Sequence record: PZ402305.1
Reading direction: 5' to 3' (one strand)
DNA length: 64,000 nt
Origin: a phage
The notes beneath the pieces are model-generated. The model saw nothing but the letters and a program-made list of their open reading frames with translations. It had not been told where the DNA came from and made no database searches. Within the stretch, counting starts at the first letter, position 1; every line of letters starts with the position of its first letter. The position numbers and the translations under genes are program-made. This document shows, piece after piece, positions 1 to 64,000 of this stretch.

Positions 1-1310
1 TCGGTGTAGCTGGTAAAGGACCATATGGTTACGGAATCCCTGATGATCAATATTGCAAGAATATTACAATTCGTAACGTTTTTGCAAAACGTTGTCGTCA
101 GATTGTCCACGTAGAAGTTGGTCGTAATATCTCTATCGAAAACATTCATGGCGATCCAGACCAGACCGTATCTGTTGGGACAGGTTTGGCAACTGGCGCA
201 GTTGTAATGTATGGAAGTAAAGATTTTACGATTGACGGTGTTTACGGAGAGCCTAAAACAGACGGTAGCACACTTGCAAGTAATATCCGTATGATTTATT
301 TGGAGTGGGGAACTAACGCAGTTCTGGACGAAGAGGGTAATCCGGTAGTTCCGGCACAGGGTAGACCTTCAAACCCATGCTTTAACTATTCTGTTCGTAA
401 CATTCACACCAAAACTGGGCGTGTTTTTGCGGGAGTTTCCGCTGGGCCAGGTTATGAAAACAGAGTTAGCTTTGAAAATATTCGTTGCGCTGCATTGCAG
501 TTGTTCGGTATAGCTTCTTGGCTTTCAATGTCTAACATCACCTGTAATATCTTCGATTGTGTTGGTCAACCTGAATCTGGTCCAGGGACATTTTATGATG
601 GATTCTTCCGTAGAGAAAAATCTGTTCTTGAAATGGTTAACGTAAACTGTTACCCAGATGGCAAGACGATGGTTACTGGTCGTCCACAGTGGAGCCGTTG
701 CCGTTACTCGGATATTCATCGTGTCAACTGTAATGTTGAAGCTAATATGTATACCAATATCGCAGGTGGTATTGGAGCTATTGTAGGGACAACGGGCAAA
801 GTTTATTACTTAGAGCCTAATCCTAGTCGAAACATTGATGGAATGCATTTCCCAACAGGGAAAGAGTTTGACAAAGGTGATATGATAGTCAAGGCGGATA
901 ATACGTTCTTCCTTGTAACAACAAGTGGGGCATATATTCCAGATATCCCAGCTTTCGGTATTCGAGCTACACAGGCAGGAGATACCTTCCTGACACAGAA
1001 CTTGACTCCTAACGGGACAGCAACAAATGCTTCTTGGTTGTATCATTACCCTCTGTCAGCAGGGACACGTATTCGTATTCCTGGTGCTGGCGTAGGTGGA
1101 GCAGATTTGGACACAGTTATTACTCGTGCACCTTATCAAGATAATGATACGTGGACTAACCCAGTTAAAATAGACATTGCAGATCCAATTGTAACGCCTA
1201 CAAGTGCTGGAGTTAGAATTAAAACCATACCTAATGATTCCAGTAATGTTTCTGTAGGTAATACTGCGGTTATTCGCCCAACGCCAGTAGTAGATGTGCC
1301 AACAACCTAA
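1..1310 (+). CDS. tail spike/fibre-like structural protein, 5' end truncated by window edge
   Basis: Reading frame is open from position 3 with no upstream stop (ORF track reports only 186..1310); repetitive short beta-strand-like rungs (NITIRNV, ISIENIH) suggest a beta-helix fold; hairpin terminator follows. Confidence 0.5.
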   Translation, partial: GVAGKGPYGYGIPDDQYCKNITIRNVFAKRCRQIVHVEVGRNISIENIHGDPDQTVSVGTGLATGAVVMYGSKDFTIDGVYGEPKTDGSTLASNIRMIYLEWGTNAVLDEEGNPVVPAQGRPSNPCFNYSVRNIHTKTGRVFAGVSAGPGYENRVSFENIRCAALQLFGIASWLSMSNITCNIFDCVGQPESGPGTFYDGFFRREKSVLEMVNVNCYPDGKTMVTGRPQWSRCRYSDIHRVNCNVEANMYTNIAGGIGAIVGTTGKVYYLEPNPSRNIDGMHFPTGKEFDKGDMIVKADNTFFLVTTSGAYIPDIPAFGIRATQAGDTFLTQNLTPNGTATNASWLYHYPLSAGTRIRIPGAGVGGADLDTVITRAPYQDNDTWTNPVKIDIADPIVTPTSAGVRIKTIPNDSSNVSVGNTAVIRPTPVVDVPTT

Positions 1311-1317
1311 TGGAATA

Positions 1318-1336
1318 GAGGGGGAATCCCCCTCTT
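1318..1336 (+). terminator. hairpin after tail spike gene
   Basis: agagggggaatccccctct perfect inverted repeat directly after stop codon. Confidence 0.5.
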
Positions 1337-1371
1337 CTTCCAATAGAATGGTCTAATGATAGGAGAGATAA

Positions 1372-3396
1372 ATGAATTTAACAAGACCTAATAGTGCGAT
1401 AGCCGATCTGGTAGAAGCTACTTATCGAAAACGTCGCAGCTTTGAGGCAGGTTTTACATTACGTAATTCCCGTGAAGTTTTGCTGTTAGCAGCAGAAGGG
1501 AATTATTACCAATGGAAAGGAACTTTTCCTAAAGTAGTTCCAGCAAACTCTACGCCAGCCACCACAGGTGGTATTTCTTCCCTTGCATGGCAAAGTGTTG
1601 GGACCGCTGATGATATAGCAATTATCAATGCCAAGTTTACGGCAATGCAGCAACAAATTGATGATCTGTCGGAAACAATACCTGAAGCTGGTAAATCGGC
1701 TTATCAGATCGCACTTGATAATGGTTTTGTTGGAACAGAAGCACAATGGCTTGCCTCTTTGAAAGGGGATACTGGTGCTCAACTCAATATTAAAGGATCA
1801 TTAGCAAGCACTAGTGAACTACCATCCACAGGTAACGTTGCAGGGGATGGTTATATCGTAGGCGATGTAATCTACGCTTGGGATGGTTCTGTTTGGAAAC
1901 TTATTTCTTCTCTTGGACCAGAAGGTAAATCAGCTTACGAGGTATGGTTGGCAGATGGTAATACAGGATCTGTTTATGATTTTCTTACCTCTATAAAAGG
2001 TGATAAAGGCGATGTTGGTCCTACAGGGCCACAGGGAGCACCTGGTGTTAACGCCAACGGTTTTGATTATCGTGGAGATTTGCCTTCTACAAGTAACTTA
2101 CCACAACCTAACTCTGAAAACGTAAGCCAAGCTTATTCTATCAGTGGTAATCTTTATGTCTCTAATGGGACAGCTTGGGTCAACATGGGTAATATTGTTG
2201 GTCCTCAAGGTCCACAAGGTGAGGCAGGTAAAGACGGTCTAGATGGAACAGATGGAGATGAAGGGAAATCTGCATATCAAAGTTGGCTGGATGCTGGTAA
2301 TGAAGGGACAGAAGTAGATTTTATTGCCTCGCTTAAAGGTCCAAAAGGAGACAAGGGTGATCAAGGAGAGCGAGGTCCACAAGGCGAATTAGGTCCACAA
2401 GGACCAGTAGGCGCAACAGGATCAGGCTTAGAGATTATCGGGGTTCTGAACAGCGAAGCTGAACTTCCTCCGACTGGAGAAGTAGGTGATGCATATAAAA
2501 TTAATAATGATTTGTATGTTTGGGTCCAAGATGCTACGGAATGGATGAATGTTGGCAGTCTCGGAGGAACATCAATTACAGCTAAAGGTCATGTTCCGAA
2601 CAGTGAAGCTCTCCCTGTTTACAATAACTATGGTGATGCTTACTTAACTGAAGACACTAGTAATCTTTACATCTATACCTACGATCAAGACACCAATTCC
2701 GCATCTTTTGTTGACATGGGAAGTATTAAAGGCGACAAAGGTGAAAAAGGGGATAAAGGAGATAAGGGTGATCCTGGAACAAACGGAACCAACGGTACTG
2801 ATGGGACCAACGGTAAGGACGGCGCACAGTGGTTTGTAGCAACAACTAATCCAGTCGCAGGAGACGGTGTTATCAATGATTACGCCTTCAATACTACCAC
2901 TGGAGCAGTGTTTAAGAAAACAGATTCTTCTACGTGGACACTTATAGGAACTCTTCCTAGTATACCAGAAGCCCCTCAAGACGGCTTGACGTATGGTCGT
3001 TCTGATGGAAACTGGATCGAAATATCAGGATCAGATCCTACGGAAGCTATAACACCAACTAGAGTTACAGCAGGTTTCATGGAACTTGAAACAACTACTG
3101 CCAACTCTGGAGCATCTTGGACTCCTTCTGGAACTTCCAATATGTATGTTGTTACAGTAACTGACGCTCTGACAGTTGGAGCATGGCCTGGTGTCACTGG
3201 CTCTACAAAACCTAAAGCGTTTTCAGCAATGATTTATTTGATTCAAGATACAACGGGACACACGGTTACACTAGATGCGTCTTATGGAGCACTAAATGAT
3301 ACAGAAATAGCAACTACTGCTAACGCAGTAACAATTTTGCAATTAACGTATCCTGGTGTGGGTGATATCGTGGACATGGTTGTTGTAACACGATAA
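1372..3396 (+). CDS. collagen-like repeat tail fibre protein
   Basis: Several G-X-Y collagen-like runs (GPQGPQGEAGKDGLDGTDG; KGDKGEKGDKGDKGDPGTNGTNGTDGTNGKDG) and three copies of a GKSAYxxWLxxGNxG..DF..S(L/I)KG phage-fibre repeat; RBS aggagag upstream; strong terminator downstream. Confidence 0.75.
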   Translation: MNLTRPNSAIADLVEATYRKRRSFEAGFTLRNSREVLLLAAEGNYYQWKGTFPKVVPANSTPATTGGISSLAWQSVGTADDIAIINAKFTAMQQQIDDLSETIPEAGKSAYQIALDNGFVGTEAQWLASLKGDTGAQLNIKGSLASTSELPSTGNVAGDGYIVGDVIYAWDGSVWKLISSLGPEGKSAYEVWLADGNTGSVYDFLTSIKGDKGDVGPTGPQGAPGVNANGFDYRGDLPSTSNLPQPNSENVSQAYSISGNLYVSNGTAWVNMGNIVGPQGPQGEAGKDGLDGTDGDEGKSAYQSWLDAGNEGTEVDFIASLKGPKGDKGDQGERGPQGELGPQGPVGATGSGLEIIGVLNSEAELPPTGEVGDAYKINNDLYVWVQDATEWMNVGSLGGTSITAKGHVPNSEALPVYNNYGDAYLTEDTSNLYIYTYDQDTNSASFVDMGSIKGDKGEKGDKGDKGDPGTNGTNGTDGTNGKDGAQWFVATTNPVAGDGVINDYAFNTTTGAVFKKTDSSTWTLIGTLPSIPEAPQDGLTYGRSDGNWIEISGSDPTEAITPTRVTAGFMELETTTANSGASWTPSGTSNMYVVTVTDALTVGAWPGVTGSTKPKAFSAMIYLIQDTTGHTVTLDASYGALNDTEIATTANAVTILQLTYPGVGDIVDMVVVTR

Positions 3397-3399
3397 CAG

Positions 3400-3424
3400 A
3401 AGCCCCGAAAGGGGCTTTCTTTTT
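3400..3424 (+). terminator. rho-independent terminator
   Basis: agccccGAAAggggct stem with GAAA loop followed by ttctttttat. Confidence 0.75.
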
Positions 3425-3437
3425 ATGGAGGGTTTAA

Positions 3438-6113
3438 ATGTTTCCAATTCCAATATTTACTATTATGACCAGCACTGGTGTTGTTCCTCTGCCAGCAGGT
3501 ATTGTTAAAAAAGTAATCACTTTAGATTACCCAGATAATGCTGGTAATTCTAACAGCAGTTTAGCAATTTTGCTTAATGATGGTAGATTGTTTACTCAAG
3601 GCGCAAACCTTTTTGGTGAGATTGCAGATGGAACTCGTAGTGCACGATTCAATAATTTCCATTTAGCTTCTACTGTAGTAGCGGATGTGTTTACCGCAGA
3701 TCGTTGTTTTGTTATTAAAACTAACAGTGGGGGATGGCAATATTCAGGATTGACAGCAGGGTTGGTAGGATCTATAGCAGCAGGTGGTACGGACGCATGT
3801 GTAACTACTTGGACCAGCTTTCCATCTGTAATAACAGGGACTATCTCTTTAGCTAATCTTAAAGAGGTTAAGGGAGGATATAACAACACTCTCTGGTTAA
3901 TGAATAGTGGTGTTCTTTATGGATCAGGTCAAAACACAGTAGGCAGTTTAGGTGCAAGTACTACTAACGAAGTTTCTACTCCTCGTCAGATAACAAGTGC
4001 AGCAGTTGCTTTTGATGCAGGTTACAACCAATGCTCTTATGTCAACAATGTGGGAACCTTGCGTGTTTGTGGAGCTAGTAAAGGTTTAGCAGGTAATAAT
4101 AACACAACAACAGCTTTTGTCAATGCTAAGATATCCGCTACTGAAACAGTGTATGTCAAAGATTACATCAATACAGTTTCCCAGACAATAGTTGTAGGAG
4201 ATACCTCCGGTGGCACGGGTACAGTAAACTACTTATATGTTAGGTCTAATACAGAAACAACCTACACTAAACTGGATACCTTTGCAGCAGGTTTCTCAAC
4301 ATGGAAGTTTCCACCAAGCCGCCACTCTTTTTTCGTTGGGATCAATAATTCCTTGTGGGCTATTGGTAAGAACTACACTGCAAACTTAGGTTTGGGGTAT
4401 GATTCTGCGAGCGGAGATCCACTCCAAGTGGGAAAACCAGTTAAACCTGAAGGAGTGGGTTCTTGGGATATAAACAAGCTCACAAGCGTTCATACGCTGA
4501 ATATGGATGTTACTAACCAATTAGGTTATCAAGGAACCTTTTTCGTTTATAATGGAGATATGTATTATTCCGGTATTTGGAAAGATGGGAAAGCCTCGTA
4601 TCTGTTCAATAGCGGTCTAAACTATAATAAATTCACACCAATAGCAAGCTCCGTGATTACGGGTGATATTCTGGCAACTGGCTTAACTACAGATTCTTTA
4701 GGAATTTGTATTGTAGGTGGAACTAAACAGTTGACACATTCTGTTAGCCCAGAAGGAGGTAAACTTTTCAATATTAAATACACTTCTTCTGCCCCTGCAA
4801 ACATGACAATATCATCTACTGGTTTAATGACTTTCCATGCAGAAGGTGGTTTTGATGCAGGTATGACAGCCTTAAACGCCGAAGGAACAACTTTATCAGA
4901 TACCTCTGGAGGATATGCTTCAACATTGAGTGTTTACACCCCTAGCTTATCTGCGATGGATGTAGGAACAACACAAACAATGGTAGCAGAAATAACGCCA
5001 ACAGGAGCAGCAAGCTTACCTGGTATGGTTGTTGAGTATTTCTCTAATGACCCTACGGTAGCAACAGTTGACCCTGTTACAGGCGTTATTACAGCGGTTG
5101 CTGATGGAGGTTGTCGTATCGGTTGTAGAGCAACTTATCAAGGTGTGGTAACTGCCGAAGATAGTTCTTATCTCACAGTGAATGCTGTGGTGATTGTGAT
5201 GGATTATGATTTGACGCAAGAAACTATTCCGGCGGATGTAAAGGTCAACAGGAGTAACCGTTATGCCAGGGCTTCTGGAGATATCCTTGTACCTACAGAG
5301 AGTTCTGCTCCCGTAGCACCTTTAGAATATGTTGGTACAACTCCACAAGGTAGACGTGTTGTAGCAGCCAACCGTACACATATCTTTATCAACAATAACT
5401 TGACAACAGCTTCCCCGTGGTTGAAGACGAACTTGACAGTCACAGCATCAACAATCAACTCTCCGGTTGGAACTACGGCTAACACTTACAAGTTAACACC
5501 TTCTACAACTTCAGGACAACATATTTTATCAGCAGTGAATACAGCTTCTGATATTACAGCAGGTAAGCACTGGGCGGCATCCGTATTCTTGAAGCCAGAT
5601 GGGATCACTAAAGTGAAACTCAAATTGACTTCAGGAGATGAGATTAACGAAGGGACTTATGATCTTGTAGCTGGAACATTTACAGGTGCAGATGCAAACA
5701 TAATCGATATGGGGAATGGTTGGTATCGTGTAATTCTACACAAAGTGACAGTTGCCAAACAAGCATCTATAACCTATGAGATTATAGCTTTGAATGCAAG
5801 TGGATCAGACACTTTCGCAGGAGATGGTACGGCAGGTCTTATTGCTTGGGTTCCACAGCTTGAGATGGGTGATATGACAAATCCAGTTTGGGCGGGGACA
5901 CCATTTGTTTGTTCTTATGCACGAGACACTACCAGTGCTGTTACCTTCACTATTCCTAAGAATGGACATACTGGCGTGGACATTTACCACACTGATGGTA
6001 CTGTGCAACGAGAGGTCTTCACTGGTACAGCTACAACTTGGATGTTGACGTTCACCGCCGCAAGTGCGGATTGGGGATCGAAGTTCATTACAGGTTTGAA
6101 ATATTACGACTAA
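3438..6113 (+). CDS. large tail/fibre-associated structural protein with bacterial Ig-like segment
   Basis: 891 aa Thr/Ser/Gly-rich protein; segment VAEITPTGAAS...VATVDPVTGVITAVADGG resembles Big_2 Ig-like domains; RBS ggaggg; bidirectional terminator downstream. Confidence 0.55.
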   Translation: MFPIPIFTIMTSTGVVPLPAGIVKKVITLDYPDNAGNSNSSLAILLNDGRLFTQGANLFGEIADGTRSARFNNFHLASTVVADVFTADRCFVIKTNSGGWQYSGLTAGLVGSIAAGGTDACVTTWTSFPSVITGTISLANLKEVKGGYNNTLWLMNSGVLYGSGQNTVGSLGASTTNEVSTPRQITSAAVAFDAGYNQCSYVNNVGTLRVCGASKGLAGNNNTTTAFVNAKISATETVYVKDYINTVSQTIVVGDTSGGTGTVNYLYVRSNTETTYTKLDTFAAGFSTWKFPPSRHSFFVGINNSLWAIGKNYTANLGLGYDSASGDPLQVGKPVKPEGVGSWDINKLTSVHTLNMDVTNQLGYQGTFFVYNGDMYYSGIWKDGKASYLFNSGLNYNKFTPIASSVITGDILATGLTTDSLGICIVGGTKQLTHSVSPEGGKLFNIKYTSSAPANMTISSTGLMTFHAEGGFDAGMTALNAEGTTLSDTSGGYASTLSVYTPSLSAMDVGTTQTMVAEITPTGAASLPGMVVEYFSNDPTVATVDPVTGVITAVADGGCRIGCRATYQGVVTAEDSSYLTVNAVVIVMDYDLTQETIPADVKVNRSNRYARASGDILVPTESSAPVAPLEYVGTTPQGRRVVAANRTHIFINNNLTTASPWLKTNLTVTASTINSPVGTTANTYKLTPSTTSGQHILSAVNTASDITAGKHWAASVFLKPDGITKVKLKLTSGDEINEGTYDLVAGTFTGADANIIDMGNGWYRVILHKVTVAKQASITYEIIALNASGSDTFAGDGTAGLIAWVPQLEMGDMTNPVWAGTPFVCSYARDTTSAVTFTIPKNGHTGVDIYHTDGTVQREVFTGTATTWMLTFTAASADWGSKFITGLKYYD

Positions 6114-6139
6114 TAAAAAAGGGAACCCGCAAAGGTTCC
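6111..6139. terminator. bidirectional terminator between convergent blocks
   Basis: gggaacccgcaaaggttccc hairpin flanked by A-run upstream and T-run downstream; sits between + gene ending 6113 and - gene ending 6177. Confidence 0.7.
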
Positions 6140-6176
6140 CTTTTCTTTTATAAAAACTCTTTATAAATCAATAAGA

Positions 6177-7064
6177 TCAGAATGGAATATCATCGTCGAA
6201 GTCCATTGGAGGTTCTTCTTGATTACTTGGAGTTGGTTCTGGTTGTGGTTCAGGTTTCTTAACTTCTTTCTTCTCTTCTTTCTTAGGCTGTTCTGCGGAA
6301 CCACGAATGGCAGCAGCAACTTTATCAGACAGAGCCAGAACTTTACGAGCAGAATCAATCAGATCTTCTACAGAGACAGTCTTAATGGTATGGTCTTTAC
6401 AAGCATTGAGAATAGCGTGACCAACAGATGCCCCAAGATCATAATCATTAATATCAACGCCACGAGATTCAGCAATTTCAGATTTCAGCGTGACAGTTGC
6501 AGATTGAACAACCCCAGCGATATCGAAAGCATCGCCTTTAACACCATTACGAATCAGTTCCAGTGCACCATTTACTGCGTGACCAGTTTCCAGACCTACA
6601 GTATCACGTTTTTTATAGGACTGCTTAGGAGCAGCATCGTTGGAACCTTTATTGCCAGAAGATTTGTTAGACTTCTGAACACCATCGGTAGACAATACTG
6701 TAATACGAGATTTTTTAGTATTGTAGTAAGTTTTACCGCCTTTATTGTCAACGCGATCAATATCAATACTTACTTCTACACCTTTTTCAATAGTGATCCA
6801 ATTATCACCTTCTTTGACTTGCAGGTTTTCATAACCTTCTTTCAGTTCAATGTCACCAAGAGAAATCCAAACACCTTTCTCATCTGGTTTAGCACCTTTC
6901 TCTTTCAGAACAAGAGAAGCTCGGTGAGTTGAAACAATCGTTTTTCCTTCCCAATGGAAAGTTTTAGGTTCAGCGAATTTATCCAGTTTAACGTAGTCTA
7001 CGATACCAGTTGCATAAGTTACGGTTTTGCCTTTACGATCAGTTTCAGTATTAATTACGGACAT
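6177..7064 (-). CDS. ssb: single-stranded DNA-binding protein
   Basis: C-terminus ...PPMDFDDDIPF matches the canonical SSB acidic tail (DDDIPF); Lys/Glu/Pro-rich linker before tail; RBS gaggag. Confidence 0.65.
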   Translation of the reverse strand: MSVINTETDRKGKTVTYATGIVDYVKLDKFAEPKTFHWEGKTIVSTHRASLVLKEKGAKPDEKGVWISLGDIELKEGYENLQVKEGDNWITIEKGVEVSIDIDRVDNKGGKTYYNTKKSRITVLSTDGVQKSNKSSGNKGSNDAAPKQSYKKRDTVGLETGHAVNGALELIRNGVKGDAFDIAGVVQSATVTLKSEIAESRGVDINDYDLGASVGHAILNACKDHTIKTVSVEDLIDSARKVLALSDKVAAAIRGSAEQPKKEEKKEVKKPEPQPEPTPSNQEEPPMDFDDDIPF

Positions 7065-7080
7065 TATTATCTCCTCTACA

Positions 7081-7473
7081 TTACATTAATTTTGCACAGA
7101 AAGAGCGGAGTCTTTCCATATCATCTTGCTCTAACAGGTATTTACCTTTACCTATTCCAACTCCAATTTCACCATTAGGAAAATGAACTATTTGCACTGG
7201 GAAACCTCCGAGTTTAATTGTGGCAGCTTTGCCTTCTTCGTCTATAACGTTTCGGATTGTATCTTGTAGTGAAATGAATTCTTTGTTTGTAACAGTGGTT
7301 TCAATTATTTCAGATGTTTCGACACGAGCAGTTAGCTTCTTGTTTCCACCTTGAATAACCAAAATTTGAAAATAAAAAGAGTTGTCAAGACCTACAACAT
7401 TTTTCTCAACTAGTGTCAAACTGGTATAGTTTCCATAAACAGTTTCAACAGCTATCTTAGAACGTTCAGTCAT
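7081..7473 (-). CDS. hypothetical protein
   Basis: 130 aa ORF co-oriented in replication block. Confidence 0.5.
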   Translation of the reverse strand: MTERSKIAVETVYGNYTSLTLVEKNVVGLDNSFYFQILVIQGGNKKLTARVETSEIIETTVTNKEFISLQDTIRNVIDEEGKAATIKLGGFPVQIVHFPNGEIGVGIGKGKYLLEQDDMERLRSFCAKLM

Positions 7474-7518
7474 TGAATGCTATCCTATCATAAAATGTTT
7501 AATATTGTCAAGCTTTAA

Positions 7519-8112
7519 TTACCAAGGAATATCATCTTCTTCCAATCTGGTATCTACTTGAGGTGGACGTGGAACCTTAACCTCTTTCACAAAACGAAGA
7601 TATGGGAAACGTGTAGCAATTTTAATAACATGTTTGGCATCTTCTCTAACATCTTTGTGCAAGAAGCAGATCCCTGTTTCCAAGGTTGTTTCAAAATCTT
7701 TAGAATAATAACAGTCCTTCCCATCAAATGCAGCCTGGCAGATGGACAGATCGAACTCATTTAGAAAGGTTGTCATTACGCTTGGTTCCATAATCATAAG
7801 GTTGCAAAGCTGACCATCACGTTCAAACTCAAAAACGTGTTTAAGACCAGTAACACCTTCATAATTGTCAGAAGCCTCTTTGTTTCCTAGTTTACGAATA
7901 TTGGTTCCCATTAAAGCAGATGCAATTAATCCTTGTATTTGTTCTTCAGTCCGATGTGCAGGAAGGGATGTATAGAAATCCAGATCACGTCCAGCAATAT
8001 CAAGAATACGCCAATCACGAACAGCACCGCCAGCCAAGACAGAATTAGGATCAGCGATCTTTAGTATGGTAAGAATTTCTTTGGCAATATTGATTTGTTT
8101 TGATTTAGTCAT
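7519..8112 (-). CDS. Pol-beta-superfamily nucleotidyltransferase-like protein (CCA-adding/poly(A) polymerase head-domain motif) with SSB-like acidic tail
   Basis: GGAVRDWRILDIAGRDLDF matches the GGxVRD...DxD motif of class II tRNA nucleotidyltransferase/PAP head domains; C-terminus ...LEEDDIPW resembles SSB tail. Confidence 0.5.
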   Translation of the reverse strand: MTKSKQINIAKEILTILKIADPNSVLAGGAVRDWRILDIAGRDLDFYTSLPAHRTEEQIQGLIASALMGTNIRKLGNKEASDNYEGVTGLKHVFEFERDGQLCNLMIMEPSVMTTFLNEFDLSICQAAFDGKDCYYSKDFETTLETGICFLHKDVREDAKHVIKIATRFPYLRFVKEVKVPRPPQVDTRLEEDDIPW

Positions 8113-8323
8113 TGATACGCTCCACAGTTACTTTTACAACATCGTCCATATTAATCTCATCCCCCAAGACCTCAATAACACCTTCCTCATAAAGTCGAGC
8201 GCATTCTTCCCACACTTCAGCTTCCGTCATTCCACCTGCAATCTTATTTGCAAGACCTTTAATAACATCTTCATTTTGTTCATCAACAAGAATTGAAACA
8301 TTAAAGCTCACTAATTTACGCAT
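8105..8323 (-). CDS. hypothetical protein
   Basis: 72 aa acidic ORF, start overlaps upstream gene end. Confidence 0.45.
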   Translation of the reverse strand: MRKLVSFNVSILVDEQNEDVIKGLANKIAGGMTEAEVWEECARLYEEGVIEVLGDEINMDDVVKVTVERIND

Positions 8324-8500
8324 TGTTTTCTCCTTATACTTCTAAACGGAAAGTTTCTTTAGATACAAAATCGTATCCACCTTTTTCAAGCCAGTCATTG
8401 TAAACCTCATCGGCTTGAGACTCTATCATAAAATACCGAGTGGTAACTTCGTCTCCGACAATACGCACAATTTTATAGCAAATCATGATACCATTTCCCA

Positions 8501-8692
8501 TTAATCTTCCTCCAGATCAATTTCATTATAACAATGTATGCAGAAACCATCATTGTGCATATGTTGTTCATAAGACATATCTTTACCACAAGACCAACAA
8601 CGGATATCCCCATCGTCCCATTCACGTTCTTCTTCACCTTCAAATTCATCTGGTAGGTAAGGCATACCAAGACAATCTAAATCGTAACTCAT
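8501..8692 (-). CDS. hypothetical small Cys-rich (zinc-ribbon-like) protein
   Basis: ORF track 8501..8797 overlaps DNA polymerase; internal ATG at 8692 has RBS aggagaag and avoids overlap; CWSCG...CIHC motifs. Confidence 0.45.
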   Translation of the reverse strand: MSYDLDCLGMPYLPDEFEGEEEREWDDGDIRCWSCGKDMSYEQHMHNDGFCIHCYNEIDLEED

Positions 8693-8741
8693 ATCTTCTC
8701 CTATAAAGGGGCAGAAGCCCCTTATAAAACAATACGTTAGA

Positions 8742-11339
8742 TCAGTGACAACTGGCCCAGGAATTCCCCACATCATATCCAGCAGTAAGCTGAACATTAA
8801 GATTGTAAAATTCTCCAGCCTTAGTAACAGCTAAGGCAGCAAGTTCACCTGCCCGACTATAGGCTGTAAACCATCCACCTTTGGGAGATTCATGAATGTT
8901 AGCCCAAATTTGTCCCGTCTCTTTTTCCTTATTATGCTTCCATTCTTCAACTTTAGCAAGGCATTCTTTATCAATTTTCTTTTGTTCTTCAGGATCGTCT
9001 ACTTTCTTCCAACCTAATGATTCAGGTGAAAACCATTTAAATTCTACAAGGTTACGAGAAACTTCAAGCTGGGCTTCATCGTGATATGCAATCATTTGTT
9101 GCACGAAGTCTTTATTCTTCCAGTCATCTTTAAAGAAGTCAACACTTAGTCCTTCTTCTTCGATCATGTCGTCATAAATAACCATTGCACGTTTAGCACA
9201 GATAACCCCACCACTTTGGAACAGAGAGTTAAGAATCGCGTGAGCAGAACGAGTAGGAACCTTACGACCGTCAATACCCAAAACATATTGTTTACCAGTC
9301 TTAACCCAGAAATCGTTTAAACGTTCTTTAAGACGCGCCAATGGGAATGCAGCTTCCCAGAAAGCATCAAACACTAATTGACCTGTAAACTTATCGCTAC
9401 CAATTGTTTTAGCAACCTTGTCGGCTTGTGCACCATAGGTAATACCATACTTAACAGCTTTAGCAGGACTACGTTCAAATTTACGTCCAATAGTTTCAGT
9501 GATACGTTTTGCCATCATTGTGTGAACATCGTTAGGTTTCTCTAACAACAGAGCGTTACAATATTCGTGTGGCTCCGGCTCGTACCGCCAACAGTAGTGT
9601 GATTCAATTTTTGCTTCCAAAGAGTCGAAGTCGTAGCCGATCTGGAAGTATTTAGGAACCTCTACACCAAACAAGTTACGCATCTCCCATCCAAACAAAG
9701 ATGTGACACGAGGAATATTAGCTACAGATCTATGCTTCATACGAGAGGTTGCAGCATCACATGTAGCGGCTGGGGTAGGAATACGCCCATCCGCCCTTAC
9801 TGCGGCTAAGAAACCTTTATCGTATTCTTGATCTTCTTCATCTTCTTCCCAATCAGCACCGCCACCTAAAATAGAGTTCCTACGATGCTTATACGTTAAG
9901 TATTCTACAATCTGTGTAGCATAAGGAAACTTCTCACCCAAAGCTTGCAGGTTAGGACAAATTTCTTTTTCCTGACCTTTGGTAAAACATGGGTTAGTCA
10001 ATACTTTAAGACCGCGACCTTTACCTTTTGCTATACGCTCTTGAATCTTCCTTTCCAGGGTTTCCGGTGTGCACTCCAGATGATCACAACGATCCTGACA
10101 AAAATTAGAAGATAGAGTTTGCTCAACGTAAGCTCGAATACCTTTCTGAAGTTCTTCCTCGCTCTTTTTAATCTTGGTGCCAGATTTAAGAGTCAAGTCT
10201 TTATCTTTATATTCAGACGGTACCCAACCTAATCCTACAAGCCAGTTTTTAATATGGGTTGTATCGTTCAATGTTGCAGGAATGTTAGGATCACATAGAG
10301 GTTCATCTGCTGCAACTGGCAGTTTCCACTCTTTCCCCAACATAACTAACCACCAATCGCCATCCCTCTCTTCCAAATGACCATCATGTTTCTTAGCAAA
10401 ATTGATCATATGGTTAGTTGGCTCTAAGTTCTTTTTAATTTGCAACTTAGGTGGAATAAAAGCCTTAAGATAACCTTTTGTTGCTGGTTTAGGTGGCAAA
10501 ATAGGCTCAACGAGTAAACGAAGACGCTCCATTTCTGCATCCAAAAAAGCAAGGTTCTCTTCTGCTTGTTTCATGTTAAAAGCAAACCCACGGTGCTCCT
10601 GGCGTGTAATAATGTCTGCTACACGTTGTTCAAGTTCAAATGGACCTTCCCATTTATCATAATCACCCCATTCTTCCATAAGGTAATTATATACGCTCGT
10701 ATTGGCTTTGTTGTCATAGATACAGTAATAAAGCATATCAGCAGCAAAAGTCTTAAATCGATCTTCTTCTGGAATCTCTTTACGGAAATCTATTTTTACA
10801 TCACCACCTGCCTTTCGAGAAAGTGCTGCCAAACTATGTCCTGATTTGCCCTCAATCTTTCGATCTGGGTTTAACACTTTACTCAAAATCAAGGAGTCAA
10901 TAAGTTTTACCTTATTTTTGCCCCACGTATTATATTTAACACTGTAATCTAATCCATAAAACAGTTTTGTAGCCAACCAGTCGTAGTTGATACCGTTGTG
11001 AGCCACAGCCATTTCAACCAGATATTCAGGCTTGTCTTTAAAATAACCTTCATGATTAATAAAATCTGGGAAATCTTTTAGTTGAAAATGTGTGTAATCT
11101 TGCGCCACATACTCTTTAAGAACATATGTGTATTTACCATCTGACTCTTCATAAGGACGCCCATCAAAGATGTATTTAGGGCCATCGTGGAAAGCTACTA
11201 TTTCTCCTGTTTCATGGTTCTCTAAGACAATACAGTGCATTTGAAATGTGTCTTTGAGACGATAAGGACTAGCTAAATAATCAATAGTGTCATTATTCAA
11301 CAATCCGTTTGCTTCAATATCCCATGTAAACTTACTCAC
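8742..11339 (-). CDS. DNA polymerase, family A (Pol I / T7 gp5-like) with 3'-5' exonuclease domain
   Basis: Exo I motif DIEANGL near N-terminus; motif A DFDSLEAKIESH; motif B RSPAKAVKYGITYG (R..AK...YG..YG). Confidence 0.9.
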   Translation of the reverse strand: MSKFTWDIEANGLLNNDTIDYLASPYRLKDTFQMHCIVLENHETGEIVAFHDGPKYIFDGRPYEESDGKYTYVLKEYVAQDYTHFQLKDFPDFINHEGYFKDKPEYLVEMAVAHNGINYDWLATKLFYGLDYSVKYNTWGKNKVKLIDSLILSKVLNPDRKIEGKSGHSLAALSRKAGGDVKIDFRKEIPEEDRFKTFAADMLYYCIYDNKANTSVYNYLMEEWGDYDKWEGPFELEQRVADIITRQEHRGFAFNMKQAEENLAFLDAEMERLRLLVEPILPPKPATKGYLKAFIPPKLQIKKNLEPTNHMINFAKKHDGHLEERDGDWWLVMLGKEWKLPVAADEPLCDPNIPATLNDTTHIKNWLVGLGWVPSEYKDKDLTLKSGTKIKKSEEELQKGIRAYVEQTLSSNFCQDRCDHLECTPETLERKIQERIAKGKGRGLKVLTNPCFTKGQEKEICPNLQALGEKFPYATQIVEYLTYKHRRNSILGGGADWEEDEEDQEYDKGFLAAVRADGRIPTPAATCDAATSRMKHRSVANIPRVTSLFGWEMRNLFGVEVPKYFQIGYDFDSLEAKIESHYCWRYEPEPHEYCNALLLEKPNDVHTMMAKRITETIGRKFERSPAKAVKYGITYGAQADKVAKTIGSDKFTGQLVFDAFWEAAFPLARLKERLNDFWVKTGKQYVLGIDGRKVPTRSAHAILNSLFQSGGVICAKRAMVIYDDMIEEEGLSVDFFKDDWKNKDFVQQMIAYHDEAQLEVSRNLVEFKWFSPESLGWKKVDDPEEQKKIDKECLAKVEEWKHNKEKETGQIWANIHESPKGGWFTAYSRAGELAALAVTKAGEFYNLNVQLTAGYDVGNSWASCH

Positions 11340-12133
11340 TATTCCTCCTTTCTAATGTTCTCCAGAACCCACTGAAGTTCTTTTAAACTTAAACTTCTTA
11401 CTCCCGCAGTTTTACTAGCTTCAGCTTTAAGTAACGGGTAAGCCTCAATGATACGTGTTTTAAGATCAGAAGTCAAGGCTTTTAAAAAGTAGGTAGAGGC
11501 TTCAGATAAAGAATCCTCTTCTGATAACACTTTACCTGCACTTGCTCCCGCTCTCCTAACGGCTATGTCGTAGTCTTTACTGTTGCCTAATACGAATAGT
11601 CGATTTTCTCCTAAAACAACGGGAGAACGCTTCTCGTTGCGTTTAATCCATATCTGGAATACACAAGGAACATCCCAAGGTTCTCCATGAAGAATAAAAG
11701 ATCCTTTTGGACATTCTTCTTCGTAAAGAAGATGCATGTGGGGATTTAGTTTGTGTGCAAAAAAGATTTTTTGAAATGTGCGAGGCAAGATAAAACAAAT
11801 ACCACCTTCGTTATCCAGCATTTCAGCACAATGGTTAAAGAATTTAATGGCAAGACTAGCATTTTTTCCAAACGGAGGATTACCGACAAAAGCAGTTACA
11901 CTGCCAACAGACTCAACAGATTGAGCTAAAAAATCTGCCTCAATACAATCTTCAAACTTAGGGTCAATATCAAAAGAAGTTATGTTTTTAAAACAAGAAG
12001 AGAAAGCTCCTTCTCCCGCAGATGGTTCTACGTAGTTAGCTTCCTCTCCAAAAATTTCTTTGATCTTATCACATAAGAACCCCGCATAAGCGGGGTTAGT
12101 GTAATATTGATCAAGTGTGTTCAACTTGCTCAA
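11339..12133 (-). CDS. DNA N6-adenine (or N4-cytosine) methyltransferase
   Basis: Motif I EPSAGEGAF followed by motif IV VGNPPFGK (NPPF); 264 aa. Confidence 0.65.
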   Translation of the reverse strand: MSKLNTLDQYYTNPAYAGFLCDKIKEIFGEEANYVEPSAGEGAFSSCFKNITSFDIDPKFEDCIEADFLAQSVESVGSVTAFVGNPPFGKNASLAIKFFNHCAEMLDNEGGICFILPRTFQKIFFAHKLNPHMHLLYEEECPKGSFILHGEPWDVPCVFQIWIKRNEKRSPVVLGENRLFVLGNSKDYDIAVRRAGASAGKVLSEEDSLSEASTYFLKALTSDLKTRIIEAYPLLKAEASKTAGVRSLSLKELQWVLENIRKEE

Positions 12134-12142
12134 TAGTCCTCC

Positions 12143-12574
12143 TTAGTTGTTAGCGAACTCAATAGTGAGGTCAACTTTACCATCGTCAGAAATAACCATG
12201 TTTTTGGTATTTTTAAAGATGATATCTACTTTACCTTCACTTACACGACAGAATGCAACACCATCTGCAACTTTATCGATATAATATTTGTAAGAAAGAA
12301 TACCCACTTTACTACGACCAGCACCTTTTGTGAAAGAAGGGCTTACATCGAAACGGAAACCTTTAGAAGAAACAACACGGTAAGAACGTCCAGTTGGAAG
12401 ATGTTCAATAACAGAGACATTGTTCTCAACAACTTTTACAGCAAACTCTTCAGGATGATCCTCAACAATCATATGTGGGATGGCAAATGCCAACGCTTGT
12501 TTGTGTTTAATAACACCAGCACCCAGAGCACCAGCAGCTTTAACTTTTGCATTCAGATCGATTGTCATACGCAT
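12143..12574 (-). CDS. hypothetical protein
   Basis: 143 aa ORF with own sigma70-like promoter (rc TTGACA-17-TATACT at 12608-12636) and RBS gaggag. Confidence 0.55.
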   Translation of the reverse strand: MRMTIDLNAKVKAAGALGAGVIKHKQALAFAIPHMIVEDHPEEFAVKVVENNVSVIEHLPTGRSYRVVSSKGFRFDVSPSFTKGAGRSKVGILSYKYYIDKVADGVAFCRVSEGKVDIIFKNTKNMVISDDGKVDLTIEFANN

Positions 12575-12607
12575 TTTTACTTCTCCTCTTGTTTGGTTGA
12601 TGAGACA

Positions 12608-12636
12608 AGTATAAGTCCCTTCCGTAAAGTTGTCAA
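12608..12636 (-). promoter_or_regulatory. sigma70-like promoter for 12143..12574
   Basis: Minus strand reads TTGACA-17 nt-TATACT; preceded by cUUCGg hairpin terminator (12655-12666) after primase-helicase stop. Confidence 0.55.
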
Positions 12637-12666
12637 CAGGTATTTTTAATAAAAGGGCCGAAGCCC

Positions 12667-14445
12667 TTAATAGTTGCTATCCGTAGGCAAATTAGCAGGA
12701 TTGTTGAAATACTGCTCTTTGTCATGCAGAGTTGCAGTTCTAATGTCATAGTAAAACTGCCCTGCCGGACCAGTTTCCGAGAACTCACGGTTTTTTAGGA
12801 TAAAGCAATGAGTCGTATTGCGTTCTACAGGGTCTTCAGCGGCTTTATCTCGTTCCAAAGCCAAGGTAATACCAGCACCTTTAGCCAAGAAACTACTACC
12901 CATTGCATCGTCCTCTGTTAAGTGTTCATTGCCACCATTAGCCGACTTCTTAACGTGTGAGATGACGATAATGGTTATAGCATACTCTTTCATGATGCGC
13001 TTCAACCATGTTGCTAACTCTTCCTGGGCTTGAACATCCATACCAGAAAGCAAATCAGAATAAGGGTCGATAACAAGAATTGTTACTCCAAAATAGATGA
13101 TCATCTCCAAAACTTTTTCTTTGATAGACTCCACATCTGCTCCACGATCATCACACACATAAAAACGTGGTGATCCATCTTCTCTTTCGTAAAAATCTAG
13201 GATTTTTTCTTTATTCTCTTCCAAGATTTGAAATTTCTCTTCCGGTGTTTTCCTGTGTAGAGGAATATGCAGGAACGAGGACAACAGGTTACGAGAATAT
13301 TTCTTATAAGTTGCTTCCAAGGACAGAATACCTAGGGTATGTTCTGGGTGTGCAACAATAATATGTTTGGTGATCTCATTCACCATCAAAGTTTTACCGA
13401 TACTGGTCTTTGCCAGGATGACTGTAATCTCTTCCTCTACTAAACCACCACCCAGCATATTTGCAGCAACACGCATAAAAGGAGGCAAGGTAATCATCTT
13501 GGATTCCAAGCATTCTAATGCAGCTTCATACAAGACATTAGAAGCATAAACACCTGCTGGGGTGTATAGACGAGCACTCCAAAAAGCTTTTACGAAATCT
13601 TTTGCACGACCTTCTTCCAGATACTGATTGGCATCCTTAAGATCCATCTGCATACGGTAGACTTTGTTACGAGGCAGCACCTTAACAATATTTTCAAATG
13701 CCTCATTACCTGCTTTGTCATTATCCATGCAAACAATAATCTTCTTAAATTTTTCAAAGAAAGGATATTGTGCCTGAACTTGTTTATACATACTGGTTTC
13801 ACCAGTTGTGCCACTAACTACTGCTGGAAGTTCATATTTGTTGTCCAAGTTTTCAGACAGCATTTGATAAGCTGCCAGAGCATCGTGTTCACCACCTGTA
13901 ATTACCACAGTATGAGAACGGTCTGCAAAACGAATTTGTCCAAAAAGATCTACATCTTTACCTACTTGACCAATAGGTTTGCTGAAATCTTTAGGATGAA
14001 TACGACGCTTAAAACCAACCAACTCTTTACCGATAGTAGTTGGATATAAACAACTTTCTACTACCATCTGATCCCCTTCCTGACGGTATTCATAACGAAC
14101 ACCATAGAAAGATGAAACTTTTTCTTTAATGCCTCGATAACCACGTGGGTTGGTTGATGTTTCTTGAACAATTTTACGATGAATCTGTTTATTAAATTCC
14201 GAACCCACAATCTCCTCCTCTTCTTCTAAAACTTCACCATTTTCTCGTAACCATTCTACGCTAGGAATAGTGTATTCACACGCAAAGCACTTAGCACCCT
14301 TATGCTCTCCATTAGAATCTAATCCATAAACCATCAGGTTATTACGAGAGCGATCCTTGCCATTTTTCATGCAGCGCGGACAACCTGTATGCCCTTCCTT
14401 GCTAAGATCAACATCAAATCCATATTTAGTTATAATGTGCGACAC
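12667..14445 (-). CDS. bifunctional DNA primase/helicase (T7 gp4-like)
   Basis: N-terminal CxxC...CxxC zinc-binding segment (CPRCMKNG...CFACEY); C-terminal Walker A AKTSIGKT and Walker B-like VLVIDPYSDL. Confidence 0.75.
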   Translation of the reverse strand: MSHIITKYGFDVDLSKEGHTGCPRCMKNGKDRSRNNLMVYGLDSNGEHKGAKCFACEYTIPSVEWLRENGEVLEEEEEIVGSEFNKQIHRKIVQETSTNPRGYRGIKEKVSSFYGVRYEYRQEGDQMVVESCLYPTTIGKELVGFKRRIHPKDFSKPIGQVGKDVDLFGQIRFADRSHTVVITGGEHDALAAYQMLSENLDNKYELPAVVSGTTGETSMYKQVQAQYPFFEKFKKIIVCMDNDKAGNEAFENIVKVLPRNKVYRMQMDLKDANQYLEEGRAKDFVKAFWSARLYTPAGVYASNVLYEAALECLESKMITLPPFMRVAANMLGGGLVEEEITVILAKTSIGKTLMVNEITKHIIVAHPEHTLGILSLEATYKKYSRNLLSSFLHIPLHRKTPEEKFQILEENKEKILDFYEREDGSPRFYVCDDRGADVESIKEKVLEMIIYFGVTILVIDPYSDLLSGMDVQAQEELATWLKRIMKEYAITIIVISHVKKSANGGNEHLTEDDAMGSSFLAKGAGITLALERDKAAEDPVERNTTHCFILKNREFSETGPAGQFYYDIRTATLHDKEQYFNNPANLPTDSNY

Positions 14446-14457
14446 TTTGTTCTCCTG

Positions 14458-14736
14458 TTAAAATGGTTCGTTAGTCTCCATCATATATTCTGCTTCTAGT
14501 TCTTCCATGTGCTTTCTAAATTGGAAAGCAATTTCTGCTACAGTTACATTTAAATCTTTTTCAAAAACTTCTGTAGAGCCTTCATAAAAACGAATACCGT
14601 CAATTAAAAGCCCTCCGTGGTAATCCCAATCACTTTCACGAGAAAGCGGGTTAGGCTCTTCATAATAGTAATCCACCTCCACGACTAAGGCTTTCCCGTT
14701 ACGAGTGGTGTATTCAAAATCAAAAGTGTTAATCAT
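14458..14736 (-). CDS. hypothetical protein
   Basis: 92 aa ORF tightly packed between primase-helicase and glycosyltransferase. Confidence 0.45.
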   Translation of the reverse strand: MINTFDFEYTTRNGKALVVEVDYYYEEPNPLSRESDWDYHGGLLIDGIRFYEGSTEVFEKDLNVTVAEIAFQFRKHMEELEAEYMMETNEPF

Positions 14737-15680
14737 TATAGCTCCTCAAATAAAAGTCTACGACGCTCATTCAACACATCAATGTGATAATGAGTCCTGA
14801 CATACTTAGCTAATGCTAATCCTTTCTCCATGCAAACATCGGGAGCACTTAATAAGTATTCCGTAATATCTTTCCACTCGGAAGGTGTTTCAGCAAAGAA
14901 TAACAAATCTTTAAACTCTTGTGTATGATAATTCTCACGAGGAGAACAGATCAAAGGTAAACCCTTAGCACCTGCCTCAAGAATTTTAAGATTGCTTTTT
15001 GCATTATTAAACACGTTATCAAGCAATGGCGCAAGACTGATTTGATGACCATCGTAAGATTCCATGTAGTTGGCATATGGTCTTACACCTTCATAAACAC
15101 AAGTTGGTGCTACATTTTCTCTGATCACAGACCATTCACGACTACTTAAAACTTCAGAATCCCTACGAAAACCACATATTGTAAGATCTTTACCAAAATC
15201 GGGCAAGATAGCCAAATCTTGTTTATGTGTTTCACTTCCAGCCCAGACTAATGGAGTTTTGGAGTAGCGATCACGGGTCAACACAAATTGACCTTCATCG
15301 TAAGGAAGACCATTAGGGATTATGTGCACATTATCATTGTATTGTGAAAGTTCAACTTGCAAAGCAGGTGTCGTAGTTGTAACAAGATCGCTGTGCTCTA
15401 AAAACCATTTTAAATGTTCACGAATACCTGATTCAAAAATACCTTCTAACATGTGTCCTTTTGGAATAACTAAAGAGTCATCCAAATCCATAACCATTTT
15501 AAAGCCTAGGTTTTTAAGGGCTAAAAAGCCCTCTTTACCTTTTGTTGGCACTCCGTTAAAAACGAAAACGTTGTGTTTAGGTTGTGAAGAGAACTGCCTT
15601 GAGTAAGGCAGCACTACCCTATGGAAATCGCAGACACTATAATTGATTCCGTTACGATTGTCAAGAATTATTTGTCCCAT
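14736..15680 (-). CDS. glycosyltransferase (GT-B fold, GT4-like), paralog 1
   Basis: C-terminal KILEAGAKGLPLICS resembles GT1/GT4 nucleotide-sugar binding motif; paralogous to 15688..16635 (shared CD(F/Y)HR(V/I)V(L/I)P and KSNLKILEAGAKG). Confidence 0.5.
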   Translation of the reverse strand: MGQIILDNRNGINYSVCDFHRVVLPYSRQFSSQPKHNVFVFNGVPTKGKEGFLALKNLGFKMVMDLDDSLVIPKGHMLEGIFESGIREHLKWFLEHSDLVTTTTPALQVELSQYNDNVHIIPNGLPYDEGQFVLTRDRYSKTPLVWAGSETHKQDLAILPDFGKDLTICGFRRDSEVLSSREWSVIRENVAPTCVYEGVRPYANYMESYDGHQISLAPLLDNVFNNAKSNLKILEAGAKGLPLICSPRENYHTQEFKDLLFFAETPSEWKDITEYLLSAPDVCMEKGLALAKYVRTHYHIDVLNERRRLLFEEL

Positions 15681-15687
15681 ACTTCAC

Positions 15688-16635
15688 CTACAAACTTTCA
15701 ATAACCTGGCGTCGCAACTCGTTTGCATCTGCCAGATTATAATGTGTTCGAACATGTTCAGCCAAGAACAAGCCACGATCTTCCCGATAGTTTGGATTGC
15801 GAAGAAGCTTAACAATTTCGTAATGCCATTCTGCTTTATTCTCTGCGTAAGCAACAGCGCGAGCATCTACAGGGTTAAAATAAGGTAATACCTTAGAACA
15901 AACAATTGGAATACCTTTTGCTCCAGCTTCCAGGATTTTGAGATTACTTTTACAATTATTAAAATCATTATCTACCAAAGGAGCTATAGCAATAGCATGA
16001 CTTTCGTAAACACTCATGTAATTATCTAAATCTTTTACAGCGGCTTTATATTTGGCATTTGGTAAATTTCTGCGAATCTTAATCCACTCTTGTCCCGTGA
16101 TGCTTTGTGATGCTTCATATCCCGCAATAGTAAGAAGTTCATCATCGAAAGTATTAGAGACTAGTCGTAAGTCTGGTTCGTGACTAGCACCGCCAGCCCA
16201 TACAACAGGGGTACCGGATGAACGATCATTTGACAAAGTGAATTGTCCGCTATCAAAAGGAAGTGCATTTCGGATCACAACAACATTCCTATTTAAGTGA
16301 CGGATCTTATATGCCAAATATTCCGTAGTCACAATAACCACATCAGCAAGCTTAACCATAGCTACAATAGCATGAGTGTTTGACTCGTATAGACTTGCTA
16401 AATAATGTTCTGGATTAAGTTGGTAAAAATCATCTAAGTCTACAACAACCTTAACACCTTGACGTTTCAAAGATAAAACGTATTCTGCACCTTTAGAGTG
16501 GATACGGTTAAACACAACAACATCTTTCTTAGGTTGAATATTATTGTTGTTAAATGGTATAACAATACGATGATAGTCACAACCGCTGTGAGGTTTTGCA
16601 TCAATTTTTAGTTTAGACCATTTTTTATTTGACAT
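15688..16635 (-). CDS. glycosyltransferase (GT-B fold, GT4-like), paralog 2
   Basis: KILEAGAKGIPIVCS motif; tandem paralog of 14736..15680. Confidence 0.5.
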   Translation of the reverse strand: MSNKKWSKLKIDAKPHSGCDYHRIVIPFNNNNIQPKKDVVVFNRIHSKGAEYVLSLKRQGVKVVVDLDDFYQLNPEHYLASLYESNTHAIVAMVKLADVVIVTTEYLAYKIRHLNRNVVVIRNALPFDSGQFTLSNDRSSGTPVVWAGGASHEPDLRLVSNTFDDELLTIAGYEASQSITGQEWIKIRRNLPNAKYKAAVKDLDNYMSVYESHAIAIAPLVDNDFNNCKSNLKILEAGAKGIPIVCSKVLPYFNPVDARAVAYAENKAEWHYEIVKLLRNPNYREDRGLFLAEHVRTHYNLADANELRRQVIESL

Positions 16636-17308
16636 GTGCTAGTGCCTCCTCATAGGAAATTCGGATTTTCCCATTTTTAATATCCTCTAAAGATGCTTTA
16701 TATTCTTCCCAGTTAATCCCAATAGCAGCCTCTTTCTCTTCTTTTGTCAGGTTAGCAAAAGGCATAGGATTGTTTCCAAAAACATCGTCTGGGTGGATAT
16801 AAGCCATGATACGAAGTGGACAAGGTGTTGCCTGAATACCATGATTCAAACCAGCAGCTTGCAAACGGTGTCCCCATTCAGCATCTTCAAAACCATAACC
16901 GTGAGTGTAAGGACGGAAATAACCCATCTTCTCAACAACGGCACGAGAATACATTGCAAATTGACACATTGCAAGTTCCCAGAGAATAACTTCTCCTTTG
17001 CTTCCAACAACTTTATCTTTGAAATACTCCGGCATACCAAAGAAATCCCATCCTCCAGAGACAGCTTGATCTACAAAGTATGTTTCCCATCCCTCCATGA
17101 CTGGGTAGCAATCATCGTCAAAAATAAACCAATAATCATAACCTTCTTCATAAAACTGGTGCATAAGTTCATTCCTGGCATAAGCTACACCTTTACGATC
17201 TGGATCGTTGAATACTCGAAAATCTGCACGTGGATCTGTTACAAGGTAGTCTTTAAGTGGACGGACACCTACAGTGATAACACCCACTCCGATTTTAATA
17301 TTTTCCAT
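16625..17308 (-). CDS. glycosyltransferase, GT-A fold (DxD)
   Basis: FIFDDDCYP DxD-type motif and YGFEDAEW segment typical of GT2-like enzymes. Confidence 0.45.
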   Translation of the reverse strand: MENIKIGVGVITVGVRPLKDYLVTDPRADFRVFNDPDRKGVAYARNELMHQFYEEGYDYWFIFDDDCYPVMEGWETYFVDQAVSGGWDFFGMPEYFKDKVVGSKGEVILWELAMCQFAMYSRAVVEKMGYFRPYTHGYGFEDAEWGHRLQAAGLNHGIQATPCPLRIMAYIHPDDVFGNNPMPFANLTKEEKEAAIGINWEEYKASLEDIKNGKIRISYEEALAHVK

Positions 17309-17316
17309 TTTCTCTC

Positions 17317-17880
17317 CTAAATAGTTTTACTGTGATCATGACAGTGTAATAAATGATGTATAGACCGTTGAGGATTTGTTTGACCTAATCTGTAAATGTG
17401 AAACAGATACATTCCCCGCATCAATCCTAACCTCTTTCCTTTTTCATGTAAAGTGCGAGAGAAAATTAAGTCGAATTGGATAGATTTTTCTTCGAAAGGA
17501 ATTTCATTCCACAATGATTTTCTAAAAAGCAAAAAGAAACCTGCCAGAGGTGTTCCGAAAGGAACTTCTTCAACACTTACTTTATGATATTCTCTTGCAA
17601 TCTTAGCATATTCTATATGGTTTAGAATATCGGGATCATCGTTAATTTGGTTAGAGAAAAGCTGATAACCACTACCTAACCTGTTACAAGTTGCACCTAT
17701 TACATCAAAAGGCGGGTTTGACATAACAAGCTCTTCAAGCATAGAGGGTTGATCAGGTAGGAGGAACATTGTATCGGTATCTCTTAAACACACCCAACTA
17801 TCATCTGGAAGAACGGCAATGGCTTCATTGATAGCCTTGCCGATATTTCCTGTCAGATAGGGAGTAATATAATAAATCAT
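17317..17880 (-). CDS. putative GT-A-like glycosyltransferase
   Basis: N-terminal YITPY...NEAIAVLPDDSWVCLRDTDTMF resembles GT-A Rossmann start with DxD (DTD). Confidence 0.35.
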   Translation of the reverse strand: MIYYITPYLTGNIGKAINEAIAVLPDDSWVCLRDTDTMFLLPDQPSMLEELVMSNPPFDVIGATCNRLGSGYQLFSNQINDDPDILNHIEYAKIAREYHKVSVEEVPFGTPLAGFFLLFRKSLWNEIPFEEKSIQFDLIFSRTLHEKGKRLGLMRGMYLFHIYRLGQTNPQRSIHHLLHCHDHSKTI

Positions 17881-17896
17881 TCTCCCCTCCGTTATA

Positions 17897-18088
17897 TTAA
17901 CTGTCAGCTACAATCCCACGTTTAATCATTTCTTGTTGGATCTGAATCACACGATCTCGTGCTTCCATATATTCTTTAAAAGATTCTTGGAGATGGTCAC
18001 GGGCTACGTCCCGTAGTTTAATCAGTTTGTCGTTTGTCACTTCTTGAAGACAGATCTCGCCAGTTTCATTGGTCCCAAGCGTTTTCAT
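17897..18088 (-). CDS. hypothetical protein
   Basis: 63 aa ORF in operon context. Confidence 0.4.
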   Translation of the reverse strand: MKTLGTNETGEICLQEVTNDKLIKLRDVARDHLQESFKEYMEARDRVIQIQQEMIKRGIVADS

Positions 18089-18344
18089 TTACAACCTCCT
18101 TAATAGCTACTGCACAGTTCTTACAAATACATTGACCTTTGTTCTTAGAAATTTCAATGTAAGGTTCATTTTCGTTTTCTCCGCGTCGTGAGTCATATAT
18201 TACTGTATTGAAGCAGACAACGCAAATGTTTTTAATAACGACATATTTTTGCACTTTCTGTTTAGTGCGAAAATTGACTTCAATGACTTCTCCCATCAAT
18301 GAATCTCCCCTAAAATGTTGTTTTGAGACATTACTGCGGAGCAT
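18066..18344 (-). CDS. hypothetical protein
   Basis: 92 aa ORF, Cys pairs (CVVCF...CICKNC). Confidence 0.4.
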   Translation of the reverse strand: MLRSNVSKQHFRGDSLMGEVIEVNFRTKQKVQKYVVIKNICVVCFNTVIYDSRRGENENEPYIEISKNKGQCICKNCAVAIKEVVNENAWDQ

Positions 18345-18580
18345 TCTACAGCATCATGAGTCCTTGCAAAACGCTCCCACAACACAGCATCTACTTTAAG
18401 AACCATACAAGGATAAATACTGTCGTTGATCATGTCAATGCTATATTTATCTACATCCTTTTCATCTTCCATAAACAAAGTAGCGTATGCTTCTAAATGC
18501 TTACGGGTGTAGTATACATCCTCTTCAGTAAGACCGACAACCAGGTAACTTGCTACAACAACAGTATTATCTTCTTGCAT
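18296..18580 (-). CDS. hypothetical protein
   Basis: ORF track 18296..18643; internal ATG at 18580 has RBS aaagggga and avoids overlap with upstream gene. Confidence 0.4.
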   Translation of the reverse strand: MQEDNTVVVASYLVVGLTEEDVYYTRKHLEAYATLFMEDEKDVDKYSIDMINDSIYPCMVLKVDAVLWERFARTHDAVECSAVMSQNNILGEIH

Positions 18581-18581
18581 T

Positions 18582-19103
18582 TTAACTCCCCTTTGGTAGA
18601 TAGAAACCATGCACTTTATCTCGATAAACAAGACGCATATCACGTTCCCAGTGTGTCCTTATATTCCGTTTCTTGAAGTATAGAGCACCTTTAGTAACAT
18701 CTAAAACAGACCGCAATTCAGGAAAATGTTTCTCTAAATAAAGTAAACGCTCCGCTATTGCTTTTGCTTCCTGCCACTTATCTTTCTCTGTTACGTTAAA
18801 AGTTTTCGCATATGAGAATTGCCCTTTCTGGAACAAGACTTCTCTGACTGTGTTAGGGAAGTAGGTATCATTTCTTCTGTTGATTACCACATTCCCAACG
18901 GCATTCATTCCTTTTTTACCCAGACCGCGACCTTCTGCGTAAATTGCACAAGCTAATAGAATTTTATCATTATATTGCTTTGTACATTTGTGAACTACTT
19001 TAGCGGTTTTTACGTTTGCAGCTTCGGCTTTCGCCACAACAGGTGTAAATGTAAAAGCAGTTAAGGATAGTAACGCAACTGTTACAAAGTTTTTTATCAG
19101 CAA
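18582..19103 (-). CDS. secreted cell wall hydrolase, SleB/CwlJ-like
   Basis: N-terminal signal peptide (LLSLTAFTFTPVVAKA); AIYAEGRG...VINRR...F.KGQFSY pattern of SleB-type hydrolases; RBS aaggagg; own promoter. Confidence 0.6.
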   Translation of the reverse strand: MLIKNFVTVALLSLTAFTFTPVVAKAEAANVKTAKVVHKCTKQYNDKILLACAIYAEGRGLGKKGMNAVGNVVINRRNDTYFPNTVREVLFQKGQFSYAKTFNVTEKDKWQEAKAIAERLLYLEKHFPELRSVLDVTKGALYFKKRNIRTHWERDMRLVYRDKVHGFYLPKGS

Positions 19104-19135
19104 ATTTTGCCTCCTTTTTAAGTTAACGAATTTCT

Positions 19136-19164
19136 AGTATAACACGATAGAGGCTTTATTGCAA
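19136..19164 (-). promoter_or_regulatory. sigma70-like promoter for SleB-like gene
   Basis: Minus strand TTGCAA-17 nt-TATACT. Confidence 0.5.
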
Positions 19165-19184
19165 GAGGGGGATTTCTCCCCCTC
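19165..19184 (-). terminator. hairpin after terD
   Basis: gagggggatttctccccctc perfect stem directly downstream (minus sense) of terD stop; no clear T-run. Confidence 0.4.
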
Positions 19185-19202
19185 AAAATCATTTGTTAAT
19201 TA

Positions 19203-19805
19203 TTATGGACATTCATACCATTCTTTTTTACCACCGAAGGCCATCACCACATCACAAATATCCAGACCAGCTTTGCCTACACCATATGCTTTCAGCTTCC
19301 ATTCCCCATCTTCACGAACCAAGGAAGCCACGTGGCAGATTGTGTTGCCAGCTACTTCAGGAGCCAGGAAGTCAAAATCCAGAATTTCCACATTGCGCTC
19401 GGAGTCGAAGATTTTAAGCATACCTTCAGAAGCATGACCAAAACGTTTCAGACCTGTATCATCATCAATGGTCAGAACAAAGGCAATCTCTTGTGCATCA
19501 GGAGAGATTTTAGCCAGAGTAATATCAATCTGCTCCATGCTGCCAGTTCCATCACGAACATCGTCACCAGCGAAGGTAGAACGTTCAGGATCAAACTTGT
19601 TAGCATAGCAAACCAGATGACGTGCAGACAGCATTTCAGGATTGCCAGCGGCATTGTGACGACAAACCAGTGCACTTACATCCAGATCCAGTTTAGAATC
19701 AGATTTCCAAGAGAATTCCAGGCGCAGTTCTTTCAGAGCCGGAGCAACCTTCTTCAGGGAAATTTTTTCGCTAGAGCCTTTTTTCAGGGAAATTTTATCA
19801 GTCAT
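19203..19805 (-). CDS. terD: TerD-family protein
   Basis: N-terminal ISLKK...ISLKK start and C-terminal EDGEWKLKAYGVGKAGLDICDVVMAFGG resemble the TerD domain (compare E. coli TerD ...NGEWKFRAVGQGYAGGL...); ~200 aa. Confidence 0.8.
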   Translation of the reverse strand: MTDKISLKKGSSEKISLKKVAPALKELRLEFSWKSDSKLDLDVSALVCRHNAAGNPEMLSARHLVCYANKFDPERSTFAGDDVRDGTGSMEQIDITLAKISPDAQEIAFVLTIDDDTGLKRFGHASEGMLKIFDSERNVEILDFDFLAPEVAGNTICHVASLVREDGEWKLKAYGVGKAGLDICDVVMAFGGKKEWYECP

Positions 19806-19820
19806 CTTTTGTCTCCTCTA

Positions 19821-20090
19821 TTATTTAAGTGTAATACCAGTTACAGTCAATTCTACTTCCAAAAGCTTAGATGTGTTTTGGATTGATACTAATTGTGCAT
19901 GATGGTTTAGTTCTACAGCAGAATAATCATTTTCCCCATCATCTACTTTTAAATAAACAATAATTTCACTAAGGTCTAAACCATTTTCGTCAAATGCATT
20001 TTCATAGACGAAAGTATCTCCTACATCCAAATCTTTAATAGTAAGGCATCGTTTATTTACTTTTTGCTCATCAATTTCGAAGTTTAACAC
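19821..20090 (-). CDS. hypothetical protein, paralog of 21112..21390
   Basis: Shares DLDVG(D/A)TF...GLD...V(E/D)L(T/E)VT(G/N)ITLK with the ORF upstream of the vWA gene. Confidence 0.5.
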   Translation of the reverse strand: MLNFEIDEQKVNKRCLTIKDLDVGDTFVYENAFDENGLDLSEIIVYLKVDDGENDYSAVELNHHAQLVSIQNTSKLLEVELTVTGITLK

Positions 20091-20319
20091 TTCTTCCTCC
20101 TAATGTTATCTCCGGTTTGTATATACGAAGAATTATAGCATTTTCATTTTCTTTGTCAACCCATTCTTCATAATCAGGCCATACATGAATCTCTACTCTA
20201 CTTACAATATCTTCCATTCGCACAGTCCCAATGAAATACTCTTTGAGACTGCGCATAATGAAAGCTTCTCTCTCACGCCAATAATTTTCTATGACTTGAG
20301 AGGCAAGCTCGTCGATCAT
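20071..20319 (-). CDS. hypothetical protein
   Basis: 82 aa ORF, overlaps neighbours by few nt. Confidence 0.45.
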   Translation of the reverse strand: MIDELASQVIENYWREREAFIMRSLKEYFIGTVRMEDIVSRVEIHVWPDYEEWVDKENENAIILRIYKPEITLGGRSVKLRN

Positions 20320-21110
20320 TTTTTAGCACCTACTTTAACAACCCACTCTCCGAACTCTTCAGATAAGAGTTTGTCATAAAGCTCTGAATCTGTCAAGTCT
20401 AAATCTTTAATGCCAATAAAACCAACATTATCATAAGCATTTGCCAGTTCTTTCAGGAAGCCAAACTTCTCATTACCAACGCCAACCATGAACCAATAAA
20501 TAGGTTTATTCTTATTCTCTTCGATAAGACGACGAACAGCACTAGGATCACCATTCTCACCATCAGTCTGGAAGAATACAACACCAGGGGTAACGTCAGA
20601 ACCTGGTTCAGATACAGCTACAACTTTTTCACGCTCTACAGACACTGTTTCAGTTTTACCAAGCAGACGATTAAAGAAGCCTTTCTTTGGAGCCTCCTCT
20701 TGTACCACTTGTTTAGTGGTAATATATTTAGTAACAGTGCCAAAATACTCATCGTAGATATCCGCCATTACAGGGGCGTAATTTGTTCCACCTCCGATAC
20801 GAACATTACGCATACATTTACCAACATAGTCATCGTAAACATCTGCTGTTGCTGGAGTAAGCTCTTGGGAACTCGTATTGAAGGCCCACATATCAATTTG
20901 TTGATTATCGTCGAACAGCATACCAAAAGGAAGCAGTTTACCTACAAAATCACTCACTACCCCACTAGAATATAGACCATGCATACTACCAGAAATATCT
21001 AGAGCACATGCTACACGAAGAACAATCTTACCTTCATTCAGGTTCTTATTCTTTTTCAGAGAGAAAGCAAGGTTTTCTTGACGTTTTTTCAGGCTGATTT
21101 TCTCGGACAT
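20316..21110 (-). CDS. vWA-domain protein with TerD-like N-terminus (TerY/TerF-like)
   Basis: N-terminal EKISLKK like TerD start; MIDAS motif ALDISGSMHG (DxSxS); sits in Ter-like module. Confidence 0.65.
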   Translation of the reverse strand: MSEKISLKKRQENLAFSLKKNKNLNEGKIVLRVACALDISGSMHGLYSSGVVSDFVGKLLPFGMLFDDNQQIDMWAFNTSSQELTPATADVYDDYVGKCMRNVRIGGGTNYAPVMADIYDEYFGTVTKYITTKQVVQEEAPKKGFFNRLLGKTETVSVEREKVVAVSEPGSDVTPGVVFFQTDGENGDPSAVRRLIEENKNKPIYWFMVGVGNEKFGFLKELANAYDNVGFIGIKDLDLTDSELYDKLLSEEFGEWVVKVGAKK

Positions 21111-21111
21111 A

Positions 21112-21390
21112 TTATTTCTCCTTCTTAAGTGTAATATTGGTAACTTCTAAATCTACTTCCACCATATTTGTATCTGGTGGGATGCAATGAGTATAGCCTC
21201 GTTGTGCTAGTGATCCATTAATACAGATCGCACTGTTTGTGGAATTTTTAATGAACACCAAGTTACGGTAGGTATCCAACCCTGCGTCTTCATAGGCATC
21301 ATAATACATGAATGTGGCCCCTACGTCAAGATCTTCGAAAGCAATAGGTAAATCCTGACTTTTTTCTTCTTGAATATTGAATCTAAACAC
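21112..21390 (-). CDS. hypothetical protein, paralog of 19821..20090
   Basis: ORF track 21112..21456 overlaps upstream gene; GTG at 21388-21390 with AGGAGG RBS gives length matching paralog. Confidence 0.4.
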   Translation of the reverse strand: MFRFNIQEEKSQDLPIAFEDLDVGATFMYYDAYEDAGLDTYRNLVFIKNSTNSAICINGSLAQRGYTHCIPPDTNMVEVDLEVTNITLKKEK

Positions 21391-21946
21391 GCATACCTCC
21401 TCTACCAATTTTGAAGCCCAAATCGTAAGCTTCCTTAGTGATCTTTTGTAACTCACTTATAGGAAGTGTTACAAGAGGATCATCTTCTTCAATTTCCATC
21501 TTGTCATCTTCTGTTTCAATGAGAGTATTATGCACTTTGTGATAAGGGTTGTCAACACGTTTAAACTTATTCTTTTCTGTGCTGAAAAAACAATCTGGAT
21601 CTTCTTCACCATCACCCCAACCTTGGTTAGGATCTCCGTCAGATTGTTCTGTAGGGATTTCACCTGTAAAGTACTCTTCCAGCACCATAGCGATACCGTC
21701 CCTTGGATTTGAGGAATGCATCAAATCACAAACCTTACTCCAATCCATAGCCCATTCGAACCGTTCACGAACGCCGTTTTCATCCTCCTTTCCAGAGAAA
21801 ACACAACCATAACTATCATAGTTGCCATACATCTCTTCAATAACAACACCGTCCTTCAAAAGAAAGAGATAACAAGGCGATCCGTCGAAAGAAGTAGAAA
21901 GGGCAGCTTTGCCCGATTCTTTGCACAAAAAGCTAAAACAACCCAT
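21383..21946 (-). CDS. hypothetical acidic protein
   Basis: 187 aa ORF. Confidence 0.5.
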   Translation of the reverse strand: MGCFSFLCKESGKAALSTSFDGSPCYLFLLKDGVVIEEMYGNYDSYGCVFSGKEDENGVRERFEWAMDWSKVCDLMHSSNPRDGIAMVLEEYFTGEIPTEQSDGDPNQGWGDGEEDPDCFFSTEKNKFKRVDNPYHKVHNTLIETEDDKMEIEEDDPLVTLPISELQKITKEAYDLGFKIGRGGMRV

Positions 21947-22149
21947 TACAAACCCTCCTTCAGATTATCAAGAGCTACAGTGGTTTCACAAAAGTCTCCA
22001 TAAGTTTTATGATGTTCCAGAAAAGCTTCGGGTCCACCCCAGTCATTATCTTGTGTATTCCAGCCATCAATAAAAGCATCTTCAATGATTGTGATCAGTT
22101 CTTGTCGGGTTAACTGGATAATATTAGGATCGTTATCGTAGTTAAACAT
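21946..22149 (-). CDS. hypothetical protein
   Basis: 67 aa ORF. Confidence 0.4.
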   Translation of the reverse strand: MFNYDNDPNIIQLTRQELITIIEDAFIDGWNTQDNDWGGPEAFLEHHKTYGDFCETTVALDNLKEGL

Positions 22150-22314
22150 CCTCTTCCTCCTCTAAAATATGGAACCCGTAATTACAATAGTCCTGAAAGG
22201 TTTCGTGCGCAAGATCTTCTATATCCTCTTGAGACATATCATCTTCAATTTCGATATCCACAACCTCATTGCATCCACACCAAGCAGTTTCAATATTCAC
22301 TCGTAATATTTTCA

Positions 22315-22509
22315 TTACTCCTCCTCATTGAAGTCAATATCTGCAAGGAGTTCGAATTTACGGAAGTTACGACAACCTTCATAAATATAACAATCACGAC
22401 AAACTGCTAGAACACTTGGGGGATATATGCCTCCCATCGGTGCGAATCGTTTTTCGTCATCATAACGGACACCAATGTCTTCATCAATTATATAGATACG
22501 GATTCTCAT
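22315..22509 (-). CDS. hypothetical protein
   Basis: 64 aa ORF, stop overlaps TelA-like start. Confidence 0.4.
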   Translation of the reverse strand: MRIRIYIIDEDIGVRYDDEKRFAPMGGIYPPSVLAVCRDCYIYEGCRNFRKFELLADIDFNEEE

Positions 22510-23618
22510 TTACCAAGCCCTCGTTTCACAGCAGCTACCATCCCGTCTTCCAGAGATTGAACTTCATTAATATAATCAACACGAGCAGCACGGGCTTCCG
22601 TATTGATGCGGTTAGTTTCTTCCAGCATCTTAACCAAGTTTTCCTGATCGTGACGCAGAGTTTCAATATCCAACACTTGACGGTTAGCCAGTGCTGCTGC
22701 TTCGATCTGATTCTGTGTGGCAAGATCGCTACCCAGTTTAATTGCCAGGTTAAATTCATCAAGAACGTTATTCTGCGTCTCTGCTGCTTTCATTTGACGT
22801 AAGCTCTCGATATACATTGAGAAGTTAGCAGAGTAAGCAGGAATAACATTATTTACTATGTTACGCGCAGATCGCATTAAGCTTGCAGAAACTTTTTGCA
22901 TACCTTGTACACGCGGTCCCATTTGGACACACAGTAGGCGCAATGCTTTTAAATCTGCAATACGAATCTCCAGAAGATCCAAAGTATCTCGGATCACTTG
23001 TCGCTGTTCTACTGCATCTTCTGGAAGAGCAGCCAAAGCTTGTTCTTCTTTTTCATAGGTTGCTGTTAGAAGCTGCATATCTCGGTTCAAACTTGCAGCA
23101 TATTGTCCAATAGCTTGATGTAGCTTTTCAAGATATACCAAGGAATCTTCTTCTTTGCGAATATCCATTTGAAGGTTCTTTACCAACTCTTCAATACGGT
23201 TATTAACATTATCAAACTCCCCAAACAGGTCTTCTTTCATACCCATAACTTTTTTAATGAGTTTAGTAATACCCTTGCTTTGTTTAATAGAGTTTGGATC
23301 AAGTTGTTTTGCCTGTTTAATCAAAGCTGTGAGTCGTTCACTCATCTGATCGCCTTGATTACTACGTTGATGTTTTAATACCTCGGCATTCAAGGAACGC
23401 AAGGTTGTTCCTGCCTCTGCCCCAATCTCTTCGATCTCTTGTCGGGTCATAGAAGGCAAAACTGGAACTTCTTGCGGTGCCGCTGGTGCATAAACAGGAC
23501 TGGCATCTAACACGCTTGGAGCGAATACAGATTTACTTGCATCTGTTGTTGCAGCAAATACGCTCATTTCAGGCTTCTTCTGACCACCAGTAGCTGCTTT
23601 TAAAAATGGACTTGTCAT
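22506..23618 (-). CDS. telA: TelA-like (toxic anion resistance) protein
   Basis: 370 aa, long predicted coiled-coil/helical protein of TelA-like size in neighbourhood of terC and terD; assignment by context and composition, no diagnostic motif verified. Confidence 0.45.
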   Translation of the reverse strand: MTSPFLKAATGGQKKPEMSVFAATTDASKSVFAPSVLDASPVYAPAAPQEVPVLPSMTRQEIEEIGAEAGTTLRSLNAEVLKHQRSNQGDQMSERLTALIKQAKQLDPNSIKQSKGITKLIKKVMGMKEDLFGEFDNVNNRIEELVKNLQMDIRKEEDSLVYLEKLHQAIGQYAASLNRDMQLLTATYEKEEQALAALPEDAVEQRQVIRDTLDLLEIRIADLKALRLLCVQMGPRVQGMQKVSASLMRSARNIVNNVIPAYSANFSMYIESLRQMKAAETQNNVLDEFNLAIKLGSDLATQNQIEAAALANRQVLDIETLRHDQENLVKMLEETNRINTEARAARVDYINEVQSLEDGMVAAVKRGLGK

Positions 23619-24205
23619 TCTTCATTCTCCTCTTCTGCATCTCTTATATATGGTGAAACACCGTACTCTTTAGCTACTTTAACCCAATCGTCCCATTTAT
23701 ACAACCATAATTTTCCTTCGGTCCCTTCTTTATCTGATTTCAACCACATATTAGGTTGCTTACCTGGGTACATGCGATTAGGTTTACGATTATAACCTCT
23801 AACACATCTTGTCGCAAACCTATCTACCAGAACAAGAACATATTTATACTCGTGGTTCAACGGCTCTTTGGAAGTGGCTTTAGGATTAGCCCCTAATTCT
23901 GCTGCCAGTTTTTGCCAATGAGCACCGTGCCTACTAAACTTACCCATACAACCATCAATAGCATGAGCAATTTCGTGCTTCATTGTATCCACGATCATAT
24001 CTCTTGTGGAGTTCTTATGCAAGTGCCAATTTACAACAACAATTTTATCTCGGTAGTTGCACCAACCGAAAGAGTTATTCACTTTGTTTCTAACACAAGC
24101 TTTATATCCTGCTTCACGTAACATGTTGTAGTAAACAGGAAAATCTTCTTTTATTTCCTGCATCACTTCCCACCACAAGAGTTGCAAGTCTCTCTCGGTA
24201 TGCAT
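23615..24205 (-). CDS. SprT-like zinc metalloprotease
   Basis: HEIAHAID...HGAHW (HExxH plus downstream His) as in SprT/WLM metalloproteases. Confidence 0.5.
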   Translation of the reverse strand: MHTERDLQLLWWEVMQEIKEDFPVYYNMLREAGYKACVRNKVNNSFGWCNYRDKIVVVNWHLHKNSTRDMIVDTMKHEIAHAIDGCMGKFSRHGAHWQKLAAELGANPKATSKEPLNHEYKYVLVLVDRFATRCVRGYNRKPNRMYPGKQPNMWLKSDKEGTEGKLWLYKWDDWVKVAKEYGVSPYIRDAEEENEE

Positions 24206-24208
24206 AAC

Positions 24209-24802
24209 TTACACCTTAAAAGTGAAATGCGTGGTCGTGGCTTCAAAATCAGGACCAGATAAACGTGCACTGAAATCTGAAATATTTGTAATTAAAAAGC
24301 TTTTATGCATACCTAACACAGCCACGCTTTCAATATCTTCTACTAACATTTCAATCATGTTAGAAACATGGCTGAACGTAGAGTTTTGTTTTTTGATGGT
24401 GTAGAAAGAAAGATTCCCACCTGCTGTATAAGATACCTCTTCAAAATCTTTAATCGTATATTGTGTGCCATCAGTAAAGAAAATGGTAGCTTTATTCGTA
24501 GCACGTTTCTTGTTTTTTGGTCCTTTTTTACGTTTACTGCGAGTAGGCAAACCGTTTGGGAACACCATAGCTACAAATTCTTCAGCAGAAACCTCCTTAC
24601 CGAAATCATAACCATAAGAGACAGCATCTATAAACTCGTCATCTTCATTTTTAAAATAATGGAAATAGGGCCAATTTGAAAGATTATCAAGCATCTTATG
24701 CTCGTCCACAGCAGAGAATGTATCCCTCAAAGCGCGTGTGATTTGCAAAGCATTAGGCAACCTTTTAACACCTACGATGGAAGTACGAATAGAAATTGTC
24801 AT
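24209..24802 (-). CDS. hypothetical protein
   Basis: 197 aa ORF. Confidence 0.5.
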   Translation of the reverse strand: MTISIRTSIVGVKRLPNALQITRALRDTFSAVDEHKMLDNLSNWPYFHYFKNEDDEFIDAVSYGYDFGKEVSAEEFVAMVFPNGLPTRSKRKKGPKNKKRATNKATIFFTDGTQYTIKDFEEVSYTAGGNLSFYTIKKQNSTFSHVSNMIEMLVEDIESVAVLGMHKSFLITNISDFSARLSGPDFEATTTHFTFKV

Positions 24803-24816
24803 TGTTTTTCTCCTTA

Positions 24817-25254
24817 TTAACGTCGCTTGCTACGAGATGAACTCTTTTTACTTAAAGGGCTATTGTAAGATTTACGAGTTGTATAGCTACTATTTGTTTT
24901 AAAAGTTTGTCTCGGCTTTTCATAAGTTTTTATCTCTGGCTTAGGCTTACCATAAAAATTAGTTTTCGGTTTAGGTGTGTTATAATGTTTATTAATAATC
25001 GTTCTGTTATCGTTATAATCCCCGCTGCTACGATTACTACCGCCACTCATCATATGCCCTAACAACATACCTGTAGCAAACTCACCAACACCGCTACTAC
25101 TAGAACCGCCACCATTGTTGATAATAGTTGTATCTCCGTCAGATCCTTGTTGAGCGTATTGTTGAGGAGGTTGTTGGTATTGTGCAGGATTTGTTTCATC
25201 CTCGCAAGCTGTTAAAAAGATACAGCCAATTAAAATCAGGGCTAGTTTTTTCAT
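24817..25254 (-). CDS. lipoprotein with Gly/Ser-rich low-complexity region
   Basis: ORF track start 25329; internal ATG at 25254 gives MKKLALILIGCIFLTAC (signal peptide plus lipobox LTAC). Confidence 0.5.
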   Translation of the reverse strand: MKKLALILIGCIFLTACEDETNPAQYQQPPQQYAQQGSDGDTTIINNGGGSSSSGVGEFATGMLLGHMMSGGSNRSSGDYNDNRTIINKHYNTPKPKTNFYGKPKPEIKTYEKPRQTFKTNSSYTTRKSYNSPLSKKSSSRSKRR

Positions 25255-25437
25255 ATTTGCTTTCCTCATTTTGACTATTAATACATCTGTGTTTGAAATC
25301 TCCAGAGAAGCAATAAAGTTGCTCTCCATCTCGGTATAAACTCACTTTACTGCCGTTGATTACGCTTGTCAATACAAAAATTACAACAAACAACCCTATT
25401 GCAAAACAAATATTTTCAAACACAATCAACAAGTATT

Positions 25438-25788
25438 TCATTTTAAAAATACCTCATCATCAGTTTCATTATCCCAGAAGAACAAATCCCAACCATTCGG
25501 ATCATTCCATTTGGCTGCTGGAGAAGTCCATATTTGTTCGATATCAATATTCAAAACTTCACCGTTTCGTTTTGAAACAGCTTTAGTTAATTCCCAACGA
25601 GATACAGGCTCTACTTCCCCTGAACCACTCCCACAACAAGCTACCACGTTAGGAGGCAAATTAATTGGATCTTTGGTCACGATCATAACGCTTACCCCAG
25701 GGTAAACTTTTGAAAGATAATCTAAAACGTAATCCACATCACCAGATAAATCCCAAACAAGTTCTTGAATTTCATCAAAATTATTCAT
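25438..25788 (-). CDS. hypothetical protein
   Basis: 116 aa ORF; preceded (minus sense) by terC terminator hairpin 25807-25824 (cUUCGg loop). Confidence 0.45.
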   Translation of the reverse strand: MNNFDEIQELVWDLSGDVDYVLDYLSKVYPGVSVMIVTKDPINLPPNVVACCGSGSGEVEPVSRWELTKAVSKRNGEVLNIDIEQIWTSPAAKWNDPNGWDLFFWDNETDDEVFLK

Positions 25789-25830
25789 AAGTCTCTCCTA
25801 TAAAATAGCCTCCCGAAGGAGGCTCATCTA

Positions 25831-26805
25831 TTAAACAGCAGCTTCTTCTTTTTCAGGGAAGATAAAGCTTGCAATAACACCAAGAGCTAATGTGCCTAGA
25901 ACAATCATCAGACTTACGTTAGGGGAAATATCATGCGGGAGGAATGACCACTTGGCATGAAGTGTTTCACCGAACGGGTGATACATAAGTTTAGCACCGA
26001 CAAATACCAGAACCACAGCAACAGCTTTCTCTAAGTGAACCAGATATTTCACAGCCACACTTAACACAAAGAAAAGTGCACGTAAACCAAGAACAGCCAT
26101 CAGCATTGCAGAATAAACTAGCAGAGGTTCTTGTGTCACACCGATCACAGCCGGAACTGAATCAAAAGAGAAGACAATATCTGTAAGCTCAATAACAAAC
26201 ACACAAAGAAGAGCAGGAGTTGCATATTTAATACCATTCTTAATGGTGATGAACTTTTCACCATCCAGTGCATTGTGCACAGGCAGAACTTTACCTACTA
26301 AACGAACAGCCCAATGCTTAGAGTAATCAATATCCTCTTCTTCGTCACCACCTTTGATGATAGCCACGGCAGACCAAGCTACAATCAAACCGAACAACAC
26401 TTGGACCGACCAATGAAGGTTAAACAAAGCGGTCCCTGCTGCAACAAAAATACCTCGGAAGACAATGGCTCCTGCAATTCCCCAAAGTAAAATCTTATGT
26501 TGGAGATGTGTGCTCTTAATTCCAAAGCTTGCAAAAATTGCCATGAACACCATCAGGTTATCTACAGAAAGACTCTTTTCCAACACATAGCCACTTAGGA
26601 AAAGCGCGGCAAACTCTTTACCATGTTCTACCCAAATGAATGCGTAATATCCTAAAGCTAAAGCAATCCAAAAAACAGACCAAAGCAAAGCAGATTTAAT
26701 TCCAATTTCTTTATTCTCTTTATGACCAAAGAAATCAATACCAATAGACAATGCTAAAATACCAACTAAAACAACTACATCAATAATGGGGAAACCAAGT
26801 TGCAT
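25831..26805 (-). CDS. terC: TerC-family integral membrane protein
   Basis: 324 aa multi-pass membrane protein; YVLEKSLSVDNLMVF segment typical of TerC/Alx family. Confidence 0.75.
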   Translation of the reverse strand: MQLGFPIIDVVVLVGILALSIGIDFFGHKENKEIGIKSALLWSVFWIALALGYYAFIWVEHGKEFAALFLSGYVLEKSLSVDNLMVFMAIFASFGIKSTHLQHKILLWGIAGAIVFRGIFVAAGTALFNLHWSVQVLFGLIVAWSAVAIIKGGDEEEDIDYSKHWAVRLVGKVLPVHNALDGEKFITIKNGIKYATPALLCVFVIELTDIVFSFDSVPAVIGVTQEPLLVYSAMLMAVLGLRALFFVLSVAVKYLVHLEKAVAVVLVFVGAKLMYHPFGETLHAKWSFLPHDISPNVSLMIVLGTLALGVIASFIFPEKEEAAV

Positions 26806-26824
26806 TATTTTCTCCTTTCTCTTT

Positions 26825-26883
26825 GCGGGGAACCACTCCCCGCCTCATGTGATACATCTTACTCTATTCTAAAACTTTGTCAA
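26825..26883 (-). promoter_or_regulatory. early-type promoter with 5' stem-loop driving terC
   Basis: Minus strand reads TTGACA-16 nt-TAAGAT-gtatcacat-GAGGCGGGGAGTGGTTCCCCGC stem-loop, then RBS and terC ATG; same architecture as the 48.8-59.2 kb early promoters. Confidence 0.65.
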
Positions 26884-26886
26884 CAC

Positions 26887-27108
26887 TTATTTTGAAGAAC
26901 TTGAGGAAAAGATCCCACGTAGTACAGCCATGATAAATGCCACACACACCACAGTCCAGAAGGTGACAGGAACAGTGATATCTGTGTGACCCATCATTTC
27001 AACAACGTAGTTATAAGCCAGCAGCAGAAGCCATGCTGGAATCATACTAATCAGAAAAGCAATAACAAACACAATAATCACTGCAAGAATACCTGCTAAA
27101 ACGTCCAT
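26887..27108 (-). CDS. small membrane protein (2 TM)
   Basis: 73 aa, two hydrophobic helices. Confidence 0.45.
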   Translation of the reverse strand: MDVLAGILAVIIVFVIAFLISMIPAWLLLLAYNYVVEMMGHTDITVPVTFWTVVCVAFIMAVLRGIFSSSSSK

Positions 27109-27121
27109 AATATTTCTCCTC

Positions 27122-27595
27122 TTAAAGTTTATAAATAGTCACATCGTGACCTGTTTTTACTAAAGTTTCTTCAATCATCACTTCAATGATAGCCCAATTA
27201 CCTCCTGCCAACCCTGCTCCAATCATAGGTAAGCCGATCTTACATTTTTGGTCACGGAGAAGCAAATCGTTAGCCATAGCTATTAGTGCATCGTAAAGTG
27301 CATCATAGTCCAACTGACGACCTTTAGCATTGTATCCGTAACGGTATTGCCCGTATAGATTATATACCAAAGGGTCTGATTGTTCGTCTGGCACCCCTAA
27401 ACTAAAACAACCTAGTTTACTTTGATCACCAGCCATTGTGTCTAAGTCTGCTGCATATGCGTAAGGAAATGCTTGTTTGATTTGTGGGGCAATACCTGCC
27501 CCCATATTACACATACAGTTGCAACAATGAGCAATAACAGTTACTTCACCTGCTTTAGCGGCATCAATAAGATTACCTGTTTTCATTTTAAGCAT
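27122..27595 (-). CDS. macro-domain-like protein (ADP-ribose binding/processing)
   Basis: Start moved to ATG at 27595 (RBS taaggag, avoids overlap); GNLIDAAKAG.VTVIAHCCNC...GAGIA aligns with macro motif GDIT...VIVNAAN...GGGV.GAI; C-terminal IGLPMIGAGLAGGNW like macro P-loop. Confidence 0.5.
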   Translation of the reverse strand: MLKMKTGNLIDAAKAGEVTVIAHCCNCMCNMGAGIAPQIKQAFPYAYAADLDTMAGDQSKLGCFSLGVPDEQSDPLVYNLYGQYRYGYNAKGRQLDYDALYDALIAMANDLLLRDQKCKIGLPMIGAGLAGGNWAIIEVMIEETLVKTGHDVTIYKL

Positions 27596-27608
27596 TTTTA
27601 GCTCCTTA

Positions 27609-28436
27609 TTACAGAATGTGTTGTTTTGTGTAACGATCCAAGAATTCAAAGTTTTCAGCATACTTTGAAATTCGGTTGTAACCTTCTCCCAAGCATCCAA
27701 AGAAAAGTTGCTCTACATAGTAATGTGGCAATTGGCTAAGAATGATTTTGAAGTCTTCATGATTTTGGCCCATAAGATACTTAATAGGACGAACAAGACA
27801 CTGTGCATCACGTTCTTCATTAATCATTTTAACAAACGCTTCTGGTGTATTAATGTAGTTAAAATTCAGTTTAGCTTCGGTATCTGCTTGATTACCTTCA
27901 TATTTTGCAAAATACAGGAAGTAAACATCATTTTTAACTTGATTTTCATTAAGGATCTCAATCAGTTTGTCTTCATGCGTTCCAGTGATATTTACATCAT
28001 CAATGAATACAAGCTTCTTATCACCCCAGAATTCTTTGTTACAGTAGAATGTATCCCCATCAATAAGTTTCTTACGACTAGCTTTATCCAAGAAACCATA
28101 ATCGTTGATATAGCTAACTTTACGATGAATAATGTCCAGTTCTGCTGAACGACCTTGATCATATTGTGCTTGCAACATATTAAAGTAATTAATAAAATGA
28201 TCTGTCATCATTGTTGCAGCATTATGCACATGGTTGTAAGGAGAAGGAATGATAACAAATTGTTCCCCAATATGTTTCATTGCCACTTGAGCAAAAAACT
28301 GAAGTGCCAATTCTTTACCCATACGACGCGCAGCTTGGTTACTACCAAATTTCAATTTTGAATAATCTTGGATATCAAAAGTAGCAGTTTCCAGGTCATC
28401 AAATTTATTTGCAAAAATTTGAGTTTGATTACGCAT
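27609..28436 (-). CDS. phosphoribosyltransferase (type I PRTase fold)
   Basis: KLVFIDDVNITGTHE matches PRPP-binding motif (hhhhDD..TGGT). Confidence 0.55.
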   Translation of the reverse strand: MRNQTQIFANKFDDLETATFDIQDYSKLKFGSNQAARRMGKELALQFFAQVAMKHIGEQFVIIPSPYNHVHNAATMMTDHFINYFNMLQAQYDQGRSAELDIIHRKVSYINDYGFLDKASRKKLIDGDTFYCNKEFWGDKKLVFIDDVNITGTHEDKLIEILNENQVKNDVYFLYFAKYEGNQADTEAKLNFNYINTPEAFVKMINEERDAQCLVRPIKYLMGQNHEDFKIILSQLPHYYVEQLFFGCLGEGYNRISKYAENFEFLDRYTKQHIL

Positions 28437-29085
28437 TTACAATTTCTCCTCTTTTAAGTTTCTCTAGTAAGTCGTTAGGGTTCTTAATATGACAGAAGTT
28501 AAACCCTAAGTCAACACATTTTCCATCATATTCTTCACTATCGCCTACGTGCAACACTTCGTGCCCTAACAGAGGGATCGGAGAATACGTGAGCGTGCGA
28601 GCAAAGAATCGCGGATCTGGTTTACAAAGTAAAGCTTCATCCGAGAAATGGGTGAACTCAAAACAATTCCAACTATCAAACTTACAAGCACGACGCAGAA
28701 TATCCCCTGATATGAAGTTGGTATTGCTCTTAATACTCAAATCATAACGCCCAGAAAGATACAGCAAGTACATCGGCAGATCTACGGCTACGTGTGGTGG
28801 AAACTTAAGAAACCACTGTTCACACTCGAAACGAAGCTTTGCAGACTTCCAAGGCGTTATCCCAAGTTCAGAACCAAGTCTTTCCCAGGCGTATGCTGCA
28901 CACTCGGCTTTGCCTTGAAGTGCTGCATTATCCAGTTCCTTTTTGATCTTTTTATAAGCTGCTCTTGCTTCAACTTCCGTAATATCTCCATATTTTGCGA
29001 TAGTCCAGGCTCGCATGTCTGCGTAATTGGAGTTTGCTGTGATCAGTGTGTTCCATACATCAAAAGAGATATGTTTAATAGTCAT
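28429..29085 (-). CDS. HAD-superfamily-like hydrolase
   Basis: N-terminal ISFDVWNTL (HAD motif I-like, variant) and C-terminal VGDSEEYDG (motif IV-like). Confidence 0.4.
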   Translation of the reverse strand: MTIKHISFDVWNTLITANSNYADMRAWTIAKYGDITEVEARAAYKKIKKELDNAALQGKAECAAYAWERLGSELGITPWKSAKLRFECEQWFLKFPPHVAVDLPMYLLYLSGRYDLSIKSNTNFISGDILRRACKFDSWNCFEFTHFSDEALLCKPDPRFFARTLTYSPIPLLGHEVLHVGDSEEYDGKCVDLGFNFCHIKNPNDLLEKLKRGEIVNA

Positions 29086-29086
29086 A

Positions 29087-29692
29087 TTAAGCCCACCATG
29101 CGTCTAAGTTAAGATTACTGTCCACTACCACTTGTTCTATGTGGTAGCCTTTTATCTGTATCCCACTGTTCAAGAGCATATCATACGCTTCATTGAAACG
29201 CAACTTATCTTCTGCGGAATATAAGCGAGCATTATAAAATCGGTAATCAATTTCTTCAGCATTAGAAGAAATACGGAAGAAGTTTGTTTCTACTTCGGGA
29301 TCACTTGCTGAAGTCTTAATGTGAACTTCTCCATAATTTTCTTTACTTAGATCCATGAAAAGAACACAGGCAACATGTTTAAACATTCGTTCCAGTTTGT
29401 AACGAACAACATTGAAACCTGCATTCTCAAGTTTTTCTACACACTGCAACATTAAAGTAGTGTCGAGATCGCTTTGATACTTTGTTAACATACGATCACG
29501 TTGAGACTTTGTATCCCGATGTAAATCAATTGTTGTGCATTTGGCACCAATAATCTTAGCTGCTTTCATCAACTCTTCAGAACTAACGTTAGATAAAGTA
29601 AGATGAAAATGGGCTTTCCACACTTTTTTAGCAGGGACACCAAAAGATTTATCCCCACTATTCGGCATGTTGACTACTACACTATGTTGCAT
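29087..29692 (-). CDS. hypothetical protein
   Basis: 201 aa ORF adjacent to HAD/PRTase genes. Confidence 0.5.
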   Translation of the reverse strand: MQHSVVVNMPNSGDKSFGVPAKKVWKAHFHLTLSNVSSEELMKAAKIIGAKCTTIDLHRDTKSQRDRMLTKYQSDLDTTLMLQCVEKLENAGFNVVRYKLERMFKHVACVLFMDLSKENYGEVHIKTSASDPEVETNFFRISSNAEEIDYRFYNARLYSAEDKLRFNEAYDMLLNSGIQIKGYHIEQVVVDSNLNLDAWWA

Positions 29693-29707
29693 TACTTATC
29701 TCCTCAC

Positions 29708-29932
29708 TTAAAATGGAAGTCTTTGAAGTTCATCTCCTCCGATATCAAGTAATTTAGCAACATCTCGATCAGAAAGCAACTCTTTTCTTTGTAAAATATC
29801 CACAAGGGTTGCAAGAATGTCCTTAACGTCCCGATCACTGTTCTTCAAAAGTTCTCCTGCCGTCCCTACTCTATCTCCTACAGCAAAATATGTAACCATG
29901 AAACCTCCTAAGTTAATCTGATTGCCAACCAC
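29708..29932 (-). CDS. hypothetical protein
   Basis: 74 aa ORF. Confidence 0.4.
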   Translation of the reverse strand: MVGNQINLGGFMVTYFAVGDRVGTAGELLKNSDRDVKDILATLVDILQRKELLSDRDVAKLLDIGGDELQRLPF

Positions 29933-30383
29933 TTGCCGTTTTGGTCCATAATCTTTGATTATCTGACCCTCTGAAAGGTTTTGTAGTTGGATTGTTTATT
30001 TCATACTTTCCGTCTACAATAATGTCAACAAGATTTTTAATATACAAAGGCACTTCCTCAAAAGTATATCCTGTATACACCATTATATCTTTGCTTGACC
30101 CATAAACATCTCTAACCTTTTCTATAAGGTTTTTAACATTGTAAATATTCTGCGGATCTAATGGCTCTCCTCCTAAAATTGTTAAACCTTTTACAAACGG
30201 TCTTGACAAATCTTTTAAAACTTGCTCTACATTTTCGTGAGTAAACGGTTTCCCATAAGAATAAGACCAGGCTTTTTGGTTAAAACAGCCACGACAACCG
30301 TGGCTACAACCACTAACCCAGAGTGAGCACCTAACTCCCTCGCCATTAATAAGATCTACAGGTTCATATCCTGCAAAATTCAA
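29913..30383 (-). CDS. nrdG: anaerobic ribonucleotide reductase activating protein (radical SAM)
   Basis: CSHGCRGCFN (CxxxCxxC radical-SAM cluster motif) near N-terminus; 156 aa; directly downstream of nrdD. Confidence 0.8.
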   Translation of the reverse strand: MNFAGYEPVDLINGEGVRCSLWVSGCSHGCRGCFNQKAWSYSYGKPFTHENVEQVLKDLSRPFVKGLTILGGEPLDPQNIYNVKNLIEKVRDVYGSSKDIMVYTGYTFEEVPLYIKNLVDIIVDGKYEINNPTTKPFRGSDNQRLWTKTASGWQSD

Positions 30384-32194
30384 AGATGTTTCTCCCTTTG
30401 CAAAACTTCCTGCATTTTACCTTTGTTGTAAGGGCGTGAATTAGGGGCAGAAAGATACCCTGACACACGTCTAACTACAGAAATAGTTTCTTCTTCATGG
30501 TTGCCACAATCAGGACACTCAAACCCTTTAGCCGTTGCCTTAAATTCTCCATGAAAACCACACTTAAAGCATTGATCCACGGGCTGATTAATACCAAAAT
30601 AGTGAATATGTTCATAAGCGTAGTCTACTAAAGTCTCCAAAGCTTCTAAGTTATTCTTTAAGTTTGGTGTTTCGACATAACTTATGTTACCACCATTACT
30701 AATCTGTGCAAAACCTGCTTCATAATCCCATTTTTCAAAAGGATTTGTTACCAGCCATACAGGTTGATGAAAAGAGTTAGTAAGATAGTCTCTTTCTACC
30801 AAACCTGGGTATTTTTCATTTAAAGCTGTTGCAAACTTATAGCACAAGGATTCTGCTGGAGTTCCATAGAGACTAAACGCCAGCTTAGATCGTTCTTTAA
30901 ACACAGCACACACATCTTTCATATGTTGCAGAATGCTTTTACCAAGTTCCTTTTTATCTTTTTCTTCTGGATAAAGGATTTCCAAAGCTTCGGCAAGACC
31001 TACATAACCAATACTAATAGAAGCATAACCACCTTCAAACAAAACACCAATTTCATCATTGGCATTTAAACGCGCTAAAGCCCCTTCCATGAAAAGAATA
31101 GGGTTTTCAGATGCTTTGGTATGTCTGATACGGTTTACACGTAGCATGTGAGCATCATAGGCTATCTCCATATGTTTATTAAGAAGATCGGTGAAAGATT
31201 CTCCTTTACTTCTCGCTTCCGCAGCGATCAGAGGTAAGTTGATAGAAACTACTCCAAGGTTGAATCGTCCATCGTATTTTTCTCCTTGTTCGGTGGCATA
31301 GTACGACAAAAAGGAACGACAACCCATACTCGTAACAGTACCATCTGCTGATCCCGTAACTTCTTTGTTCAAAGGAACAGAAATAAAATCTGGATAAATA
31401 CGATCAGCACAACATGCCAAAGCTTGTTGCTTAAGATCATAGTTAGGATCACTAGGTTTCATGTTAACACCTTCTTGTAAAAAGAAAATAACTTTAGGGA
31501 ATACAGGCGTTACATGATCTTTGCCTAGACCGTTACTATGCACTTTAAGATAGTTGGCTGTGATCATTCTGCCAAAAACAGAGGTATCCAGACCCATACT
31601 GATTGTAATAAAAGGAGATTGTCCATTAACACTCATTAAAGTATTAACCTGATACAAGAGAGTTTGCATAGCATCGTATACATCTTGTTCGGTCATTTCT
31701 AGGGCTTCTTTCCTTGCATAACAACCGTAGCGACGTTTGGTTATCTCCATGTTTTTAAGGAAACTAGCTTCAACATAAGGACTAAGACCTTTATCAATGT
31801 GCGCACACGTCTGACCTCCATACTGACTGGAGGCAACAGCTTGGATGATTTGAGTTAGCACTGTGGTAGCTACTCCAATAGATTTTGGTTTTTCTATCTG
31901 TGCAGCACCGATCTTAAAACCATTTTCTAACATATCTTGATAATTAACAAGACAACAGTTTGTAAGAGGAGAGAGCAGATAATCCAAGTCGTGAATATGT
32001 CCAAAACCTTCTGTATGCCATTCTGACAAGCTTTTTGGCAGTATCTGTGTCATTGCCATGTGTTTGCTTAAAATCCCCGCCAAGAGATCCCTGTGCGTGT
32101 TAACGAGGTGGGAAGGTTTGTTTGCATTCTCTCTAGTGTATGTTTCTGAAGTGCGATCTAAAAAAGAAAAAACATCTTGGTACAAATCTTTCAT
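30380..32194 (-). CDS. nrdD: anaerobic ribonucleoside-triphosphate reductase (class III)
   Basis: 604 aa; C-terminal zinc ribbon CFKCG...CPDCG and glycyl-radical motif RRVSGYL. Confidence 0.85.
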   Translation of the reverse strand: MKDLYQDVFSFLDRTSETYTRENANKPSHLVNTHRDLLAGILSKHMAMTQILPKSLSEWHTEGFGHIHDLDYLLSPLTNCCLVNYQDMLENGFKIGAAQIEKPKSIGVATTVLTQIIQAVASSQYGGQTCAHIDKGLSPYVEASFLKNMEITKRRYGCYARKEALEMTEQDVYDAMQTLLYQVNTLMSVNGQSPFITISMGLDTSVFGRMITANYLKVHSNGLGKDHVTPVFPKVIFFLQEGVNMKPSDPNYDLKQQALACCADRIYPDFISVPLNKEVTGSADGTVTSMGCRSFLSYYATEQGEKYDGRFNLGVVSINLPLIAAEARSKGESFTDLLNKHMEIAYDAHMLRVNRIRHTKASENPILFMEGALARLNANDEIGVLFEGGYASISIGYVGLAEALEILYPEEKDKKELGKSILQHMKDVCAVFKERSKLAFSLYGTPAESLCYKFATALNEKYPGLVERDYLTNSFHQPVWLVTNPFEKWDYEAGFAQISNGGNISYVETPNLKNNLEALETLVDYAYEHIHYFGINQPVDQCFKCGFHGEFKATAKGFECPDCGNHEEETISVVRRVSGYLSAPNSRPYNKGKMQEVLQREKHL

Positions 32195-32294
32195 TATTAA
32201 TCCTTATTTTGTGAGTAGAACTATTATTCTACCTCTTCTAACCGAAAAAAGCTTTGAGGAAAATCAAAAAAGGCGCAAAGTGCGCCTTTAAGTT

Positions 32295-33683
32295 TTATCG
32301 TTTGGAGAGGAATTGTCTTCCCATGATCTTACCGTTCTTTACAGCGGTCCCATCGTGTCCATTATAATCCCAAGTTCCATCAATGTTACGCAAGAAGCTA
32401 TCACGAACAGTGTAGGCTTTACCGTTCTCTACTTTACTTTCTTCAACAATGATTGCCATAACAAGCTTATTTTCAATTTCGGTAGTAACCGATTCTTTAA
32501 TACCCTCTGTAACTTCACGATCATATTGGATATAAACTCGCTCCTCGGTCACTTGCACGTCTACCACATTTTTAAATGTGTATGTCTGCTGTGTAGTGTA
32601 AAGGACACGAACAACACTCTTCTTACCTACTGGCGGCTTCTTACGAGGCTTACGGTAACGTGGTTTAGGGTTGTTAGTTGGAAGCCAACCAACAATATCC
32701 CGATCATATCCAACATGACCCCAAGTGAAATGCGTAGCCGATCCACTATCCGTAGTTCCGTCACGAAAGAGAACTTCTACGTGACCACCACAAGGGCGGT
32801 GTCCACCATTATTATAGTTGTATTTTGCCGTGCGCGGGAGAATGAAGTATTCTTTAATCGCCCACTCTTCCAGATTGTCGATATTCCAAGTGAATACTGT
32901 TCCCTTAGCAACATCTGTTTGACCATTGTTGAAGCGAACCTGCACGAAATCTTCTGAAGGCATAACACCTGTGTTCGGCAGATATTCAAATGCAGTATCT
33001 TCCGCTACAAACTGTTCTTCCTCTTGCTCCTCAATACTTGGCACAGGCGCAGCTTCATCGTATTTCGCAGCAAACATATTTTTAAATTCTTGGGCCGTGA
33101 CTTCTACAAGGCCGCGATCACCAGTAGCAGCAGAGTGTGGGCGTGGTAAATCCCCAACTTCAATATGCATTGCATCTAAACCTGCTTGACGATCAAAGAA
33201 GATAACCTTGCGGAATTGTTTATCTTTATATTGTGGTAGTTCATACATACTTGGGTCGATTGTCTTTAAACGTTCAGCATCTTCTGGCTTCCAGAAGCTT
33301 TTACCTGTTGCAAATCTAAAGTCTACCAGTAGTTTAACAACATCTCCTAATGATAAACTATCTGCATCTACGAAAACGTCTTCGATTCCCAATAACCCTG
33401 ATTTCTTAAGAATCAGATCTAACATGTAACCTCCTGTGGTTTGTTCTGCGTCTGGATAACGATCAACACTGGTGCTGGTTACACCGTTTATTTCACCAGT
33501 GGAGGCATTGTAGGAAATATATGGGAAGGTCATATCGTTCATTGCAAAATCACCTGAACAGGTTGGATCATCTTCTCCCTCCCAGCCATACACCTTCACA
33601 ATACCTTCACACAATTTGTCATACACACCAGCGCGACGTGCTGCTTCAGCAACTTCCTGTTTACGGGCAAATTTATTAATCAT
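32295..33683 (-). CDS. hypothetical protein
   Basis: ORF track 32295..33713; ATG at 33683 has perfect AGGAGG RBS and overlaps upstream stop (ATGATTAA). Confidence 0.5.
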   Translation of the reverse strand: MINKFARKQEVAEAARRAGVYDKLCEGIVKVYGWEGEDDPTCSGDFAMNDMTFPYISYNASTGEINGVTSTSVDRYPDAEQTTGGYMLDLILKKSGLLGIEDVFVDADSLSLGDVVKLLVDFRFATGKSFWKPEDAERLKTIDPSMYELPQYKDKQFRKVIFFDRQAGLDAMHIEVGDLPRPHSAATGDRGLVEVTAQEFKNMFAAKYDEAAPVPSIEEQEEEQFVAEDTAFEYLPNTGVMPSEDFVQVRFNNGQTDVAKGTVFTWNIDNLEEWAIKEYFILPRTAKYNYNNGGHRPCGGHVEVLFRDGTTDSGSATHFTWGHVGYDRDIVGWLPTNNPKPRYRKPRKKPPVGKKSVVRVLYTTQQTYTFKNVVDVQVTEERVYIQYDREVTEGIKESVTTEIENKLVMAIIVEESKVENGKAYTVRDSFLRNIDGTWDYNGHDGTAVKNGKIMGRQFLSKR

Positions 33684-34233
33684 GATTCCTCCTGTTAATT
33701 GCCATAGATGCACGAGGTTCGGCTATGGCTGTTGCATAAATATATGGATGACCTTGTGGGGACAATCTTGTTCCGAATGACCCTAATTCTAAACCATTCA
33801 TGTCTTCCACGTCAAGCCCTATTTCTGTTTCTACAATTCTTGTTTGGACTTTGTAGTAGGTCCAGAAGAAGTATCGCATTTCTTCGGCATACTCTTTCAC
33901 TTCACCAAAGCTGGGATAGAACTCAATCAACTCCAGTTTCAAGAAGATGTTGAAGTGAGAATCATCCAACACTTCCTCTGTGCGGTAACATGGTGTCAGG
34001 GCCATGTAGGGATGACCAGCGATAAACTCGTAGCCATCCTTTTCCATTTGCAAGAATGATTGCTCGGCACTGGCAACATAAAACTTCCCATTAGGATGCC
34101 CCAAAGGAGCATCTTCTTTGCCAGGTGGCAGTGTGAATGCCAAAATATCTGCATCCACTAAATAAGGAACATCTAACATTTCAGCAAAGCGTCCATAACT
34201 CTGGATGGCTTCGGCAATCACACCTGTGTTCAT
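33676..34233 (-). CDS. hypothetical protein
   Basis: 185 aa ORF; no confident family. Confidence 0.5.
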   Translation of the reverse strand: MNTGVIAEAIQSYGRFAEMLDVPYLVDADILAFTLPPGKEDAPLGHPNGKFYVASAEQSFLQMEKDGYEFIAGHPYMALTPCYRTEEVLDDSHFNIFLKLELIEFYPSFGEVKEYAEEMRYFFWTYYKVQTRIVETEIGLDVEDMNGLELGSFGTRLSPQGHPYIYATAIAEPRASMAINRRNHD

Positions 34234-34481
34234 GACCTTCCTCCTGTGCGAAACGCACGTTTAGTAATGTTTGACATAATGATCAAATCTTGTAAAGTCA
34301 TATCTGGGAACTGTTGTTCTAAAACTCCCTCGACAGCACCTATAATATCTGACAATTCAACAAGTTGCATTATTTTGCAATCCTGCTCAACAGCATCAAA
34401 AAGTTCTTCTACTTCCTCTTTAATCTTTTCTATGCTGCCATAAGGTTGTTTCTTAATGTCTGTTATGTGATACCCCGCCAT
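34230..34481 (-). CDS. hypothetical protein
   Basis: 83 aa ORF. Confidence 0.4.
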   Translation of the reverse strand: MAGYHITDIKKQPYGSIEKIKEEVEELFDAVEQDCKIMQLVELSDIIGAVEGVLEQQFPDMTLQDLIIMSNITKRAFRTGGRS

Positions 34482-36074
34482 TTAACGATCCTCTCTGATT
34501 TGATTAATCTTACGAGCAAGGGCAGCTATAAGCTTATCTTCTTCGGATACAGGAGCCGTGCTCTTACCTAAACGATGCATGTCTAAAATCTCTTGAACAG
34601 TCCGGTTCCATTGCAGACATTTAATACAACGTGTATGTGCAACATACAGAAGATTTCGTTCTGATTCTTCAAGACCTACCCACTCACCCTTCTTATCATA
34701 ATTGGAAGGGAAGTCATTTGCAACAATAACCTGATCCCACTCCAAACCTTTTGATTTGTGGGCTGTAGTTAAAGTAACTTTAGCCGTTGGAGAGTTACGG
34801 TGCATACGTAAAGTATATGCAATATTATTAGCTTTACCAGAAACAACAATGTTTAAAAGTCGTTTTGCATCAGGATCTGATTCTGCACACTCTACAAATT
34901 CTTCCCAAGAAGTGTAAGGGAGAACTGTCTCATGCTTAACTTTGTCCAAATCACCTCTACGTAAAGCATTAACACTATCAACCATAGAAATGAAATCTTT
35001 GGTATCTACGTTAATAATAATCTCTTCTCCGTTAGCGATTCGGTCCATAGCTTCGAGCAACAGAGTCAAATTCTTACGGAAAATAATGGTGTAAGGTTTA
35101 CTATAATCTACCACATCAGAATGAAAACTTCCAGTGACAGTATCATAACCTTTGCCTACCAGCGGATGCTTCAGAGGTGAACGATCAGAAAGGATCGCAT
35201 TAGCAATTTCCGCAACTTTAGGACCAAAGCGAAAACAAGCTGTCAGAGGCAACTCAACCCCATATGTAGCCGTTTGCTTCATCATGTTCTGGCTTCCACG
35301 GAACTGATAAATACTCTGAAATTCATCACCCACAACAACAATACGTTTAGCCGATTTAGCATTGCGAAGGATAGACAGGAATGCAGGGTTAACATCCTGG
35401 AATTCATCTCCAAAAATAATATCGTATCCTAAGTCTTCTTTGCTCAATTCAAAGAGTTTCACATAGGTGTCATGAGTCATAATGGTTTCTGATTTAGGAT
35501 CAATACGCTCACGCCAAAGTTGCTTTGCATATTTAACAACTTCGTTAATAAGTTTTTGTTCGTTGATGTTCTTACGTTTAAGATCTGACATATGCACTTT
35601 AGGAAAATGTTTATGTCCAATATGTTCATCGTCAGAAAACTCGTATTTAGCTAGAGTTTGTTTTACCATTAACCCGATCATTGCACGAGTCAGTAGCACT
35701 TTACCATTCTTATCGATCAAGTTTTGAATCTTGAATTTCTTGGCAATCTCACTACCAGTTCCAGCTACGTTAACATATTGACCTTCTGGACGAGATAATT
35801 TGTGTCGAAGGTTTTGTGGAAGACGCTGGTAACAGATTGAATGTAGCGTTCGGCACATAACGTTAGGCGGCATTTTACGTCGAGCTTCCTCTGCCATACT
35901 TTTGTTAAATGCCAAATATAGAATACTATCATTTGTGCCATTAGCCAACATATACAGTGTTGACGTTTTACCTGATCCAGATTTAGCTTGAATTGTAACG
36001 AAACGATTTTCTTTATACCCGCTTTCAATAGCGTATTGTTCATCAGTAGGTGTAAAACTCAATTGTGTAGACAC
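34482..36074 (-). CDS. SF1 DNA helicase, UvrD/Rep-like
   Basis: Walker A AKSGSGKTS; motif VVVGDEFQSIYQFRGS (UvrD motif III GDxxQxIYxFRGA). Confidence 0.75.
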   Translation of the reverse strand: MSTQLSFTPTDEQYAIESGYKENRFVTIQAKSGSGKTSTLYMLANGTNDSILYLAFNKSMAEEARRKMPPNVMCRTLHSICYQRLPQNLRHKLSRPEGQYVNVAGTGSEIAKKFKIQNLIDKNGKVLLTRAMIGLMVKQTLAKYEFSDDEHIGHKHFPKVHMSDLKRKNINEQKLINEVVKYAKQLWRERIDPKSETIMTHDTYVKLFELSKEDLGYDIIFGDEFQDVNPAFLSILRNAKSAKRIVVVGDEFQSIYQFRGSQNMMKQTATYGVELPLTACFRFGPKVAEIANAILSDRSPLKHPLVGKGYDTVTGSFHSDVVDYSKPYTIIFRKNLTLLLEAMDRIANGEEIIINVDTKDFISMVDSVNALRRGDLDKVKHETVLPYTSWEEFVECAESDPDAKRLLNIVVSGKANNIAYTLRMHRNSPTAKVTLTTAHKSKGLEWDQVIVANDFPSNYDKKGEWVGLEESERNLLYVAHTRCIKCLQWNRTVQEILDMHRLGKSTAPVSEEDKLIAALARKINQIREDR

Positions 36075-36088
36075 GTATTTCTCCTCTC

Positions 36089-36604
36089 TTAATAAAAACT
36101 CTTGACAATCCTCATCATTTCCTTAGCTCTGCTGGCGTAAGGTTCTTTTAGATTAGGTGGCAAATGTGCATTAATGTACCCCATTTGTTTTTCCCATGTC
36201 CACTTATCTTTAAATCTTGGCATGGTGTCTCCTGCTAAACTGTTTTCTTTTCGTGTTTGAATAATCCAATTACATGGAAAATGCACACCACCTTTACGGA
36301 AGGGAATATAATGTCCCAATGTGAATGCCTTATTGTTCTTTAAACGTCCAGCTAAATTAAGATTAACAATAAGACTACGAAACACGTAGTATTGATAAAG
36401 ATTGTCAACAGTATATACAGAGTAGTATGCTCTAAGTGCATTATCTCGACTAAGATTACCAACATCCAAACTACACCAGTTTAAATTACTTGGATCATAG
36501 TTGTGATTATCAATCCATTCTTCTCTTTCCTCAAATTCTGCATTAACAGCAGATTGCCCTGCTGTAGATACAAAAAGAGAATTTGCATCAAAGAACATAC
36601 TCAC
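36089..36604 (-). CDS. hypothetical protein
   Basis: 171 aa ORF. Confidence 0.5.
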   Translation of the reverse strand: MSMFFDANSLFVSTAGQSAVNAEFEEREEWIDNHNYDPSNLNWCSLDVGNLSRDNALRAYYSVYTVDNLYQYYVFRSLIVNLNLAGRLKNNKAFTLGHYIPFRKGGVHFPCNWIIQTRKENSLAGDTMPRFKDKWTWEKQMGYINAHLPPNLKEPYASRAKEMMRIVKSFY

Positions 36605-36612
36605 TCCCTCCT

Positions 36613-36966
36613 TTAGTTTACATCGTTTAAAGCATTACCAATCTTTAAGATAATAACATCGTTAAGAGCTTCTTCTCCATTAAGGCCAGAGAAAGCAGGA
36701 GTAACGAAAGTTACCATGTAATAATGGTCTTCTTGTAGGATTGCGATAACGCCGTCTAGTTTAACATCTCCTGTGAAACGAAAAACTTTCAACTTTTGTT
36801 CTAAAGGAAGATCTCCTTCAACATTTAAAACCATATCTCCGACACCAAACTTTTCTGCCCCGATGTAGATGTAAGCTTGGTCCTCTTTTTTATGATAATA
36901 CAGTGTTGCTTGTTTGTCTTGTAGTGTTGTGATACCAAACACATCCACATCAATAATATTTTTCAA
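36613..36966 (-). CDS. hypothetical protein (probable TTG start)
   Basis: ORF track 36613..37023 overlaps upstream gene by 61 nt; TTG at 36966 preceded by GGGAGGAG RBS removes overlap. Confidence 0.35.
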   Translation of the reverse strand: MKNIIDVDVFGITTLQDKQATLYYHKKEDQAYIYIGAEKFGVGDMVLNVEGDLPLEQKLKVFRFTGDVKLDGVIAILQEDHYYMVTFVTPAFSGLNGEEALNDVIILKIGNALNDVN

Positions 36967-37331
36967 AAATTCTCCTCCCAAATCCAATAATTGTCTACAT
37001 AAGTAGGATGCCTTTTGTCCCACTCTTTTCTAGCCCAAGCTACGGCTGCTACCAATACATCTCCATGACAAGGTTGAGGTGAGCAGAAGCAAACTAAATC
37101 TTTCCCTTCTAACTCTAATAAATCTTCAAGAGTGATCTTACCACAACGAATTTGCTCCCACAACCACTCTTTATACCTTTGTATAGTTGATCCTCGTGGT
37201 TCATCATCTTTTAACTTAAAAGGGTTTGCAAACTTGGAGGCTTTTAGCCCCATGTGTGGCATTGCTCTACCAATATAAACAGCACCTTCTGGGATTGTTT
37301 TGCCTAAATGGTAAAAGTTTAATACCTTCAT
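36963..37331 (-). CDS. DUF4326-like protein
   Basis: 122 aa; CFCSPQPCHGDVL segment resembles DUF4326 family common in phages. Confidence 0.4.
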   Translation of the reverse strand: MKVLNFYHLGKTIPEGAVYIGRAMPHMGLKASKFANPFKLKDDEPRGSTIQRYKEWLWEQIRCGKITLEDLLELEGKDLVCFCSPQPCHGDVLVAAVAWARKEWDKRHPTYVDNYWIWEENF

Positions 37332-37332
37332 A

Positions 37333-37695
37333 TTAACCTAAACACATACGTGCGATCAGACCCTGGATGAGCTTATCTGCTTCTTCACGATCATAGTCGG
37401 TATCTTCTATACCACCATCTTCGTCACGATAAACTTTACCTTCCAGGTACCCAGCATCGATCAAACCAATAATCAAATCGAACTGCCAGCAAGAGTTACC
37501 GAAAGGGCGTTTTCCACTGAAACTATCTTCTTCTTCCCAAAGCGTAGAGAGCAGTCGTCTGAAATATTCACGTACAGTAACAGTGCCAAGATCATCGTCT
37601 TCAAAAACAACATCTAAAGCATCTGGTTCAGCTTTCTCTACAACAGGCACATAACGTTGACCATTAATAACAACATCTACGATTGTTTCTCTCAT
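37333..37695 (-). CDS. hypothetical protein
   Basis: 120 aa acidic ORF. Confidence 0.5.
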   Translation of the reverse strand: MRETIVDVVINGQRYVPVVEKAEPDALDVVFEDDDLGTVTVREYFRRLLSTLWEEEDSFSGKRPFGNSCWQFDLIIGLIDAGYLEGKVYRDEDGGIEDTDYDREEADKLIQGLIARMCLG

Positions 37696-38054
37696 TTTTC
37701 CTCCTTTTTGTATTCAATGAACATATCTGCATAGTAAGCTTTACGTTCTTCAAATTTAGCAGGGTTTACCACAATGAACAACACCTTTCTGTTGTCTTGT
37801 GGTTCTTTGACTGTAATATATAAATCTTTTGTGCAATAGAAACCTGTGGCTTTGTAAGCGTCACCCCAATTATCCACTCCACGATCTATACGATCAAACT
37901 TACAGTTATACTTTTTATCATCCACCTGGTAGACAGCTTCACCACCATACCAAGTGAAGAATTGGCTACCTTCCACCCCAATCTTGAAACCATCACGGGC
38001 GGCTGTAGCATTGGTGGCAATCATCAACATCAGGACACAAAGTAGCCTTTTCAT
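37692..38054 (-). CDS. secreted hypothetical protein
   Basis: Signal peptide MKRLLCVLMLMIATNATAA. Confidence 0.5.
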   Translation of the reverse strand: MKRLLCVLMLMIATNATAARDGFKIGVEGSQFFTWYGGEAVYQVDDKKYNCKFDRIDRGVDNWGDAYKATGFYCTKDLYITVKEPQDNRKVLFIVVNPAKFEERKAYYADMFIEYKKEEK

Positions 38055-38360
38055 TTAGAATTCCTCTTCAGTCTTCTGTCGGTTTTTGAAGAATACTACG
38101 TCATATACCTCTCCGTAACCATCATTTACACAGAACATAATAAAACGATCATCTTCTGCTGTTGGTGCGCGATGTTCAAGTTCAAAACTTTCAATAAAAC
38201 CGCGTGAATTTACGTAGTAGATTTCATCCTCACCAGAGAACATCCAATCCCTGTCTATCAGATGGAAAGCTAAACTCACAGGCGACAACTCATCCTTCAC
38301 AGAATCATTGTACAGCATGTGGGCTGCAACTGCCAAACTTAAAGTCGTATTGTGCCGCAT
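38055..38360 (-). CDS. hypothetical protein, tandem paralog A
   Basis: Shares LSLAV..H..Y...VKD...P...F....G......E.YF....G......Y..ELE(H/Y)RAP..EDD..IM(F/Y).VN(D/N)G.GE...VVF with 38360..38671. Confidence 0.5.
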   Translation of the reverse strand: MRHNTTLSLAVAAHMLYNDSVKDELSPVSLAFHLIDRDWMFSGEDEIYYVNSRGFIESFELEHRAPTAEDDRFIMFCVNDGYGEVYDVVFFKNRQKTEEEF

Positions 38361-38671
38361 TACATTTCCTCGTCGGACTTCAAGGCTTTAGAGAATACTA
38401 CATTAAACGTTTCACCGCAACCATTATTAACATAATACATGATGTAATTATCATCTTCGTCTACAGGCGCACGATACTCCAATTCATAACTATACAAATT
38501 AGAATTACTTGTGCAACCTTGTGGATACCAAAAGTAAAGTTCACCACAAGATTCTACCCACTTAAGACCGGTCCGATCTTCAAATACTAATGTAGATGGA
38601 TTTTCTGAATCTTTTACAGCTTCTTCGTAATACTGGTGCACCGTAACTGCTAATGATAATGTACTCATCAC
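38360..38671 (-). CDS. hypothetical protein, tandem paralog B
   Basis: Paralog of 38055..38360. Confidence 0.5.
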   Translation of the reverse strand: MMSTLSLAVTVHQYYEEAVKDSENPSTLVFEDRTGLKWVESCGELYFWYPQGCTSNSNLYSYELEYRAPVDEDDNYIMYYVNNGCGETFNVVFSKALKSDEEM

Positions 38672-38884
38672 GCCTCCAAATAGTGTTTACAAATGACAAA
38701 ACGCCATGTTTGTTTGTAATAGTCTCTTTTTTCAAGAGCCTCTTTGTAAGAGGGTATACGTTGCGACAGAAGCATCCATTCACAATCTGCACCCATTCTT
38801 CCATAAAGCGCGTAACGGATGTTACTTTGTTTATCTCCCATAAACGCCTCCTTAATCTTGTTTACAAGTATACCCTCTAATTAG

Positions 38885-39082
38885 TTACACTTTTTCCCAA
38901 GTACCAAAAGCACAGGAAGGGTAGATTCCAACTTGAGGGTTTCCGTTATCATCTTTGAAAGTAAAACTGTTGTTGTCTTTATCAAGAACTGTAGAATAAA
39001 TCTTACCAACAGTAACGCAGTTGGAAGCTTGACCCAGTTCAGTGAGAGTAAGACATTTCATTTTCTGTTTCTTTGTAGCCAT
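38885..39082 (-). CDS. hypothetical protein
   Basis: 65 aa ORF. Confidence 0.35.
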   Translation of the reverse strand: MATKKQKMKCLTLTELGQASNCVTVGKIYSTVLDKDNNSFTFKDDNGNPQVGIYPSCAFGTWEKV

Positions 39083-39164
39083 TTATAAAATCTCCTTAGT
39101 AAGTGAATCTTTATTCTACACAAAGAGCTTTGCACATGTCAAGTAACTCTTTGTCAGATTAGTC

Positions 39165-39434
39165 TTAATGATTAGTGATGTTGATGACAATCTTAGTTTC
39201 AACCTTAGCCCAACAGTAATCTGCTTCATTAAAACGACTAGTCACAATGTATTCTCCTGCACGAGAACCTGTTAAGCACACTGCACCTGTATCTGTAGCT
39301 AAGTAGTAGTCCCGTTCTTGTTCACTTACTTCTGAATCGTAGTAGTAGAAAACAGACATAGGTTCAATTTCAGATAAACGGTATAACTTTGGAACAGGGG
39401 ATTTCTCGATAAACTCAACAGAAGTTTTACTCAT
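39165..39434 (-). CDS. hypothetical protein
   Basis: 89 aa ORF. Confidence 0.45.
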   Translation of the reverse strand: MSKTSVEFIEKSPVPKLYRLSEIEPMSVFYYYDSEVSEQERDYYLATDTGAVCLTGSRAGEYIVTSRFNEADYCWAKVETKIVINITNH

Positions 39435-39667
39435 TTGTTTTCTCCTAGATCTAAACTAATTAAGAAGTCACGAAGGATGATCATTTGTTCTGTAGACAAT
39501 GATAATACACCTTCTCCATAAATATCACCAGACCATTCAGCAGTTAGATCTAGCGTACCAGTACCAGGAAACCAATCAATAGTGATCTGATTACCATTAG
39601 AGTCAGGTAGTATTTCACTGACTAACATAACACACTCTCCTATTATTGTTCTTGATCTTACGATCAT
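39431..39667 (-). CDS. hypothetical protein
   Basis: 78 aa ORF, 4-nt overlap with downstream gene. Confidence 0.45.
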   Translation of the reverse strand: MIVRSRTIIGECVMLVSEILPDSNGNQITIDWFPGTGTLDLTAEWSGDIYGEGVLSLSTEQMIILRDFLISLDLGENK

Positions 39668-39797
39668 CTACCGATAAGAACAAGTACTTAAATCTCTGTT
39701 CTTCGAACATCTAACGATAGAGATTAATCTATTACATAATCTATACTCGCTATCGCTCGACCCTTCGGGGTTAGGGTAGCATATTTTTTGAAAAAAG

Positions 39798-40121
39798 TCA
39801 ACACTTATTTTTGGTAAGTAGATAAATCAATTGTTCACCTGCCTCTGGTGCATATAGTGCTTTAGTATCGAAGTCAAAGAAGTGAGTGACCCCTGTTACT
39901 TTGGATGCCTGAATAGATAATCGTGCAAGCTTAAGCAGATTATCCATTTCCGCAATCTTTGCACGAAACACTGCACGTGTAGCGTCAAAAGCTGCATGTG
40001 GCATGTATTTACGATTTAGACTACTACGTTTAAATTTACGATAATCTGCAATGATCCTGTTACGTTCTTTGTTCAAGTGCTTTACCAGTGCAGTATATAC
40101 GTGTGGTTCTTTGTTAGCCAT
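39798..40121 (-). CDS. hypothetical basic protein
   Basis: ORF track start 40154; ATG at 40121 with RBS gaggag overlaps upstream stop as ATGGCTAA. Confidence 0.45.
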   Translation of the reverse strand: MANKEPHVYTALVKHLNKERNRIIADYRKFKRSSLNRKYMPHAAFDATRAVFRAKIAEMDNLLKLARLSIQASKVTGVTHFFDFDTKALYAPEAGEQLIYLLTKNKC

Positions 40122-40326
40122 TGTTAATCTCCTCTTCATATGTTGGTAGTGCATGGTATGCGATCACAGGTGCCAAGTCAAAATAAAAATGACCATTGAT
40201 AACAGCTATCGTGCCATTGCGTGTTTTGTTAACTTCACAGAATCCCTTCTTGCCGTTTGCCATGATTACAAGCCACTCTCCGATAGGAACATCCTCGGTA
40301 CCAGATACTTTAATCCATCCACTCAC
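40114..40326 (-). CDS. hypothetical protein
   Basis: 70 aa ORF. Confidence 0.4.
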   Translation of the reverse strand: MSGWIKVSGTEDVPIGEWLVIMANGKKGFCEVNKTRNGTIAVINGHFYFDLAPVIAYHALPTYEEEINNG

Positions 40327-40583
40327 TTTACTTCCCCTTTGTAATCGGACACTACACCAGGTCTTACTTTTGCCTTAAGATGTTTCAACTCTGCCATAGG
40401 AGTTGCCACTTGTATAAGGTTAATAATTTCAACCTCGTAGATAGTATACTCATAACCCGCATACTTCCCGATGGAATGCAGGTATTTGATAGCATGTTCA
40501 GGTGAATCTGCTTCAACATACCCCAAATCTTTTGTAGTGCGGCCTTCACAGTCGCCTTCTGTAGTTACGTGATAAAGTGTCAT
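40323..40583 (-). CDS. hypothetical protein
   Basis: 86 aa ORF. Confidence 0.45.
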   Translation of the reverse strand: MTLYHVTTEGDCEGRTTKDLGYVEADSPEHAIKYLHSIGKYAGYEYTIYEVEIINLIQVATPMAELKHLKAKVRPGVVSDYKGEVK

Positions 40584-40725
40584 AAAACCTCCTCATAGTA
40601 AGGTAAAGCCTTGATCAGTTGTTCTGAAGTGCCATTTTGCACCCACGTAACACCCTTGTCAAGAGAAACATACCCTTTCTTATTGATAAATTTACGGAGA
40701 CAACCAGTGAACTTGTTTTTGTAGA

Positions 40726-41169
40726 TCATTTCTTCTTTCCTTTCTTTAATTTGTTGTGACCTTTACCCTTATAAAGCTTGTGATTACGAGCAGACGGGTT
40801 ATTTAGGTTCTCCAGTCGGCTAACAGGTGTATTCCAAAGGTTTCCTGCTACAAAAGATGCTGCCACAAGTTCTTCCAGGTATACAAAATCCAAAGCAGGT
40901 ATCTTTGTTTCCCTCATCTCGCGTTCTACATTAGACAACACGCCTTCTTCCTTACTGTCTTCTTTTTCAATTACAGACCAACCCTCTTCCTGCCAAGCTT
41001 CCCCTCTGAACCAAGTTTCCATGTTATAACCTTGTTCGTCGAGAATAACACCATCTCGCATCTCAAACCATTCGCCACCACAAAAATGGCGGTGCTCAAC
41101 ACGTCTACCTTCCTTCATTGCTTCTTTAGCTTCGGGCCAAGTCAGTTTGATGTTTTGGATGTTTTGCAT
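40726..41169 (-). CDS. hypothetical protein
   Basis: 147 aa ORF, first gene of minus block after divergent region. Confidence 0.5.
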   Translation of the reverse strand: MQNIQNIKLTWPEAKEAMKEGRRVEHRHFCGGEWFEMRDGVILDEQGYNMETWFRGEAWQEEGWSVIEKEDSKEEGVLSNVEREMRETKIPALDFVYLEELVAASFVAGNLWNTPVSRLENLNNPSARNHKLYKGKGHNKLKKGKKK

Positions 41170-41283
41170 TTGTTTTCTCCTTTTGTTTGGTAGGAGTTGA
41201 TCTTAACAAGATTAAAAAGTATGTCAATACTTGATCTGAAATTATTTTCAGGTATCATGTATGAACATTAACAAGAGAGGTAG
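41170..41283. promoter_or_regulatory. divergent promoter region between minus and plus gene blocks
   Basis: AT-rich 114 bp intergenic with TTGATC and TTGAAA/TATCAT-like hexamers on both strands. Confidence 0.4.
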
Positions 41284-41577
41284 ATGATGAACATTACTTT
41301 AGCAACTAAGAATATTTCTGAAACAATTAACGGTTTTGGTGTGATTGTAGCCTTGCACGGTAACAATGAGAAATGGTTGGCTTCTTTTGAAGAGGATCGT
41401 CAGCACAACATCATTTTAGACGCTCCTATAAAAGTTATGCATATTGTTGGTGAAAGCAAAGTGCTCACTTCCTCCCGTTCAAAGGAACAAATTACAAACG
41501 AATTAGTAAAACTGCTTGACAATGTTCTTAACATGTTTGATAATGCACCCATCGACACAAAACGTGTCTTAATGTGA
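41284..41577 (+). CDS. hypothetical protein
   Basis: 97 aa ORF with RBS gagagg. Confidence 0.5.
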   Translation: MMNITLATKNISETINGFGVIVALHGNNEKWLASFEEDRQHNIILDAPIKVMHIVGESKVLTSSRSKEQITNELVKLLDNVLNMFDNAPIDTKRVLM

Positions 41578-41590
41578 AAGGAGAAATACA

Positions 41591-42082
41591 ATGGCTTACC
41601 CTGACTACATCGACGAACGTGCTACTGGCTTCTTCCGTAACTTCTTAGTCGGTCGTTCTCACGGAGATGATGGTTCCAGTTATAAAACAAGCTGGGATAG
41701 TCAATGTGGCGCTAAGGCTACCAAAACTTTGAAAATGCCGGGTCGTCCGTTGTGCGCGTATTGTGGTAATGAAGCCTTAGCTCTTCAACCTGGTATTGAA
41801 CATGGTGATTATACTATTAAAGGTTACACTTGTGTCTGCAAAGGTGCAATGGACGAGGCGGATTGGGTAAAAGAAAAAGCAGAGATGGAGGAACGTCATA
41901 AACGAGAAGTTTATGAAATGGAAAAACGTATGCCTGTTCCAGATTTGCAAGTTAAGAAAAATATTGTTGCGAAAATGATGGAAAAAGTCCAGAAAGCAGA
42001 GACGGAAGAAGACCTAAACCGTGCACTGGAAAACTTGCGTAATTTTAAAGAAGAAAAAGAGTTGCGCGAGATTATGTGGTAA
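41591..42082 (+). CDS. hypothetical protein
   Basis: 163 aa ORF, RBS aaggag. Confidence 0.5.
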   Translation: MAYPDYIDERATGFFRNFLVGRSHGDDGSSYKTSWDSQCGAKATKTLKMPGRPLCAYCGNEALALQPGIEHGDYTIKGYTCVCKGAMDEADWVKEKAEMEERHKREVYEMEKRMPVPDLQVKKNIVAKMMEKVQKAETEEDLNRALENLRNFKEEKELREIMW

Positions 42083-42119
42083 GGTATACTATTTCCATCA
42101 ATTAAGAGAGGAGAACCAA

Positions 42120-42407
42120 ATGTATTATTCACAAGATGAAGTAGCAAACATTAAACTGGCAGTGGGCGATCTTATTGTGTCACCTAACTACTATTGGGAT
42201 AACACAGATTTGGTTGAAGTAGTAACCTATGTTGGAGTTGAAGGTATTGTGCTCTACACACTAGGTGGAGGTGTTGTTGGGGAAATGGAACGTTATACGA
42301 CAACGAAGAAACTGGTAAGCTCTTATCACATGTTTTTACACCAAGGTTCGGAAGAGTATACAGCTTTCTTGTTGAAATTAGATGCAGATCGGGAGAAGGC
42401 ACGATGA
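42120..42407 (+). CDS. hypothetical protein
   Basis: ORF track start 42021; ATG at 42120 has RBS agagaggag. Confidence 0.45.
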   Translation: MYYSQDEVANIKLAVGDLIVSPNYYWDNTDLVEVVTYVGVEGIVLYTLGGGVVGEMERYTTTKKLVSSYHMFLHQGSEEYTAFLLKLDADREKAR

Positions 42408-42760
42408 AAATTGTACACGATGAAATTCAAATAGAAGAAAGTGACCTGATGGATTTGGATGCAGCTTTGGGGAAGGTAATCTATGCAGGAATTAAAGCCT
42501 TCCGTGAGAAGGCAAACAATAGCACGTTTGTCATGATCCCCACTAAACTGATGCGTGTTTTGTATCCAAATAGAAGTGCGCCGTATACAGATGAAGAAGA
42601 GGAGACAGGTAGAAGAGAGTGGTTAAATATTTTAGAAAAGATGGAGAATGCTTTTATTGATAGTGGTAATCCAGAAATCGTGTATGCTGAAGATCAAAGG
42701 AAGGCACGATTAGAGGGCCGTCTTTTATTCGCTAGTTATTTTGATAATCTTTGGAGCTAA
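42404..42760 (+). CDS. hypothetical protein
   Basis: 118 aa ORF. Confidence 0.5.
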   Translation: MKIVHDEIQIEESDLMDLDAALGKVIYAGIKAFREKANNSTFVMIPTKLMRVLYPNRSAPYTDEEEETGRREWLNILEKMENAFIDSGNPEIVYAEDQRKARLEGRLLFASYFDNLWS

Positions 42761-42939
42761 ATATGTCTGAATTCTTCACAATGGCTTTCTTAGGGATCTA
42801 TCTGATTATTAGTGCTGTTGGCTTAATCATGTCTCTAATAGAGGAAATGGGAATTAAGTGGAATTGTGTATTCGGTACAGCTCTTATGCTCACTCCAGTT
42901 TGGATTTACATTTGCAAATCGGTTGAACTAATTGGTTAA
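42751..42939 (+). CDS. small membrane protein
   Basis: 62 aa, two hydrophobic segments. Confidence 0.4.
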   Translation: MELNMSEFFTMAFLGIYLIISAVGLIMSLIEEMGIKWNCVFGTALMLTPVWIYICKSVELIG

Positions 42940-42949
42940 TGGAGGTAAT

Positions 42950-43288
42950 ATGTTTAGTAAAGAAATGAGAGAGGTAATCGCTACTCTGGTAGTTGATCAT
43001 GGTGTTGAAGTTGAGCGTCACGTTTGGAAAGATGAGCCTCCTTTCTTTGATTTGGCATCACGGGCTAAAAGTCACATGTATCTCCTTGAAGATGATAAGG
43101 ATTTTATTCTGCGTATGCGTTATGATCGAGAGTTTAGAATTCCTCTTGACACAGATCCTGATGATGTAGTATTGTGGTTGGCAGAGCATTTCGCATTTAA
43201 CGCTCTACATGGAAGAAGTTTTGGTAATGAACGTTGGGATACCATTTGTCGTAAACATAATATTGAACCAGAATACGGGAGTATGTAA
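42950..43288 (+). CDS. hypothetical protein
   Basis: ATG at 42950 with RBS ggagg. Confidence 0.5.
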   Translation: MFSKEMREVIATLVVDHGVEVERHVWKDEPPFFDLASRAKSHMYLLEDDKDFILRMRYDREFRIPLDTDPDDVVLWLAEHFAFNALHGRSFGNERWDTICRKHNIEPEYGSM

Positions 43289-43539
43289 TGTTAAGCGTTA
43301 AGCCTAAGATGATCAGTGAAGACCAGAAAGATTTCATTTACAAGTGTGGACGAATCTGGAGAGAGTATACCAAGGGTAACGAGGTCGTGGTGGTTACTGA
43401 ACACCAGATTGAAATCTCTGATCTTTTCGGTGATTATTTGCAAGTGATCAAATTAGGCATTGACAGAGGTTTGGTGCAGGTGTTAACATTATCCCAAGTT
43501 GAAGCAGAACACTTAGACAAAATCATTGTCGAATTCTAA
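43288..43539 (+). CDS. hypothetical protein
   Basis: 83 aa ORF. Confidence 0.45.
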   Translation: MLSVKPKMISEDQKDFIYKCGRIWREYTKGNEVVVVTEHQIEISDLFGDYLQVIKLGIDRGLVQVLTLSQVEAEHLDKIIVEF

Positions 43540-43552
43540 GAGGAGAAAGAAT

Positions 43553-43717
43553 ATGATCTCTTTAGAATCAATAGCTTTTAAGAAGGGGTATACCGCAGGG
43601 TTCAAGTTTGGTATGTTTAATAAAGTAAATCCATATTGTCCAAAGACACACAAAAAGGAATTCGAAGAATGGGAAGATGGATTTTCTAAAGGCTACCAGG
43701 CAAAGGGTTGGTTGTAA
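43553..43717 (+). CDS. hypothetical protein
   Basis: ATG at 43553 with RBS aagaggag. Confidence 0.4.
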   Translation: MISLESIAFKKGYTAGFKFGMFNKVNPYCPKTHKKEFEEWEDGFSKGYQAKGWL

Positions 43718-43726
43718 GGAGAGAAT

Positions 43727-43891
43727 ATGATTTTAAACTTCATCATCAACTTGTGTTTGACATTGGGACTACTTTGTGCAATAGTATCCCCTCTGGTTGG
43801 TGAATATTGTTCTGAACTGGCGATGTTTATAGTTCTTGGTGCGGCTATTGCTAATATGTTTGTCGCTGCGATTTGTATGTTGTGGGAATAG
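43727..43891 (+). CDS. small membrane protein (54 aa, below ORF-track cutoff)
   Basis: RBS taaggagag 6 nt before ATG; two hydrophobic helices (MILNFIINLCLTLGLLCAIVSPLV...FIVLGAAIANMFVAAICMLW). Confidence 0.4.
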   Translation: MILNFIINLCLTLGLLCAIVSPLVGEYCSELAMFIVLGAAIANMFVAAICMLWE

Positions 43892-43902
43892 GAGGGAAGT
43901 TT

Positions 43903-44259
43903 ATGAAAAAATTAATCTTAGCCACATTGCTGGCTACCGTAAGCTTCACCACTTACGCTCAAAAATTTGTAGCAGTTAAAACAGATATTGGTAAAGATGT
44001 TGTGATCACAGGCAACAAGTTTTACTATACACCTGGAAATGGTGTTCTAGAAGAGTGTAAAGATGTTGAGGCATATACAGGAAAAGAAGATAACACGGAA
44101 CGTCCTTTTTATTCGATTATAGCCACTTGCAAAAATGAAATAGTAGCTATTAAACAGTATAAAGATGCCCCTGGAGGAGAATACTTATTAGTCAAGAATA
44201 TTAAGAGTGAAAAAACTGCAAAGTTTACAGTAATTATTTTAAAAGGAGAAACGTTCTAA
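43903..44259 (+). CDS. secreted hypothetical protein
   Basis: ATG at 43903 after RBS taggaggg; signal peptide MKKLILATLLATVSFTTYAQ. Confidence 0.5.
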   Translation: MKKLILATLLATVSFTTYAQKFVAVKTDIGKDVVITGNKFYYTPGNGVLEECKDVEAYTGKEDNTERPFYSIIATCKNEIVAIKQYKDAPGGEYLLVKNIKSEKTAKFTVIILKGETF

Positions 44260-45398
44260 TGAAATACACTATTTTTGGAGATGTGGCTGTTGTAAATAAG
44301 GAATATGGTGTTGAAGCTAATAAACTTCCTGCTGGAGTTTGGGTTGTCAACTGCGATCCGCACGGTAACTACTCTTTAGTGCGTGGCGAAAGTTTCTCTC
44401 TTCCGAACACTCTTTATGGGGAAACTAAAGACCGCGCCGCACATGTTATTAAAACATTTGCTCGTCGTAGTAAAGAAGGTAAAAATACTGGGGTGTTACT
44501 GACAGGCACAAAAGGCAGTGGTAAGACGATGTTAGCTAAACTAATTAGCATGTCCCTAATGTCCACAGAAGGTTTAGGTATTCCAACCATTTTGGTTACA
44601 CAGCCTTACACAGATGCTGGCTTCTTAGAATTTATGAGTAAAATTACAGATCGTGCTGTTGTTTTATTTGACGAATTTGATAAAGTGTACGCTAAGAAAG
44701 AAGATCAGGAAGCACTGTTGACCTTGTTGGATGGAACAGGAAGTGGGAATAAACTTTACATCCTAACTAAAAATAGTGGTTATATCTCGGAATATTTTGT
44801 AAACCGTCCTAGTCGTATCTATTACAGTTTCAATTACGATAAACTGTCTAGTGAAACTATGTTAGATTACTTGGATAAGAACTTGGTAAATAAAAAACAC
44901 GTAGATAACTTCCAACGTTTATGGGATGTTAGCACAGAGTTGTCTTTCGATGTTATTCAAGGTATTGTAGAAGAATTGAATTTCTATCCAAAAATGACTT
45001 TTAAAGAATGTCTTGAAATGATGGGTATTTCTTTAGGCAACGATGCTAAATGGAATGTGGCTTCTATCGTAGCTAATGGCAAAACGCTGAAGGTGAATTG
45101 GATCAATAACTGGCACGACTTCACCCCTACTAAGTTTTTGTCGGGTGCTTGTTCCCTGAACATCTATCTACAAAGTTTGAAAGATGATGAAGTGGAAGCA
45201 ATGGAAACCAACAGTTATGTTATCCTGGATGAAGATGGTGATCCACATATTGATCTATGTGCAACGGCTGATGGTCTAACTTGTGATCTGATTGAAGGTG
45301 GTAAGATTCTGGTTATGAGCACTACACCAGGAAACACTCTGCGAGTGGTGCTGGAGCCTGTAACACAACGTTCCACTACCCTGGGTAGCGTATTCTGA
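44259..45398 (+). CDS. AAA-family ATPase
   Basis: Walker A GTKGSGKT and Walker B VVLFDEFD. Confidence 0.6.
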   Translation: MKYTIFGDVAVVNKEYGVEANKLPAGVWVVNCDPHGNYSLVRGESFSLPNTLYGETKDRAAHVIKTFARRSKEGKNTGVLLTGTKGSGKTMLAKLISMSLMSTEGLGIPTILVTQPYTDAGFLEFMSKITDRAVVLFDEFDKVYAKKEDQEALLTLLDGTGSGNKLYILTKNSGYISEYFVNRPSRIYYSFNYDKLSSETMLDYLDKNLVNKKHVDNFQRLWDVSTELSFDVIQGIVEELNFYPKMTFKECLEMMGISLGNDAKWNVASIVANGKTLKVNWINNWHDFTPTKFLSGACSLNIYLQSLKDDEVEAMETNSYVILDEDGDPHIDLCATADGLTCDLIEGGKILVMSTTPGNTLRVVLEPVTQRSTTLGSVF

Positions 45399-45414
45399 TA
45401 CAGTACAAATAGCT

Positions 45415-45438
45415 AAACCCGCTTCGGCGGGTTTTGTT
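45415..45438 (+). terminator. rho-independent terminator
   Basis: aaacccgcUUCGgcgggtttt stem-loop with T-run after ATPase gene. Confidence 0.7.
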
Positions 45439-45467
45439 ATATTGATTTCAGTTTAACAGGGAGATAA

Positions 45468-46466
45468 TTGTTAGATATGCCAGTAAAGAAGAGTATTGAA
45501 CAATATATTGAAGAGTGTCAACCTATTGCTGCTGCTAAAGGGATTGAGATTATTGGAATTGTTGAGCCGTTTACAGGACAACACACGAAAATGATCAATC
45601 GTTGTCAGTATGCTCATGAATGGAACACTACAACATTTAAAAACTTTAAAACTGGTCGTGCTGGTTGTCCTGTCTGTGCAATTGGGAAAGGATTTGGGAA
45701 AGGAGGTAAGACAGACGATCAGCACATAAAAGATTTCATTAACACAGGAAAGTTTAAACCTGGTACCATTTTCACCAATACAGGCAAACGTAAAGGGAGT
45801 CATATTCTCTGGATGGTTGAATGTCCTGTTTGTTCTCATGATGAATACGTACAAGCAGGAGTGTGTGATGGTAAATTTTACATTGCAGGGAACGATCTTA
45901 AAAAAGGGATTATCCCTTGTCGTTGTACTAGAGTTTACCGTTATACAAAAGATCAGATCACTTACAAGGTGAGAAAAGGTTTAGAAAGTAAAGGATATAT
46001 CTGGATAGAGTGGATTAGTAAACCTTCCTCAACAGGAGAGTTTAAATATGGATGTAAGGATCACGGGGAGCAAATAGGGAATGCTGACCACTTATTACAT
46101 AAGGGGCGTGGTTGTCCGAAGTGTAAAGGGCATACACAACAACAGGCATACATCAACTATATCTACGATGAACAAAATCTTCTCTGTGCTTTGAAGTTTG
46201 GTATTGCCAATAGTAGTGATCGCCGTATCAAAGAACAAAATAGTCATAATGTGTTTACTATGAAACAGAGCCAAGTGTGGCACTTCCCTACTGTGAAGCA
46301 ATGCAAAGATGCAGAAAAGCGTTGTAAGCGTGTCCTTCACACGGAAGCAGTGAGCAAATATTCTATGCCAGATGGCTACACAGAAACAGTAGAGTTATCT
46401 TGCATGGCCTCAATACAAAACATTTATAAACTTTATGGTGGAACATTACAGGAGGAAACATGTTAG
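45468..46466 (+). CDS. Cys-rich (multi zinc-ribbon) hypothetical protein
   Basis: Repeated CxxC pairs (CPVCA, CPVCS, CPKCKGH); start either TTG 45468 or ATG 45477. Confidence 0.5.
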   Translation: MLDMPVKKSIEQYIEECQPIAAAKGIEIIGIVEPFTGQHTKMINRCQYAHEWNTTTFKNFKTGRAGCPVCAIGKGFGKGGKTDDQHIKDFINTGKFKPGTIFTNTGKRKGSHILWMVECPVCSHDEYVQAGVCDGKFYIAGNDLKKGIIPCRCTRVYRYTKDQITYKVRKGLESKGYIWIEWISKPSSTGEFKYGCKDHGEQIGNADHLLHKGRGCPKCKGHTQQQAYINYIYDEQNLLCALKFGIANSSDRRIKEQNSHNVFTMKQSQVWHFPTVKQCKDAEKRCKRVLHTEAVSKYSMPDGYTETVELSCMASIQNIYKLYGGTLQEETC

Positions 46467-46825
46467 TTGACGTTCAAATTATGCGCAACGAAAGAATGGA
46501 CTTCTTTGAAGCAGTAGAGAAACATCTGATCAGATGGGACTATGAATTTGTTCCTGCTGGATGTGGACCAGTAGAGCATTTAGCGGAAGACGACGATGTA
46601 TACATGATCATTCGTCAAGTGTACCAGACAGACCAGTGTGAAGAAACTCCCGAACTAATTTTGTTTGAGTGCAAAGATCTTGCAAAATATTTTGACTATG
46701 GCGGAAAAGAGGGTCATAATCTCTCCAGATACAATAAACGCCTACTTATCTTAGACTACATGCGGAACAACAAACACAAACTAATCGACGCAGACGCAGT
46801 TTATGGCTACTGGTGGATGGATTAA
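46460..46825 (+). CDS. hypothetical protein
   Basis: 121 aa ORF. Confidence 0.45.
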   Translation: MLVDVQIMRNERMDFFEAVEKHLIRWDYEFVPAGCGPVEHLAEDDDVYMIIRQVYQTDQCEETPELILFECKDLAKYFDYGGKEGHNLSRYNKRLLILDYMRNNKHKLIDADAVYGYWWMD

Positions 46826-46838
46826 CAAAGGAGAAACT

Positions 46839-47018
46839 ATGGCACGTTTAGCAGATCATGAAATCTTTAAACCTATTCTGAACCACTATGATGAACTTAA
46901 AGCAGTGTTGGATTGTTATAAAGAGGATGAAGAACGCTTGGAAGTCAATCTTAAGATAGTTCTGATGAAAGCTTTTCAAGACGGGCAAGCTAAAGTCTTA
47001 GAAGGTATGAAAAAATGA
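46839..47018 (+). CDS. hypothetical protein
   Basis: ATG at 46839 after RBS aaaggagaa. Confidence 0.4.
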   Translation: MARLADHEIFKPILNHYDELKAVLDCYKEDEERLEVNLKIVLMKAFQDGQAKVLEGMKK

Positions 47019-47557
47019 GAATAACTGACGAATATGTATTCTTCTTTTCACATAAAGATGTTTTTAGTAATTGGTATATTGCACCCTTTACAGAAACCGA
47101 ACCAGGTTACAATCAGACATTTAATTGTGTCGAACAATACATGATGTGGCGTAAAGCTTTGCTTTTTAATGACCACAACACTGCACAGGCTATTCTGACT
47201 CATAGTTTGATACGGAAAGATGAGAAGATCCAAGCTTATTACAAACGTATGGGTAGGGCAGTGTCGGATTTTGATAACAACGTATGGGAAGAGAACCGTG
47301 AGCGTATTGTTATGCGAGGTTTATGCTTGAAATATGTACAGAATCCAGATTTGTATGCAGACTTACACCTTTACCAATACAAAACGTTTGTTGAAGCAAG
47401 CCCCTACGATAAGGTTTACGGAATTGGAATGGGGATGTATGAACCAGGGGTGCTAAACCCTGCCACCTGGAAAGGGCAGAATCTTTTAGGCAAATATCAT
47501 AACAAACTGATCGAAATACTTTTCCCAGACAAAATACCGCAAAGACGATATTTGTGA
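47015..47557 (+). CDS. NADAR-family protein (YbiA-like)
   Basis: FFFSHKDVFSNWY...FNCVEQYMMWRKA and C-terminal EASPYDKVYGIGMG align with E. coli YbiA pattern (FYS...FSNF...EHYFQAQKF ... E.T.ND.YWGDG). Confidence 0.65.
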   Translation: MRITDEYVFFFSHKDVFSNWYIAPFTETEPGYNQTFNCVEQYMMWRKALLFNDHNTAQAILTHSLIRKDEKIQAYYKRMGRAVSDFDNNVWEENRERIVMRGLCLKYVQNPDLYADLHLYQYKTFVEASPYDKVYGIGMGMYEPGVLNPATWKGQNLLGKYHNKLIEILFPDKIPQRRYL

Positions 47558-47613
47558 TATTTTAACTTTTTTCATTTTTAGAACAAAGGTGTCACTTTGT
47601 AGCACAGAAATAA

Positions 47614-47652
47614 GGCTCCTACAACACTGTAGAGAGCCTATTATTTTGTCCT
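47614..47652 (+). terminator. imperfect hairpin with T-rich tail after NADAR gene
   Basis: ggctcctacaacactgtagagagcc followed by tattattttgtc. Confidence 0.4.
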
Positions 47653-47800
47653 ATACAAACACTTATCTTTTTCAGTTTGCATCATTAGGATTCGATCTAG
47701 GTGGGTTCCTGAAGGTCTGCCAATAAGATTAAAGGTTATCTCAAATTACCCCTACTTGTTATCTCAAAAATTCCTCAAATTATTTAAACTTTTTAAGAAT

Positions 47801-47986
47801 TTACAAAAGTGAAAGTTGAAAACCAAAATTTAAAGTTTAGGAAAATTATCTTAAAATGTTAGATACAAAACAAAACTCAAAAGTCAAGGAAAATTTTAAA
47901 AATTTTGCGCGCCCACAGTATTTAAAGTTTTTTTGCTTTTACAAAAATGAAAGTACAAAAGCAAAATTTAAAGTTTACAAAAATTT
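47801..47986. repeat. two ~47 bp direct repeats (iteron-like) in AT-rich non-coding region
   Basis: ttacaaaagtgaaagttgaaaaccaaaatttaaagtttaggaaaatt (47801-47847) vs ttttacaaaaatgaaagtacaaaagcaaaatttaaagtttacaaaaattt (47939-47986). Confidence 0.6.
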
Positions 47987-48024
47987 ATGCAGATGGGAAT
48001 GAGAAGAGTTCTCATATGGAAATG

Positions 48025-48046
48025 CAAATGATAATGATTCGCATTT
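48025..48046. promoter_or_regulatory. Fur-box-like near-palindrome A
   Basis: caAATGATAATGATTCGCATTt; resembles GATAATGATAATCATTATC. Confidence 0.35.
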
Positions 48047-48083
48047 AGGTTTATAAATGAGATTGATTCTTATTCGATAAGGT

Positions 48084-48104
48084 AAATGATAATCATTCTC
48101 ATTT
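48084..48104. promoter_or_regulatory. Fur-box-like near-palindrome B
   Basis: AAATGATAATCATTCTCATTT; one mismatch to core TGATAATCATTATC; 21-bp quasi-palindrome. Confidence 0.4.
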
Positions 48105-48362
48105 AGAGAATGACGCGCAGGGGCGGTGTTTGTCTCGCGTTCCCGTGTCCCCTCGCCATGTAATAAGAATAACAGATCCAGCCAGGAAAGCAAGCGATTA
48201 TTTCATCTTTACATTTCTTTACAAATATATAGCGCCCAGCCTACCGGCGATCAACCTTCCAACCAGTGCCCCTGGTATGTTAGCCCCGCCTTTACGCCGT
48301 GGGGTGGCGCTTCCTCTTCTGTATGTAAAACAGTATAAGCCCGATCCCTGGGCTTGTCAAGA

Positions 48363-48629
48363 TTATTTTTTGTTTTCTTGCCAGGATAGGACACCTAACC
48401 AAAAATACATATCGCCCCGCGCCCCTGGCGGGATCTTGCTTTCCCCGCCGCCACTGCAAGCCCATAGATAACCATTTGCGAACGTATCAAAATGATCTAT
48501 CTCTTCCACCTTATGATCGCCCAGGTTGAGAACGGTTTCAACCTTTAAGCCCGTTGCGCTTGCTACCTGGTGCACCGTGCCGCCTTGCCAGCCCAATGAG
48601 TGCATAAGGTGTAATGTAGTAGTTGTCAT
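48363..48629 (-). CDS. hypothetical protein in GC-rich island
   Basis: 88 aa ORF with RBS-like aaagggcg upstream; distinct GC-rich codon usage; followed on minus strand by TTGACA-17-TATACT promoter at ~48318-48346. Confidence 0.3.
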   Translation of the reverse strand: MTTTTLHLMHSLGWQGGTVHQVASATGLKVETVLNLGDHKVEEIDHFDTFANGYLWACSGGGESKIPPGARGDMYFWLGVLSWQENKK

Positions 48630-48737
48630 GGTATCGCCCTTTCTTTGTTGTGCGCCCTGGTTGGCGCGGTAGAAAGATGATAGCCCTTTCCTTTATATAT
48701 AGCAAGCAAAAAGAAAATAAAAAGATTGAAAAAGTGG

Positions 48738-48797
48738 TTGACGTTCGCCAGGTGGCGGCATAATATTTACCACGTAGGGCGGCAATGGTGCCGCTCA
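48738..48797 (+). promoter_or_regulatory. early promoter P1 + 5' stem-loop
   Basis: TTGACG-17-TAATAT-ttac-CACGTAGGGCGGCAATGGTGCCGCTCA; stem GCGGCA/TGCCGC. Confidence 0.7.
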
Positions 48798-48815
48798 CTA
48801 TTTGGAGTTAAGATC

Positions 48816-49013
48816 ATGGCAACATTGCACATTGTGGCGAAAGCTGGACAAATCAACGTAATAGTAAACGGTTTTACTGAGTTCAGTCATCCCCAGGATG
48901 ATCATGAAACGGTTTTATCTTTCATTGATTCACTGTTAGAAATGGGAGTAATTACAGAAGATCAGCATACTGCAAAATGCAAGCGCGTTAAGCAGATTGC
49001 AGGAATAGAATAA
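48816..49013 (+). CDS. early small protein (65 aa)
   Basis: ORF track start 48726 lies upstream of promoter P1; ATG at 48816 follows RBS ggag. Confidence 0.55.
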   Translation: MATLHIVAKAGQINVIVNGFTEFSHPQDDHETVLSFIDSLLEMGVITEDQHTAKCKRVKQIAGIE

Positions 49014-49018
49014 AAGTC

Positions 49019-49076
49019 TTGACAACAAGCCACAACCTGATAAGATGTATCACATAGGGGCGACAAGCGCCCCGCC
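49019..49076 (+). promoter_or_regulatory. early promoter P2 + 5' stem-loop
   Basis: TTGACA-16-TAAGAT-gtat-CACATAGGGGCGACAAGCGCCCCGCC. Confidence 0.7.
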
Positions 49077-49097
49077 TAACAGAAGAGAGAAATCATC

Positions 49098-49370
49098 ATG
49101 GCATCATATAGCGCAACAATGATCGTAACTGGCACCACTGGTAAACCGATGAGCGGTGGCGGATCTTTCGCTAATATCAATATTGACGGGCGTTTATCCC
49201 TGGACGCAGCGATTGCCATTGCACGGGAAACATTTAAGAAAGAATGTAATTTCAACAAGCAAGATTATCTCGGTTTCGCTATTGAAAAAACCGCGCGCTT
49301 TGTTGATTATAAAAGCCCGAAAATGGTTGATACTACACTAAAAGCGCAAGATGTAGCGTTTTTGCTTTAA
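49098..49370 (+). CDS. early small protein (90 aa)
   Basis: RBS agaagagag; follows P2. Confidence 0.6.
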   Translation: MASYSATMIVTGTTGKPMSGGGSFANINIDGRLSLDAAIAIARETFKKECNFNKQDYLGFAIEKTARFVDYKSPKMVDTTLKAQDVAFLL

Positions 49371-49373
49371 GGC

Positions 49374-49429
49374 TTGACATTAACGAATAATTTGTTAATA
49401 TGTTACATAAAGCGGGAATAGTTCCCGCT
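49374..49429 (+). promoter_or_regulatory. early promoter P3 + 5' stem-loop
   Basis: TTGACA-17-TAATAT-gtt-ACATAAAGCGGGAATAGTTCCCGCT. Confidence 0.7.
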
Positions 49430-49446
49430 ATTTGTAAGGTGGTAGA

Positions 49447-49704
49447 ATGTTTTACATCAAATTAAAAGGTCACGTGATCGCGTTCAAAGATAACGCTTTT
49501 TACAGATTAGCAAAATATGCGTTAATACATCCCCACTATGTTTATATAAGGGGGCGTGACGAAATAAATATTTTTGATCAAACAACATGCGAAAACATCG
49601 AGATCCGCAAGGTTGGCGTACGTGATTATCGTACATCTTTCTACCCTTGCAAGGATTCAGCAAGTCTTTTTAAGGTATGTCAATTGTTGAAAAAAGGTGG
49701 TTAA
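49447..49704 (+). CDS. early small protein (85 aa)
   Basis: RBS aaggtgg; follows P3. Confidence 0.6.
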   Translation: MFYIKLKGHVIAFKDNAFYRLAKYALIHPHYVYIRGRDEINIFDQTTCENIEIRKVGVRDYRTSFYPCKDSASLFKVCQLLKKGG

Positions 49705-49705
49705 T

Positions 49706-50263
49706 ATGGGCCGCGAATATGTGATCCAGTCTTGGGTAAAACATGAAGCAGATGATCCGCGCATCATTCCCGATCATCTTATCGATGAATCCACGGGATA
49801 TAGCGGTGAGCAAATAGGTAGCAGATTAGCACGTAGTAACGGCAACGTAAAAGCGCGTTATGTGCGCCCTGGCTGGCTGGCAAATGGTAACGCTGATTTA
49901 TCCAGTGCGGAAGATGCGAGCGACGGCGCGAAAGATAATCCTTTGTACAAAGTTGATCCGGCTTTTCGTGTCCTGGATGAATACCCCAGCAAGATAGCGG
50001 CGCTCGATCAGGCCCTGGAAAGTAAGCGCATCACCTGGACCGCTTACAACATGGCAAAAAACGTACTTGATGGTAAATTGATTCAAGCTGAAAGAAAATT
50101 AGCCAAAATTGCAGCCATAGCCCAGGAGGAAGACGAGGAGACAACGGAAGAGGAAGAGTACGAAGAGATCCCGCCGTTGTTGTGCGTTGATGCTTTTCCT
50201 GATTATCAGCCGACAGAGGAAGAAAAAAGGATCGCACTAGAAAACTTTGAAAATAGTCTTTGA
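49706..50263 (+). CDS. early acidic protein (185 aa)
   Basis: ATG at 49706 after RBS aaaaggtgg (ORF track GTG 49697); C-terminal third strongly acidic (EEDEETTEEEEYEE). Confidence 0.55.
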   Translation: MGREYVIQSWVKHEADDPRIIPDHLIDESTGYSGEQIGSRLARSNGNVKARYVRPGWLANGNADLSSAEDASDGAKDNPLYKVDPAFRVLDEYPSKIAALDQALESKRITWTAYNMAKNVLDGKLIQAERKLAKIAAIAQEEDEETTEEEEYEEIPPLLCVDAFPDYQPTEEEKRIALENFENSL

Positions 50264-50319
50264 CATATCGCCGCCACTGGCATAATATTTACCACGTAGG
50301 GCGGCAATGGTGCCGCTCA
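50259..50319 (+). promoter_or_regulatory. early promoter P4 + 5' stem-loop
   Basis: TTGACA overlapping preceding stop; CATAAT -10; stem-loop identical to P1. Confidence 0.7.
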
Positions 50320-50345
50320 TAGTGAAATTATGCAAGAGGCTTACA

Positions 50346-50441
50346 ATGATTAATAAAGAAAATAGCTTGACGGTTGGAACGATTAACGCTATCATTTTCG
50401 CCGTTCCATTTTGGGTTGTATTAGCGGCTATTATTTTCTAA
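50346..50441 (+). CDS. early hydrophobic micro-protein (31 aa)
   Basis: Not in ORF track (<60 aa); ATG after agagg; MINKENSLTVGTINAIIFAVPFWVVLAAIIF is a single TM helix; sits between P4 and P5. Confidence 0.35.
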   Translation: MINKENSLTVGTINAIIFAVPFWVVLAAIIF

Positions 50442-50451
50442 AAAAATATTC

Positions 50452-50512
50452 TTGACAACGTTTTTTAATCTGATAAGATGTATCACATAGGGCGGCGGAA
50501 TACTTCCCCGCC
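50452..50512 (+). promoter_or_regulatory. early promoter P5 + 5' stem-loop
   Basis: TTGACA-16-TAAGAT-gtat-CACATAGGGCGGCGGAATACTTCCCCGCC. Confidence 0.7.
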
Positions 50513-50533
50513 AAAACAAAAAAGGGTAACACA

Positions 50534-50896
50534 ATGAGCAAGCAAATCAATACTATCATGTTTAATCTGGTATCTTTCCGCGATGATATGAAAAATTTAC
50601 CACGTGAAACGGTTGATATTCATGTTTCAGCTTATCGCGCCCTTATTGATATGTTACCGCTAAAACGTGATCAACATGCCGCTAATATGATGCTTAATGC
50701 TATGCTTAAAAAGATGATTCAAACGGATCTTACTCTGGCGTATGAGTATCAAGGGCGCTTATATGCTACTTACAACAAAGCGGTACCTGGTCTGGGAAGT
50801 ACCGAAGAGTTGCACGGCTTAAACCTGGATCAAAACACTTGGGATAGTATGCGCCGCGTTATGGTATGGGCCGAAAGCGGTAAAATTTACGAATAA
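50534..50896 (+). CDS. early small protein (120 aa)
   Basis: RBS aaaggg; follows P5. Confidence 0.6.
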   Translation: MSKQINTIMFNLVSFRDDMKNLPRETVDIHVSAYRALIDMLPLKRDQHAANMMLNAMLKKMIQTDLTLAYEYQGRLYATYNKAVPGLGSTEELHGLNLDQNTWDSMRRVMVWAESGKIYE

Positions 50897-50902
50897 AAAC
50901 GG

Positions 50903-50959
50903 TTGACACTGTTTAAAATTCTGGTATAGTTTATCACGTAGGGCGGCAATGGTGCCGCC
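50903..50959 (+). promoter_or_regulatory. early promoter P6 + 5' stem-loop
   Basis: TTGACA-17-TATAGT-ttat-CACGTAGGGCGGCAATGGTGCCGCC. Confidence 0.7.
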
Positions 50960-50979
50960 AATAATAAAAGGTTAACATC

Positions 50980-51159
50980 ATGGCTATCATTGCAAAAACT
51001 GAGATTATAGGTTTAGATTCGATCCTCCTGGCTTATGAGGAAACTTTAAAAATGTATGTAGTGACCTATGGTGATTATGTGCGTGAATACGAATACATTG
51101 ATCTTGCTTTCGAATGTTACATTCGCCAGGTCAATAAAGCCTATAACGATTATCGTTAA
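50980..51159 (+). CDS. early small protein (59 aa)
   Basis: Not in ORF track; RBS aaaagg; ATG at 50980 follows P6. Confidence 0.45.
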   Translation: MAIIAKTEIIGLDSILLAYEETLKMYVVTYGDYVREYEYIDLAFECYIRQVNKAYNDYR

Positions 51160-51178
51160 AAGTTTTAGTCTTATACTA

Positions 51179-51230
51179 TTGACAATGAGTGATAGTATAA
51201 GCATAATAACTTTTATCGGGAATACTTCCC
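51179..51230 (+). promoter_or_regulatory. early promoter P7 + 5' stem-loop
   Basis: TTGACA-...-CATAAT-...-CGGGAATACTTCCC. Confidence 0.6.
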
Positions 51231-51256
51231 ACTAACCAAAAAGAGAGAGTGACACC

Positions 51257-51622
51257 ATGGCTATTAATATCAATGTTTCCGTTTATGCTACCCTGGCTGA
51301 CACGGCTAAAATTGAATTATCCAGCATTGAGGCGGTGCATATTAGCGCCCGTCGCTGGTTTCAACAGTCCTACGGTAACACATATTTTTCTTTAATAGTT
51401 GACGTTGAGATCGGCGGTAAACTGATCGAGGTGGTTAACGTTCCGTTTCAATATGGCTATGGTGATCATTTTGATACCGTCGCCCTGGAAGAATTTAGCA
51501 AGGTTATCAACCTTGAGGGCAAGGAATTTTCACGCGGCGCGTATCTTTCCCGTTTTTGCCGTGACAATGGGATCACTGTATACAGTCATGCAAGCGATGT
51601 AAAACGTAAAAAAGATTTATAA
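51257..51622 (+). CDS. early small protein (121 aa)
   Basis: RBS aagagagag; follows P7. Confidence 0.6.
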   Translation: MAININVSVYATLADTAKIELSSIEAVHISARRWFQQSYGNTYFSLIVDVEIGGKLIEVVNVPFQYGYGDHFDTVALEEFSKVINLEGKEFSRGAYLSRFCRDNGITVYSHASDVKRKKDL

Positions 51623-51627
51623 AAGTA

Positions 51628-51690
51628 TTGACAGCACGAATAAAAAGAGTAAACTGTATTACATAGAGAGCGGGAACACTTCCCGCCTCA
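51628..51690 (+). promoter_or_regulatory. early promoter P8 + 5' stem-loop
   Basis: TTGACA-16-TAAACT-gtatt-ACATAGAGAGCGGGAACACTTCCCGCCTCA. Confidence 0.7.
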
Positions 51691-51710
51691 CTGAAAAAGA
51701 GAGAAAAATC

Positions 51711-51950
51711 ATGGCTAAATCTAAAATGTACAACGGTCACAAAAACAAAACTCATTGGAATGTAAGCCTTTGGATTAATAACGATGAATCATTATATCGG
51801 TTGGCGAAAGAATTTATCGCCGCTAATACTAATCGTAATGATGCTGCGCGGGATATGATGCTTTTTCTGGAACAAACTGGACAAGATAAAACGCCAGACG
51901 GTTTCAAATATAGCACTACTGCGATCCGCGCCGCGATGGTTGGAATGTAA
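51711..51950 (+). CDS. early small protein (79 aa)
   Basis: RBS aaagagag; follows P8. Confidence 0.6.
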   Translation: MAKSKMYNGHKNKTHWNVSLWINNDESLYRLAKEFIAANTNRNDAARDMMLFLEQTGQDKTPDGFKYSTTAIRAAMVGM

Positions 51951-51959
51951 TAAAAACAG

Positions 51960-52019
51960 TTGACAACGTTTAAAATTAGTGTAAGATGTATCACATAGGG
52001 CGGGAAGTGGTTTCCCGCC
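51960..52019 (+). promoter_or_regulatory. early promoter P9 + 5' stem-loop
   Basis: TTGACA-16-TAAGAT-gtat-CACATAGGGCGGGAAGTGGTTTCCCGCC. Confidence 0.7.
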
Positions 52020-52041
52020 AACAACAGAGAGATTAAAGATT

Positions 52042-52269
52042 ATGGCTATCAATATTGTTCGCGTATCCGGCACCGTTGGCACTTCCCAGGTTATTGCAGT
52101 TGTAACAAACAAAAAGATTAATGATGTATGTGAGATCTTGAATAAGTGGGCTATTGCTAATTTTGGGGAATATGCAAGCGTCGAGTACATCGAATCCTAC
52201 CAGGTGCCAACCATCAGCCTAACCGATCTCAACGTTGATCGCCTGTTATGCCTGGATGAATTAATCTGA
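52042..52269 (+). CDS. early small protein (75 aa)
   Basis: RBS agagag; follows P9. Confidence 0.6.
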   Translation: MAINIVRVSGTVGTSQVIAVVTNKKINDVCEILNKWAIANFGEYASVEYIESYQVPTISLTDLNVDRLLCLDELI

Positions 52270-52278
52270 AAAAGATTG

Positions 52279-52337
52279 TTGACACGGGAAAGAAAAAGAG
52301 TAAACTATATTACGTAGGGCGGCAATGGTGCCGCTCA
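52279..52337 (+). promoter_or_regulatory. early promoter P10 + 5' stem-loop
   Basis: TTGACA-16-TAAACT-atat-TACGTAGGGCGGCAATGGTGCCGCTCA. Confidence 0.7.
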
Positions 52338-52359
52338 CAACAGAAGAGAGATTATCACG

Positions 52360-52572
52360 ATGGCTAATATCCGCACACTGTTAAAAAATGCAAAACAAGT
52401 TTTATTTTCTGATCACAATCATTTTAATAAAGATATTACAGGCGTGAAGAATATCAAAGATGTAAAAAGTGTTATGGGTATATATTGCAATGTTAAACGT
52501 GTTGGAACGTTCGGTGACAAGGTATTGTATCAATCAGGTGATTACAATTTTACTTTGACGATTATTTCATAA
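52360..52572 (+). CDS. early small protein (70 aa)
   Basis: RBS agaagagag; follows P10. Confidence 0.6.
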   Translation: MANIRTLLKNAKQVLFSDHNHFNKDITGVKNIKDVKSVMGIYCNVKRVGTFGDKVLYQSGDYNFTLTIIS

Positions 52573-52577
52573 AACGC

Positions 52578-52638
52578 TTGCAATACTGCAAAAATAAAGT
52601 AAACTGTATTACATCAAGGCGGGGAATGGTCCACCGCC
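52578..52638 (+). promoter_or_regulatory. early promoter P11 + 5' stem-loop
   Basis: TTGCAA-...-TAAACT-gtatt-ACATCAAGGCGGGGAATGGTCCACCGCC. Confidence 0.65.
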
Positions 52639-52662
52639 TAACAAAGAGAAGAGGAAAACATC

Positions 52663-52830
52663 ATGATTACTTTTACTACCCGTGAAGCCGCTCGCAACGT
52701 TGCACGTAAAGTTAACGCCGCCAACCTGGGTGCTACGCTTAAAGCCCCTGTAAAAGATGAATCAGGCAAATGGATCTTCCCTGGTCTGCGTCATGCTGAC
52801 AAGTTAGGTACTTTAAGCCTTAAAAAATAA
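52663..52830 (+). CDS. early small basic protein (55 aa)
   Basis: Not in ORF track; RBS agaggaaaa; follows P11. Confidence 0.45.
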   Translation: MITFTTREAARNVARKVNAANLGATLKAPVKDESGKWIFPGLRHADKLGTLSLKK

Positions 52831-52833
52831 TCG

Positions 52834-52871
52834 TTGACTTTTCGTTATAGCGCCTTATAATGGGCGCTATA
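52834..52871 (+). promoter_or_regulatory. early promoter P12 with -10 embedded in palindrome
   Basis: TTGACT then TATAGCGCC-TTATAAT-GGGCGCTATA perfect inverted repeat enclosing the TATAAT hexamer. Confidence 0.55.
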
Positions 52872-52908
52872 GAGAAGAGAAACCAATCACCAGAAAGAGA
52901 GAAAGAAA

Positions 52909-53127
52909 ATGGCAATCCGTAAAATTAAAGTTGTTTGCATTGAATCAACTGGTGGCGCGTTTGTAGTTGGTCAGAAGTATAATGCGGTTTTAATGGGCGT
53001 GGATTGGAAGGTTAAAGGTCTTGACGGTTACGAATACGGCACTACTCGCGGCTTGCGTGGTCGAATCGGATACGTGAGCTTTGACAACAAAGAAAAATTT
53101 GTTTTCGATACTGTTATGAGTAAATAG
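52909..53127 (+). CDS. early small protein (72 aa)
   Basis: RBS agagagaaag; follows P12. Confidence 0.6.
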   Translation: MAIRKIKVVCIESTGGAFVVGQKYNAVLMGVDWKVKGLDGYEYGTTRGLRGRIGYVSFDNKEKFVFDTVMSK

Positions 53128-53200
53128 CACGAATTGCTAAAAACTAATCTGCGAATTGCTGTAATATCAACTAATCGAAACACATAAAGAGAAAAACATC

Positions 53201-53422
53201 ATGATCACTTTCGCTATTGTCACCGTTGTCGCTGGTCAAGTTTACGTAAATGAGACATTTACTACAGAAGACAAAGCAGCAGGAGATATAACCGCCGTTT
53301 ACAACGAGTGCAAGGCAGTAGAAAGGATGTTAGCGCCTTGTATGCTAATGAGTGAACGCCAGGACGGGATAACAGTGTTTAGCAACATTGAAACAGGGTA
53401 CCAAATGGTAGTAACAAAATAA
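53201..53422 (+). CDS. early small protein (73 aa)
   Basis: RBS aaagagaaa; upstream promoter less clear (TTGCTA / TGTAATAT), no stem-loop. Confidence 0.55.
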   Translation: MITFAIVTVVAGQVYVNETFTTEDKAAGDITAVYNECKAVERMLAPCMLMSERQDGITVFSNIETGYQMVVTK

Positions 53423-53425
53423 AAC

Positions 53426-53483
53426 TTGACACAGATTTAATTTTCAGTAAACTGTTACACATAGGGCGGGAATAGTTCCCGCT
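53426..53483 (+). promoter_or_regulatory. early promoter P13 + 5' stem-loop
   Basis: TTGACA-...-TAAACT-gtta-CACATAGGGCGGGAATAGTTCCCGCT. Confidence 0.7.
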
Positions 53484-53500
53484 AAAAAGAGAGAAAGACC

Positions 53501-53854
53501 ATGAAAGCACAAAATGCAATTAAAGAGTACATCCTTGCCGCTATCGATTTTAATGATTATGGTATTACAACCGAAAAAGAGAAGATCGCGGAATTGATGC
53601 GCCGTTTTAATTCCGAGTACTGGTACCCTGATAATCAATCACGTTTTAATTATAGTATTGTTAAAGCACTTGCATCATGGTTACAAGGTTTGCCATCAGA
53701 CATTAATATCGCTTTCGAATATTGGGAAATTGATCGTTTGTTAACATCCTGGGGATACATTAAAGAGAATAGCAGCGATGATAAAATCCAACGAGAAAGG
53801 GAAAATTATTGGCTTTATATTGCAGGCGTGATCCTTGCTTGCTCTTATGAATGA
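53501..53854 (+). CDS. early small protein (117 aa)
   Basis: RBS aagagagaaag; follows P13. Confidence 0.6.
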   Translation: MKAQNAIKEYILAAIDFNDYGITTEKEKIAELMRRFNSEYWYPDNQSRFNYSIVKALASWLQGLPSDINIAFEYWEIDRLLTSWGYIKENSSDDKIQRERENYWLYIAGVILACSYE

Positions 53855-53860
53855 TAAACC

Positions 53861-53917
53861 TTGACAATTTTACAAAACAGCTTAAATTAATAATATAGCG
53901 GCAATGGTGCCGCTCAT
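53861..53917 (+). promoter_or_regulatory. early promoter P14 + 5' stem-loop
   Basis: TTGACA-16-TTAAAT-taatat-AGCGGCAATGGTGCCGCTCA. Confidence 0.65.
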
Positions 53918-53933
53918 ATAAAGAGGAAACAAA

Positions 53934-54080
53934 ATGAATACATCTAATCGCGCAGAAAAAATTCAATCTCCCAAGATCCGCAAGGCCTGGAACGAGGAAG
54001 TGATCCGCAAAGGCGACAAGCGTAATAAAACAAAGCGCGGGAAGAGTGACAAATATAATTGGATGGATTTAGAGGATTAA
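53934..54080 (+). CDS. early small basic protein (48 aa)
   Basis: Not in ORF track; RBS aagaggaaa; Lys/Arg-rich; followed by strong terminator. Confidence 0.4.
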   Translation: MNTSNRAEKIQSPKIRKAWNEEVIRKGDKRNKTKRGKSDKYNWMDLED

Positions 54081-54086
54081 CATAAC

Positions 54087-54114
54087 AAGGGCGCACCAAG
54101 CGCCCTTTCTTTTT
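54087..54114 (+). terminator. rho-independent terminator (copy 1)
   Basis: aaGGGCGCaccaaGCGCCCtttcttttt; identical core to terminator at 59172-59200. Confidence 0.8.
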
Positions 54115-54135
54115 ACATGTAGAGGATAAACAAAA

Positions 54136-54321
54136 ATGACTTTAAACGAGCTTAAAACAGCCTACAACGCAACGTTAAAAATAGCCGTGCGTTACCGTGA
54201 CGAATACGGTTTTATTGCGCAGGGCGTGATCCTGGGCTTTTCTGACGATGGTTTGATTTATGTTGATGCACATCACAACAAGGTTAAACCGGAAAACGTT
54301 ATCAGTATAAAATATCTTTAA
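54136..54321 (+). CDS. early small protein (61 aa)
   Basis: RBS agaggataaa. Confidence 0.5.
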   Translation: MTLNELKTAYNATLKIAVRYRDEYGFIAQGVILGFSDDGLIYVDAHHNKVKPENVISIKYL

Positions 54322-54327
54322 AAGTGG

Positions 54328-54388
54328 TTGACACCATAACCGGACCTGTTAAACTGTATTACATCAGGCGGGGGAATAGTTCCCCACC
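54328..54388 (+). promoter_or_regulatory. early promoter P15 + 5' stem-loop
   Basis: TTGACA-...-TAAACT-gtatt-ACATCAGGCGGGGGAATAGTTCCCCACC. Confidence 0.65.
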
Positions 54389-54407
54389 ATACAAAAAGGT
54401 AAATATT

Positions 54408-54614
54408 ATGATCACCGCAAAACAAGAAAAAATCATTATCGACGTTGCAGCCGTTGCCGCTATTGCTATTATTGGATCTTATTATGATACCCGTTTCCCG
54501 TCGGCTATGCATGAGGTCGCCGCCGTTGCATCAGTTGGCGTACTGTTTTACGTTGGTAAACGCTATTTATCACCAATGATTAACAAGCTGACACCGTGGA
54601 AAAATAAAGGTTGA
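54408..54614 (+). CDS. early small membrane protein (68 aa)
   Basis: ORF track start 54324 is upstream of promoter; ATG at 54408 after aaaaagg; hydrophobic helix VAAVAAIAIIGSYY. Confidence 0.5.
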   Translation: MITAKQEKIIIDVAAVAAIAIIGSYYDTRFPSAMHEVAAVASVGVLFYVGKRYLSPMINKLTPWKNKG

Positions 54615-54668
54615 TCCTGTTTTATATTGTGTTATAGTTATCGTGTAGGGCGGCAATGGTGCCGCGCC
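54611..54668 (+). promoter_or_regulatory. early promoter P16 + 5' stem-loop
   Basis: TTGATC-...-TATAGT-tatc-GTGTAGGGCGGCAATGGTGCCGCGCC. Confidence 0.6.
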
Positions 54669-54685
54669 CCTTTGAGGATGCAATC

Positions 54686-54970
54686 ATGAGTAAAGCTAAC
54701 ACCGTGCTAATGTTTTCCCTGATTAATGATCCCGCTTACTTGTCCAACATGACGCAGGAGGGTAACACATTAACGGCAACATTCACCAATAAGCTTGACC
54801 GAGTGATCATCATCTCACTGAAAACAGTTAGTAAAGGCTTTTACTCGTTAGCTTATCATTGGATCACTGATACCGATGAGACAAGCCAGGACTATAGCGC
54901 CCCTTTCCCTGAATCAATGGCACGGGAGATCATCGCCGCCGTTGTAAATGATGGTTTGTTTACTGCATAA
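54686..54970 (+). CDS. early small protein (94 aa)
   Basis: ORF track start 54656 overlaps stem-loop; ATG at 54686 after gaggatg. Confidence 0.5.
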   Translation: MSKANTVLMFSLINDPAYLSNMTQEGNTLTATFTNKLDRVIIISLKTVSKGFYSLAYHWITDTDETSQDYSAPFPESMAREIIAAVVNDGLFTA

Positions 54971-54985
54971 AAATTTAGAAAAGGC

Positions 54986-55042
54986 TTGCAATAATTTTGA
55001 GATAGTGTATATTTAATTCATAGGGCGGCGGGAATAGTTCCC
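54986..55042 (+). promoter_or_regulatory. early promoter P17 + 5' stem-loop
   Basis: TTGCAA-...-TATATT-taat-TCATAGGGCGGCGGGAATAGTTCCC. Confidence 0.6.
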
Positions 55043-55065
55043 AAAGCAAACGAGAGGATTACACG

Positions 55066-55185
55066 ATGAGCAAGTACACAGTAGAATACACGGTAGAGAA
55101 TCCGGCAGTATCCGAAGGTAAAAAGATGACATTTGCCATCAGTATAATCGCTTTCGTTGTCACTATCTTATCAATCATCTTATAA
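55066..55185 (+). CDS. early hydrophobic micro-protein (39 aa)
   Basis: Not in ORF track; RBS gagagg; C-terminal TM helix FAISIIAFVVTILSIIL. Confidence 0.35.
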   Translation: MSKYTVEYTVENPAVSEGKKMTFAISIIAFVVTILSIIL

Positions 55186-55195
55186 GGTGCACACC

Positions 55196-55357
55196 ATGAA
55201 AATAACAGACATTATCAAAGAGATCGCCCTTGCCGCTGGCGTTGAAGTCGAGGAAGTGATCGCGCTCAATCTTACAGAAAACGATCTGCGCAACTATGAA
55301 GCGGAAAGCGTGAAAGCAAGCGGCGCGGTCCTGGTATATGATCCGGCTAACAAGTAA
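55196..55357 (+). CDS. early small protein (53 aa)
   Basis: ORF track start 55157; ATG at 55196 after taaggtg. Confidence 0.45.
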   Translation: MKITDIIKEIALAAGVEVEEVIALNLTENDLRNYEAESVKASGAVLVYDPANK

Positions 55358-55366
55358 GGGGATAAC

Positions 55367-55477
55367 ATGAATCCGAAAGATATGCAAGCATGGAAAGGGT
55401 ACGACGATCTAAGCGCCTTGCGCAATAAGTCAAGCCGTAACCTTAGACGGTTGGAAGCAAAGAAAAAGAAAAAATAG
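55367..55477 (+). CDS. early small basic protein (36 aa)
   Basis: Not in ORF track; RBS aagggga; ends in KKKKK. Confidence 0.3.
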   Translation: MNPKDMQAWKGYDDLSALRNKSSRNLRRLEAKKKKK

Positions 55478-55478
55478 T

Positions 55479-55537
55479 TTGACAAGTCCGCGTAGTCTGA
55501 TAATATGTATCTTGTAGGGCGGCAATGGTGCCGCTCA
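55479..55537 (+). promoter_or_regulatory. early promoter P18 + 5' stem-loop
   Basis: TTGACA-17-TAATAT-gtat-CTTGTAGGGCGGCAATGGTGCCGCTCA. Confidence 0.7.
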
Positions 55538-55555
55538 CAAGAAGAGAGAAAAATC

Positions 55556-55840
55556 ATGAAAATTACAAAAAGCCTAACTAATTATGCAGCACGTCGCGGA
55601 TTATGTTTAACCGTTGAAAACTTAGGGAAAGAAGACTTTTTGTGTTTTTGGGAGCTTGAAAATGATTGCGAGTGGATGTTTTCTTATTCTATCTGCGAAG
55701 ATCAAAACGGTTGTTTGTTAACCTGGCGCGGTAATATCTATTTACCGGAAGAAATCAAAGAGGAACTACCAGGCACGATCATGACTGAGAAACAGCTTAA
55801 GGAAGTGATCAATTTTGTAGGGCAAAACATTAAAAAATAA
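55556..55840 (+). CDS. early small protein (94 aa)
   Basis: ORF track start 55505 is inside promoter; ATG at 55556 after agaagagagaaaa. Confidence 0.55.
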   Translation: MKITKSLTNYAARRGLCLTVENLGKEDFLCFWELENDCEWMFSYSICEDQNGCLLTWRGNIYLPEEIKEELPGTIMTEKQLKEVINFVGQNIKK

Positions 55841-55841
55841 T

Positions 55842-55907
55842 TTGACAGTAGGCAAACAACGTAGTAAAGTTTATTACATAGAGCGGCGGAATGGTCCACC
55901 GCTCACA
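55842..55907 (+). promoter_or_regulatory. early promoter P19 + 5' stem-loop
   Basis: TTGACA-...-TAAAGT-ttatt-ACATAGAGCGGCGGAATGGTCCACCGCTCA. Confidence 0.65.
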
Positions 55908-55925
55908 ACAGAAGAGAAACAAATC

Positions 55926-56096
55926 ATGATCCCGACTATGTTTTATGTATCGCGCAAAGGTCACAATATTTTTTGGTCTGAAGATTTAAATGAAGCTATG
56001 ACGTTTGCCCGTAATCGTGTTGCTATCGGTGGCGTTAACATCACCGTAACCGATGAAAATGGCATTGAATACTATAACGGCGACGATGAAGAATAA
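55926..56096 (+). CDS. early small protein (56 aa)
   Basis: ORF track start 55842 overlaps promoter; ATG at 55926 after agaagagaaac. Confidence 0.5.
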   Translation: MIPTMFYVSRKGHNIFWSEDLNEAMTFARNRVAIGGVNITVTDENGIEYYNGDDEE

Positions 56097-56101
56097 TTAA
56101 T

Positions 56102-56128
56102 GAGGCGGGGGGAGTATTCCCCGCCGTC
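56102..56128 (+). promoter_or_regulatory. promoter-less GC stem-loop (terminator/processing-site candidate)
   Basis: GAGGCGGGGGGAGTATTCCCCGCCGTC hairpin of the same type as the 5' stem-loops but without upstream TTGACA. Confidence 0.4.
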
Positions 56129-56174
56129 AATATGGCGGGGCAATAAGGCAACGCCCATTAATGAGGGTAAAATC

Positions 56175-56279
56175 ATGTTAGAGAAAATTTTCACGGTTGC
56201 AGTGGTTGGCCTGGCGTTATCGGTTGGAGTGGTTGCAACTATGGCTAACATGATCCTATCTTCCCACGGTATCGGTTAA
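56175..56279 (+). CDS. early hydrophobic micro-protein (34 aa)
   Basis: Not in ORF track; RBS gagggtaaa; MLEKIFTVAVVGLALSVGVVATMANMIL is a TM helix. Confidence 0.35.
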   Translation: MLEKIFTVAVVGLALSVGVVATMANMILSSHGIG

Positions 56280-56289
56280 GGTGAAACAA

Positions 56290-56505
56290 ATGATCACGAA
56301 CAAAACAGGCAAAACGGAATTTTTACGCGGCTTACAAGTTGGTAAGCCTGAGATCTGGCATTGCACGAAGTCCGCGCATAATGAAATGAAAGATTTCACC
56401 GCTACTTTACAACGTGTTAAAATATCTATTACACAGAAAAAAGCCTTGTTAGTAGTAGAAAACGAGATCCCACAAACTATTATTATTGTCGAGCGTACAG
56501 CATGA
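56290..56505 (+). CDS. early small protein (71 aa)
   Basis: ATG at 56290 after taaggtg (ORF track GTG 56281). Confidence 0.5.
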   Translation: MITNKTGKTEFLRGLQVGKPEIWHCTKSAHNEMKDFTATLQRVKISITQKKALLVVENEIPQTIIIVERTA

Positions 56506-56888
56506 AAACAGAAATCATTATTGAAATCATCAACGGCTATAAAGAAGCTTTTATTTTTGCTGAATCAGCAAGGGATCATGAAGGTAATTTTATTGATAAC
56601 TTAGACGATTATGATTTTTCTCCTAGCGCGGACGAACGGATCGCCCAGGATGTAACAGCCTTTATTAATGCTAATCTTGCCGCTATCTCTGAGGCAATGA
56701 GCGACGGCGCAACAGCCAACCAGATCGGGAATGATTTACATTTTACCCGTAACAGTCACGGCGTAGGCTTTTGGGATCGCCCTGAAATATACACCACTAA
56801 CACGGCGAACCGCCTAACCAATGCAGCTAAGTTTATGCCGAACGTGTCGGCTTACATTGGTGAAGATAATTTGATTTATATTGAATAA
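56502..56888 (+). CDS. early protein (128 aa)
   Basis: 4-nt overlap with upstream gene. Confidence 0.55.
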   Translation: MKTEIIIEIINGYKEAFIFAESARDHEGNFIDNLDDYDFSPSADERIAQDVTAFINANLAAISEAMSDGATANQIGNDLHFTRNSHGVGFWDRPEIYTTNTANRLTNAAKFMPNVSAYIGEDNLIYIE

Positions 56889-56894
56889 AAAGTA

Positions 56895-56953
56895 TTGACA
56901 CAGATCGCCAGTGTGCTAATATTTACCACGTAGGGCGGCAATGGTGCCGCTCC
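56895..56953 (+). promoter_or_regulatory. early promoter P20 + 5' stem-loop
   Basis: TTGACA-17-TAATAT-ttac-CACGTAGGGCGGCAATGGTGCCGCTCC. Confidence 0.7.
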
Positions 56954-56971
56954 CCGAAAAAGGTAAACATT

Positions 56972-57163
56972 ATGGAAACCATCTCCTACCTGGAATCGAA
57001 TAACATGTTTTTTGCGCCCGTTGATGAAATCATCGAAGCATTAAACAACGAGGAAGGGATCAAAGGTTTATCTTATAGCCAACTTTTAGGAATGGTTGCA
57101 GCAAATGAAGAGCTTGCTTACTATGTTGAAAATTTTGATGAAGCTGTAATCTTTACAAAATAA
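56972..57163 (+). CDS. early small acidic protein (63 aa)
   Basis: RBS aaaaagg; follows P20. Confidence 0.55.
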   Translation: METISYLESNNMFFAPVDEIIEALNNEEGIKGLSYSQLLGMVAANEELAYYVENFDEAVIFTK

Positions 57164-57166
57164 TCC

Positions 57167-57223
57167 TTGATCTAATCTCTTAGATAACTTATATTTAATG
57201 CGTAGGGCGGCAATGGTGCCGCC
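57167..57223 (+). promoter_or_regulatory. early promoter P21 + 5' stem-loop
   Basis: TTGATC-...-TATATT-taa-TGCGTAGGGCGGCAATGGTGCCGCC. Confidence 0.6.
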
Positions 57224-57241
57224 GATAATGAGGAAAGTAAA

Positions 57242-57541
57242 ATGGAAACTATCGCTATTGTTACCGTAGAAAAACTGGTTGTTGGTGATGTATTCGCGTT
57301 AATGGTGCCTAACAGCAGCAAACTGGGCGCTTATGAAGTAATGGATCATAAAAATGAATCATTTGGCGACGGTTGCACAATGGCGGTAAAATCTTTAAAG
57401 GATGGAATCATCCGCCAGGCTAACTGGCACAAAGGGAATCAAGTCGGTTTAATATCAGCTAATTTCTTGCCAGAAGAGCAAACGTTAGACCAACTATCAG
57501 GCGGTAAGACGTTAGCCGAGCTACTGGAAACAGCGATCTAA
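57242..57541 (+). CDS. early small protein (99 aa)
   Basis: RBS gaggaaag; follows P21. Confidence 0.6.
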   Translation: METIAIVTVEKLVVGDVFALMVPNSSKLGAYEVMDHKNESFGDGCTMAVKSLKDGIIRQANWHKGNQVGLISANFLPEEQTLDQLSGGKTLAELLETAI

Positions 57542-57549
57542 TCAACAAA

Positions 57550-57565
57550 GGGGCGGCAACGCCCC
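57550..57565 (+). promoter_or_regulatory. promoter-less GC stem-loop
   Basis: GGGGCGgcaaCGCCCC perfect hairpin between genes, no T-run. Confidence 0.4.
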
Positions 57566-57585
57566 ACATCAGAAAGGAAAAGATT

Positions 57586-57822
57586 ATGAGTATTGCAACA
57601 GTATTAAACGCCGTTAAAACCGCTGAATCATCCGGCTTGCATGTTGAGCTTATAGATCAACCAGGTGGCGATCTCCTTGTCCAGGTTTACCCGCCGAAAG
57701 TAGGGGATGATCATTATTGGTGCTATTCTGATACGTTCGAACAAGTAGACACGAAAGCGATCACGGCTTTTATTTTAAAAGCTATTGAAGAAAATAACTT
57801 TCATTATAACATCAATCAATAA
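57586..57822 (+). CDS. early small protein (78 aa)
   Basis: RBS aaaggaaaag. Confidence 0.55.
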   Translation: MSIATVLNAVKTAESSGLHVELIDQPGGDLLVQVYPPKVGDDHYWCYSDTFEQVDTKAITAFILKAIEENNFHYNINQ

Positions 57823-57879
57823 ACTTTAAGCAGGGGGCGGTAACGCCCTATTAAACGCAATAGGAAGAGGATAGAAAGC

Positions 57880-58170
57880 ATGAAAAAGATGATCGCAGTA
57901 GTTGCCCTGGTTGTTGGTATTAACGCGCCTGTAATGGCTAATGATTTGCCTGAATCCATCGCGTTAACCGATATCAACGCGGTAAACCGGATCGGCGTTA
58001 ATTATCGCCTATGCCTTGCCGCTAAAACTTTCCAGGACGGCACGACAGAATACCACGGATTCGAGGGTGTCCGGTGCGGTGAGCTTGCACGCGACCTTAA
58101 GGAAGATCCAGACCTTGAGGCCATACCGATGACCGTAAACGGTAAAGCTTACGTAAACCGCCAACAATGA
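57880..58170 (+). CDS. early secreted small protein (96 aa)
   Basis: Signal peptide MKKMIAVVALVVGINAPVMA; RBS aggaagagg. Confidence 0.55.
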   Translation: MKKMIAVVALVVGINAPVMANDLPESIALTDINAVNRIGVNYRLCLAAKTFQDGTTEYHGFEGVRCGELARDLKEDPDLEAIPMTVNGKAYVNRQQ

Positions 58171-58181
58171 GAAAGGTAATC

Positions 58182-58409
58182 ATGACAATGGGGATCATAG
58201 TAGCAACGCTGGCGCTGATCCCCTTCCTGGTTGAATATGTGCTGATTAGTGTTGTCCTGGTAGTCAGTGACTTATTGGAAACGGTTGGCACCTGGGAGCA
58301 GGGGAAGATAATCACCGGACGACCCCGCTATATATTGATAGCTAACATCTATCAAACAACAAAACATCAAAGAGATAAACTATCAAATCTTTACAATCCT
58401 ACCTATTGA
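58182..58409 (+). CDS. early small membrane protein (75 aa)
   Basis: ATG at 58182 after gagaaagg (ORF track 58167); two hydrophobic helices. Confidence 0.45.
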   Translation: MTMGIIVATLALIPFLVEYVLISVVLVVSDLLETVGTWEQGKIITGRPRYILIANIYQTTKHQRDKLSNLYNPTY

Positions 58410-58464
58410 CACCGGATCACGCTTACATTATCATTTATCACGTAGGGCGGGAATGTTTCCCGCC
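58406..58464 (+). promoter_or_regulatory. early promoter P22 + 5' stem-loop
   Basis: TTGACA-...-CATTAT-...-CACGTAGGGCGGGAATGTTTCCCGCC. Confidence 0.65.
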
Positions 58465-58482
58465 TGATTTAGGAGTCATATC

Positions 58483-58716
58483 ATGATCGAACAAATTAAA
58501 AGCACTAAACCAAATGTTAACGGTAATGTTTCTCACTTTATCGGGGATAATGAAAGAGGTACACCGTACGCCGCCGTAACCGTTCAACCGAACGGGGATT
58601 ATTGGTTTACCGTGTACGGATCTTACTCTTTTGGACGTTCGGCACATGATAAGATCTTGCAAGTGGTTAAGCCTACTGGGAAGAATATCACAGCAGAAAA
58701 ATTTTATAAAAAATAA
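58483..58716 (+). CDS. early small protein (77 aa)
   Basis: RBS taggag; follows P22. Confidence 0.6.
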   Translation: MIEQIKSTKPNVNGNVSHFIGDNERGTPYAAVTVQPNGDYWFTVYGSYSFGRSAHDKILQVVKPTGKNITAEKFYKK

Positions 58717-58727
58717 CTTGCTTTATA

Positions 58728-58777
58728 GCTCCTGTTAACTTATAGTTATTGCGTAGGGCGAGCAATACAGCAAGCCC
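58728..58777 (+). promoter_or_regulatory. early promoter P23 + variant 5' stem-loop
   Basis: TTGCTT-...-TATAGT-tatt-GCGTAGGGCGAGCAATACAGCAAGCCC. Confidence 0.5.
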
Positions 58778-58794
58778 ACAAAGAGGAAAAGAAG

Positions 58795-59163
58795 ATGAGC
58801 AAATCAGCAATTAAAGCACTTGAAAAAGCACAAGAAGTGATCGCAACGTCAACCACTGGCGCAAAGGTTAATCTCGTTGGTTATCTGACAGATGAAACTA
58901 TCCGTAAAAATTGGCGTAATGCTGATTTACTGGCTTGCTTATTGATTAATAGTGTCGCTAATGCTTTCCAGTGTGAAACAGCCGAGAGCCTGGAGGAAAA
59001 CTTGTTTGATAATATGGATCAAGCCATTGAAACCTATATACAATCAAACATGGATAGCTGGAACAGTAAAACATGGCCCGACAATTTACGCGATACAACT
59101 GATCAACTGATCCGCCTTGCCTTGATGGTTGAACGCGATAACGTTCACAACCGCACAAAGTAA
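58795..59163 (+). CDS. early protein (122 aa)
   Basis: RBS aagaggaaaag; last gene of block. Confidence 0.6.
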   Translation: MSKSAIKALEKAQEVIATSTTGAKVNLVGYLTDETIRKNWRNADLLACLLINSVANAFQCETAESLEENLFDNMDQAIETYIQSNMDSWNSKTWPDNLRDTTDQLIRLALMVERDNVHNRTK

Positions 59164-59171
59164 GATTATAC

Positions 59172-59200
59172 AAGGGGCGCACCAAGCGCCCTTTCTTTTT
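59172..59200 (+). terminator. rho-independent terminator (copy 2)
   Basis: aaGGGGCGCaccaaGCGCCCtttcttttt; same core as 54087-54114. Confidence 0.8.
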
Positions 59201-60273
59201 GCCCGAATAATGTTGATAGATTCCGCCTATGGAAAACCGACACAGAACAAAACTGAATAAATAGCGGTATCGAGCTAATCAACCATTAAACGAATAACCA
59301 TACCTCCCAGGGTAACAGGCTGTTAGAGAGCCATTTAGAGCGGTTAAAATCGATCAACAACCAACAAAAAACCATCAAAAACACCCTTTTACCTCCTTTC
59401 TAGTGCAATGATAACCATTATCATCTATCCATGTTTATCTATGCAATATAAGTGCATAACTATAATGTTGATAATAGTTCGCAACAACTAACTAACCAAC
59501 AACCTAAAACAATAAGCAAACTAATCATAATCAAAGGAATAATAGCAAGATGATTGATAACGACAAACAATCAAACCATGATGAATACTAAGCAAGATAA
59601 CGATAACACGACAAAACAACCAACTAACGAACAATAACAAACGAAACCATTAAAATAATAACTATTAGCAAAATAGTGCCTGAATGAAATCATTACAAAA
59701 CGAATCATTCACAGGATCATCATTAGCACGCTATGCCGGACACATAGCGAGCTAATAATAAGCCAACTACACCCCAACAATCATAACCATCGGTGATGGT
59801 TATTTCTTGTTACTGCGTAGCTTGCAATAATTGCAAGCGTAATACGCTTACACTTATTGCGCTGGCTTATTATTAGCATTATATGTAATTACCAAGATCA
59901 TAACATTAGCGCAATAACAATAATCATTGTGGTAATTACAAGATGAAATAATCGCTATCGCTCAAAGATCATTAGCAAGATGAATAATTGCACGTAGCAA
60001 CATGAGCGAATAGCGACAGGTTGCATAGTGTGCACATAGATGTACACGTAGTGTATAAACATACAGGAAAATAAAGGCTAATCTTTTGGGGGCGAATACT
60101 ATCGCGTAGCGATATGTTGAGCACTAAGAGAAGAGATAAACCTTAATCATGGGGGCGTAAATATCCGCAGGATTGCCAACGGCGATCCGGTAGGATGTTG
60201 AGCATCTTCTCTTAAACGTAAATAAAATCAGAAAATTCTTGATTTATTTTAGTTTTTATGTTAATAAACGTTT

Positions 60274-60295
60274 AAATAATAATCATTCTCATATG
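60274..60295. promoter_or_regulatory. Fur-box-like near-palindrome C
   Basis: AAATAATAATCATTCTCATATG; shares ATAATCATTCTCAT core with box B at 48084. Confidence 0.35.
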
Positions 60296-60452
60296 AATAA
60301 TAGTCTGCTTGTCATGAGCGGGATCAGTTGACAATGTTCCGTCATATGATGAAGTTGCCAAACCATTGATAAATAAGTGTTTGTGTGATTTATAATCAAG
60401 TGGCCCACCTTGTCGCTATGTTGGCATGAGCCTTGCATAAGTCATTGAATAC

Positions 60453-60478
60453 GAATGATAATTATTCTCATTCGCATG
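60453..60478. promoter_or_regulatory. Fur-box-like near-palindrome D
   Basis: GAATGATAATTATTCTCATTCGCATG; shares GATAAT..ATTCGCAT with box A at 48025. Confidence 0.35.
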
Positions 60479-60813
60479 ATATTTGAGAATTGTCGCTGCG
60501 TGGACCTGACGGCCCGAAAATTCGCGTTAAGCACTTCTTACGTATGCGCCATGATTTTTGCCATATGATATTGATTCTATTAGATATTCTTGCCATGATT
60601 GCCATGAAACAGGGTGTCCCGAAATAATCTCTCCCCGTAGATATTTTGGGTTACTTTTTATACAAGAGTGGGGTGTCAAAAATAATCGGTATATATGGGA
60701 TAATTGATAGGAATCCCCTATGATAATTCGATTGTAATTCCCTGAGATTGATCGTATGATGTTGGTGATTGATGATTGCCATGAAAGATGGCTAACAATG
60801 AGAGGAGATTATC

Positions 60814-61158
60814 ATGCAAGAGAGTAAAAATGTTCCGTTGAGTAGTTTACGTCTAATGAAGTTTTACAAAGCTTGGCTTGCTGGTGAGGTAGAAGGTCAC
60901 ACAACGAGTGGTTTGTGCATATGTTTGATTAAGTATGTAGAGGGAACATATCCTGATGAACTGTTACCTCGTCTACAACAGGAGATGAAATCACAGTTTA
61001 TTGGTGCAGGACTGGATTACAATTTCCCGTTTAATGAAGGTGGTTATGAGGAATACACCTTCGAACATAAAAAACATATTTGCCATAAAAACAAACATCG
61101 TATACAATGGGTGCTAGATAGAATTCAAGATTACGAAGGAGAGAAAAATGACAAATAG
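60814..61158 (+). CDS. hypothetical protein, tandem paralog 1
   Basis: RBS gagaggag; shares (F/L)YKAW(L/I)A...TTSGLC.CL..YV......R....(M/K).QF..AGLDYN.PFN...........H.N..R(I/L)QWV.DRI(Q/E)D with next gene. Confidence 0.55.
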   Translation: MQESKNVPLSSLRLMKFYKAWLAGEVEGHTTSGLCICLIKYVEGTYPDELLPRLQQEMKSQFIGAGLDYNFPFNEGGYEEYTFEHKKHICHKNKHRIQWVLDRIQDYEGEKNDK

Positions 61159-61516
61159 TATTCCGTTGAGCAGTGCAACATTGCTTCGCTTCTATAAAGC
61201 ATGGATTGCCAACTATCCTGCAATGAATCGCACAACGAGTGGCTTATGTGGTTGTCTGGTAGATTATGTAAATGATTTTGTTGGTGAGACAACCAGAGAA
61301 GAAGATAGAAGATGGCGGGATAGTTTGTTGGACCGTTTGAAATATGAAATGAGGAAACAATTTACATGTGCAGGGCTGGACTACAATCTTCCGTTCAATA
61401 CAGATTGCATGGATTACCTTTCAGAGTGTATAAACTTGGCGTGTCATACCAACACGTTACGTCTTCAATGGGTGAAAGACAGAATTGAAGATGCAAATAA
61501 TGCTTGCATTGAATAA
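61148..61516 (+). CDS. hypothetical protein, tandem paralog 2
   Basis: Paralog of 60814..61158. Confidence 0.55.
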   Translation: MTNSIPLSSATLLRFYKAWIANYPAMNRTTSGLCGCLVDYVNDFVGETTREEDRRWRDSLLDRLKYEMRKQFTCAGLDYNLPFNTDCMDYLSECINLACHTNTLRLQWVKDRIEDANNACIE

Positions 61517-61566
61517 AGATGTTTGTATAATGGATGACATAACAGATAGCCAATGAGGAGATTGAA

Positions 61567-61776
61567 ATGTCAAATATGAAAACTGTATCCTTGTATTTAG
61601 CTAACACGGATCGTGTGCACACCCTTGCTAATGCAAGTCGTGTACTCGTGCAGTTCCGAAACTTTGCACCGTCCGTTGTGACAGGCAGTGAAACGTGTGT
61701 TATCGATTTCATTAACGAATACTTCCGAGGGAATCCGGTTGGTCGTTATTTCATTAAGGGTCTGAAGGATGCATAA
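61567..61776 (+). CDS. hypothetical protein
   Basis: 69 aa ORF, RBS gaggag. Confidence 0.5.
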   Translation: MSNMKTVSLYLANTDRVHTLANASRVLVQFRNFAPSVVTGSETCVIDFINEYFRGNPVGRYFIKGLKDA

Positions 61777-61777
61777 T

Positions 61778-61999
61778 ATGAAACGCATGAAAATTCGTAT
61801 TGAGAATGATGGTGGTTATAAAGGATTGGCACATGCAAAATTTCCACTTGTGCTGGAAGCTACGGTGGAATACAGTGGGCTTGCTCATGTGCGATTCTCG
61901 AAGATGATGGAAGTGCAGGAATGGTTTTGGGACGAGATAGATGCACGAGAAGGGGAAGATTATGTTTTCTTTCCTCACGAATATGAAATTGTTTATTAA
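61778..61999 (+). CDS. hypothetical protein
   Basis: ATG at 61778 just after upstream stop (ORF track 61769 overlaps). Confidence 0.45.
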   Translation: MKRMKIRIENDGGYKGLAHAKFPLVLEATVEYSGLAHVRFSKMMEVQEWFWDEIDAREGEDYVFFPHEYEIVY

Positions 62000-62002
62000 A
62001 GG

Positions 62003-62251
62003 TTGTGTGCAATGATCACACCACAACAGAATGAAGCAGCAATGGATCTTCTTGACAGTTTGTATTTCGATAATTGGTACTCTGAATGTGAATGGATGAA
62101 TATGCAAACTCTGAAAGAGAAGACAAAAGCGTTGATTACAGTAGATCAATTTCTTACAGAGACGGAAAGAATGAATTATGATATGGCATCTCGCGCACGA
62201 CGCGTTTCCATTTTCAATAAAATGTTAGCATTATGGGGAGGTAGAAAATGA
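62003..62251 (+). CDS. hypothetical protein
   Basis: 82 aa ORF. Confidence 0.45.
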   Translation: MCAMITPQQNEAAMDLLDSLYFDNWYSECEWMNMQTLKEKTKALITVDQFLTETERMNYDMASRARRVSIFNKMLALWGGRK

Positions 62252-62709
62252 GACAACCATCTATACTGGAAGCGCATGTGCAATGTGTTGTAGATTATGT
62301 CAAAGAACACTCAAGTTTGTTGAATGTAACCTGTGCAGTGCAAAACGATGTAGGTATTGTCTGTGTGCAACATATCTTATCTGAAACTCGTTATGAAGTA
62401 TTTCGTGCCACGTTGTTTGGATGTGATCGAGTGCATGTAAACTTCCTGGACTCCAATTATCGTTATGCTTTAGAAAATATTGATGATTATCTTCCTTGCT
62501 CTCCGACAGGATATGTAATGGTAACAGCAAACGAAGTAACACCGAGCAACAGTGAACAGGAAGCTTTGTTACGGAAGAAAATACGCCAACTGCAAGTGTT
62601 GAATGAACTGAAAGAAGAGATTGAAAAAGAACTAAAAGAAGATTTTGGTATGCTTCCAAAAGACGCTTTGAAATGGTATGATGAGTTAGGAGGAGAGAAC
62701 AATGTTTAA
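62248..62709 (+). CDS. hypothetical protein
   Basis: 153 aa ORF, 4-nt overlap with upstream gene, RBS ggggagg. Confidence 0.5.
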   Translation: MRQPSILEAHVQCVVDYVKEHSSLLNVTCAVQNDVGIVCVQHILSETRYEVFRATLFGCDRVHVNFLDSNYRYALENIDDYLPCSPTGYVMVTANEVTPSNSEQEALLRKKIRQLQVLNELKEEIEKELKEDFGMLPKDALKWYDELGGENNV

Positions 62710-63160
62710 AGAAGGTCATGTCTACCGTTTCCAGGATGAGGATTATATGCGATTATATTCTACCTTTGATAACAGTATTGCTGCTATCATTGGAGAGAAT
62801 TTTTTCGAGGTGTTGAGCACTGATGCAAATGGTAATATCTTGTCAATGGTTGTGATAGGTATGAGAGATGGTATTATCACTGCTAGTGATGGGGATCGTT
62901 ACATAATCAATTCTGCTCATATAGATTATTTTGTTGACGGTGGTATTCGTGGTGGTCGTGGAAAACCACAAGAAGAACCTGTTGATACAACAAAAGAAGA
63001 GTGGTATGTTGTAATGACTGATGACACCTGTATTTCTGGATTTGAAAGTTATGAAGAAGCTTTGAAAGAGGCAGCAGAGCATAAAATGTCTAATCCTACA
63101 GAAGAGGTTGAAGTTTATAAACGTTTGGTTGTTGCTACCATCGGCGTATCTTTTGTTTAA
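62702..63160 (+). CDS. hypothetical protein
   Basis: 152 aa ORF, RBS ggaggag. Confidence 0.5.
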   Translation: MFKEGHVYRFQDEDYMRLYSTFDNSIAAIIGENFFEVLSTDANGNILSMVVIGMRDGIITASDGDRYIINSAHIDYFVDGGIRGGRGKPQEEPVDTTKEEWYVVMTDDTCISGFESYEEALKEAAEHKMSNPTEEVEVYKRLVVATIGVSFV

Positions 63161-63173
63161 AAAGGGGAATGTT

Positions 63174-63611
63174 ATGTTTAAAGTTAATGCTGTTTATTGT
63201 TTCAAAAGTAAAGCTGCCTGTGAAGCTTTCTCTATGATCTCTGATGAAAATTTCAAAATGGCAGCTTTGATTGAAGGGTCTTGTTTCCGCGTCGAGGATG
63301 TTAGTGAATCAGGGTCTGTTTGCTCATTGACTTTATTGGACAGCGGGGATATTATTGAAGCTGGACAGTATCCGTTCAGGAGTTGGGAGATATTGTTAGC
63401 TCGCGGAGAGCGTAACTTTTTTATGTGCGTGTCTGCGGGGGAAGTTGTGAAAGAAACTAAGGATGTTTCTGTTTACAATTCTGAATTTATAAGTTATAGT
63501 GAGTATCAACATCTGGAAGGCATTGTTGGTCACTTGTTATCTCTGATTGACATTGAATGTGACCTGCCTGAATCATTGAAAGAAGAGTTGAAAGCATTAG
63601 ATCTGCTGTAA
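63174..63611 (+). CDS. hypothetical protein
   Basis: ORF track start 63108 overlaps upstream gene; ATG at 63174 after aaaggggaa. Confidence 0.5.
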   Translation: MFKVNAVYCFKSKAACEAFSMISDENFKMAALIEGSCFRVEDVSESGSVCSLTLLDSGDIIEAGQYPFRSWEILLARGERNFFMCVSAGEVVKETKDVSVYNSEFISYSEYQHLEGIVGHLLSLIDIECDLPESLKEELKALDLL

Positions 63612-63638
63612 TGTTTCGCACAACGAAAGGAGAATAAG

Positions 63639-63938
63639 ATGAATCTGACCGAACAGTTACGCCGTATTGCAAAAGAAGCTTCCTTCAACTTCCCTGTTGA
63701 AGAAGTGATCGAGACATGTTTTGCTGAAGCACGAGCGGGAAACTCTTCAAGAAATTTCACGCCATCTGATTTTGGTCTGAATAATTCTCCCACCCACCCA
63801 GAGCAGATCTACAATCAGGTGAAGTGGATGGATGAAGCAGTAGCAATTCTTCGTGAGCGTGGGCTTATTGTTTATAAAGAAATGGATCTGAACGGGGCAT
63901 ACGAGTGGATCACTATTGATTGGTCCGAGGTGAAATGA
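63639..63938 (+). CDS. hypothetical protein
   Basis: 99 aa ORF, RBS aaaggagaa. Confidence 0.5.
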   Translation: MNLTEQLRRIAKEASFNFPVEEVIETCFAEARAGNSSRNFTPSDFGLNNSPTHPEQIYNQVKWMDEAVAILRERGLIVYKEMDLNGAYEWITIDWSEVK

Positions 63939-64000
63939 TGAAAGGTAACAAGATGAAAGTTAATCAAGTGCCGAGCGCATACACTTTGTGGCTTGCGCGA
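63935..64000 (+). CDS. hypothetical protein, 3' end truncated by window edge
   Basis: ATG overlapping upstream stop (ATGA); frame open to window end. Confidence 0.3.
   Translation, partial: MMKGNKMKVNQVPSAYTLWLAR

What the first reader, a model, noticed from the sequence alone, without database searches (positions are those of the whole stretch)
48700..59200. Early block differs in base composition and codon usage from the rest of the window
By eye the early genes use more GC-rich, E. coli-like codons (GCC, CGC, CTG, CCG) and their leaders are GC-rich, while structural and replication genes are AT-rich with A/T-ending codons. This suggests either selection for efficient translation early in infection or mosaic acquisition of the block.
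Basis: seen in the sequence. Interest (0 to 1): 0.4.

Follow-up and report, generated by a model that had tools for sequence, protein, structure and literature searches.

The report
Phage early-gene cassette array, CpG-rich
A 10-kb run of about 34 tiny, individually promoted early genes in a phAPEC8-type E. coli phage really does differ in base and codon make-up from the rest of the genome. It sits in a sharply bounded CpG/GpC-rich island of shuffled, horizontally exchanged gene cassettes; its codons are not tuned for fast translation.

Summary
The window is a Phapecoctavirus genome, about 98% identical to phage tuntematon. Positions 48816-59163 hold 34 small ORFan genes. Twenty-one have their own near-consensus sigma-70 promoter, and 18 of those leaders also carry a GC-rich hairpin.

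Overall GC is only 2 points higher (41.3 vs 39.3%), but GC3 is 0.415 against 0.29-0.35 (p=6e-10). The shift is not general GC pressure, nor a move to E. coli optimal codons. CTG, NAC and TTC are unchanged, and CAI rises only from 0.38 to 0.41.

It is a dinucleotide shift. CpG rho* is 1.29 against 0.72 and GpC 1.36 against 1.00, in all three codon phases and in the flanking non-coding gaps. The island runs from about 47.6 to 60.4 kb and is unique in the roughly 150-kb genome.

Homologous arrays in three other genera carry the same signature, whatever the backbone GC (37-51%). Cassettes recombine: one gene indel has its junction inside the shared hairpin. Array genes are much more similar between genera than backbone genes, and some occur in unrelated phage families.

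Best reading: a PeSL-like, horizontally exchanged immediate-early cassette array. The ultimate cause of its signature is unresolved.

The parts
47558..48720 (.). Left non-coding flank of the island. It holds an AT-rich stretch (25-32% GC) with 72-nt and 29-nt direct repeats, three 19-bp Fur-box-like palindromic repeats 29 bp apart (48027, 48056, 48085), and then a 50% GC stretch.
   Evidence: (CpG+GpC) observed/expected rises above 1.1 from about 47600.
48363..48629 (-). An 88-aa ORF on the opposite strand inside the left flank (GC 0.50, GC3 0.52). A strong minus-strand promoter-like site lies just downstream of it at 48360-48332.
   Evidence: Annotated as a CDS in tuntematon and Mt1B1_P17. 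97.7% amino-acid identity in Justusliebigvirus PATM.
48738..59163 (+). Array of 34 small genes (31-185 aa), from the first promoter to the last stop codon. Twenty-one have a sigma-70 promoter matching at least 9 of 12 positions in the 70-97 bp spacer upstream (16 with an exact TTGACA). Six are operonic.
   Evidence: Gene calls match the tuntematon annotation. Promoters. Of 30 proteins scanned, 28 match PHROGs, all but one family of unknown function. Of the 10 longest scanned against Pfam, one matched, DUF7249.
49019..49097 (+). Representative cassette: TTGACA, 16 nt, TAAGAT, then hairpin GGGGCGacaagCGCCCC starting 11 nt after the -10, then a purine-rich Shine-Dalgarno (AGAGAG), then ATG.
   Evidence: dG -12.7 kcal/mol, z -2.6.
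54087..54115 (+). Intrinsic terminator AAGGGCGCACCAAGCGCCCTT followed by a T-run. It splits the array into two halves.
56889..57241 (+). Insertion/deletion module: cassette, then gene 56972-57163 (63 aa, no PHROG match), then cassette. Five close relatives lack the gene. Tuntematon has one chimeric cassette there, with the junction inside the shared hairpin GTAGGGCGGCAATGGTGCCGC.
59172..59200 (+). Intrinsic terminator, nearly the same sequence as at 54087. It closes the array.
59201..60813 (.). Right non-coding flank of the island. It is 1.6 kb with no ORF of 60 aa or more, a strongly A+C-rich top strand, and three more copies of the 19-bp Fur-box-like repeat (59407, 60275, 60454). (CpG+GpC) observed/expected stays at 1.1-1.6 until about 60400.
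   Evidence: Equivalent gaps follow the arrays of APCEc02 and PATM. rV5 has a described non-coding region (PMC3606486).

Best explanation
The block is the immediate-early gene array of a phAPEC8-type myovirus.

Shown: about 34 tiny ORFan genes lie here. Most have their own near-consensus sigma-70 promoter, a GC-rich hairpin starting 11-12 nt after the -10 hexamer, a purine-rich ribosome-binding site and an ATG. Two intrinsic terminators divide and close the array.

Inferred: unmodified host RNA polymerase fires all the promoters on entry. The hairpin lies about 4-5 nt from the inferred transcript 5' end. It stabilises the short mRNAs and/or attenuates read-through.

Shown: the compositional difference is a dinucleotide signature. 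CpG and GpC are at or above host level in a 12.8-kb island (array plus both non-coding flanks), while the rest of the roughly 150-kb genome is CpG-poor. This produces the excess of NGC, NCS and ATC codons and the 9-10 point rise in GC3. The leader hairpins add GC to the spacers.

Shown: the repeated promoter-hairpin cassettes are recombination sites, so genes are gained, lost and swapped one cassette at a time. Array genes also move between genera and even families.

Inferred: the array is therefore a separately evolving, horizontally exchanged gene pool that is not equilibrated to the backbone's sequence regime. A lower need for phage-tRNA codons is a secondary feature, or a by-product.
For: Identity.

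Cassette anatomy. In 17 of 20 leaders the fold z-score is -1.9 or lower, with the hairpin at a fixed place despite at least five different stem sequences.

Signature:
- CpG rho* 1.29 vs 0.72, GpC 1.36 vs 1.00, Karlin delta* between block and rest 159.
- Raised in codon phases 1-2, 2-3 and 3|1.
- Sliding CpG rho* is 0.53-0.81 from 1 to 46.5 kb and 1.13-1.26 from 48 to 58.5 kb.
- The island includes both gaps, and 24 of 34 genes exceed the backbone's 95th percentile for CpG.
- Unique genome-wide.

Same signature in other arrays: Justusliebigvirus (CpG 1.20 vs 0.63-0.69), Vequintavirus (1.01 vs 0.64) and Certrevirus (1.13-1.24 vs 0.78-1.01). The array-to-backbone 4-mer enrichment profiles correlate at r=0.57-0.85.

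Shuffling and exchange:
- Hairpin-junction indel.
- Gene-by-gene mosaic identity, while the adjacent backbone (32.3-47.5 kb) is about 100% identical to P3322.
- The block matches 292 phage records but only 14 cover at least 80% of it, and 211 match at 80-90% identity, including other genera and jumbo phages. A control region matches 76 records, 62 of them near full length.
- Against Justusliebigvirus, median amino-acid identity is 83% for array genes and 57% for backbone genes; nucleotide identity is 88% vs 74%.
- Gene 51711 is 88-94% identical in 350-kb jumbo coliphages and occurs near the start of several roughly 40-kb phage genomes.

Non-equilibrium: per-site S>W and W>S rates are the same in both compartments. 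The block shows 45 CpG losses and 24 gains, the backbone 35 and 50 (Fisher p=0.004).
Against: Array GC tracks each phage's own backbone GC, only 0.3-2.3 points above it over a 37-51% range. Yet the CpG/GpC/GATC/CCWGG signature stays constant. A passive shared pool would not obviously give that, so an array-specific constraint may be acting.

The adjacent small-gene region 60814-64000 is also variable among relatives but has the backbone signature.

No source genome with this signature was identified, and there is no DNA match in E. coli genomes.

Early timing, promoter activity and hairpin function are inferred from sequence only.

The singleton analysis uses six genomes and ignores recombination.
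Confidence: 0.55

Rival explanations
1. An array-specific functional constraint acts at the DNA or RNA level. On this view the early island must keep a host-like, CpG/GpC-rich and Dam/Dcm-site-rich sequence because it is handled by unmodified host machinery: RNA polymerase, nucleoid proteins, methylation-dependent factors such as SeqA, or Fur at the flanking operators. Selection, not gene flow, maintains the signature.
For: The signature is conserved in four genera whose backbones range from 37 to 51% GC, while array GC itself follows each backbone.

It covers the non-coding flanks as well.

GATC observed over Markov-expected is 1.29-1.64 in arrays and 0.84-1.04 in flanks. CCWGG is 1.2-1.8 vs 0.55-0.93. 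AGAAC/GTTCT occurs 23 times against 120 expected from backbone rates, and never in this block.

The excess of CpG losses among recent singletons is what purifying selection against such losses would also give.
Against: No mechanism is identified.

There is no excess mRNA structure in the coding sequences (synonymous-shuffle z -0.21 vs -0.31).

The PeSL-rich early region of T4-like RB49 shows no island (CpG 1.11 vs 1.12). Host-polymerase early arrays therefore do not need a special composition. The contrast arises because this phage group's backbone is CpG-poor.
Confidence: 0.25
2. Translational selection: early genes are tuned to the host tRNA pool because they are translated before the phage's ten tRNAs accumulate.
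For: The phage tRNAs include Arg-TCT, Gly-TCC, Pro-TGG, Thr-TGT and Gln-TTG. Their cognate codons make up 25% of those five amino-acid families in the block and 35% elsewhere (p=1e-5). AGA+AGG+CGA are 0.14 vs 0.32-0.41 of Arg codons.

CAI is slightly higher (0.413 vs 0.384, p=0.02).

Early-versus-late codon differences are known in about half of the phages studied (PMC5683454).
Against: Most of the shift is between codons read by the same tRNA: CGT to CGC, GGT to GGC, AGT to AGC, TGT to TGC, ATT to ATC. It goes away from the E. coli optimal CGT, GGT and GCT. There is no gain in CTG, NAC or CAG, and TTC falls.

CpG and GpC are also raised at codon junctions (0.68 to 1.16) and in untranslated flanks.

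Other small-gene clusters that look early (41284-47557, 60814-63938) lack the shift.
Confidence: 0.12
3. A region-specific mutational or repair bias, such as GC-biased repair of recombination heteroduplexes, or escape from methylation-driven C-to-T decay that depletes CpG and GpC in the backbone.
For: The backbone has the matching surplus of decay products: CA/TG rho* 1.17 vs 1.05 and AC/GT 0.99 vs 0.86.

The phage encodes several DNA methyltransferases, one annotated Dcm.

The array is a recombination hot spot.
Against: Recent singleton changes show the same per-site S>W (0.074 vs 0.076) and W>S (0.043 vs 0.048) rates at third positions in block and backbone. The per-CpG loss rate is also the same, about 0.10. 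No current difference in bias is visible.
Confidence: 0.08

Closest known systems
PeSL cassettes (promoter-early stem-loop) in hyperplastic regions of T4-like phages (Arbiol et al. 2010, PMC2839356; Comeau et al. 2014, PMC4122927)
   Same: Each intergenic module runs stop codon, sigma-70-like promoter, stem-loop, Shine-Dalgarno, ATG. The modules are repeated in front of small ORFans. Gene insertions and deletions between close relatives have their junctions in the cassette (here inside the hairpin).
   Different: This is a different phage family (Stephanstirmvirinae). The hairpin sits consistently downstream of the -10, in the transcribed leader, and lacks a U-tract, so it is more likely a 5' mRNA element than a terminator. 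The array forms a compositional island, whereas the RB49 PeSL region does not. Mini-circles and promoter and terminator activity were not tested here.
Sigma-70 promoter clusters in the 'likely early gene region' of Vequintavirinae (rV5, PMC3606486; Certrevirus CB7/CR3, PMC7344957)
   Same: The genome architecture is the same: a run of short hypothetical genes, each with an E. coli-type promoter, next to a long non-coding stretch. The arrays are homologous and share some genes and cassette sequence.
   Different: In the passages searched, those papers list promoters and terminators. They describe no leader hairpin, no cassette-mediated shuffling and no distinct composition for the region.
Temporal codon-usage differences between early and late phage genes (Mioduser et al. 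2017, PMC5683454; also Cowe & Sharp 1991 on T4, from my own recollection)
   Same: There is a statistically strong difference in synonymous codon usage between an early class and the rest of the genome.
   Different: Here the difference is a CpG/GpC dinucleotide signature. It also covers codon junctions and non-coding DNA, is confined to one of several small-gene clusters, and brings little gain in host codon adaptation.
Horizontally acquired genomic islands and 'morons', with amelioration (from my own recollection)
   Same: The composition is atypical, the boundaries are sharp, individual genes carry their own promoters, similarity to foreign genomes is higher than for flanking genes, and there are signs of decay towards the resident composition.
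   Different: The island as a whole is not an insertion. It is present at the same place in every relative and in four genera, and no integrase or transposase was seen. Turnover is by cassette, inside a fixed scaffold.

Membership tests
Phapecoctavirus (Stephanstirmvirinae) genome | Near-full-length nucleotide identity to classified members | tested here: met
   Window 30000-52000 is covered 100% at 98.1% identity by tuntematon, and 46 records cover at least 80% of it. The block is 97% covered at 97.1% identity.
PeSL-type regulatory cassette array | Composite intergenic module (stop, sigma-70-like -35/-10, stem-loop, Shine-Dalgarno, ATG), repeated in front of small ORFans | tested here: met
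   Twenty-one of 34 genes have a promoter matching at least 9 of 12 positions in the spacer. Eighteen hairpins have dG of -8 kcal/mol or lower. Seventeen of 20 leaders have z of -1.9 or lower. Of 30 proteins scanned, 28 match PHROGs, all but one family of unknown function.
PeSL-type regulatory cassette array | Gene indels or replacements between close relatives, with junctions in the cassettes | tested here: met
   Gene 56972-57163 plus one cassette is absent in tuntematon, which has a chimeric cassette joined inside the 21-nt shared hairpin. Identity to five relatives varies gene by gene.
PeSL-type regulatory cassette array | The stem-loop works as a transcription terminator or attenuator, and the promoter is active and strong | not testable with these tools
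   From sequence only: the hairpins lie after the -10 and lack a T-run. Only two elements (54087, 59172) look like intrinsic terminators.
PeSL-type regulatory cassette array | Occurs in T4-like phages (as originally defined) | tested here: not met
   The taxonomy of the closest records is Stephanstirmvirinae. Hence 'PeSL-like', not a member in the narrow sense.
Early genes under translational selection for host tRNAs | Higher codon adaptation to host highly expressed genes, and a shift towards host optimal codons | tested here: not met
   CAI is 0.413 vs 0.384, against 0.46 for ordinary E. coli genes. CTG and NAC are unchanged and TTC is lower. CGT and GGT are replaced by CGC and GGC.
Early genes under translational selection for host tRNAs | Reduced use of codons that depend on phage-encoded tRNAs | tested here: met
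   25% vs 35% (odds ratio 0.64, p=1e-5).
Early genes under translational selection for host tRNAs | The signal is confined to translated positions | tested here: not met
   CpG at the 3|1 junction is 1.16 vs 0.68. The non-coding flanks share the CpG+GpC excess.
Horizontally acquired genomic island | Atypical composition with sharp boundaries | tested here: met
Horizontally acquired genomic island | Presence/absence of the whole island among relatives, and mobility genes at its ends | tested here: not met
   The array is present and syntenic in all five close relatives and in Justusliebigvirus, Vequintavirus and Certrevirus. No integrase or transposase appears among the proteins scanned.
Known RNA family for the leader hairpin | Match to an Rfam covariance model | tested here: not met
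   The only hit is one sub-threshold chance match (E=0.46).

The most novel reading that the evidence does not exclude
The early array and its flanks would be a selection-maintained 'CpG island' of a phage genome: a segment that must keep host-level CpG and GpC, an excess of Dam (GATC) and Dcm (CCWGG) sites, and freedom from AGAAC. It would be bracketed by Fur-box-like operators. On this reading methylation state and/or host DNA-binding proteins time the switching on and off of immediate-early transcription. The feature would be conserved across Stephanstirmvirinae and Vequintavirinae irrespective of genome GC.
Probability: 0.15. Interest if true: 0.7.

Novelty: new variant of a known kind. 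Interest (0 to 1): 0.45.

Why it matters
Several things follow if the reading holds.
- PeSL-type modular shuffling of early ORFans is not confined to T4-like phages.
- A single dinucleotide statistic (CpG rho*) delimits the host-takeover gene set in a large group of therapeutic coliphages: phAPEC8-, phi92-, rV5- and CR3-like.
- The early genes of these phages form a gene pool shared between genera and even families. That bears on where anti-defence and host-takeover functions arise and spread.
- It poses a concrete open question: why is the backbone CpG-poor while the early island is not? Methylome mapping, recoding experiments and population genetics can answer it.

Tried and rejected
- **Gene-length artefact.** Rejected: the comparison with small backbone genes only still gives p=8e-8.
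- **A few GC-rich morons driving the mean.** Rejected: 33 of 34 genes are shifted.
- **General GC pressure.** Rejected: NAY, GTY and CTY are unchanged and TTC is lower. In 51%-GC PBES02 the array keeps the signature without a higher GC3.
- **Recent capture from the host chromosome or prophages.** No megablast match in 5,426 E. coli genomes.
- **Selection for mRNA secondary structure in coding regions.** Synonymous-shuffle z is -0.21 in the block and -0.31 in the backbone, and MFE per nt is equal (one search timed out).
- **A general property of sigma-70 cassette arrays.** The RB49 PeSL region shows no island.
- **Ongoing GC-biased conversion.** Per-site W>S and S>W rates are equal.
- **Palindrome or restriction-site avoidance as the cause of backbone CpG poverty.** Non-palindromic CpG words are depleted about as much as GCGC and CGCG.
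- **Tetranucleotide z-score similarity to E. coli.** The block (r=0.39) is no closer than random backbone samples (0.45 +/- 0.06). The host likeness holds only for dinucleotides and within-codon context.
- **CTAG depletion as a shared array feature.** It is strong in this block (2 observed, 16 expected) but not consistent across the other arrays.
- **Known RNA family for the leader.** None.
- **Literature.** Searches for transcriptomics of these phages, or for earlier reports of the composition island, found nothing relevant.

Full report
**What the window is.** The block (48700-59200) and its surroundings match Escherichia phage tuntematon and about 75 other Phapecoctavirus genomes at 95-98% identity. 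Annotation of the matching stretch in tuntematon shows about 35 short hypothetical genes on one strand, separated by 75-95 bp spacers. My own gene calls give 34 genes of 31-185 aa between 48816 and 59163 and agree with that annotation. The window holds no tRNA gene. The near-identical tuntematon genome carries ten elsewhere: two Met-CAT, Ile-GAT, Pro-TGG, Gln-TTG, Gly-TCC, Thr-TGT, Asn-GTT, Ser-GCT and Arg-TCT.

**Checking the observation.** Raw GC is 41.3% in the block and 39.3% elsewhere, a small difference. The third-codon-position difference is large. Pooled GC3 is 0.415, against 0.290, 0.314, 0.353 and 0.345 in the four other gene groups (Mann-Whitney p=5.7e-10; 7.7e-8 against backbone genes of 190 aa or less). 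GC2 is unchanged and GC1 is slightly lower.

The shift is pervasive. Thirty-three of 34 genes lie above the backbone median. No contiguous backbone run of the same coding length exceeds GC3 0.354. The remaining 90 kb of the tuntematon genome, including another 12-kb cluster of small genes, has GC3 of 0.29-0.33. The spacers are also richer in GC (41.6% vs 37.2% for other intergenic DNA). That is entirely due to a leader hairpin of 64% GC; promoter and remaining leader are 31-32%.

**What kind of codon shift it is.** Heterogeneity between block and rest is overwhelming (summed chi2 396, 41 df), but it is confined to particular contexts.
- NGC codons rise: CGC 0.42 vs 0.11, GGC 0.31 vs 0.11, AGC 0.27 vs 0.11, TGC 0.67 vs 0.24.
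- NCS codons rise: GCC, GCG, CCG (0.36 vs 0.11), CCC, ACC, ACG.
- ATC rises (0.49 vs 0.26).
- AGA, CGA, GGA and CCA fall.
- Asp, Asn, His, Tyr, Gln, Lys, Glu and Val codons show no change.

RSCU correlates with 42 ordinary E. coli K-12 genes at r=0.57 (rest 0.18). It correlates with 30 ribosomal and elongation-factor genes at r=0.51 (rest 0.37). CAI against the highly expressed set rises only from 0.384 to 0.413 (p=0.02). Ordinary E. coli genes score 0.46 and the reference set 0.68. The codons are therefore more E. coli-like, but not in the way translational optimisation would make them.

**It is a dinucleotide signature.** In coding DNA the strand-symmetric odds ratio for CpG is 1.29 in the block and 0.72 in the rest (E. 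coli sample 1.15). For GpC it is 1.36 vs 1.00 (E. coli 1.22). AG/CT, GA/TC, AC/GT and CA/TG are lower. Karlin's delta* is 159 between block and rest, but only 13-90 among backbone parts, and 79 between block and E. coli.

CpG is raised in all three codon phases (1.74, 1.09, 1.16 against 1.22, 0.51, 0.68), including the junction between codons. GpC behaves likewise. The block values are close to those of E. coli genes. Within-codon (2-3) dinucleotide preferences correlate with E. coli at 0.79, against 0.45 for the backbone.

A sliding profile shows CpG rho* of 0.53-0.81 from 1 to 46.5 kb, 1.13-1.26 from 48 to 58.5 kb, and 0.89 after 60 kb. At finer scale the island runs from about 47600 to about 60400, so it includes both ORF-poor flanks. 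Because junctions and untranslated DNA share the signal, tRNA-based selection cannot be the main cause.

**Anatomy of the array.** Twenty-one of the 34 genes have a promoter matching at least 9 of 12 consensus positions in the spacer upstream. Sixteen of these have an exact TTGACA, and spacing is 16-17 bp. Six genes follow their neighbour within 11 bp. The rest have weaker promoters or only a hairpin.

A stable hairpin starts 11-12 nt after the -10 hexamer, about 4-5 nt into the inferred transcript. Eighteen have dG of -8 kcal/mol or lower. Seventeen of 20 leaders fold better than dinucleotide shuffles at z of -1.9 or lower. At least five different stem sequences occupy the same position (GGCGGC/GCCGCC, GCGGGAA/TTCCCGC, GGGGCG/CGCCCC and others), so the structure itself is conserved, not just one sequence. 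The hairpins lack a T-run.

Two nearly identical intrinsic terminators lie at 54087-54115 and 59172-59200. No Rfam family matches. Of 30 proteins scanned, 28 fall in PHROGs, all but one family of unknown function. The exception, 55066-55185, is a membrane protein in the moron/host-takeover category. Among the ten longest scanned against Pfam, only DUF7249 matched.

From my own knowledge of the work of Belasco and colleagues, a stem-loop within a few nucleotides of the 5' end protects E. coli mRNAs from 5'-end-dependent decay. That is the function I consider most likely here. It is inferred, not shown.

**Shuffling and exchange.** Gene 56972-57163 is missing from all five close relatives examined. 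In tuntematon the two flanking cassettes are replaced by one chimeric cassette. Its left part equals the window's left cassette and its right part the right cassette, and the junction lies inside the shared 21-nt hairpin. PeSL-mediated excision or insertion predicts exactly this (PMC2839356).

Identity to the five relatives changes from gene to gene. For example, 54408-54614 is 100% identical to P3322 but 90% to tuntematon, while 51257-51622 is 99% to Ro121c4YLVW but 89% to tuntematon. Meanwhile the adjacent backbone (32.3-47.5 kb) is uniformly about 100% identical to P3322.

In the phage database the block matches 292 records. Only 14 cover at least 80% of it, and 211 match at 80-90% identity, among them Justusliebigvirus, Vequintavirus and 350-kb jumbo coliphages. 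An equally long control region (20000-30500) matches 76 records, 62 of them essentially full-length and all Phapecoctavirus-like.

Against Justusliebigvirus PATM, 21 of 34 array genes have syntenic homologues at a median 83% amino-acid and 88% nucleotide identity. For neighbouring backbone genes the figures are 57% and 74% (p=0.024). Gene 51711-51950 is 88-94% identical at protein level in jumbo phages. It also occurs near the start of several roughly 40-kb phage genomes of Vibrio, Ralstonia, Aeromonas and Roseobacter hosts. There is no DNA match in E. coli genomes.

**The signature is a property of the array in the whole phage group.**
- Vequintavirus APCEc02: array CpG 1.01, GpC 1.19, NGY C-fraction 0.57; flanks 0.64, 0.91, about 0.36.
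- Justusliebigvirus PATM: array CpG 1.20, GpC 1.40; flanks 0.63-0.69 and about 1.0.
- Certrevirus PBES 02 (51% GC): array CpG 1.13-1.24, GpC 1.10-1.23; backbone 0.78-1.01 and 0.73-0.96. Here GC3 is not higher (0.57 vs 0.59-0.61).

The array-to-backbone log enrichment of tetranucleotides correlates at 0.57-0.85 among the four phages. In all four arrays GATC and CCWGG exceed their Markov expectation (1.29-1.64 and 1.2-1.8; flanks 0.84-1.04 and 0.55-0.93). AGAAC/GTTCT is the most depleted pentamer: 23 observed against 120 expected from backbone rates, and none in this block.

Array GC follows each backbone's GC to within 0.3-2.3 points.

The PeSL-rich early region of T4-like RB49 shows no island (CpG 1.11 vs 1.12), because that whole genome is at host level. 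The odd compartment is thus the CpG-poor backbone of the rV5/phAPEC8 group, and the early island escapes whatever makes it so.

**Is the block at equilibrium?** I took singleton differences among six genomes as recent changes. Third-position rates are the same in block and backbone (S>W 0.074 vs 0.076; W>S 0.043 vs 0.048). Both imply an equilibrium GC3 of about 0.37-0.39. The block shows 76 S>W and 64 W>S changes, the backbone 104 and 134 (Fisher p=0.055). CpG losses and gains are 45 and 24 in the block, 35 and 50 in the backbone (Fisher p=0.004). The per-CpG loss rate is about 0.10 in both.

So no different mutational bias acts on the block now. It sits above the common equilibrium. That fits either sequence imported from elsewhere and decaying, or purifying selection that later removes CpG losses. 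This data set cannot separate the two.

**Verdict on mechanisms.** I rank first the reading that the block is a PeSL-like immediate-early cassette array. Its genes form a horizontally exchanged pool that is not equilibrated to the backbone (0.55). It is the only reading directly backed by several independent observations.

The conservation of the signature across backbones of very different GC, and its extension to non-coding flanks, keep an array-specific DNA-level constraint alive (0.25).

Translational selection explains at most the lower use of AGA, GGA, CCA and ACA (0.12).

A region-specific mutation or repair bias is not visible in recent changes (0.08).

**Known and new.** Promoter clusters in the 'likely early region' are described for rV5 and Certrevirus (PMC3606486, PMC7344957). 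PeSL shuffling is described for T4-like phages (PMC2839356, PMC4122927). Early-versus-late codon differences are described for many phages (PMC5683454). I found no report of a bounded CpG/GpC island, of leader hairpins, or of hairpin-junction gene indels in Stephanstirmvirinae or Vequintavirinae. The library searched is limited to open-access papers and preprints. I therefore rate the finding a new variant of a known kind, of moderate interest.

Noticed in passing
window 48027-48103, 59407-59425, 60275-60293, 60454-60472: A 19-bp near-palindromic repeat, AATGATAATCATTCTCATT, occurs at six sites. All lie in the two non-coding gaps that bracket the array (0.1 expected by chance). Three are in tandem at 29-bp spacing. 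One matches the E. coli Fur-box consensus with 3 mismatches. They may be operators or iterons for a host or phage DNA-binding protein.
   Followed up: partly
window 47740-47990: An extremely AT-rich stretch (25-28% GC) holds 72-nt direct repeats 138 bp apart and three 29-nt repeats, just upstream of the Fur-box-like repeats. The layout resembles an origin or another protein-loading region. Tuntematon annotates repeat_region features at locus 5326-5404, which corresponds to about 48024-48102, over the adjacent Fur-box-like repeats and not over this AT-rich stretch.
   Followed up: partly
window 48092-48360 (minus strand): A near-consensus minus-strand promoter (TTGACA, 17 nt, TATACT; 48360-48332) lies directly after the stop codon of the minus-strand ORF 48363-48629. 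It points into a 50% GC, ORF-free stretch that ends at a hairpin formed by the Fur-box-like palindrome. The 234-nt stretch folds with z=-2.1. It could be a non-coding RNA.
   Followed up: partly
window 59201-60813: A 1.6-kb stretch has no ORF of 60 aa or more and a very strong strand asymmetry (GC skew -0.41 and AT skew +0.45 at 59350-59800, so the top strand is A+C-rich). Equivalent gaps follow the arrays of APCEc02 and PATM, and rV5 has a described non-coding region (PMC3606486).
   Followed up: no
window 48720-59200 and arrays in L006, L011, L012: AGAAC/GTTCT is absent from the whole 10.5-kb block (7.6 expected by Markov model, about 31 from the backbone rate). It is 3-6 fold depleted in the arrays of three other genera. 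Lys-Asn, Glu-Asn and Gln-Asn dipeptides are never encoded as NAG-AAC in the block (0 of 29, against 23 of 136 in the backbone). Related GAAG and GAAC words are also depleted.
   Followed up: partly
window 48720-59200 and arrays in L006, L011, L012: Dam sites (GATC, 7.3-10.3 per kb) and Dcm sites (CCWGG) exceed their Markov expectation in all four arrays but not in the flanks. In this block most of the extra GATC is a G-ending codon followed by ATC.
   Followed up: partly
window 32295-47557 compared with 48816-59163: The backbone left of the array is essentially 100% identical to phage vB_EcoM-P3322 gene after gene, whereas the array genes are 84-100% identical to it. The window genome is therefore a recent recombinant with a breakpoint near the left gap.
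   Followed up: partly
window 54087-54115 and 59172-59200: Two almost identical intrinsic terminators (GGGCGCACCAAGCGCCC followed by a T-run) lie in the middle and at the end of the array. The array may be built of two similarly terminated halves.
   Followed up: no
database records: Several records named Campylobacter phage (for example B15, C3), Acinetobacter phage vB_AbaM_ABPW7, Pseudomonas phage PsgM04F and Klebsiella phage ZCKP1 are 95-100% identical to E. coli Phapecoctavirus or Justusliebigvirus DNA. The host labels in those records deserve caution.
   Followed up: no
L012 33053-38075 (Cronobacter phage PBES 02) and L013 17348-23307 (RB49): [quoted passage not shown] This is the same design as RB49 PeSLs (TTGACAggggatcggtgatcccctATAAT). 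In the window the hairpin is downstream of the -10.
   Followed up: no

What the first reader, a model, noticed from the sequence alone, without database searches (positions are those of the whole stretch)
48738..59200. About 34 small genes, most with their own strong promoter and a 5' stem-loop
Across 10.5 kb nearly every small gene (31-185 aa) has its own near-consensus sigma70 promoter (TTGACA, 16-17 nt spacer, TAnnnT). Directly downstream of the -10, before the RBS, sits a GC-rich hairpin; I count 23 such units. This is far denser and more regular than ordinary operon organisation and looks like a dedicated immediate-early or host-takeover module. The encoded proteins have no recognisable domains; several are predicted membrane micro-proteins, one is strongly acidic.
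Basis: seen in the sequence. Interest (0 to 1): 0.85.

Follow-up and report, generated by a model that had tools for sequence, protein, structure and literature searches.

The report
Shuffling promoter-hairpin gene cassettes in phage
A 10.5-kb stretch of a phAPEC8-like E. coli phage holds 34 tiny genes of unknown function, and 23 of them carry their own copy of one repeated ~80-base "promoter + hairpin + ribosome site" cassette; related phages have deleted, inserted and reordered genes by recombining between these cassettes, much as described for T4-type phages.

Summary
The window is a Phapecoctavirus, about 97% identical to phage tuntematon. Positions 48738-59200 hold 34 + strand genes of 31-185 aa.

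The strict composite motif (TTGACA, N16-17, TAnnnT, N8-16, GCGG) occurs 15 times in the window against 0.06 expected by chance.

In order it contains an A-rich tract, the -35 box, the -10 box, tATCAC(A/G)TA, a GGGCGG...CCGC stem-loop, a purine-rich RBS and ATC-ATG.

These cassettes are the crossover points for gene loss, gain and reordering among relatives. I found chimeric cassettes at base resolution, genus-specific loop variants shared by all paralogous copies, and permuted gene order between genera.

This is the logic of the PeSL cassettes of T4-type phages. It differs in two ways. The phage belongs to another lineage, and the stem-loop lies after the -10 box, so it sits in the 5' leader of the cassette's own mRNA. 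No U-tract follows the hairpins, unlike the two true terminators in the cluster.

I infer a 5'-end mRNA-stabilising role for the hairpin. That role is not shown. Early timing and a "host takeover" function are plausible but untested.

Verdict: a new variant of a known kind, of moderate interest.

The parts
48816..59163 (+). Array of 34 small genes g01-g34 (31-185 aa)
   Evidence: Gene map with RBS-based start codons. Matches 31-37 annotated hypothetical CDSs in the closest relatives, e.g. tuntematon. Pfam hits only Phage_1_1 (g16, 53934-54080) and one DUF7249.
48738..48815 (+). Cassette g01: TTGACG-17-TAATAT, leader hairpin GGGCGGCAATGGTGCCGCTC (48776-48795)
49019..49097 (+). Cassette g02: TTGACA-16-TAAGAT, hairpin 49057-49073
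49374..49446 (+). Cassette g03: TTGACA-16-TAATAT, hairpin AGCGGGAATAGTTCCCGCT (49411-49429)
50260..50345 (+). Cassette g05: TTGACA-17-TAATAT, hairpin 50298-50317
50452..50533 (+). Cassette g06: TTGACA-16-TAAGAT, hairpin 50491-50512
50903..50979 (+). Cassette g07: TTGACA-16-TATAGT, hairpin 50942-50959
51179..51256 (+). Cassette g08: TTGACA-17-CATAAT, weak hairpin 51218-51230 (-4 kcal/mol)
51628..51710 (+). Cassette g09: TTGACA-16-TAAACT, hairpin 51666-51689
51960..52041 (+). Cassette g10: TTGACA-16-TAAGAT, hairpin 51999-52019
52279..52359 (+). Cassette g11: TTGACA-16-TAAACT, hairpin 52314-52338
   Evidence: Crossover partner in the nieznany deletion of g11.
52578..52662 (+). Cassette g12: TTGCAA-16-TAAACT, hairpin 52617-52639
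52834..52908 (+). Cassette g13, different geometry: TTGACT-16-TATAAT with the stem-loop TATAGCGCC/GGCGCTATA enclosing the -10 box (RB49-type PeSL layout)
53426..53500 (+). Cassette g15: TTGACA-16-TAAACT, hairpin 53465-53483
53861..53933 (+). Cassette g16: TTGACA-16-TAAATT, hairpin 53897-53914
54087..54115 (+). True intrinsic terminator AAGGGCGCACCAAGCGCCCTT followed by TCTTTTT, after g16
   Evidence: T-run contrast
54328..54407 (+). Cassette g18: TTGACA-16-TAAACT, hairpin 54367-54388
54611..54685 (+). Cassette g19: TTGATC-16-TATAGT, hairpin 54648-54668
54986..55065 (+). Cassette g20: TTGCAA-16-TATATT, degenerate hairpin 55025-55047
55479..55555 (+). Cassette g23: TTGACA-16-TAATAT, hairpin 55510-55542
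   Evidence: Crossover partner in the nieznany deletion of g23-g28.
55842..55925 (+). Cassette g24: TTGACA-17-TAAAGT, hairpin 55881-55904
56097..56174 (+). Promoter-less spacer before g25 with two hairpins (56104-56125 and about 56138-56157). It is a deletion scar of a gene plus promoter that anhysbys still has.
56895..56971 (+). Cassette g28: TTGACA-16-TAATAT, hairpin 56929-56956
   Evidence: g28 is absent from tuntematon, with the crossover in the hairpin.
57167..57241 (+). Cassette g29: TTGATC-17-TATATT, hairpin 57206-57223
   Evidence: Crossover partner in the nieznany and tuntematon events.
57550..57565 (+). Orphan hairpin GGGGCGGCAACGCCCC before g30, no promoter
   Evidence: Crossover partner in the anhysbys deletion of g30.
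57833..57849 (+). Orphan hairpin GGGGGCGGTAACGCCCT before g31, no promoter
58406..58482 (+). Cassette g33: TTGACA-17-TATCAT, hairpin 58445-58465
   Evidence: Crossover in the anhysbys deletion of g33.
58718..58794 (+). Cassette g34: TTGCTT-17-TATAGT, hairpin 58753-58779
59172..59202 (+). True intrinsic terminator closing the cluster: AAGGGGCGCACCAAGCGCCCTTT followed by CTTTTT
   Evidence: Duplicated around an extra gene in tuntematon.
26800..26883 (-). The only cassette of this family outside the cluster: TTGACA-16-TAAGAT-GTATCACATGAGGCGGGGAGTGGTTCCCCGC, upstream of the TerC-like membrane protein gene
   Evidence: The tuntematon equivalent lies before gp093.

Best explanation
The region is the hyperplastic accessory-gene region of a Phapecoctavirus. 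It is built from self-contained expression cassettes, each followed by one small ORF (or by two or three translationally coupled ORFs).

Each ~80-nt cassette supplies four things: (1) an A-rich, UP-like tract that includes the stop codon of the gene before it; (2) a near-consensus sigma70 promoter read by unmodified host RNA polymerase, so expression is presumably early; (3) a transcribed 8-10-bp GC-rich stem-loop that begins about 3-5 nt from the predicted 5' end; (4) an unstructured purine-rich RBS with ATC-ATG.

Shown here: the cassette is one repeated sequence family confined to this cluster. It is the place where related phages have deleted, inserted, replaced and reordered genes by recombination between cassettes.

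Inferred: the stem-loop's main molecular role is to cap the 5' end of these short mRNAs against 5'-end-dependent decay by RppH and RNase E. On read-through transcripts it may also serve as a 3' barrier. The genes are inferred to be early accessory functions such as host takeover or counter-defence.
For: Repeat family and specificity:
- Alignment of 23 cassettes shows conserved blocks from the A-tract to the ATG.
- The composite motif occurs 15 times against 0.06 expected. The hairpin family occurs at 16 sites against 0.17 matches expected, all inside the cluster.
- Across the whole tuntematon genome, 16 of 17 strict motifs lie in this cluster. One lies before the TerC-like gene. None lie in the other ~77 kb, loci L017-L018.
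- Of the 10 exact-consensus promoter matches outside the cluster, only the TerC-gene cassette (26883) has the conserved initial sequence and hairpin. Mean folding energy of +5..+44 is -14.7 kcal/mol inside the cluster and, for those 10 outside sites, averages about -6.

Structure is conserved despite sequence variation: among 24 distinct hairpins from three genera, native folds average -13.05 kcal/mol and arm-swapped chimeras average -9.08. 85% of chimeras are weaker than their parents.

Leader geometry: the hairpin starts 0-6 nt from the predicted start site. Median dG is -12.6 and the median z-score against shuffles is about -3. Only 1.3 T occur in the 10 nt after the stem, against 8 and 6 T for the terminators at 54087 and 59172. 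The SD-to-AUG stretch is predicted 88% unpaired. Established knowledge: 5' secondary structure stabilises E. coli mRNA because RppH and RNase E need single-stranded 5' ends (review PMC3997798).

Recombination:
- 23 of 28 alignment breakpoints against three close relatives fall in spacers or within 11 nt of a start codon. Flanking alignments overlap by 11-76 nt.
- Chimeric cassettes are visible at base resolution in 7 of 7 whole-gene deletions.
- A complete cassette plus ORF is inserted exactly between a stop codon and the next RBS. The g25 spacer is a deletion scar.
- Gene order is permuted and identities are mosaic (35-98%) against Justusliebigvirus. Only 6 of 34 genes are shared with Vequintavirus, and one of them is relocated.
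- Evolution is concerted. The 8 Phapecoctavirus genomes sampled each carry 2-7 copies (4-7 where the whole cluster was fetched) of the ATGG-loop variant, and only one genome also has a single ATAG copy. The Justusliebigvirus has 3 ATAG and no ATGG copies.

Precedents: PeSLs in T4-type phages. Sigma70-like promoters concentrated in the short-ORF 'likely early' region of Certrevirus (PMC7344957).
Against: - No transcript 5' or 3' ends, half-lives or timing data exist for this phage group in the searched library.
- The predicted unpaired 5' segment is up to 5-6 nt if transcription starts at the first purine. That may be too long for full protection.
- G.T and A.C mismatches in the stems are equally frequent (10 against 11). 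Nothing therefore shows that the structure is selected in RNA rather than in DNA.
- Other apparently good promoters of the same phage do without the hairpin. It could be a passenger of the recombining cassette.
- In RB49 a PeSL stem-loop (no U-tract is described for these stem-loops) cut read-through as strongly as rrnB T1 (PMC2839356). A terminator or attenuator role therefore cannot be excluded from sequence alone.
- Breakpoints in spacers are partly expected from purifying selection against broken genes.
Confidence: 0.7

Rival explanations
1. The stem-loops are transcription terminators or attenuators for the upstream gene. This is the original PeSL reading. Each gene would then be an insulated unit, and the position after the next promoter would be incidental.
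For: The PeSL stem-loop of RB49 reduced lacZ read-through as much as rrnB T1 (PMC2839356). The annotators of phage ASO2A called these very hairpins rho-independent terminators with WebGeSTer. Orphan hairpins without promoters sit between g24/g25, g29/g30 and g30/g31. One cassette (g13) and the - strand promoter at 48360 have the stem-loop overlapping the promoter, as in RB49.
Against: The hairpins lie downstream of their own start site, so an efficient terminator would also abort the cassette's own strong transcript. No U-tract follows them (1.3 T in 10 nt), whereas the phage uses canonical hairpin-plus-T-run terminators at 54087 and 59172. A hairpin placed after the promoter cannot shield that promoter from occlusion by upstream transcription.
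Confidence: 0.2
2. The conserved CAC(A/G)UAGGGCGG-loop-CCGC element is a specific binding site, in RNA or DNA, for a phage or host protein that co-regulates all cassette genes. Examples would be shut-off of early mRNAs, a translational repressor, or a nut/put-like modification of polymerase.
For: The base of the stem and the 5' flank are conserved in sequence, not only in structure, across three genera. The element is absent from the phage's other promoters. It has a fixed distance from the promoter.
Against: The upper stem and the loop vary freely, with 15 different loops among 24 variants. No candidate binding protein was identified. Sequence conservation is also explained by common descent plus gene conversion. 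Rfam has no matching family.
Confidence: 0.1
3. The hairpin has no expression function. The cassette persists only as a self-propagating homology patch kept uniform by gene conversion, and it spreads with the ORFs it flanks.
For: Concerted evolution of loop variants. Crossovers fall in whichever block is identical. There is no strand asymmetry of wobble pairs. Other promoters work without it.
Against: Pairing is maintained through compensated arm changes, which neutral homology would not require. Position relative to the -10 box is tightly constrained (8-14 nt) and the RBS is kept out of the structure. The architecture is kept across subfamilies at 75-80% cassette identity.
Confidence: 0.1

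Closest known systems
PeSL (promoter-early stem-loop) cassettes of T4-type phages RB49/phi1, T4/PST and KVP40/nt-1 (Arbiol et al. 2010, PMC2839356; Comeau et al. 2014, PMC4122927)
   Same: Each is a ~100-bp or smaller intergenic cassette. Each has an AT-rich tract, a strong sigma70-like promoter, a GC-rich stem-loop, and an SD plus start codon. Both flank small ORFans in hyperplastic regions. In both, chimeric cassettes and indels between close relatives map to them.
   Different: The host phages here are Stephanstirmvirinae and Vequintavirinae, not T4-type. In 22 of 23 units the stem-loop lies after the -10 box, inside the cassette's own transcript. [quoted passage not shown] The sequences are unrelated. 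Terminator activity and mini-circles are untested here.
Sigma70-like early promoter arrays of Vequintavirinae (Certrevirus CB7/CR3/CR8/CR9, PMC7344957; rV5, PMC3606486)
   Same: The same kind of promoter (A-tract, TGTTGAC, TATAAT-like box) is concentrated in a region of short hypothetical ORFs that the authors call the likely early region. FV3 (Vequintavirus) carries the same cassette.
   Different: Those papers describe promoters only. They do not mention the leader hairpin, the cassette as a repeat, or its role in recombination.
5'-terminal stabilising stem-loops of E. coli and phage mRNAs (ompA and papA 5' UTRs, summarised in PMC3997798; T7 phi10 leader, from my own knowledge)
   Same: A stable hairpin lies within a few nucleotides of the 5' end, ahead of an open RBS.
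   Different: Those are single, experimentally tested leaders. Here the same hairpin family is repeated 22 times and its effect on stability is only inferred.
SPO1 host-takeover module (Stewart et al. 1998; recalled from memory, not checked here)
   Same: A dense cluster of about two dozen small early genes, served by many unusually strong host-type promoters.
   Different: A Bacillus phage, located in the terminal redundancy. No repeated promoter-hairpin cassette or cassette-mediated shuffling is known to me there.
Integron gene cassettes (attC hairpins)
   Same: ORF-sized modules bounded by imperfect inverted repeats, gained and lost as units. The PeSL authors draw the same analogy.
   Different: No integrase is present. 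Crossovers fall at different points of the cassette (-10 box, start region, hairpin, RBS), which fits homology-driven and not site-specific recombination. Each cassette brings its own promoter.

Membership tests
PeSL cassettes (T4-type phages) | Near-consensus sigma70-like early promoter | tested here: met
   16 exact TTGACA and 7 with one or two mismatches; spacer 16-17 nt; TAnnnT
PeSL cassettes (T4-type phages) | AT-rich tract upstream of the -35 box | tested here: met
   Alignment consensus AAAAAAA before TTGACA
PeSL cassettes (T4-type phages) | Stable stem-loop as part of the cassette | tested here: met
   Median dG -12.6 kcal/mol, z about -3; arm-swap test
PeSL cassettes (T4-type phages) | Stem-loop placed upstream of, between the boxes of, or overlapping the -10 box of the promoter, i.e. 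ahead of the cassette's own start site | tested here: not met
   In 22 of 23 units the stem begins 8-14 nt after the -10 box. Only g13 (enclosing the -10 box) and the - strand promoter at 48360 (between the boxes) have the PeSL layout.
PeSL cassettes (T4-type phages) | SD and start codon at the 3' end; intergenic, flanking small ORFans in a hyperplastic region | tested here: met
   Only 14 of 292 related records cover at least 80% of the region.
PeSL cassettes (T4-type phages) | Indels and replacements between close relatives with breakpoints in the cassettes, producing chimeric cassettes | tested here: met
PeSL cassettes (T4-type phages) | Stem-loop terminates or attenuates upstream transcription | not testable with these tools
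   Sequence shows no U-tract. Needs in vitro transcription or Term-seq.
PeSL cassettes (T4-type phages) | Excised mini-circles (ORF plus one chimeric cassette) during infection | not testable with these tools
   Needs inverse PCR on infected cells.
PeSL cassettes (T4-type phages) | Carried by a T4-type genome | tested here: not met
   Stephanstirmvirinae; Phapecoctavirus
Intrinsic (rho-independent) terminator | GC-rich hairpin immediately followed by a U-tract | tested here: not met
   Cassette hairpins have a mean of 1.3 T in the next 10 nt. Met only by 54087 and 59172.
5'-terminal mRNA-stabilising stem-loop | Hairpin within about 0-4 unpaired nt of the real 5' end | tested here: inconclusive
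   Predicted 0-6 nt (median 5, or 3 if the start is the second purine). Start sites are not mapped.
5'-terminal mRNA-stabilising stem-loop | Lengthens mRNA half-life in an RppH/RNase E-dependent way | not testable with these tools
   Needs half-life measurements.
Integron-like site-specific cassette system | Constant crossover point at a recombination site, with a dedicated recombinase | tested here: not met
   Crossovers fall in four different cassette blocks. No integrase is annotated in or near the cluster in tuntematon.
Rfam cis-regulatory RNA families | Match to a curated covariance model | tested here: not met
   No hits at gathering threshold. One chance-level hit at E = 0.34.

The most novel reading that the evidence does not exclude
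The leader element, with its invariant GGGCGG 5' arm and CAC(A/G)UA flank, is a specific recognition tag and not merely a stabiliser. One option is a 'self' mark that exempts these phage mRNAs from phage-induced host mRNA decay, or that times their shut-off. Relatives of this group are reported to encode an Srd-like protein (PMC3606486). The other option is a folded single-strand DNA site that a phage nuclease or recombinase uses, making this an integron-like gene-capture system in a virulent phage.
Probability: 0.12. Interest if true: 0.8.

Novelty: new variant of a known kind. Interest (0 to 1): 0.45.

Why it matters
It extends cassette-mediated modular shuffling beyond T4-type phages, the only group where it has been described (two papers). 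It now reaches two other subfamilies of large virulent coliphages that are common in phage-therapy collections. This suggests a general way in which large lytic phages turn over accessory genes while each incoming gene arrives with its own expression signals.

The relocated stem-loop gives a natural experiment on what such hairpins do: terminator or 5' cap. The cassettes mark out 34 or more small, strongly expressed ORFans, which vary between strains. These are prime candidates for host-takeover or anti-defence functions.

The cassette is also a compact, naturally optimised unit of promoter, leader and RBS for E. coli.

Tried and rejected
- RNAalifold on a MAFFT alignment of 27 hairpins failed, because loop and stem lengths differ and the 3' arms fell out of register. 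I replaced it with an arm-swap folding test.
- Strand asymmetry of G.T against A.C mismatches, meant to separate an RNA-level from a DNA-level role, gave 10 against 11 and is uninformative.
- Rfam found nothing at gathering or at permissive thresholds.
- Literature searches for a description of these cassettes in Phapecoctavirus, rV5, PVP-SE1 or phi92-like phages, and for transcriptomes of this group, found only promoter and terminator counts, the CB7 promoter description, and no transcript data.
- Pfam and PHROG scans of all 34 proteins gave essentially no function.
- The idea that the cluster sits at a genome end and is injected first, as in T5, was dropped. Record start points are arbitrary, and in phiWec179 (LC739533, 154,443 bp) the cluster lies mid-genome.
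- The RNase III processing-site idea was rejected because 8-10-bp stems are too short for that enzyme. This rests on established knowledge and was not tested.
- The odd 'Campylobacter phage' hits turned out to be 140-150-kb records carrying the same coliphage-type cassette. They are probably mislabelled.
- Technical limit: only the first locus fetched after each script run reached the sandbox. The base-level breakpoint analysis therefore used three close relatives instead of seven.

Full report
**Identity and context**

Megablast of 48738-59200 against phage genomes finds 292 records. The best are Phapecoctavirus genomes (tuntematon, EP57, Mt1B1_P17) at about 97% identity. Only 14 records cover at least 80% of the region. 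In those relatives the stretch is annotated almost entirely as hypothetical proteins. The window's + strand is the reverse of the tuntematon record.

The cluster is bracketed by two non-coding stretches, 47560-48360 and 59200-60800. It lies downstream of an ATPase/FtsH-like gene, an endonuclease gene and a YbiA-like gene, going by the annotations of tuntematon and Bas60.

**Checking the observation**

I called start codons by RBS and obtained 34 + strand genes of 31-185 aa between 48816 and 59163.
- Twenty-four of the 27 internal spacers are 71-97 nt long. Six genes are tightly coupled to the gene before them.
- TTGACA-N15-18-TAnnnT occurs 30 times in the window against 4.8 expected, and 15 of these are on the + strand of this stretch.
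- A script that asked for a promoter followed within 20 nt by a GC-rich stem found 18 strict units here. It found one real unit elsewhere, at 26883 on the - strand. Reading the spacers adds five units with degenerate -35 boxes.
- In total, 22 units have the hairpin after the -10 box and one (g13) has a hairpin enclosing the -10 box.
- The composite motif TTGACA-N16/17-TAnnnT-N8-16-GCGG occurs 15 times against 0.06 expected.
- The hairpin family GGCGG-N6-14-CCGCY occurs at 16 sites, all between 48427 and 58464, against 0.17 matches expected.

The phrase 'nearly every gene' is somewhat generous, because 23 of 34 genes have a full unit.

**The unit is a repeated cassette**

Aligning the 23 spacers shows conserved blocks along the whole length. 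In order these are an A-rich tract that contains the previous stop codon, TTGACA, a 16-17-nt spacer, TAAnnT, tATCAC(A/G)TA, GGGCGG-loop-CCGC(T/C), a purine-rich stretch (CAACAGAAGAGAGA) and ATC-ATG. In g07-g11 the similarity runs into the first codons (ATGGCTA).

The hairpin is specific to the cassette. Of the 10 exact-consensus promoter matches outside the cluster, only the one before the TerC-like gene has the conserved initial sequence and the hairpin. Across the whole tuntematon genome, 16 of 17 strict motifs are in this cluster and none are in the other ~77 kb (loci L017-L018), although that part holds other clusters of small genes.

**The hairpin**

Predicted transcripts have leaders of 39-52 nt.
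- The stem begins 0-6 nt from the predicted start. The median is 5 nt, or about 3 nt if the second purine of CAC(A/G)TA is used as the start.
- Median stability is -12.6 kcal/mol, with a z-score of about -3 against shuffles.
- The 10 nt after the stem hold 1.3 T on average. The two canonical terminators at 54087 and 59172 hold 8 and 6 T and were picked up by the terminator scan.
- The SD-to-AUG stretch is predicted 88% unpaired, and the stem ends a median of 19 nt before the ATG.

Twenty-four distinct hairpin sequences from three genera keep their pairing while the upper stem and loop change. Native hairpins fold at -13.05 kcal/mol and arm-swapped chimeras at -9.08, and 85% of chimeras are weaker than their parents. 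This test is not corrected for relatedness.

Wobble asymmetry gave no verdict on RNA against DNA. Rfam has no match.

**Recombination**

I compared the cluster by blastn with tuntematon, nieznany and anhysbys.
- There are 14 junctions. Of the 28 alignment ends, 23 lie in spacers or within 11 nt of a start codon.
- For whole-gene differences, the flanking alignments overlap in the relative by 11-76 nt. This is the signature of an exchange between two similar cassettes.

At base resolution the relatives' cassettes are chimeras:
- nieznany lacks g23-g28. The promoter half of cassette 23 is joined to the RBS half of cassette 29, inside the shared 21-nt GTAGGGCGGCAATGGTGCCGC block.
- tuntematon lacks g28, with the crossover in the hairpin.
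- anhysbys lacks g30, with the crossover between the two orphan hairpins.
- anhysbys lacks g33, with the crossover at CGTAGGGCG.
- nieznany lacks g11, with the crossover at the -10 block.
- anhysbys lacks g07, with the crossover at ATCATGGCTAT.
- anhysbys lacks g13, with the crossover in the RBS.

The varied crossover points argue for homology-driven recombination and against site-specific recombination.

Gains look the same. tuntematon has a complete cassette plus ORF placed exactly between the g21 stop codon and the g22 RBS. The strange double hairpin before g25 in the window is the scar left by loss of a gene and its promoter, which anhysbys still has.

Between genera the order is permuted. 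Bas60 PaulScherrer has g05-g02-g06-X-g03-g04-g07, and protein identities of neighbouring genes range from 35% to 98%. FV3 shares only 6 of the 34 genes, with g33 relocated.

Paralogous cassettes evolve in concert. Each of the 8 Phapecoctavirus genomes sampled has 2-7 copies of the ATGG-loop hairpin (4-7 in the seven whose whole cluster was fetched), and only one genome has a single ATAG copy. The Justusliebigvirus has three ATAG copies and no ATGG copy.

**Spread**

The same cassette architecture occurs in Justusliebigvirus and Vequintavirus. A blastn search with one cassette finds it in 145 phage records, and every listed record is 137-159 kb long.

FV3 also carries a second cassette type, in which the stem-loop encloses the -35 box. 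The window itself has one unit with the stem-loop around the -10 box (g13), and one - strand promoter (48360) with the stem-loop between the boxes. The group therefore spans the range of layouts described for PeSLs.

**How it most likely works**

Shown: there is a cluster-specific repeated cassette with a near-consensus host promoter, a structurally conserved stem-loop and an open RBS, and recombination between cassettes creates gene-content and gene-order diversity.

Inferred:
- Host polymerase fires at each cassette as soon as the DNA enters the cell. This rests on the promoter type, on the CB7 authors' reading of the same arrangement, and on g16 belonging to the T7 early gene 1.1 family.
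- The stem-loop sits at the 5' end of each short mRNA and hinders RppH and RNase E. 5' secondary structure is stabilising in E. coli because both enzymes need single-stranded 5' ends (PMC3997798).
- On read-through RNA the same hairpin would sit at the end of the upstream cistron and could block 3' exonucleases.

Efficient termination is unlikely, for two reasons. The hairpin would abort its own cassette's transcript, and no U-tract is present. Partial attenuation cannot be excluded, since an RB49 PeSL stem-loop behaved as a strong terminator in a reporter assay.

**Comparison with what is known**

The closest system is the PeSL of T4-type phages. The cassette content, the genomic niche and the recombination behaviour are the same. 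The phage lineage and the position of the stem-loop relative to the start site differ, so I do not file it as a PeSL member in the strict sense. I file it as a variant that works like one.

The promoter array alone is already noted for Vequintavirinae (PMC7344957, PMC3606486). One GenBank record (ASO2A) lists the promoters and the hairpins, called terminators, as separate features. The accompanying paper gives only counts. I found no description of the cassette or of its role in shuffling for this phage group in the searched library. Subscription-only papers such as the phi92 and PVP-SE1 genome papers were not searchable.

**Verdict**

The feature is real and highly non-random. The best-supported reading is an array of PeSL-like expression and recombination cassettes in an accessory, probably early, gene region. 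It is a new variant of a known kind and of moderate interest (0.45). The most novel reading still open is that the hairpin is a specific recognition tag or a recombination site, to which I give about 12%.

Noticed in passing
window 47998-48106 (within the non-coding gap 47560-48360): Three direct repeats spaced 29 nt apart, of the form AAATGA(G/T)AATGATTC(T/G)CATTT. One (48082-48100) matches the E. coli Fur-box consensus at 16 of 19 positions, against 0.03 expected by chance. tuntematon annotates a repeat_region here. They could be an iron-responsive operator, a Fur-titrating site or origin iterons.
   Followed up: partly
window 47776-47985: A 72-nt A/T-rich direct repeat (82% identical) with internal 29-nt sub-repeats, in the same non-coding gap. 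Purpose unknown.
   Followed up: no
window 48332-48360, - strand: A strong promoter match, TTGACA-17-TATACT (11 of 12), with a stem-loop (AAGCCC...GGGCTT) between the -35 and -10 boxes, which is the RB49-type PeSL layout. It reads leftward into the ORF-poor gap that holds the Fur-box-like repeats.
   Followed up: partly
window 59200-60800: About 1.6 kb with no ORF longer than 50 aa. The + strand is A/C-rich (AT skew 0.18), with scattered short direct and inverted repeats. Relatives also lack CDSs here, and the rV5 paper shows a 'non-coding' box in its map. It could be an origin or a non-coding RNA region.
   Followed up: partly
L001 17007-17548 (tuntematon), corresponding to window 59170-59194: tuntematon has an extra 139-aa gene (gp014) inserted after the cluster. 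It is flanked by two copies of the terminator hairpin, so terminator hairpins also serve as crossover sites.
   Followed up: partly
L015 about 1200-1280, 1830-1900, 2160-2230 and 5545-5620 (phage FV3): A second repeated cassette type in Vequintavirus, TTTTTAGATGGCCTTGACTCCAGGGCCATCAATAAAGTAAACT. Its stem-loop encloses the -35 box.
   Followed up: no
GenBank MG065650, MG065639, MG065689, MG065677 ('Campylobacter phage' B15, A150, A110a, A13b): Records of 140-150 kb labelled as Campylobacter jejuni phages carry this coliphage cassette at up to 98% identity. They are probably mislabelled or contaminating Phapecoctavirus-, Justusliebigvirus- or Vequintavirus-type genomes.
   Followed up: partly
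window 50980, 51257, 51711, 52042, 52360: Five unrelated consecutive genes (g07-g11) all begin ATGGCTA (Met-Ala-Ile/Lys/Asn). Cassette similarity therefore extends into the first codons, and one crossover (anhysbys, loss of g07) lies exactly there.
   Followed up: partly
window 54656 and 55505: The hairpin loop AATGG contains an in-frame ATG. Automatic annotation can therefore extend g19 and g23 into the leader hairpin (104 aa instead of 94 aa, and 111 aa instead of 94 aa). The 312-nt CDS that tuntematon annotates at this position is consistent with such an extended start.
   Followed up: partly
window 52360-52572 (g11): The 70-aa product is annotated 'phosphoribosylpyrophosphate synthetase' in tuntematon and anhysbys. 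Pfam gives no such hit for any of the 34 proteins. The name looks like an annotation artefact that has been propagated.
   Followed up: partly
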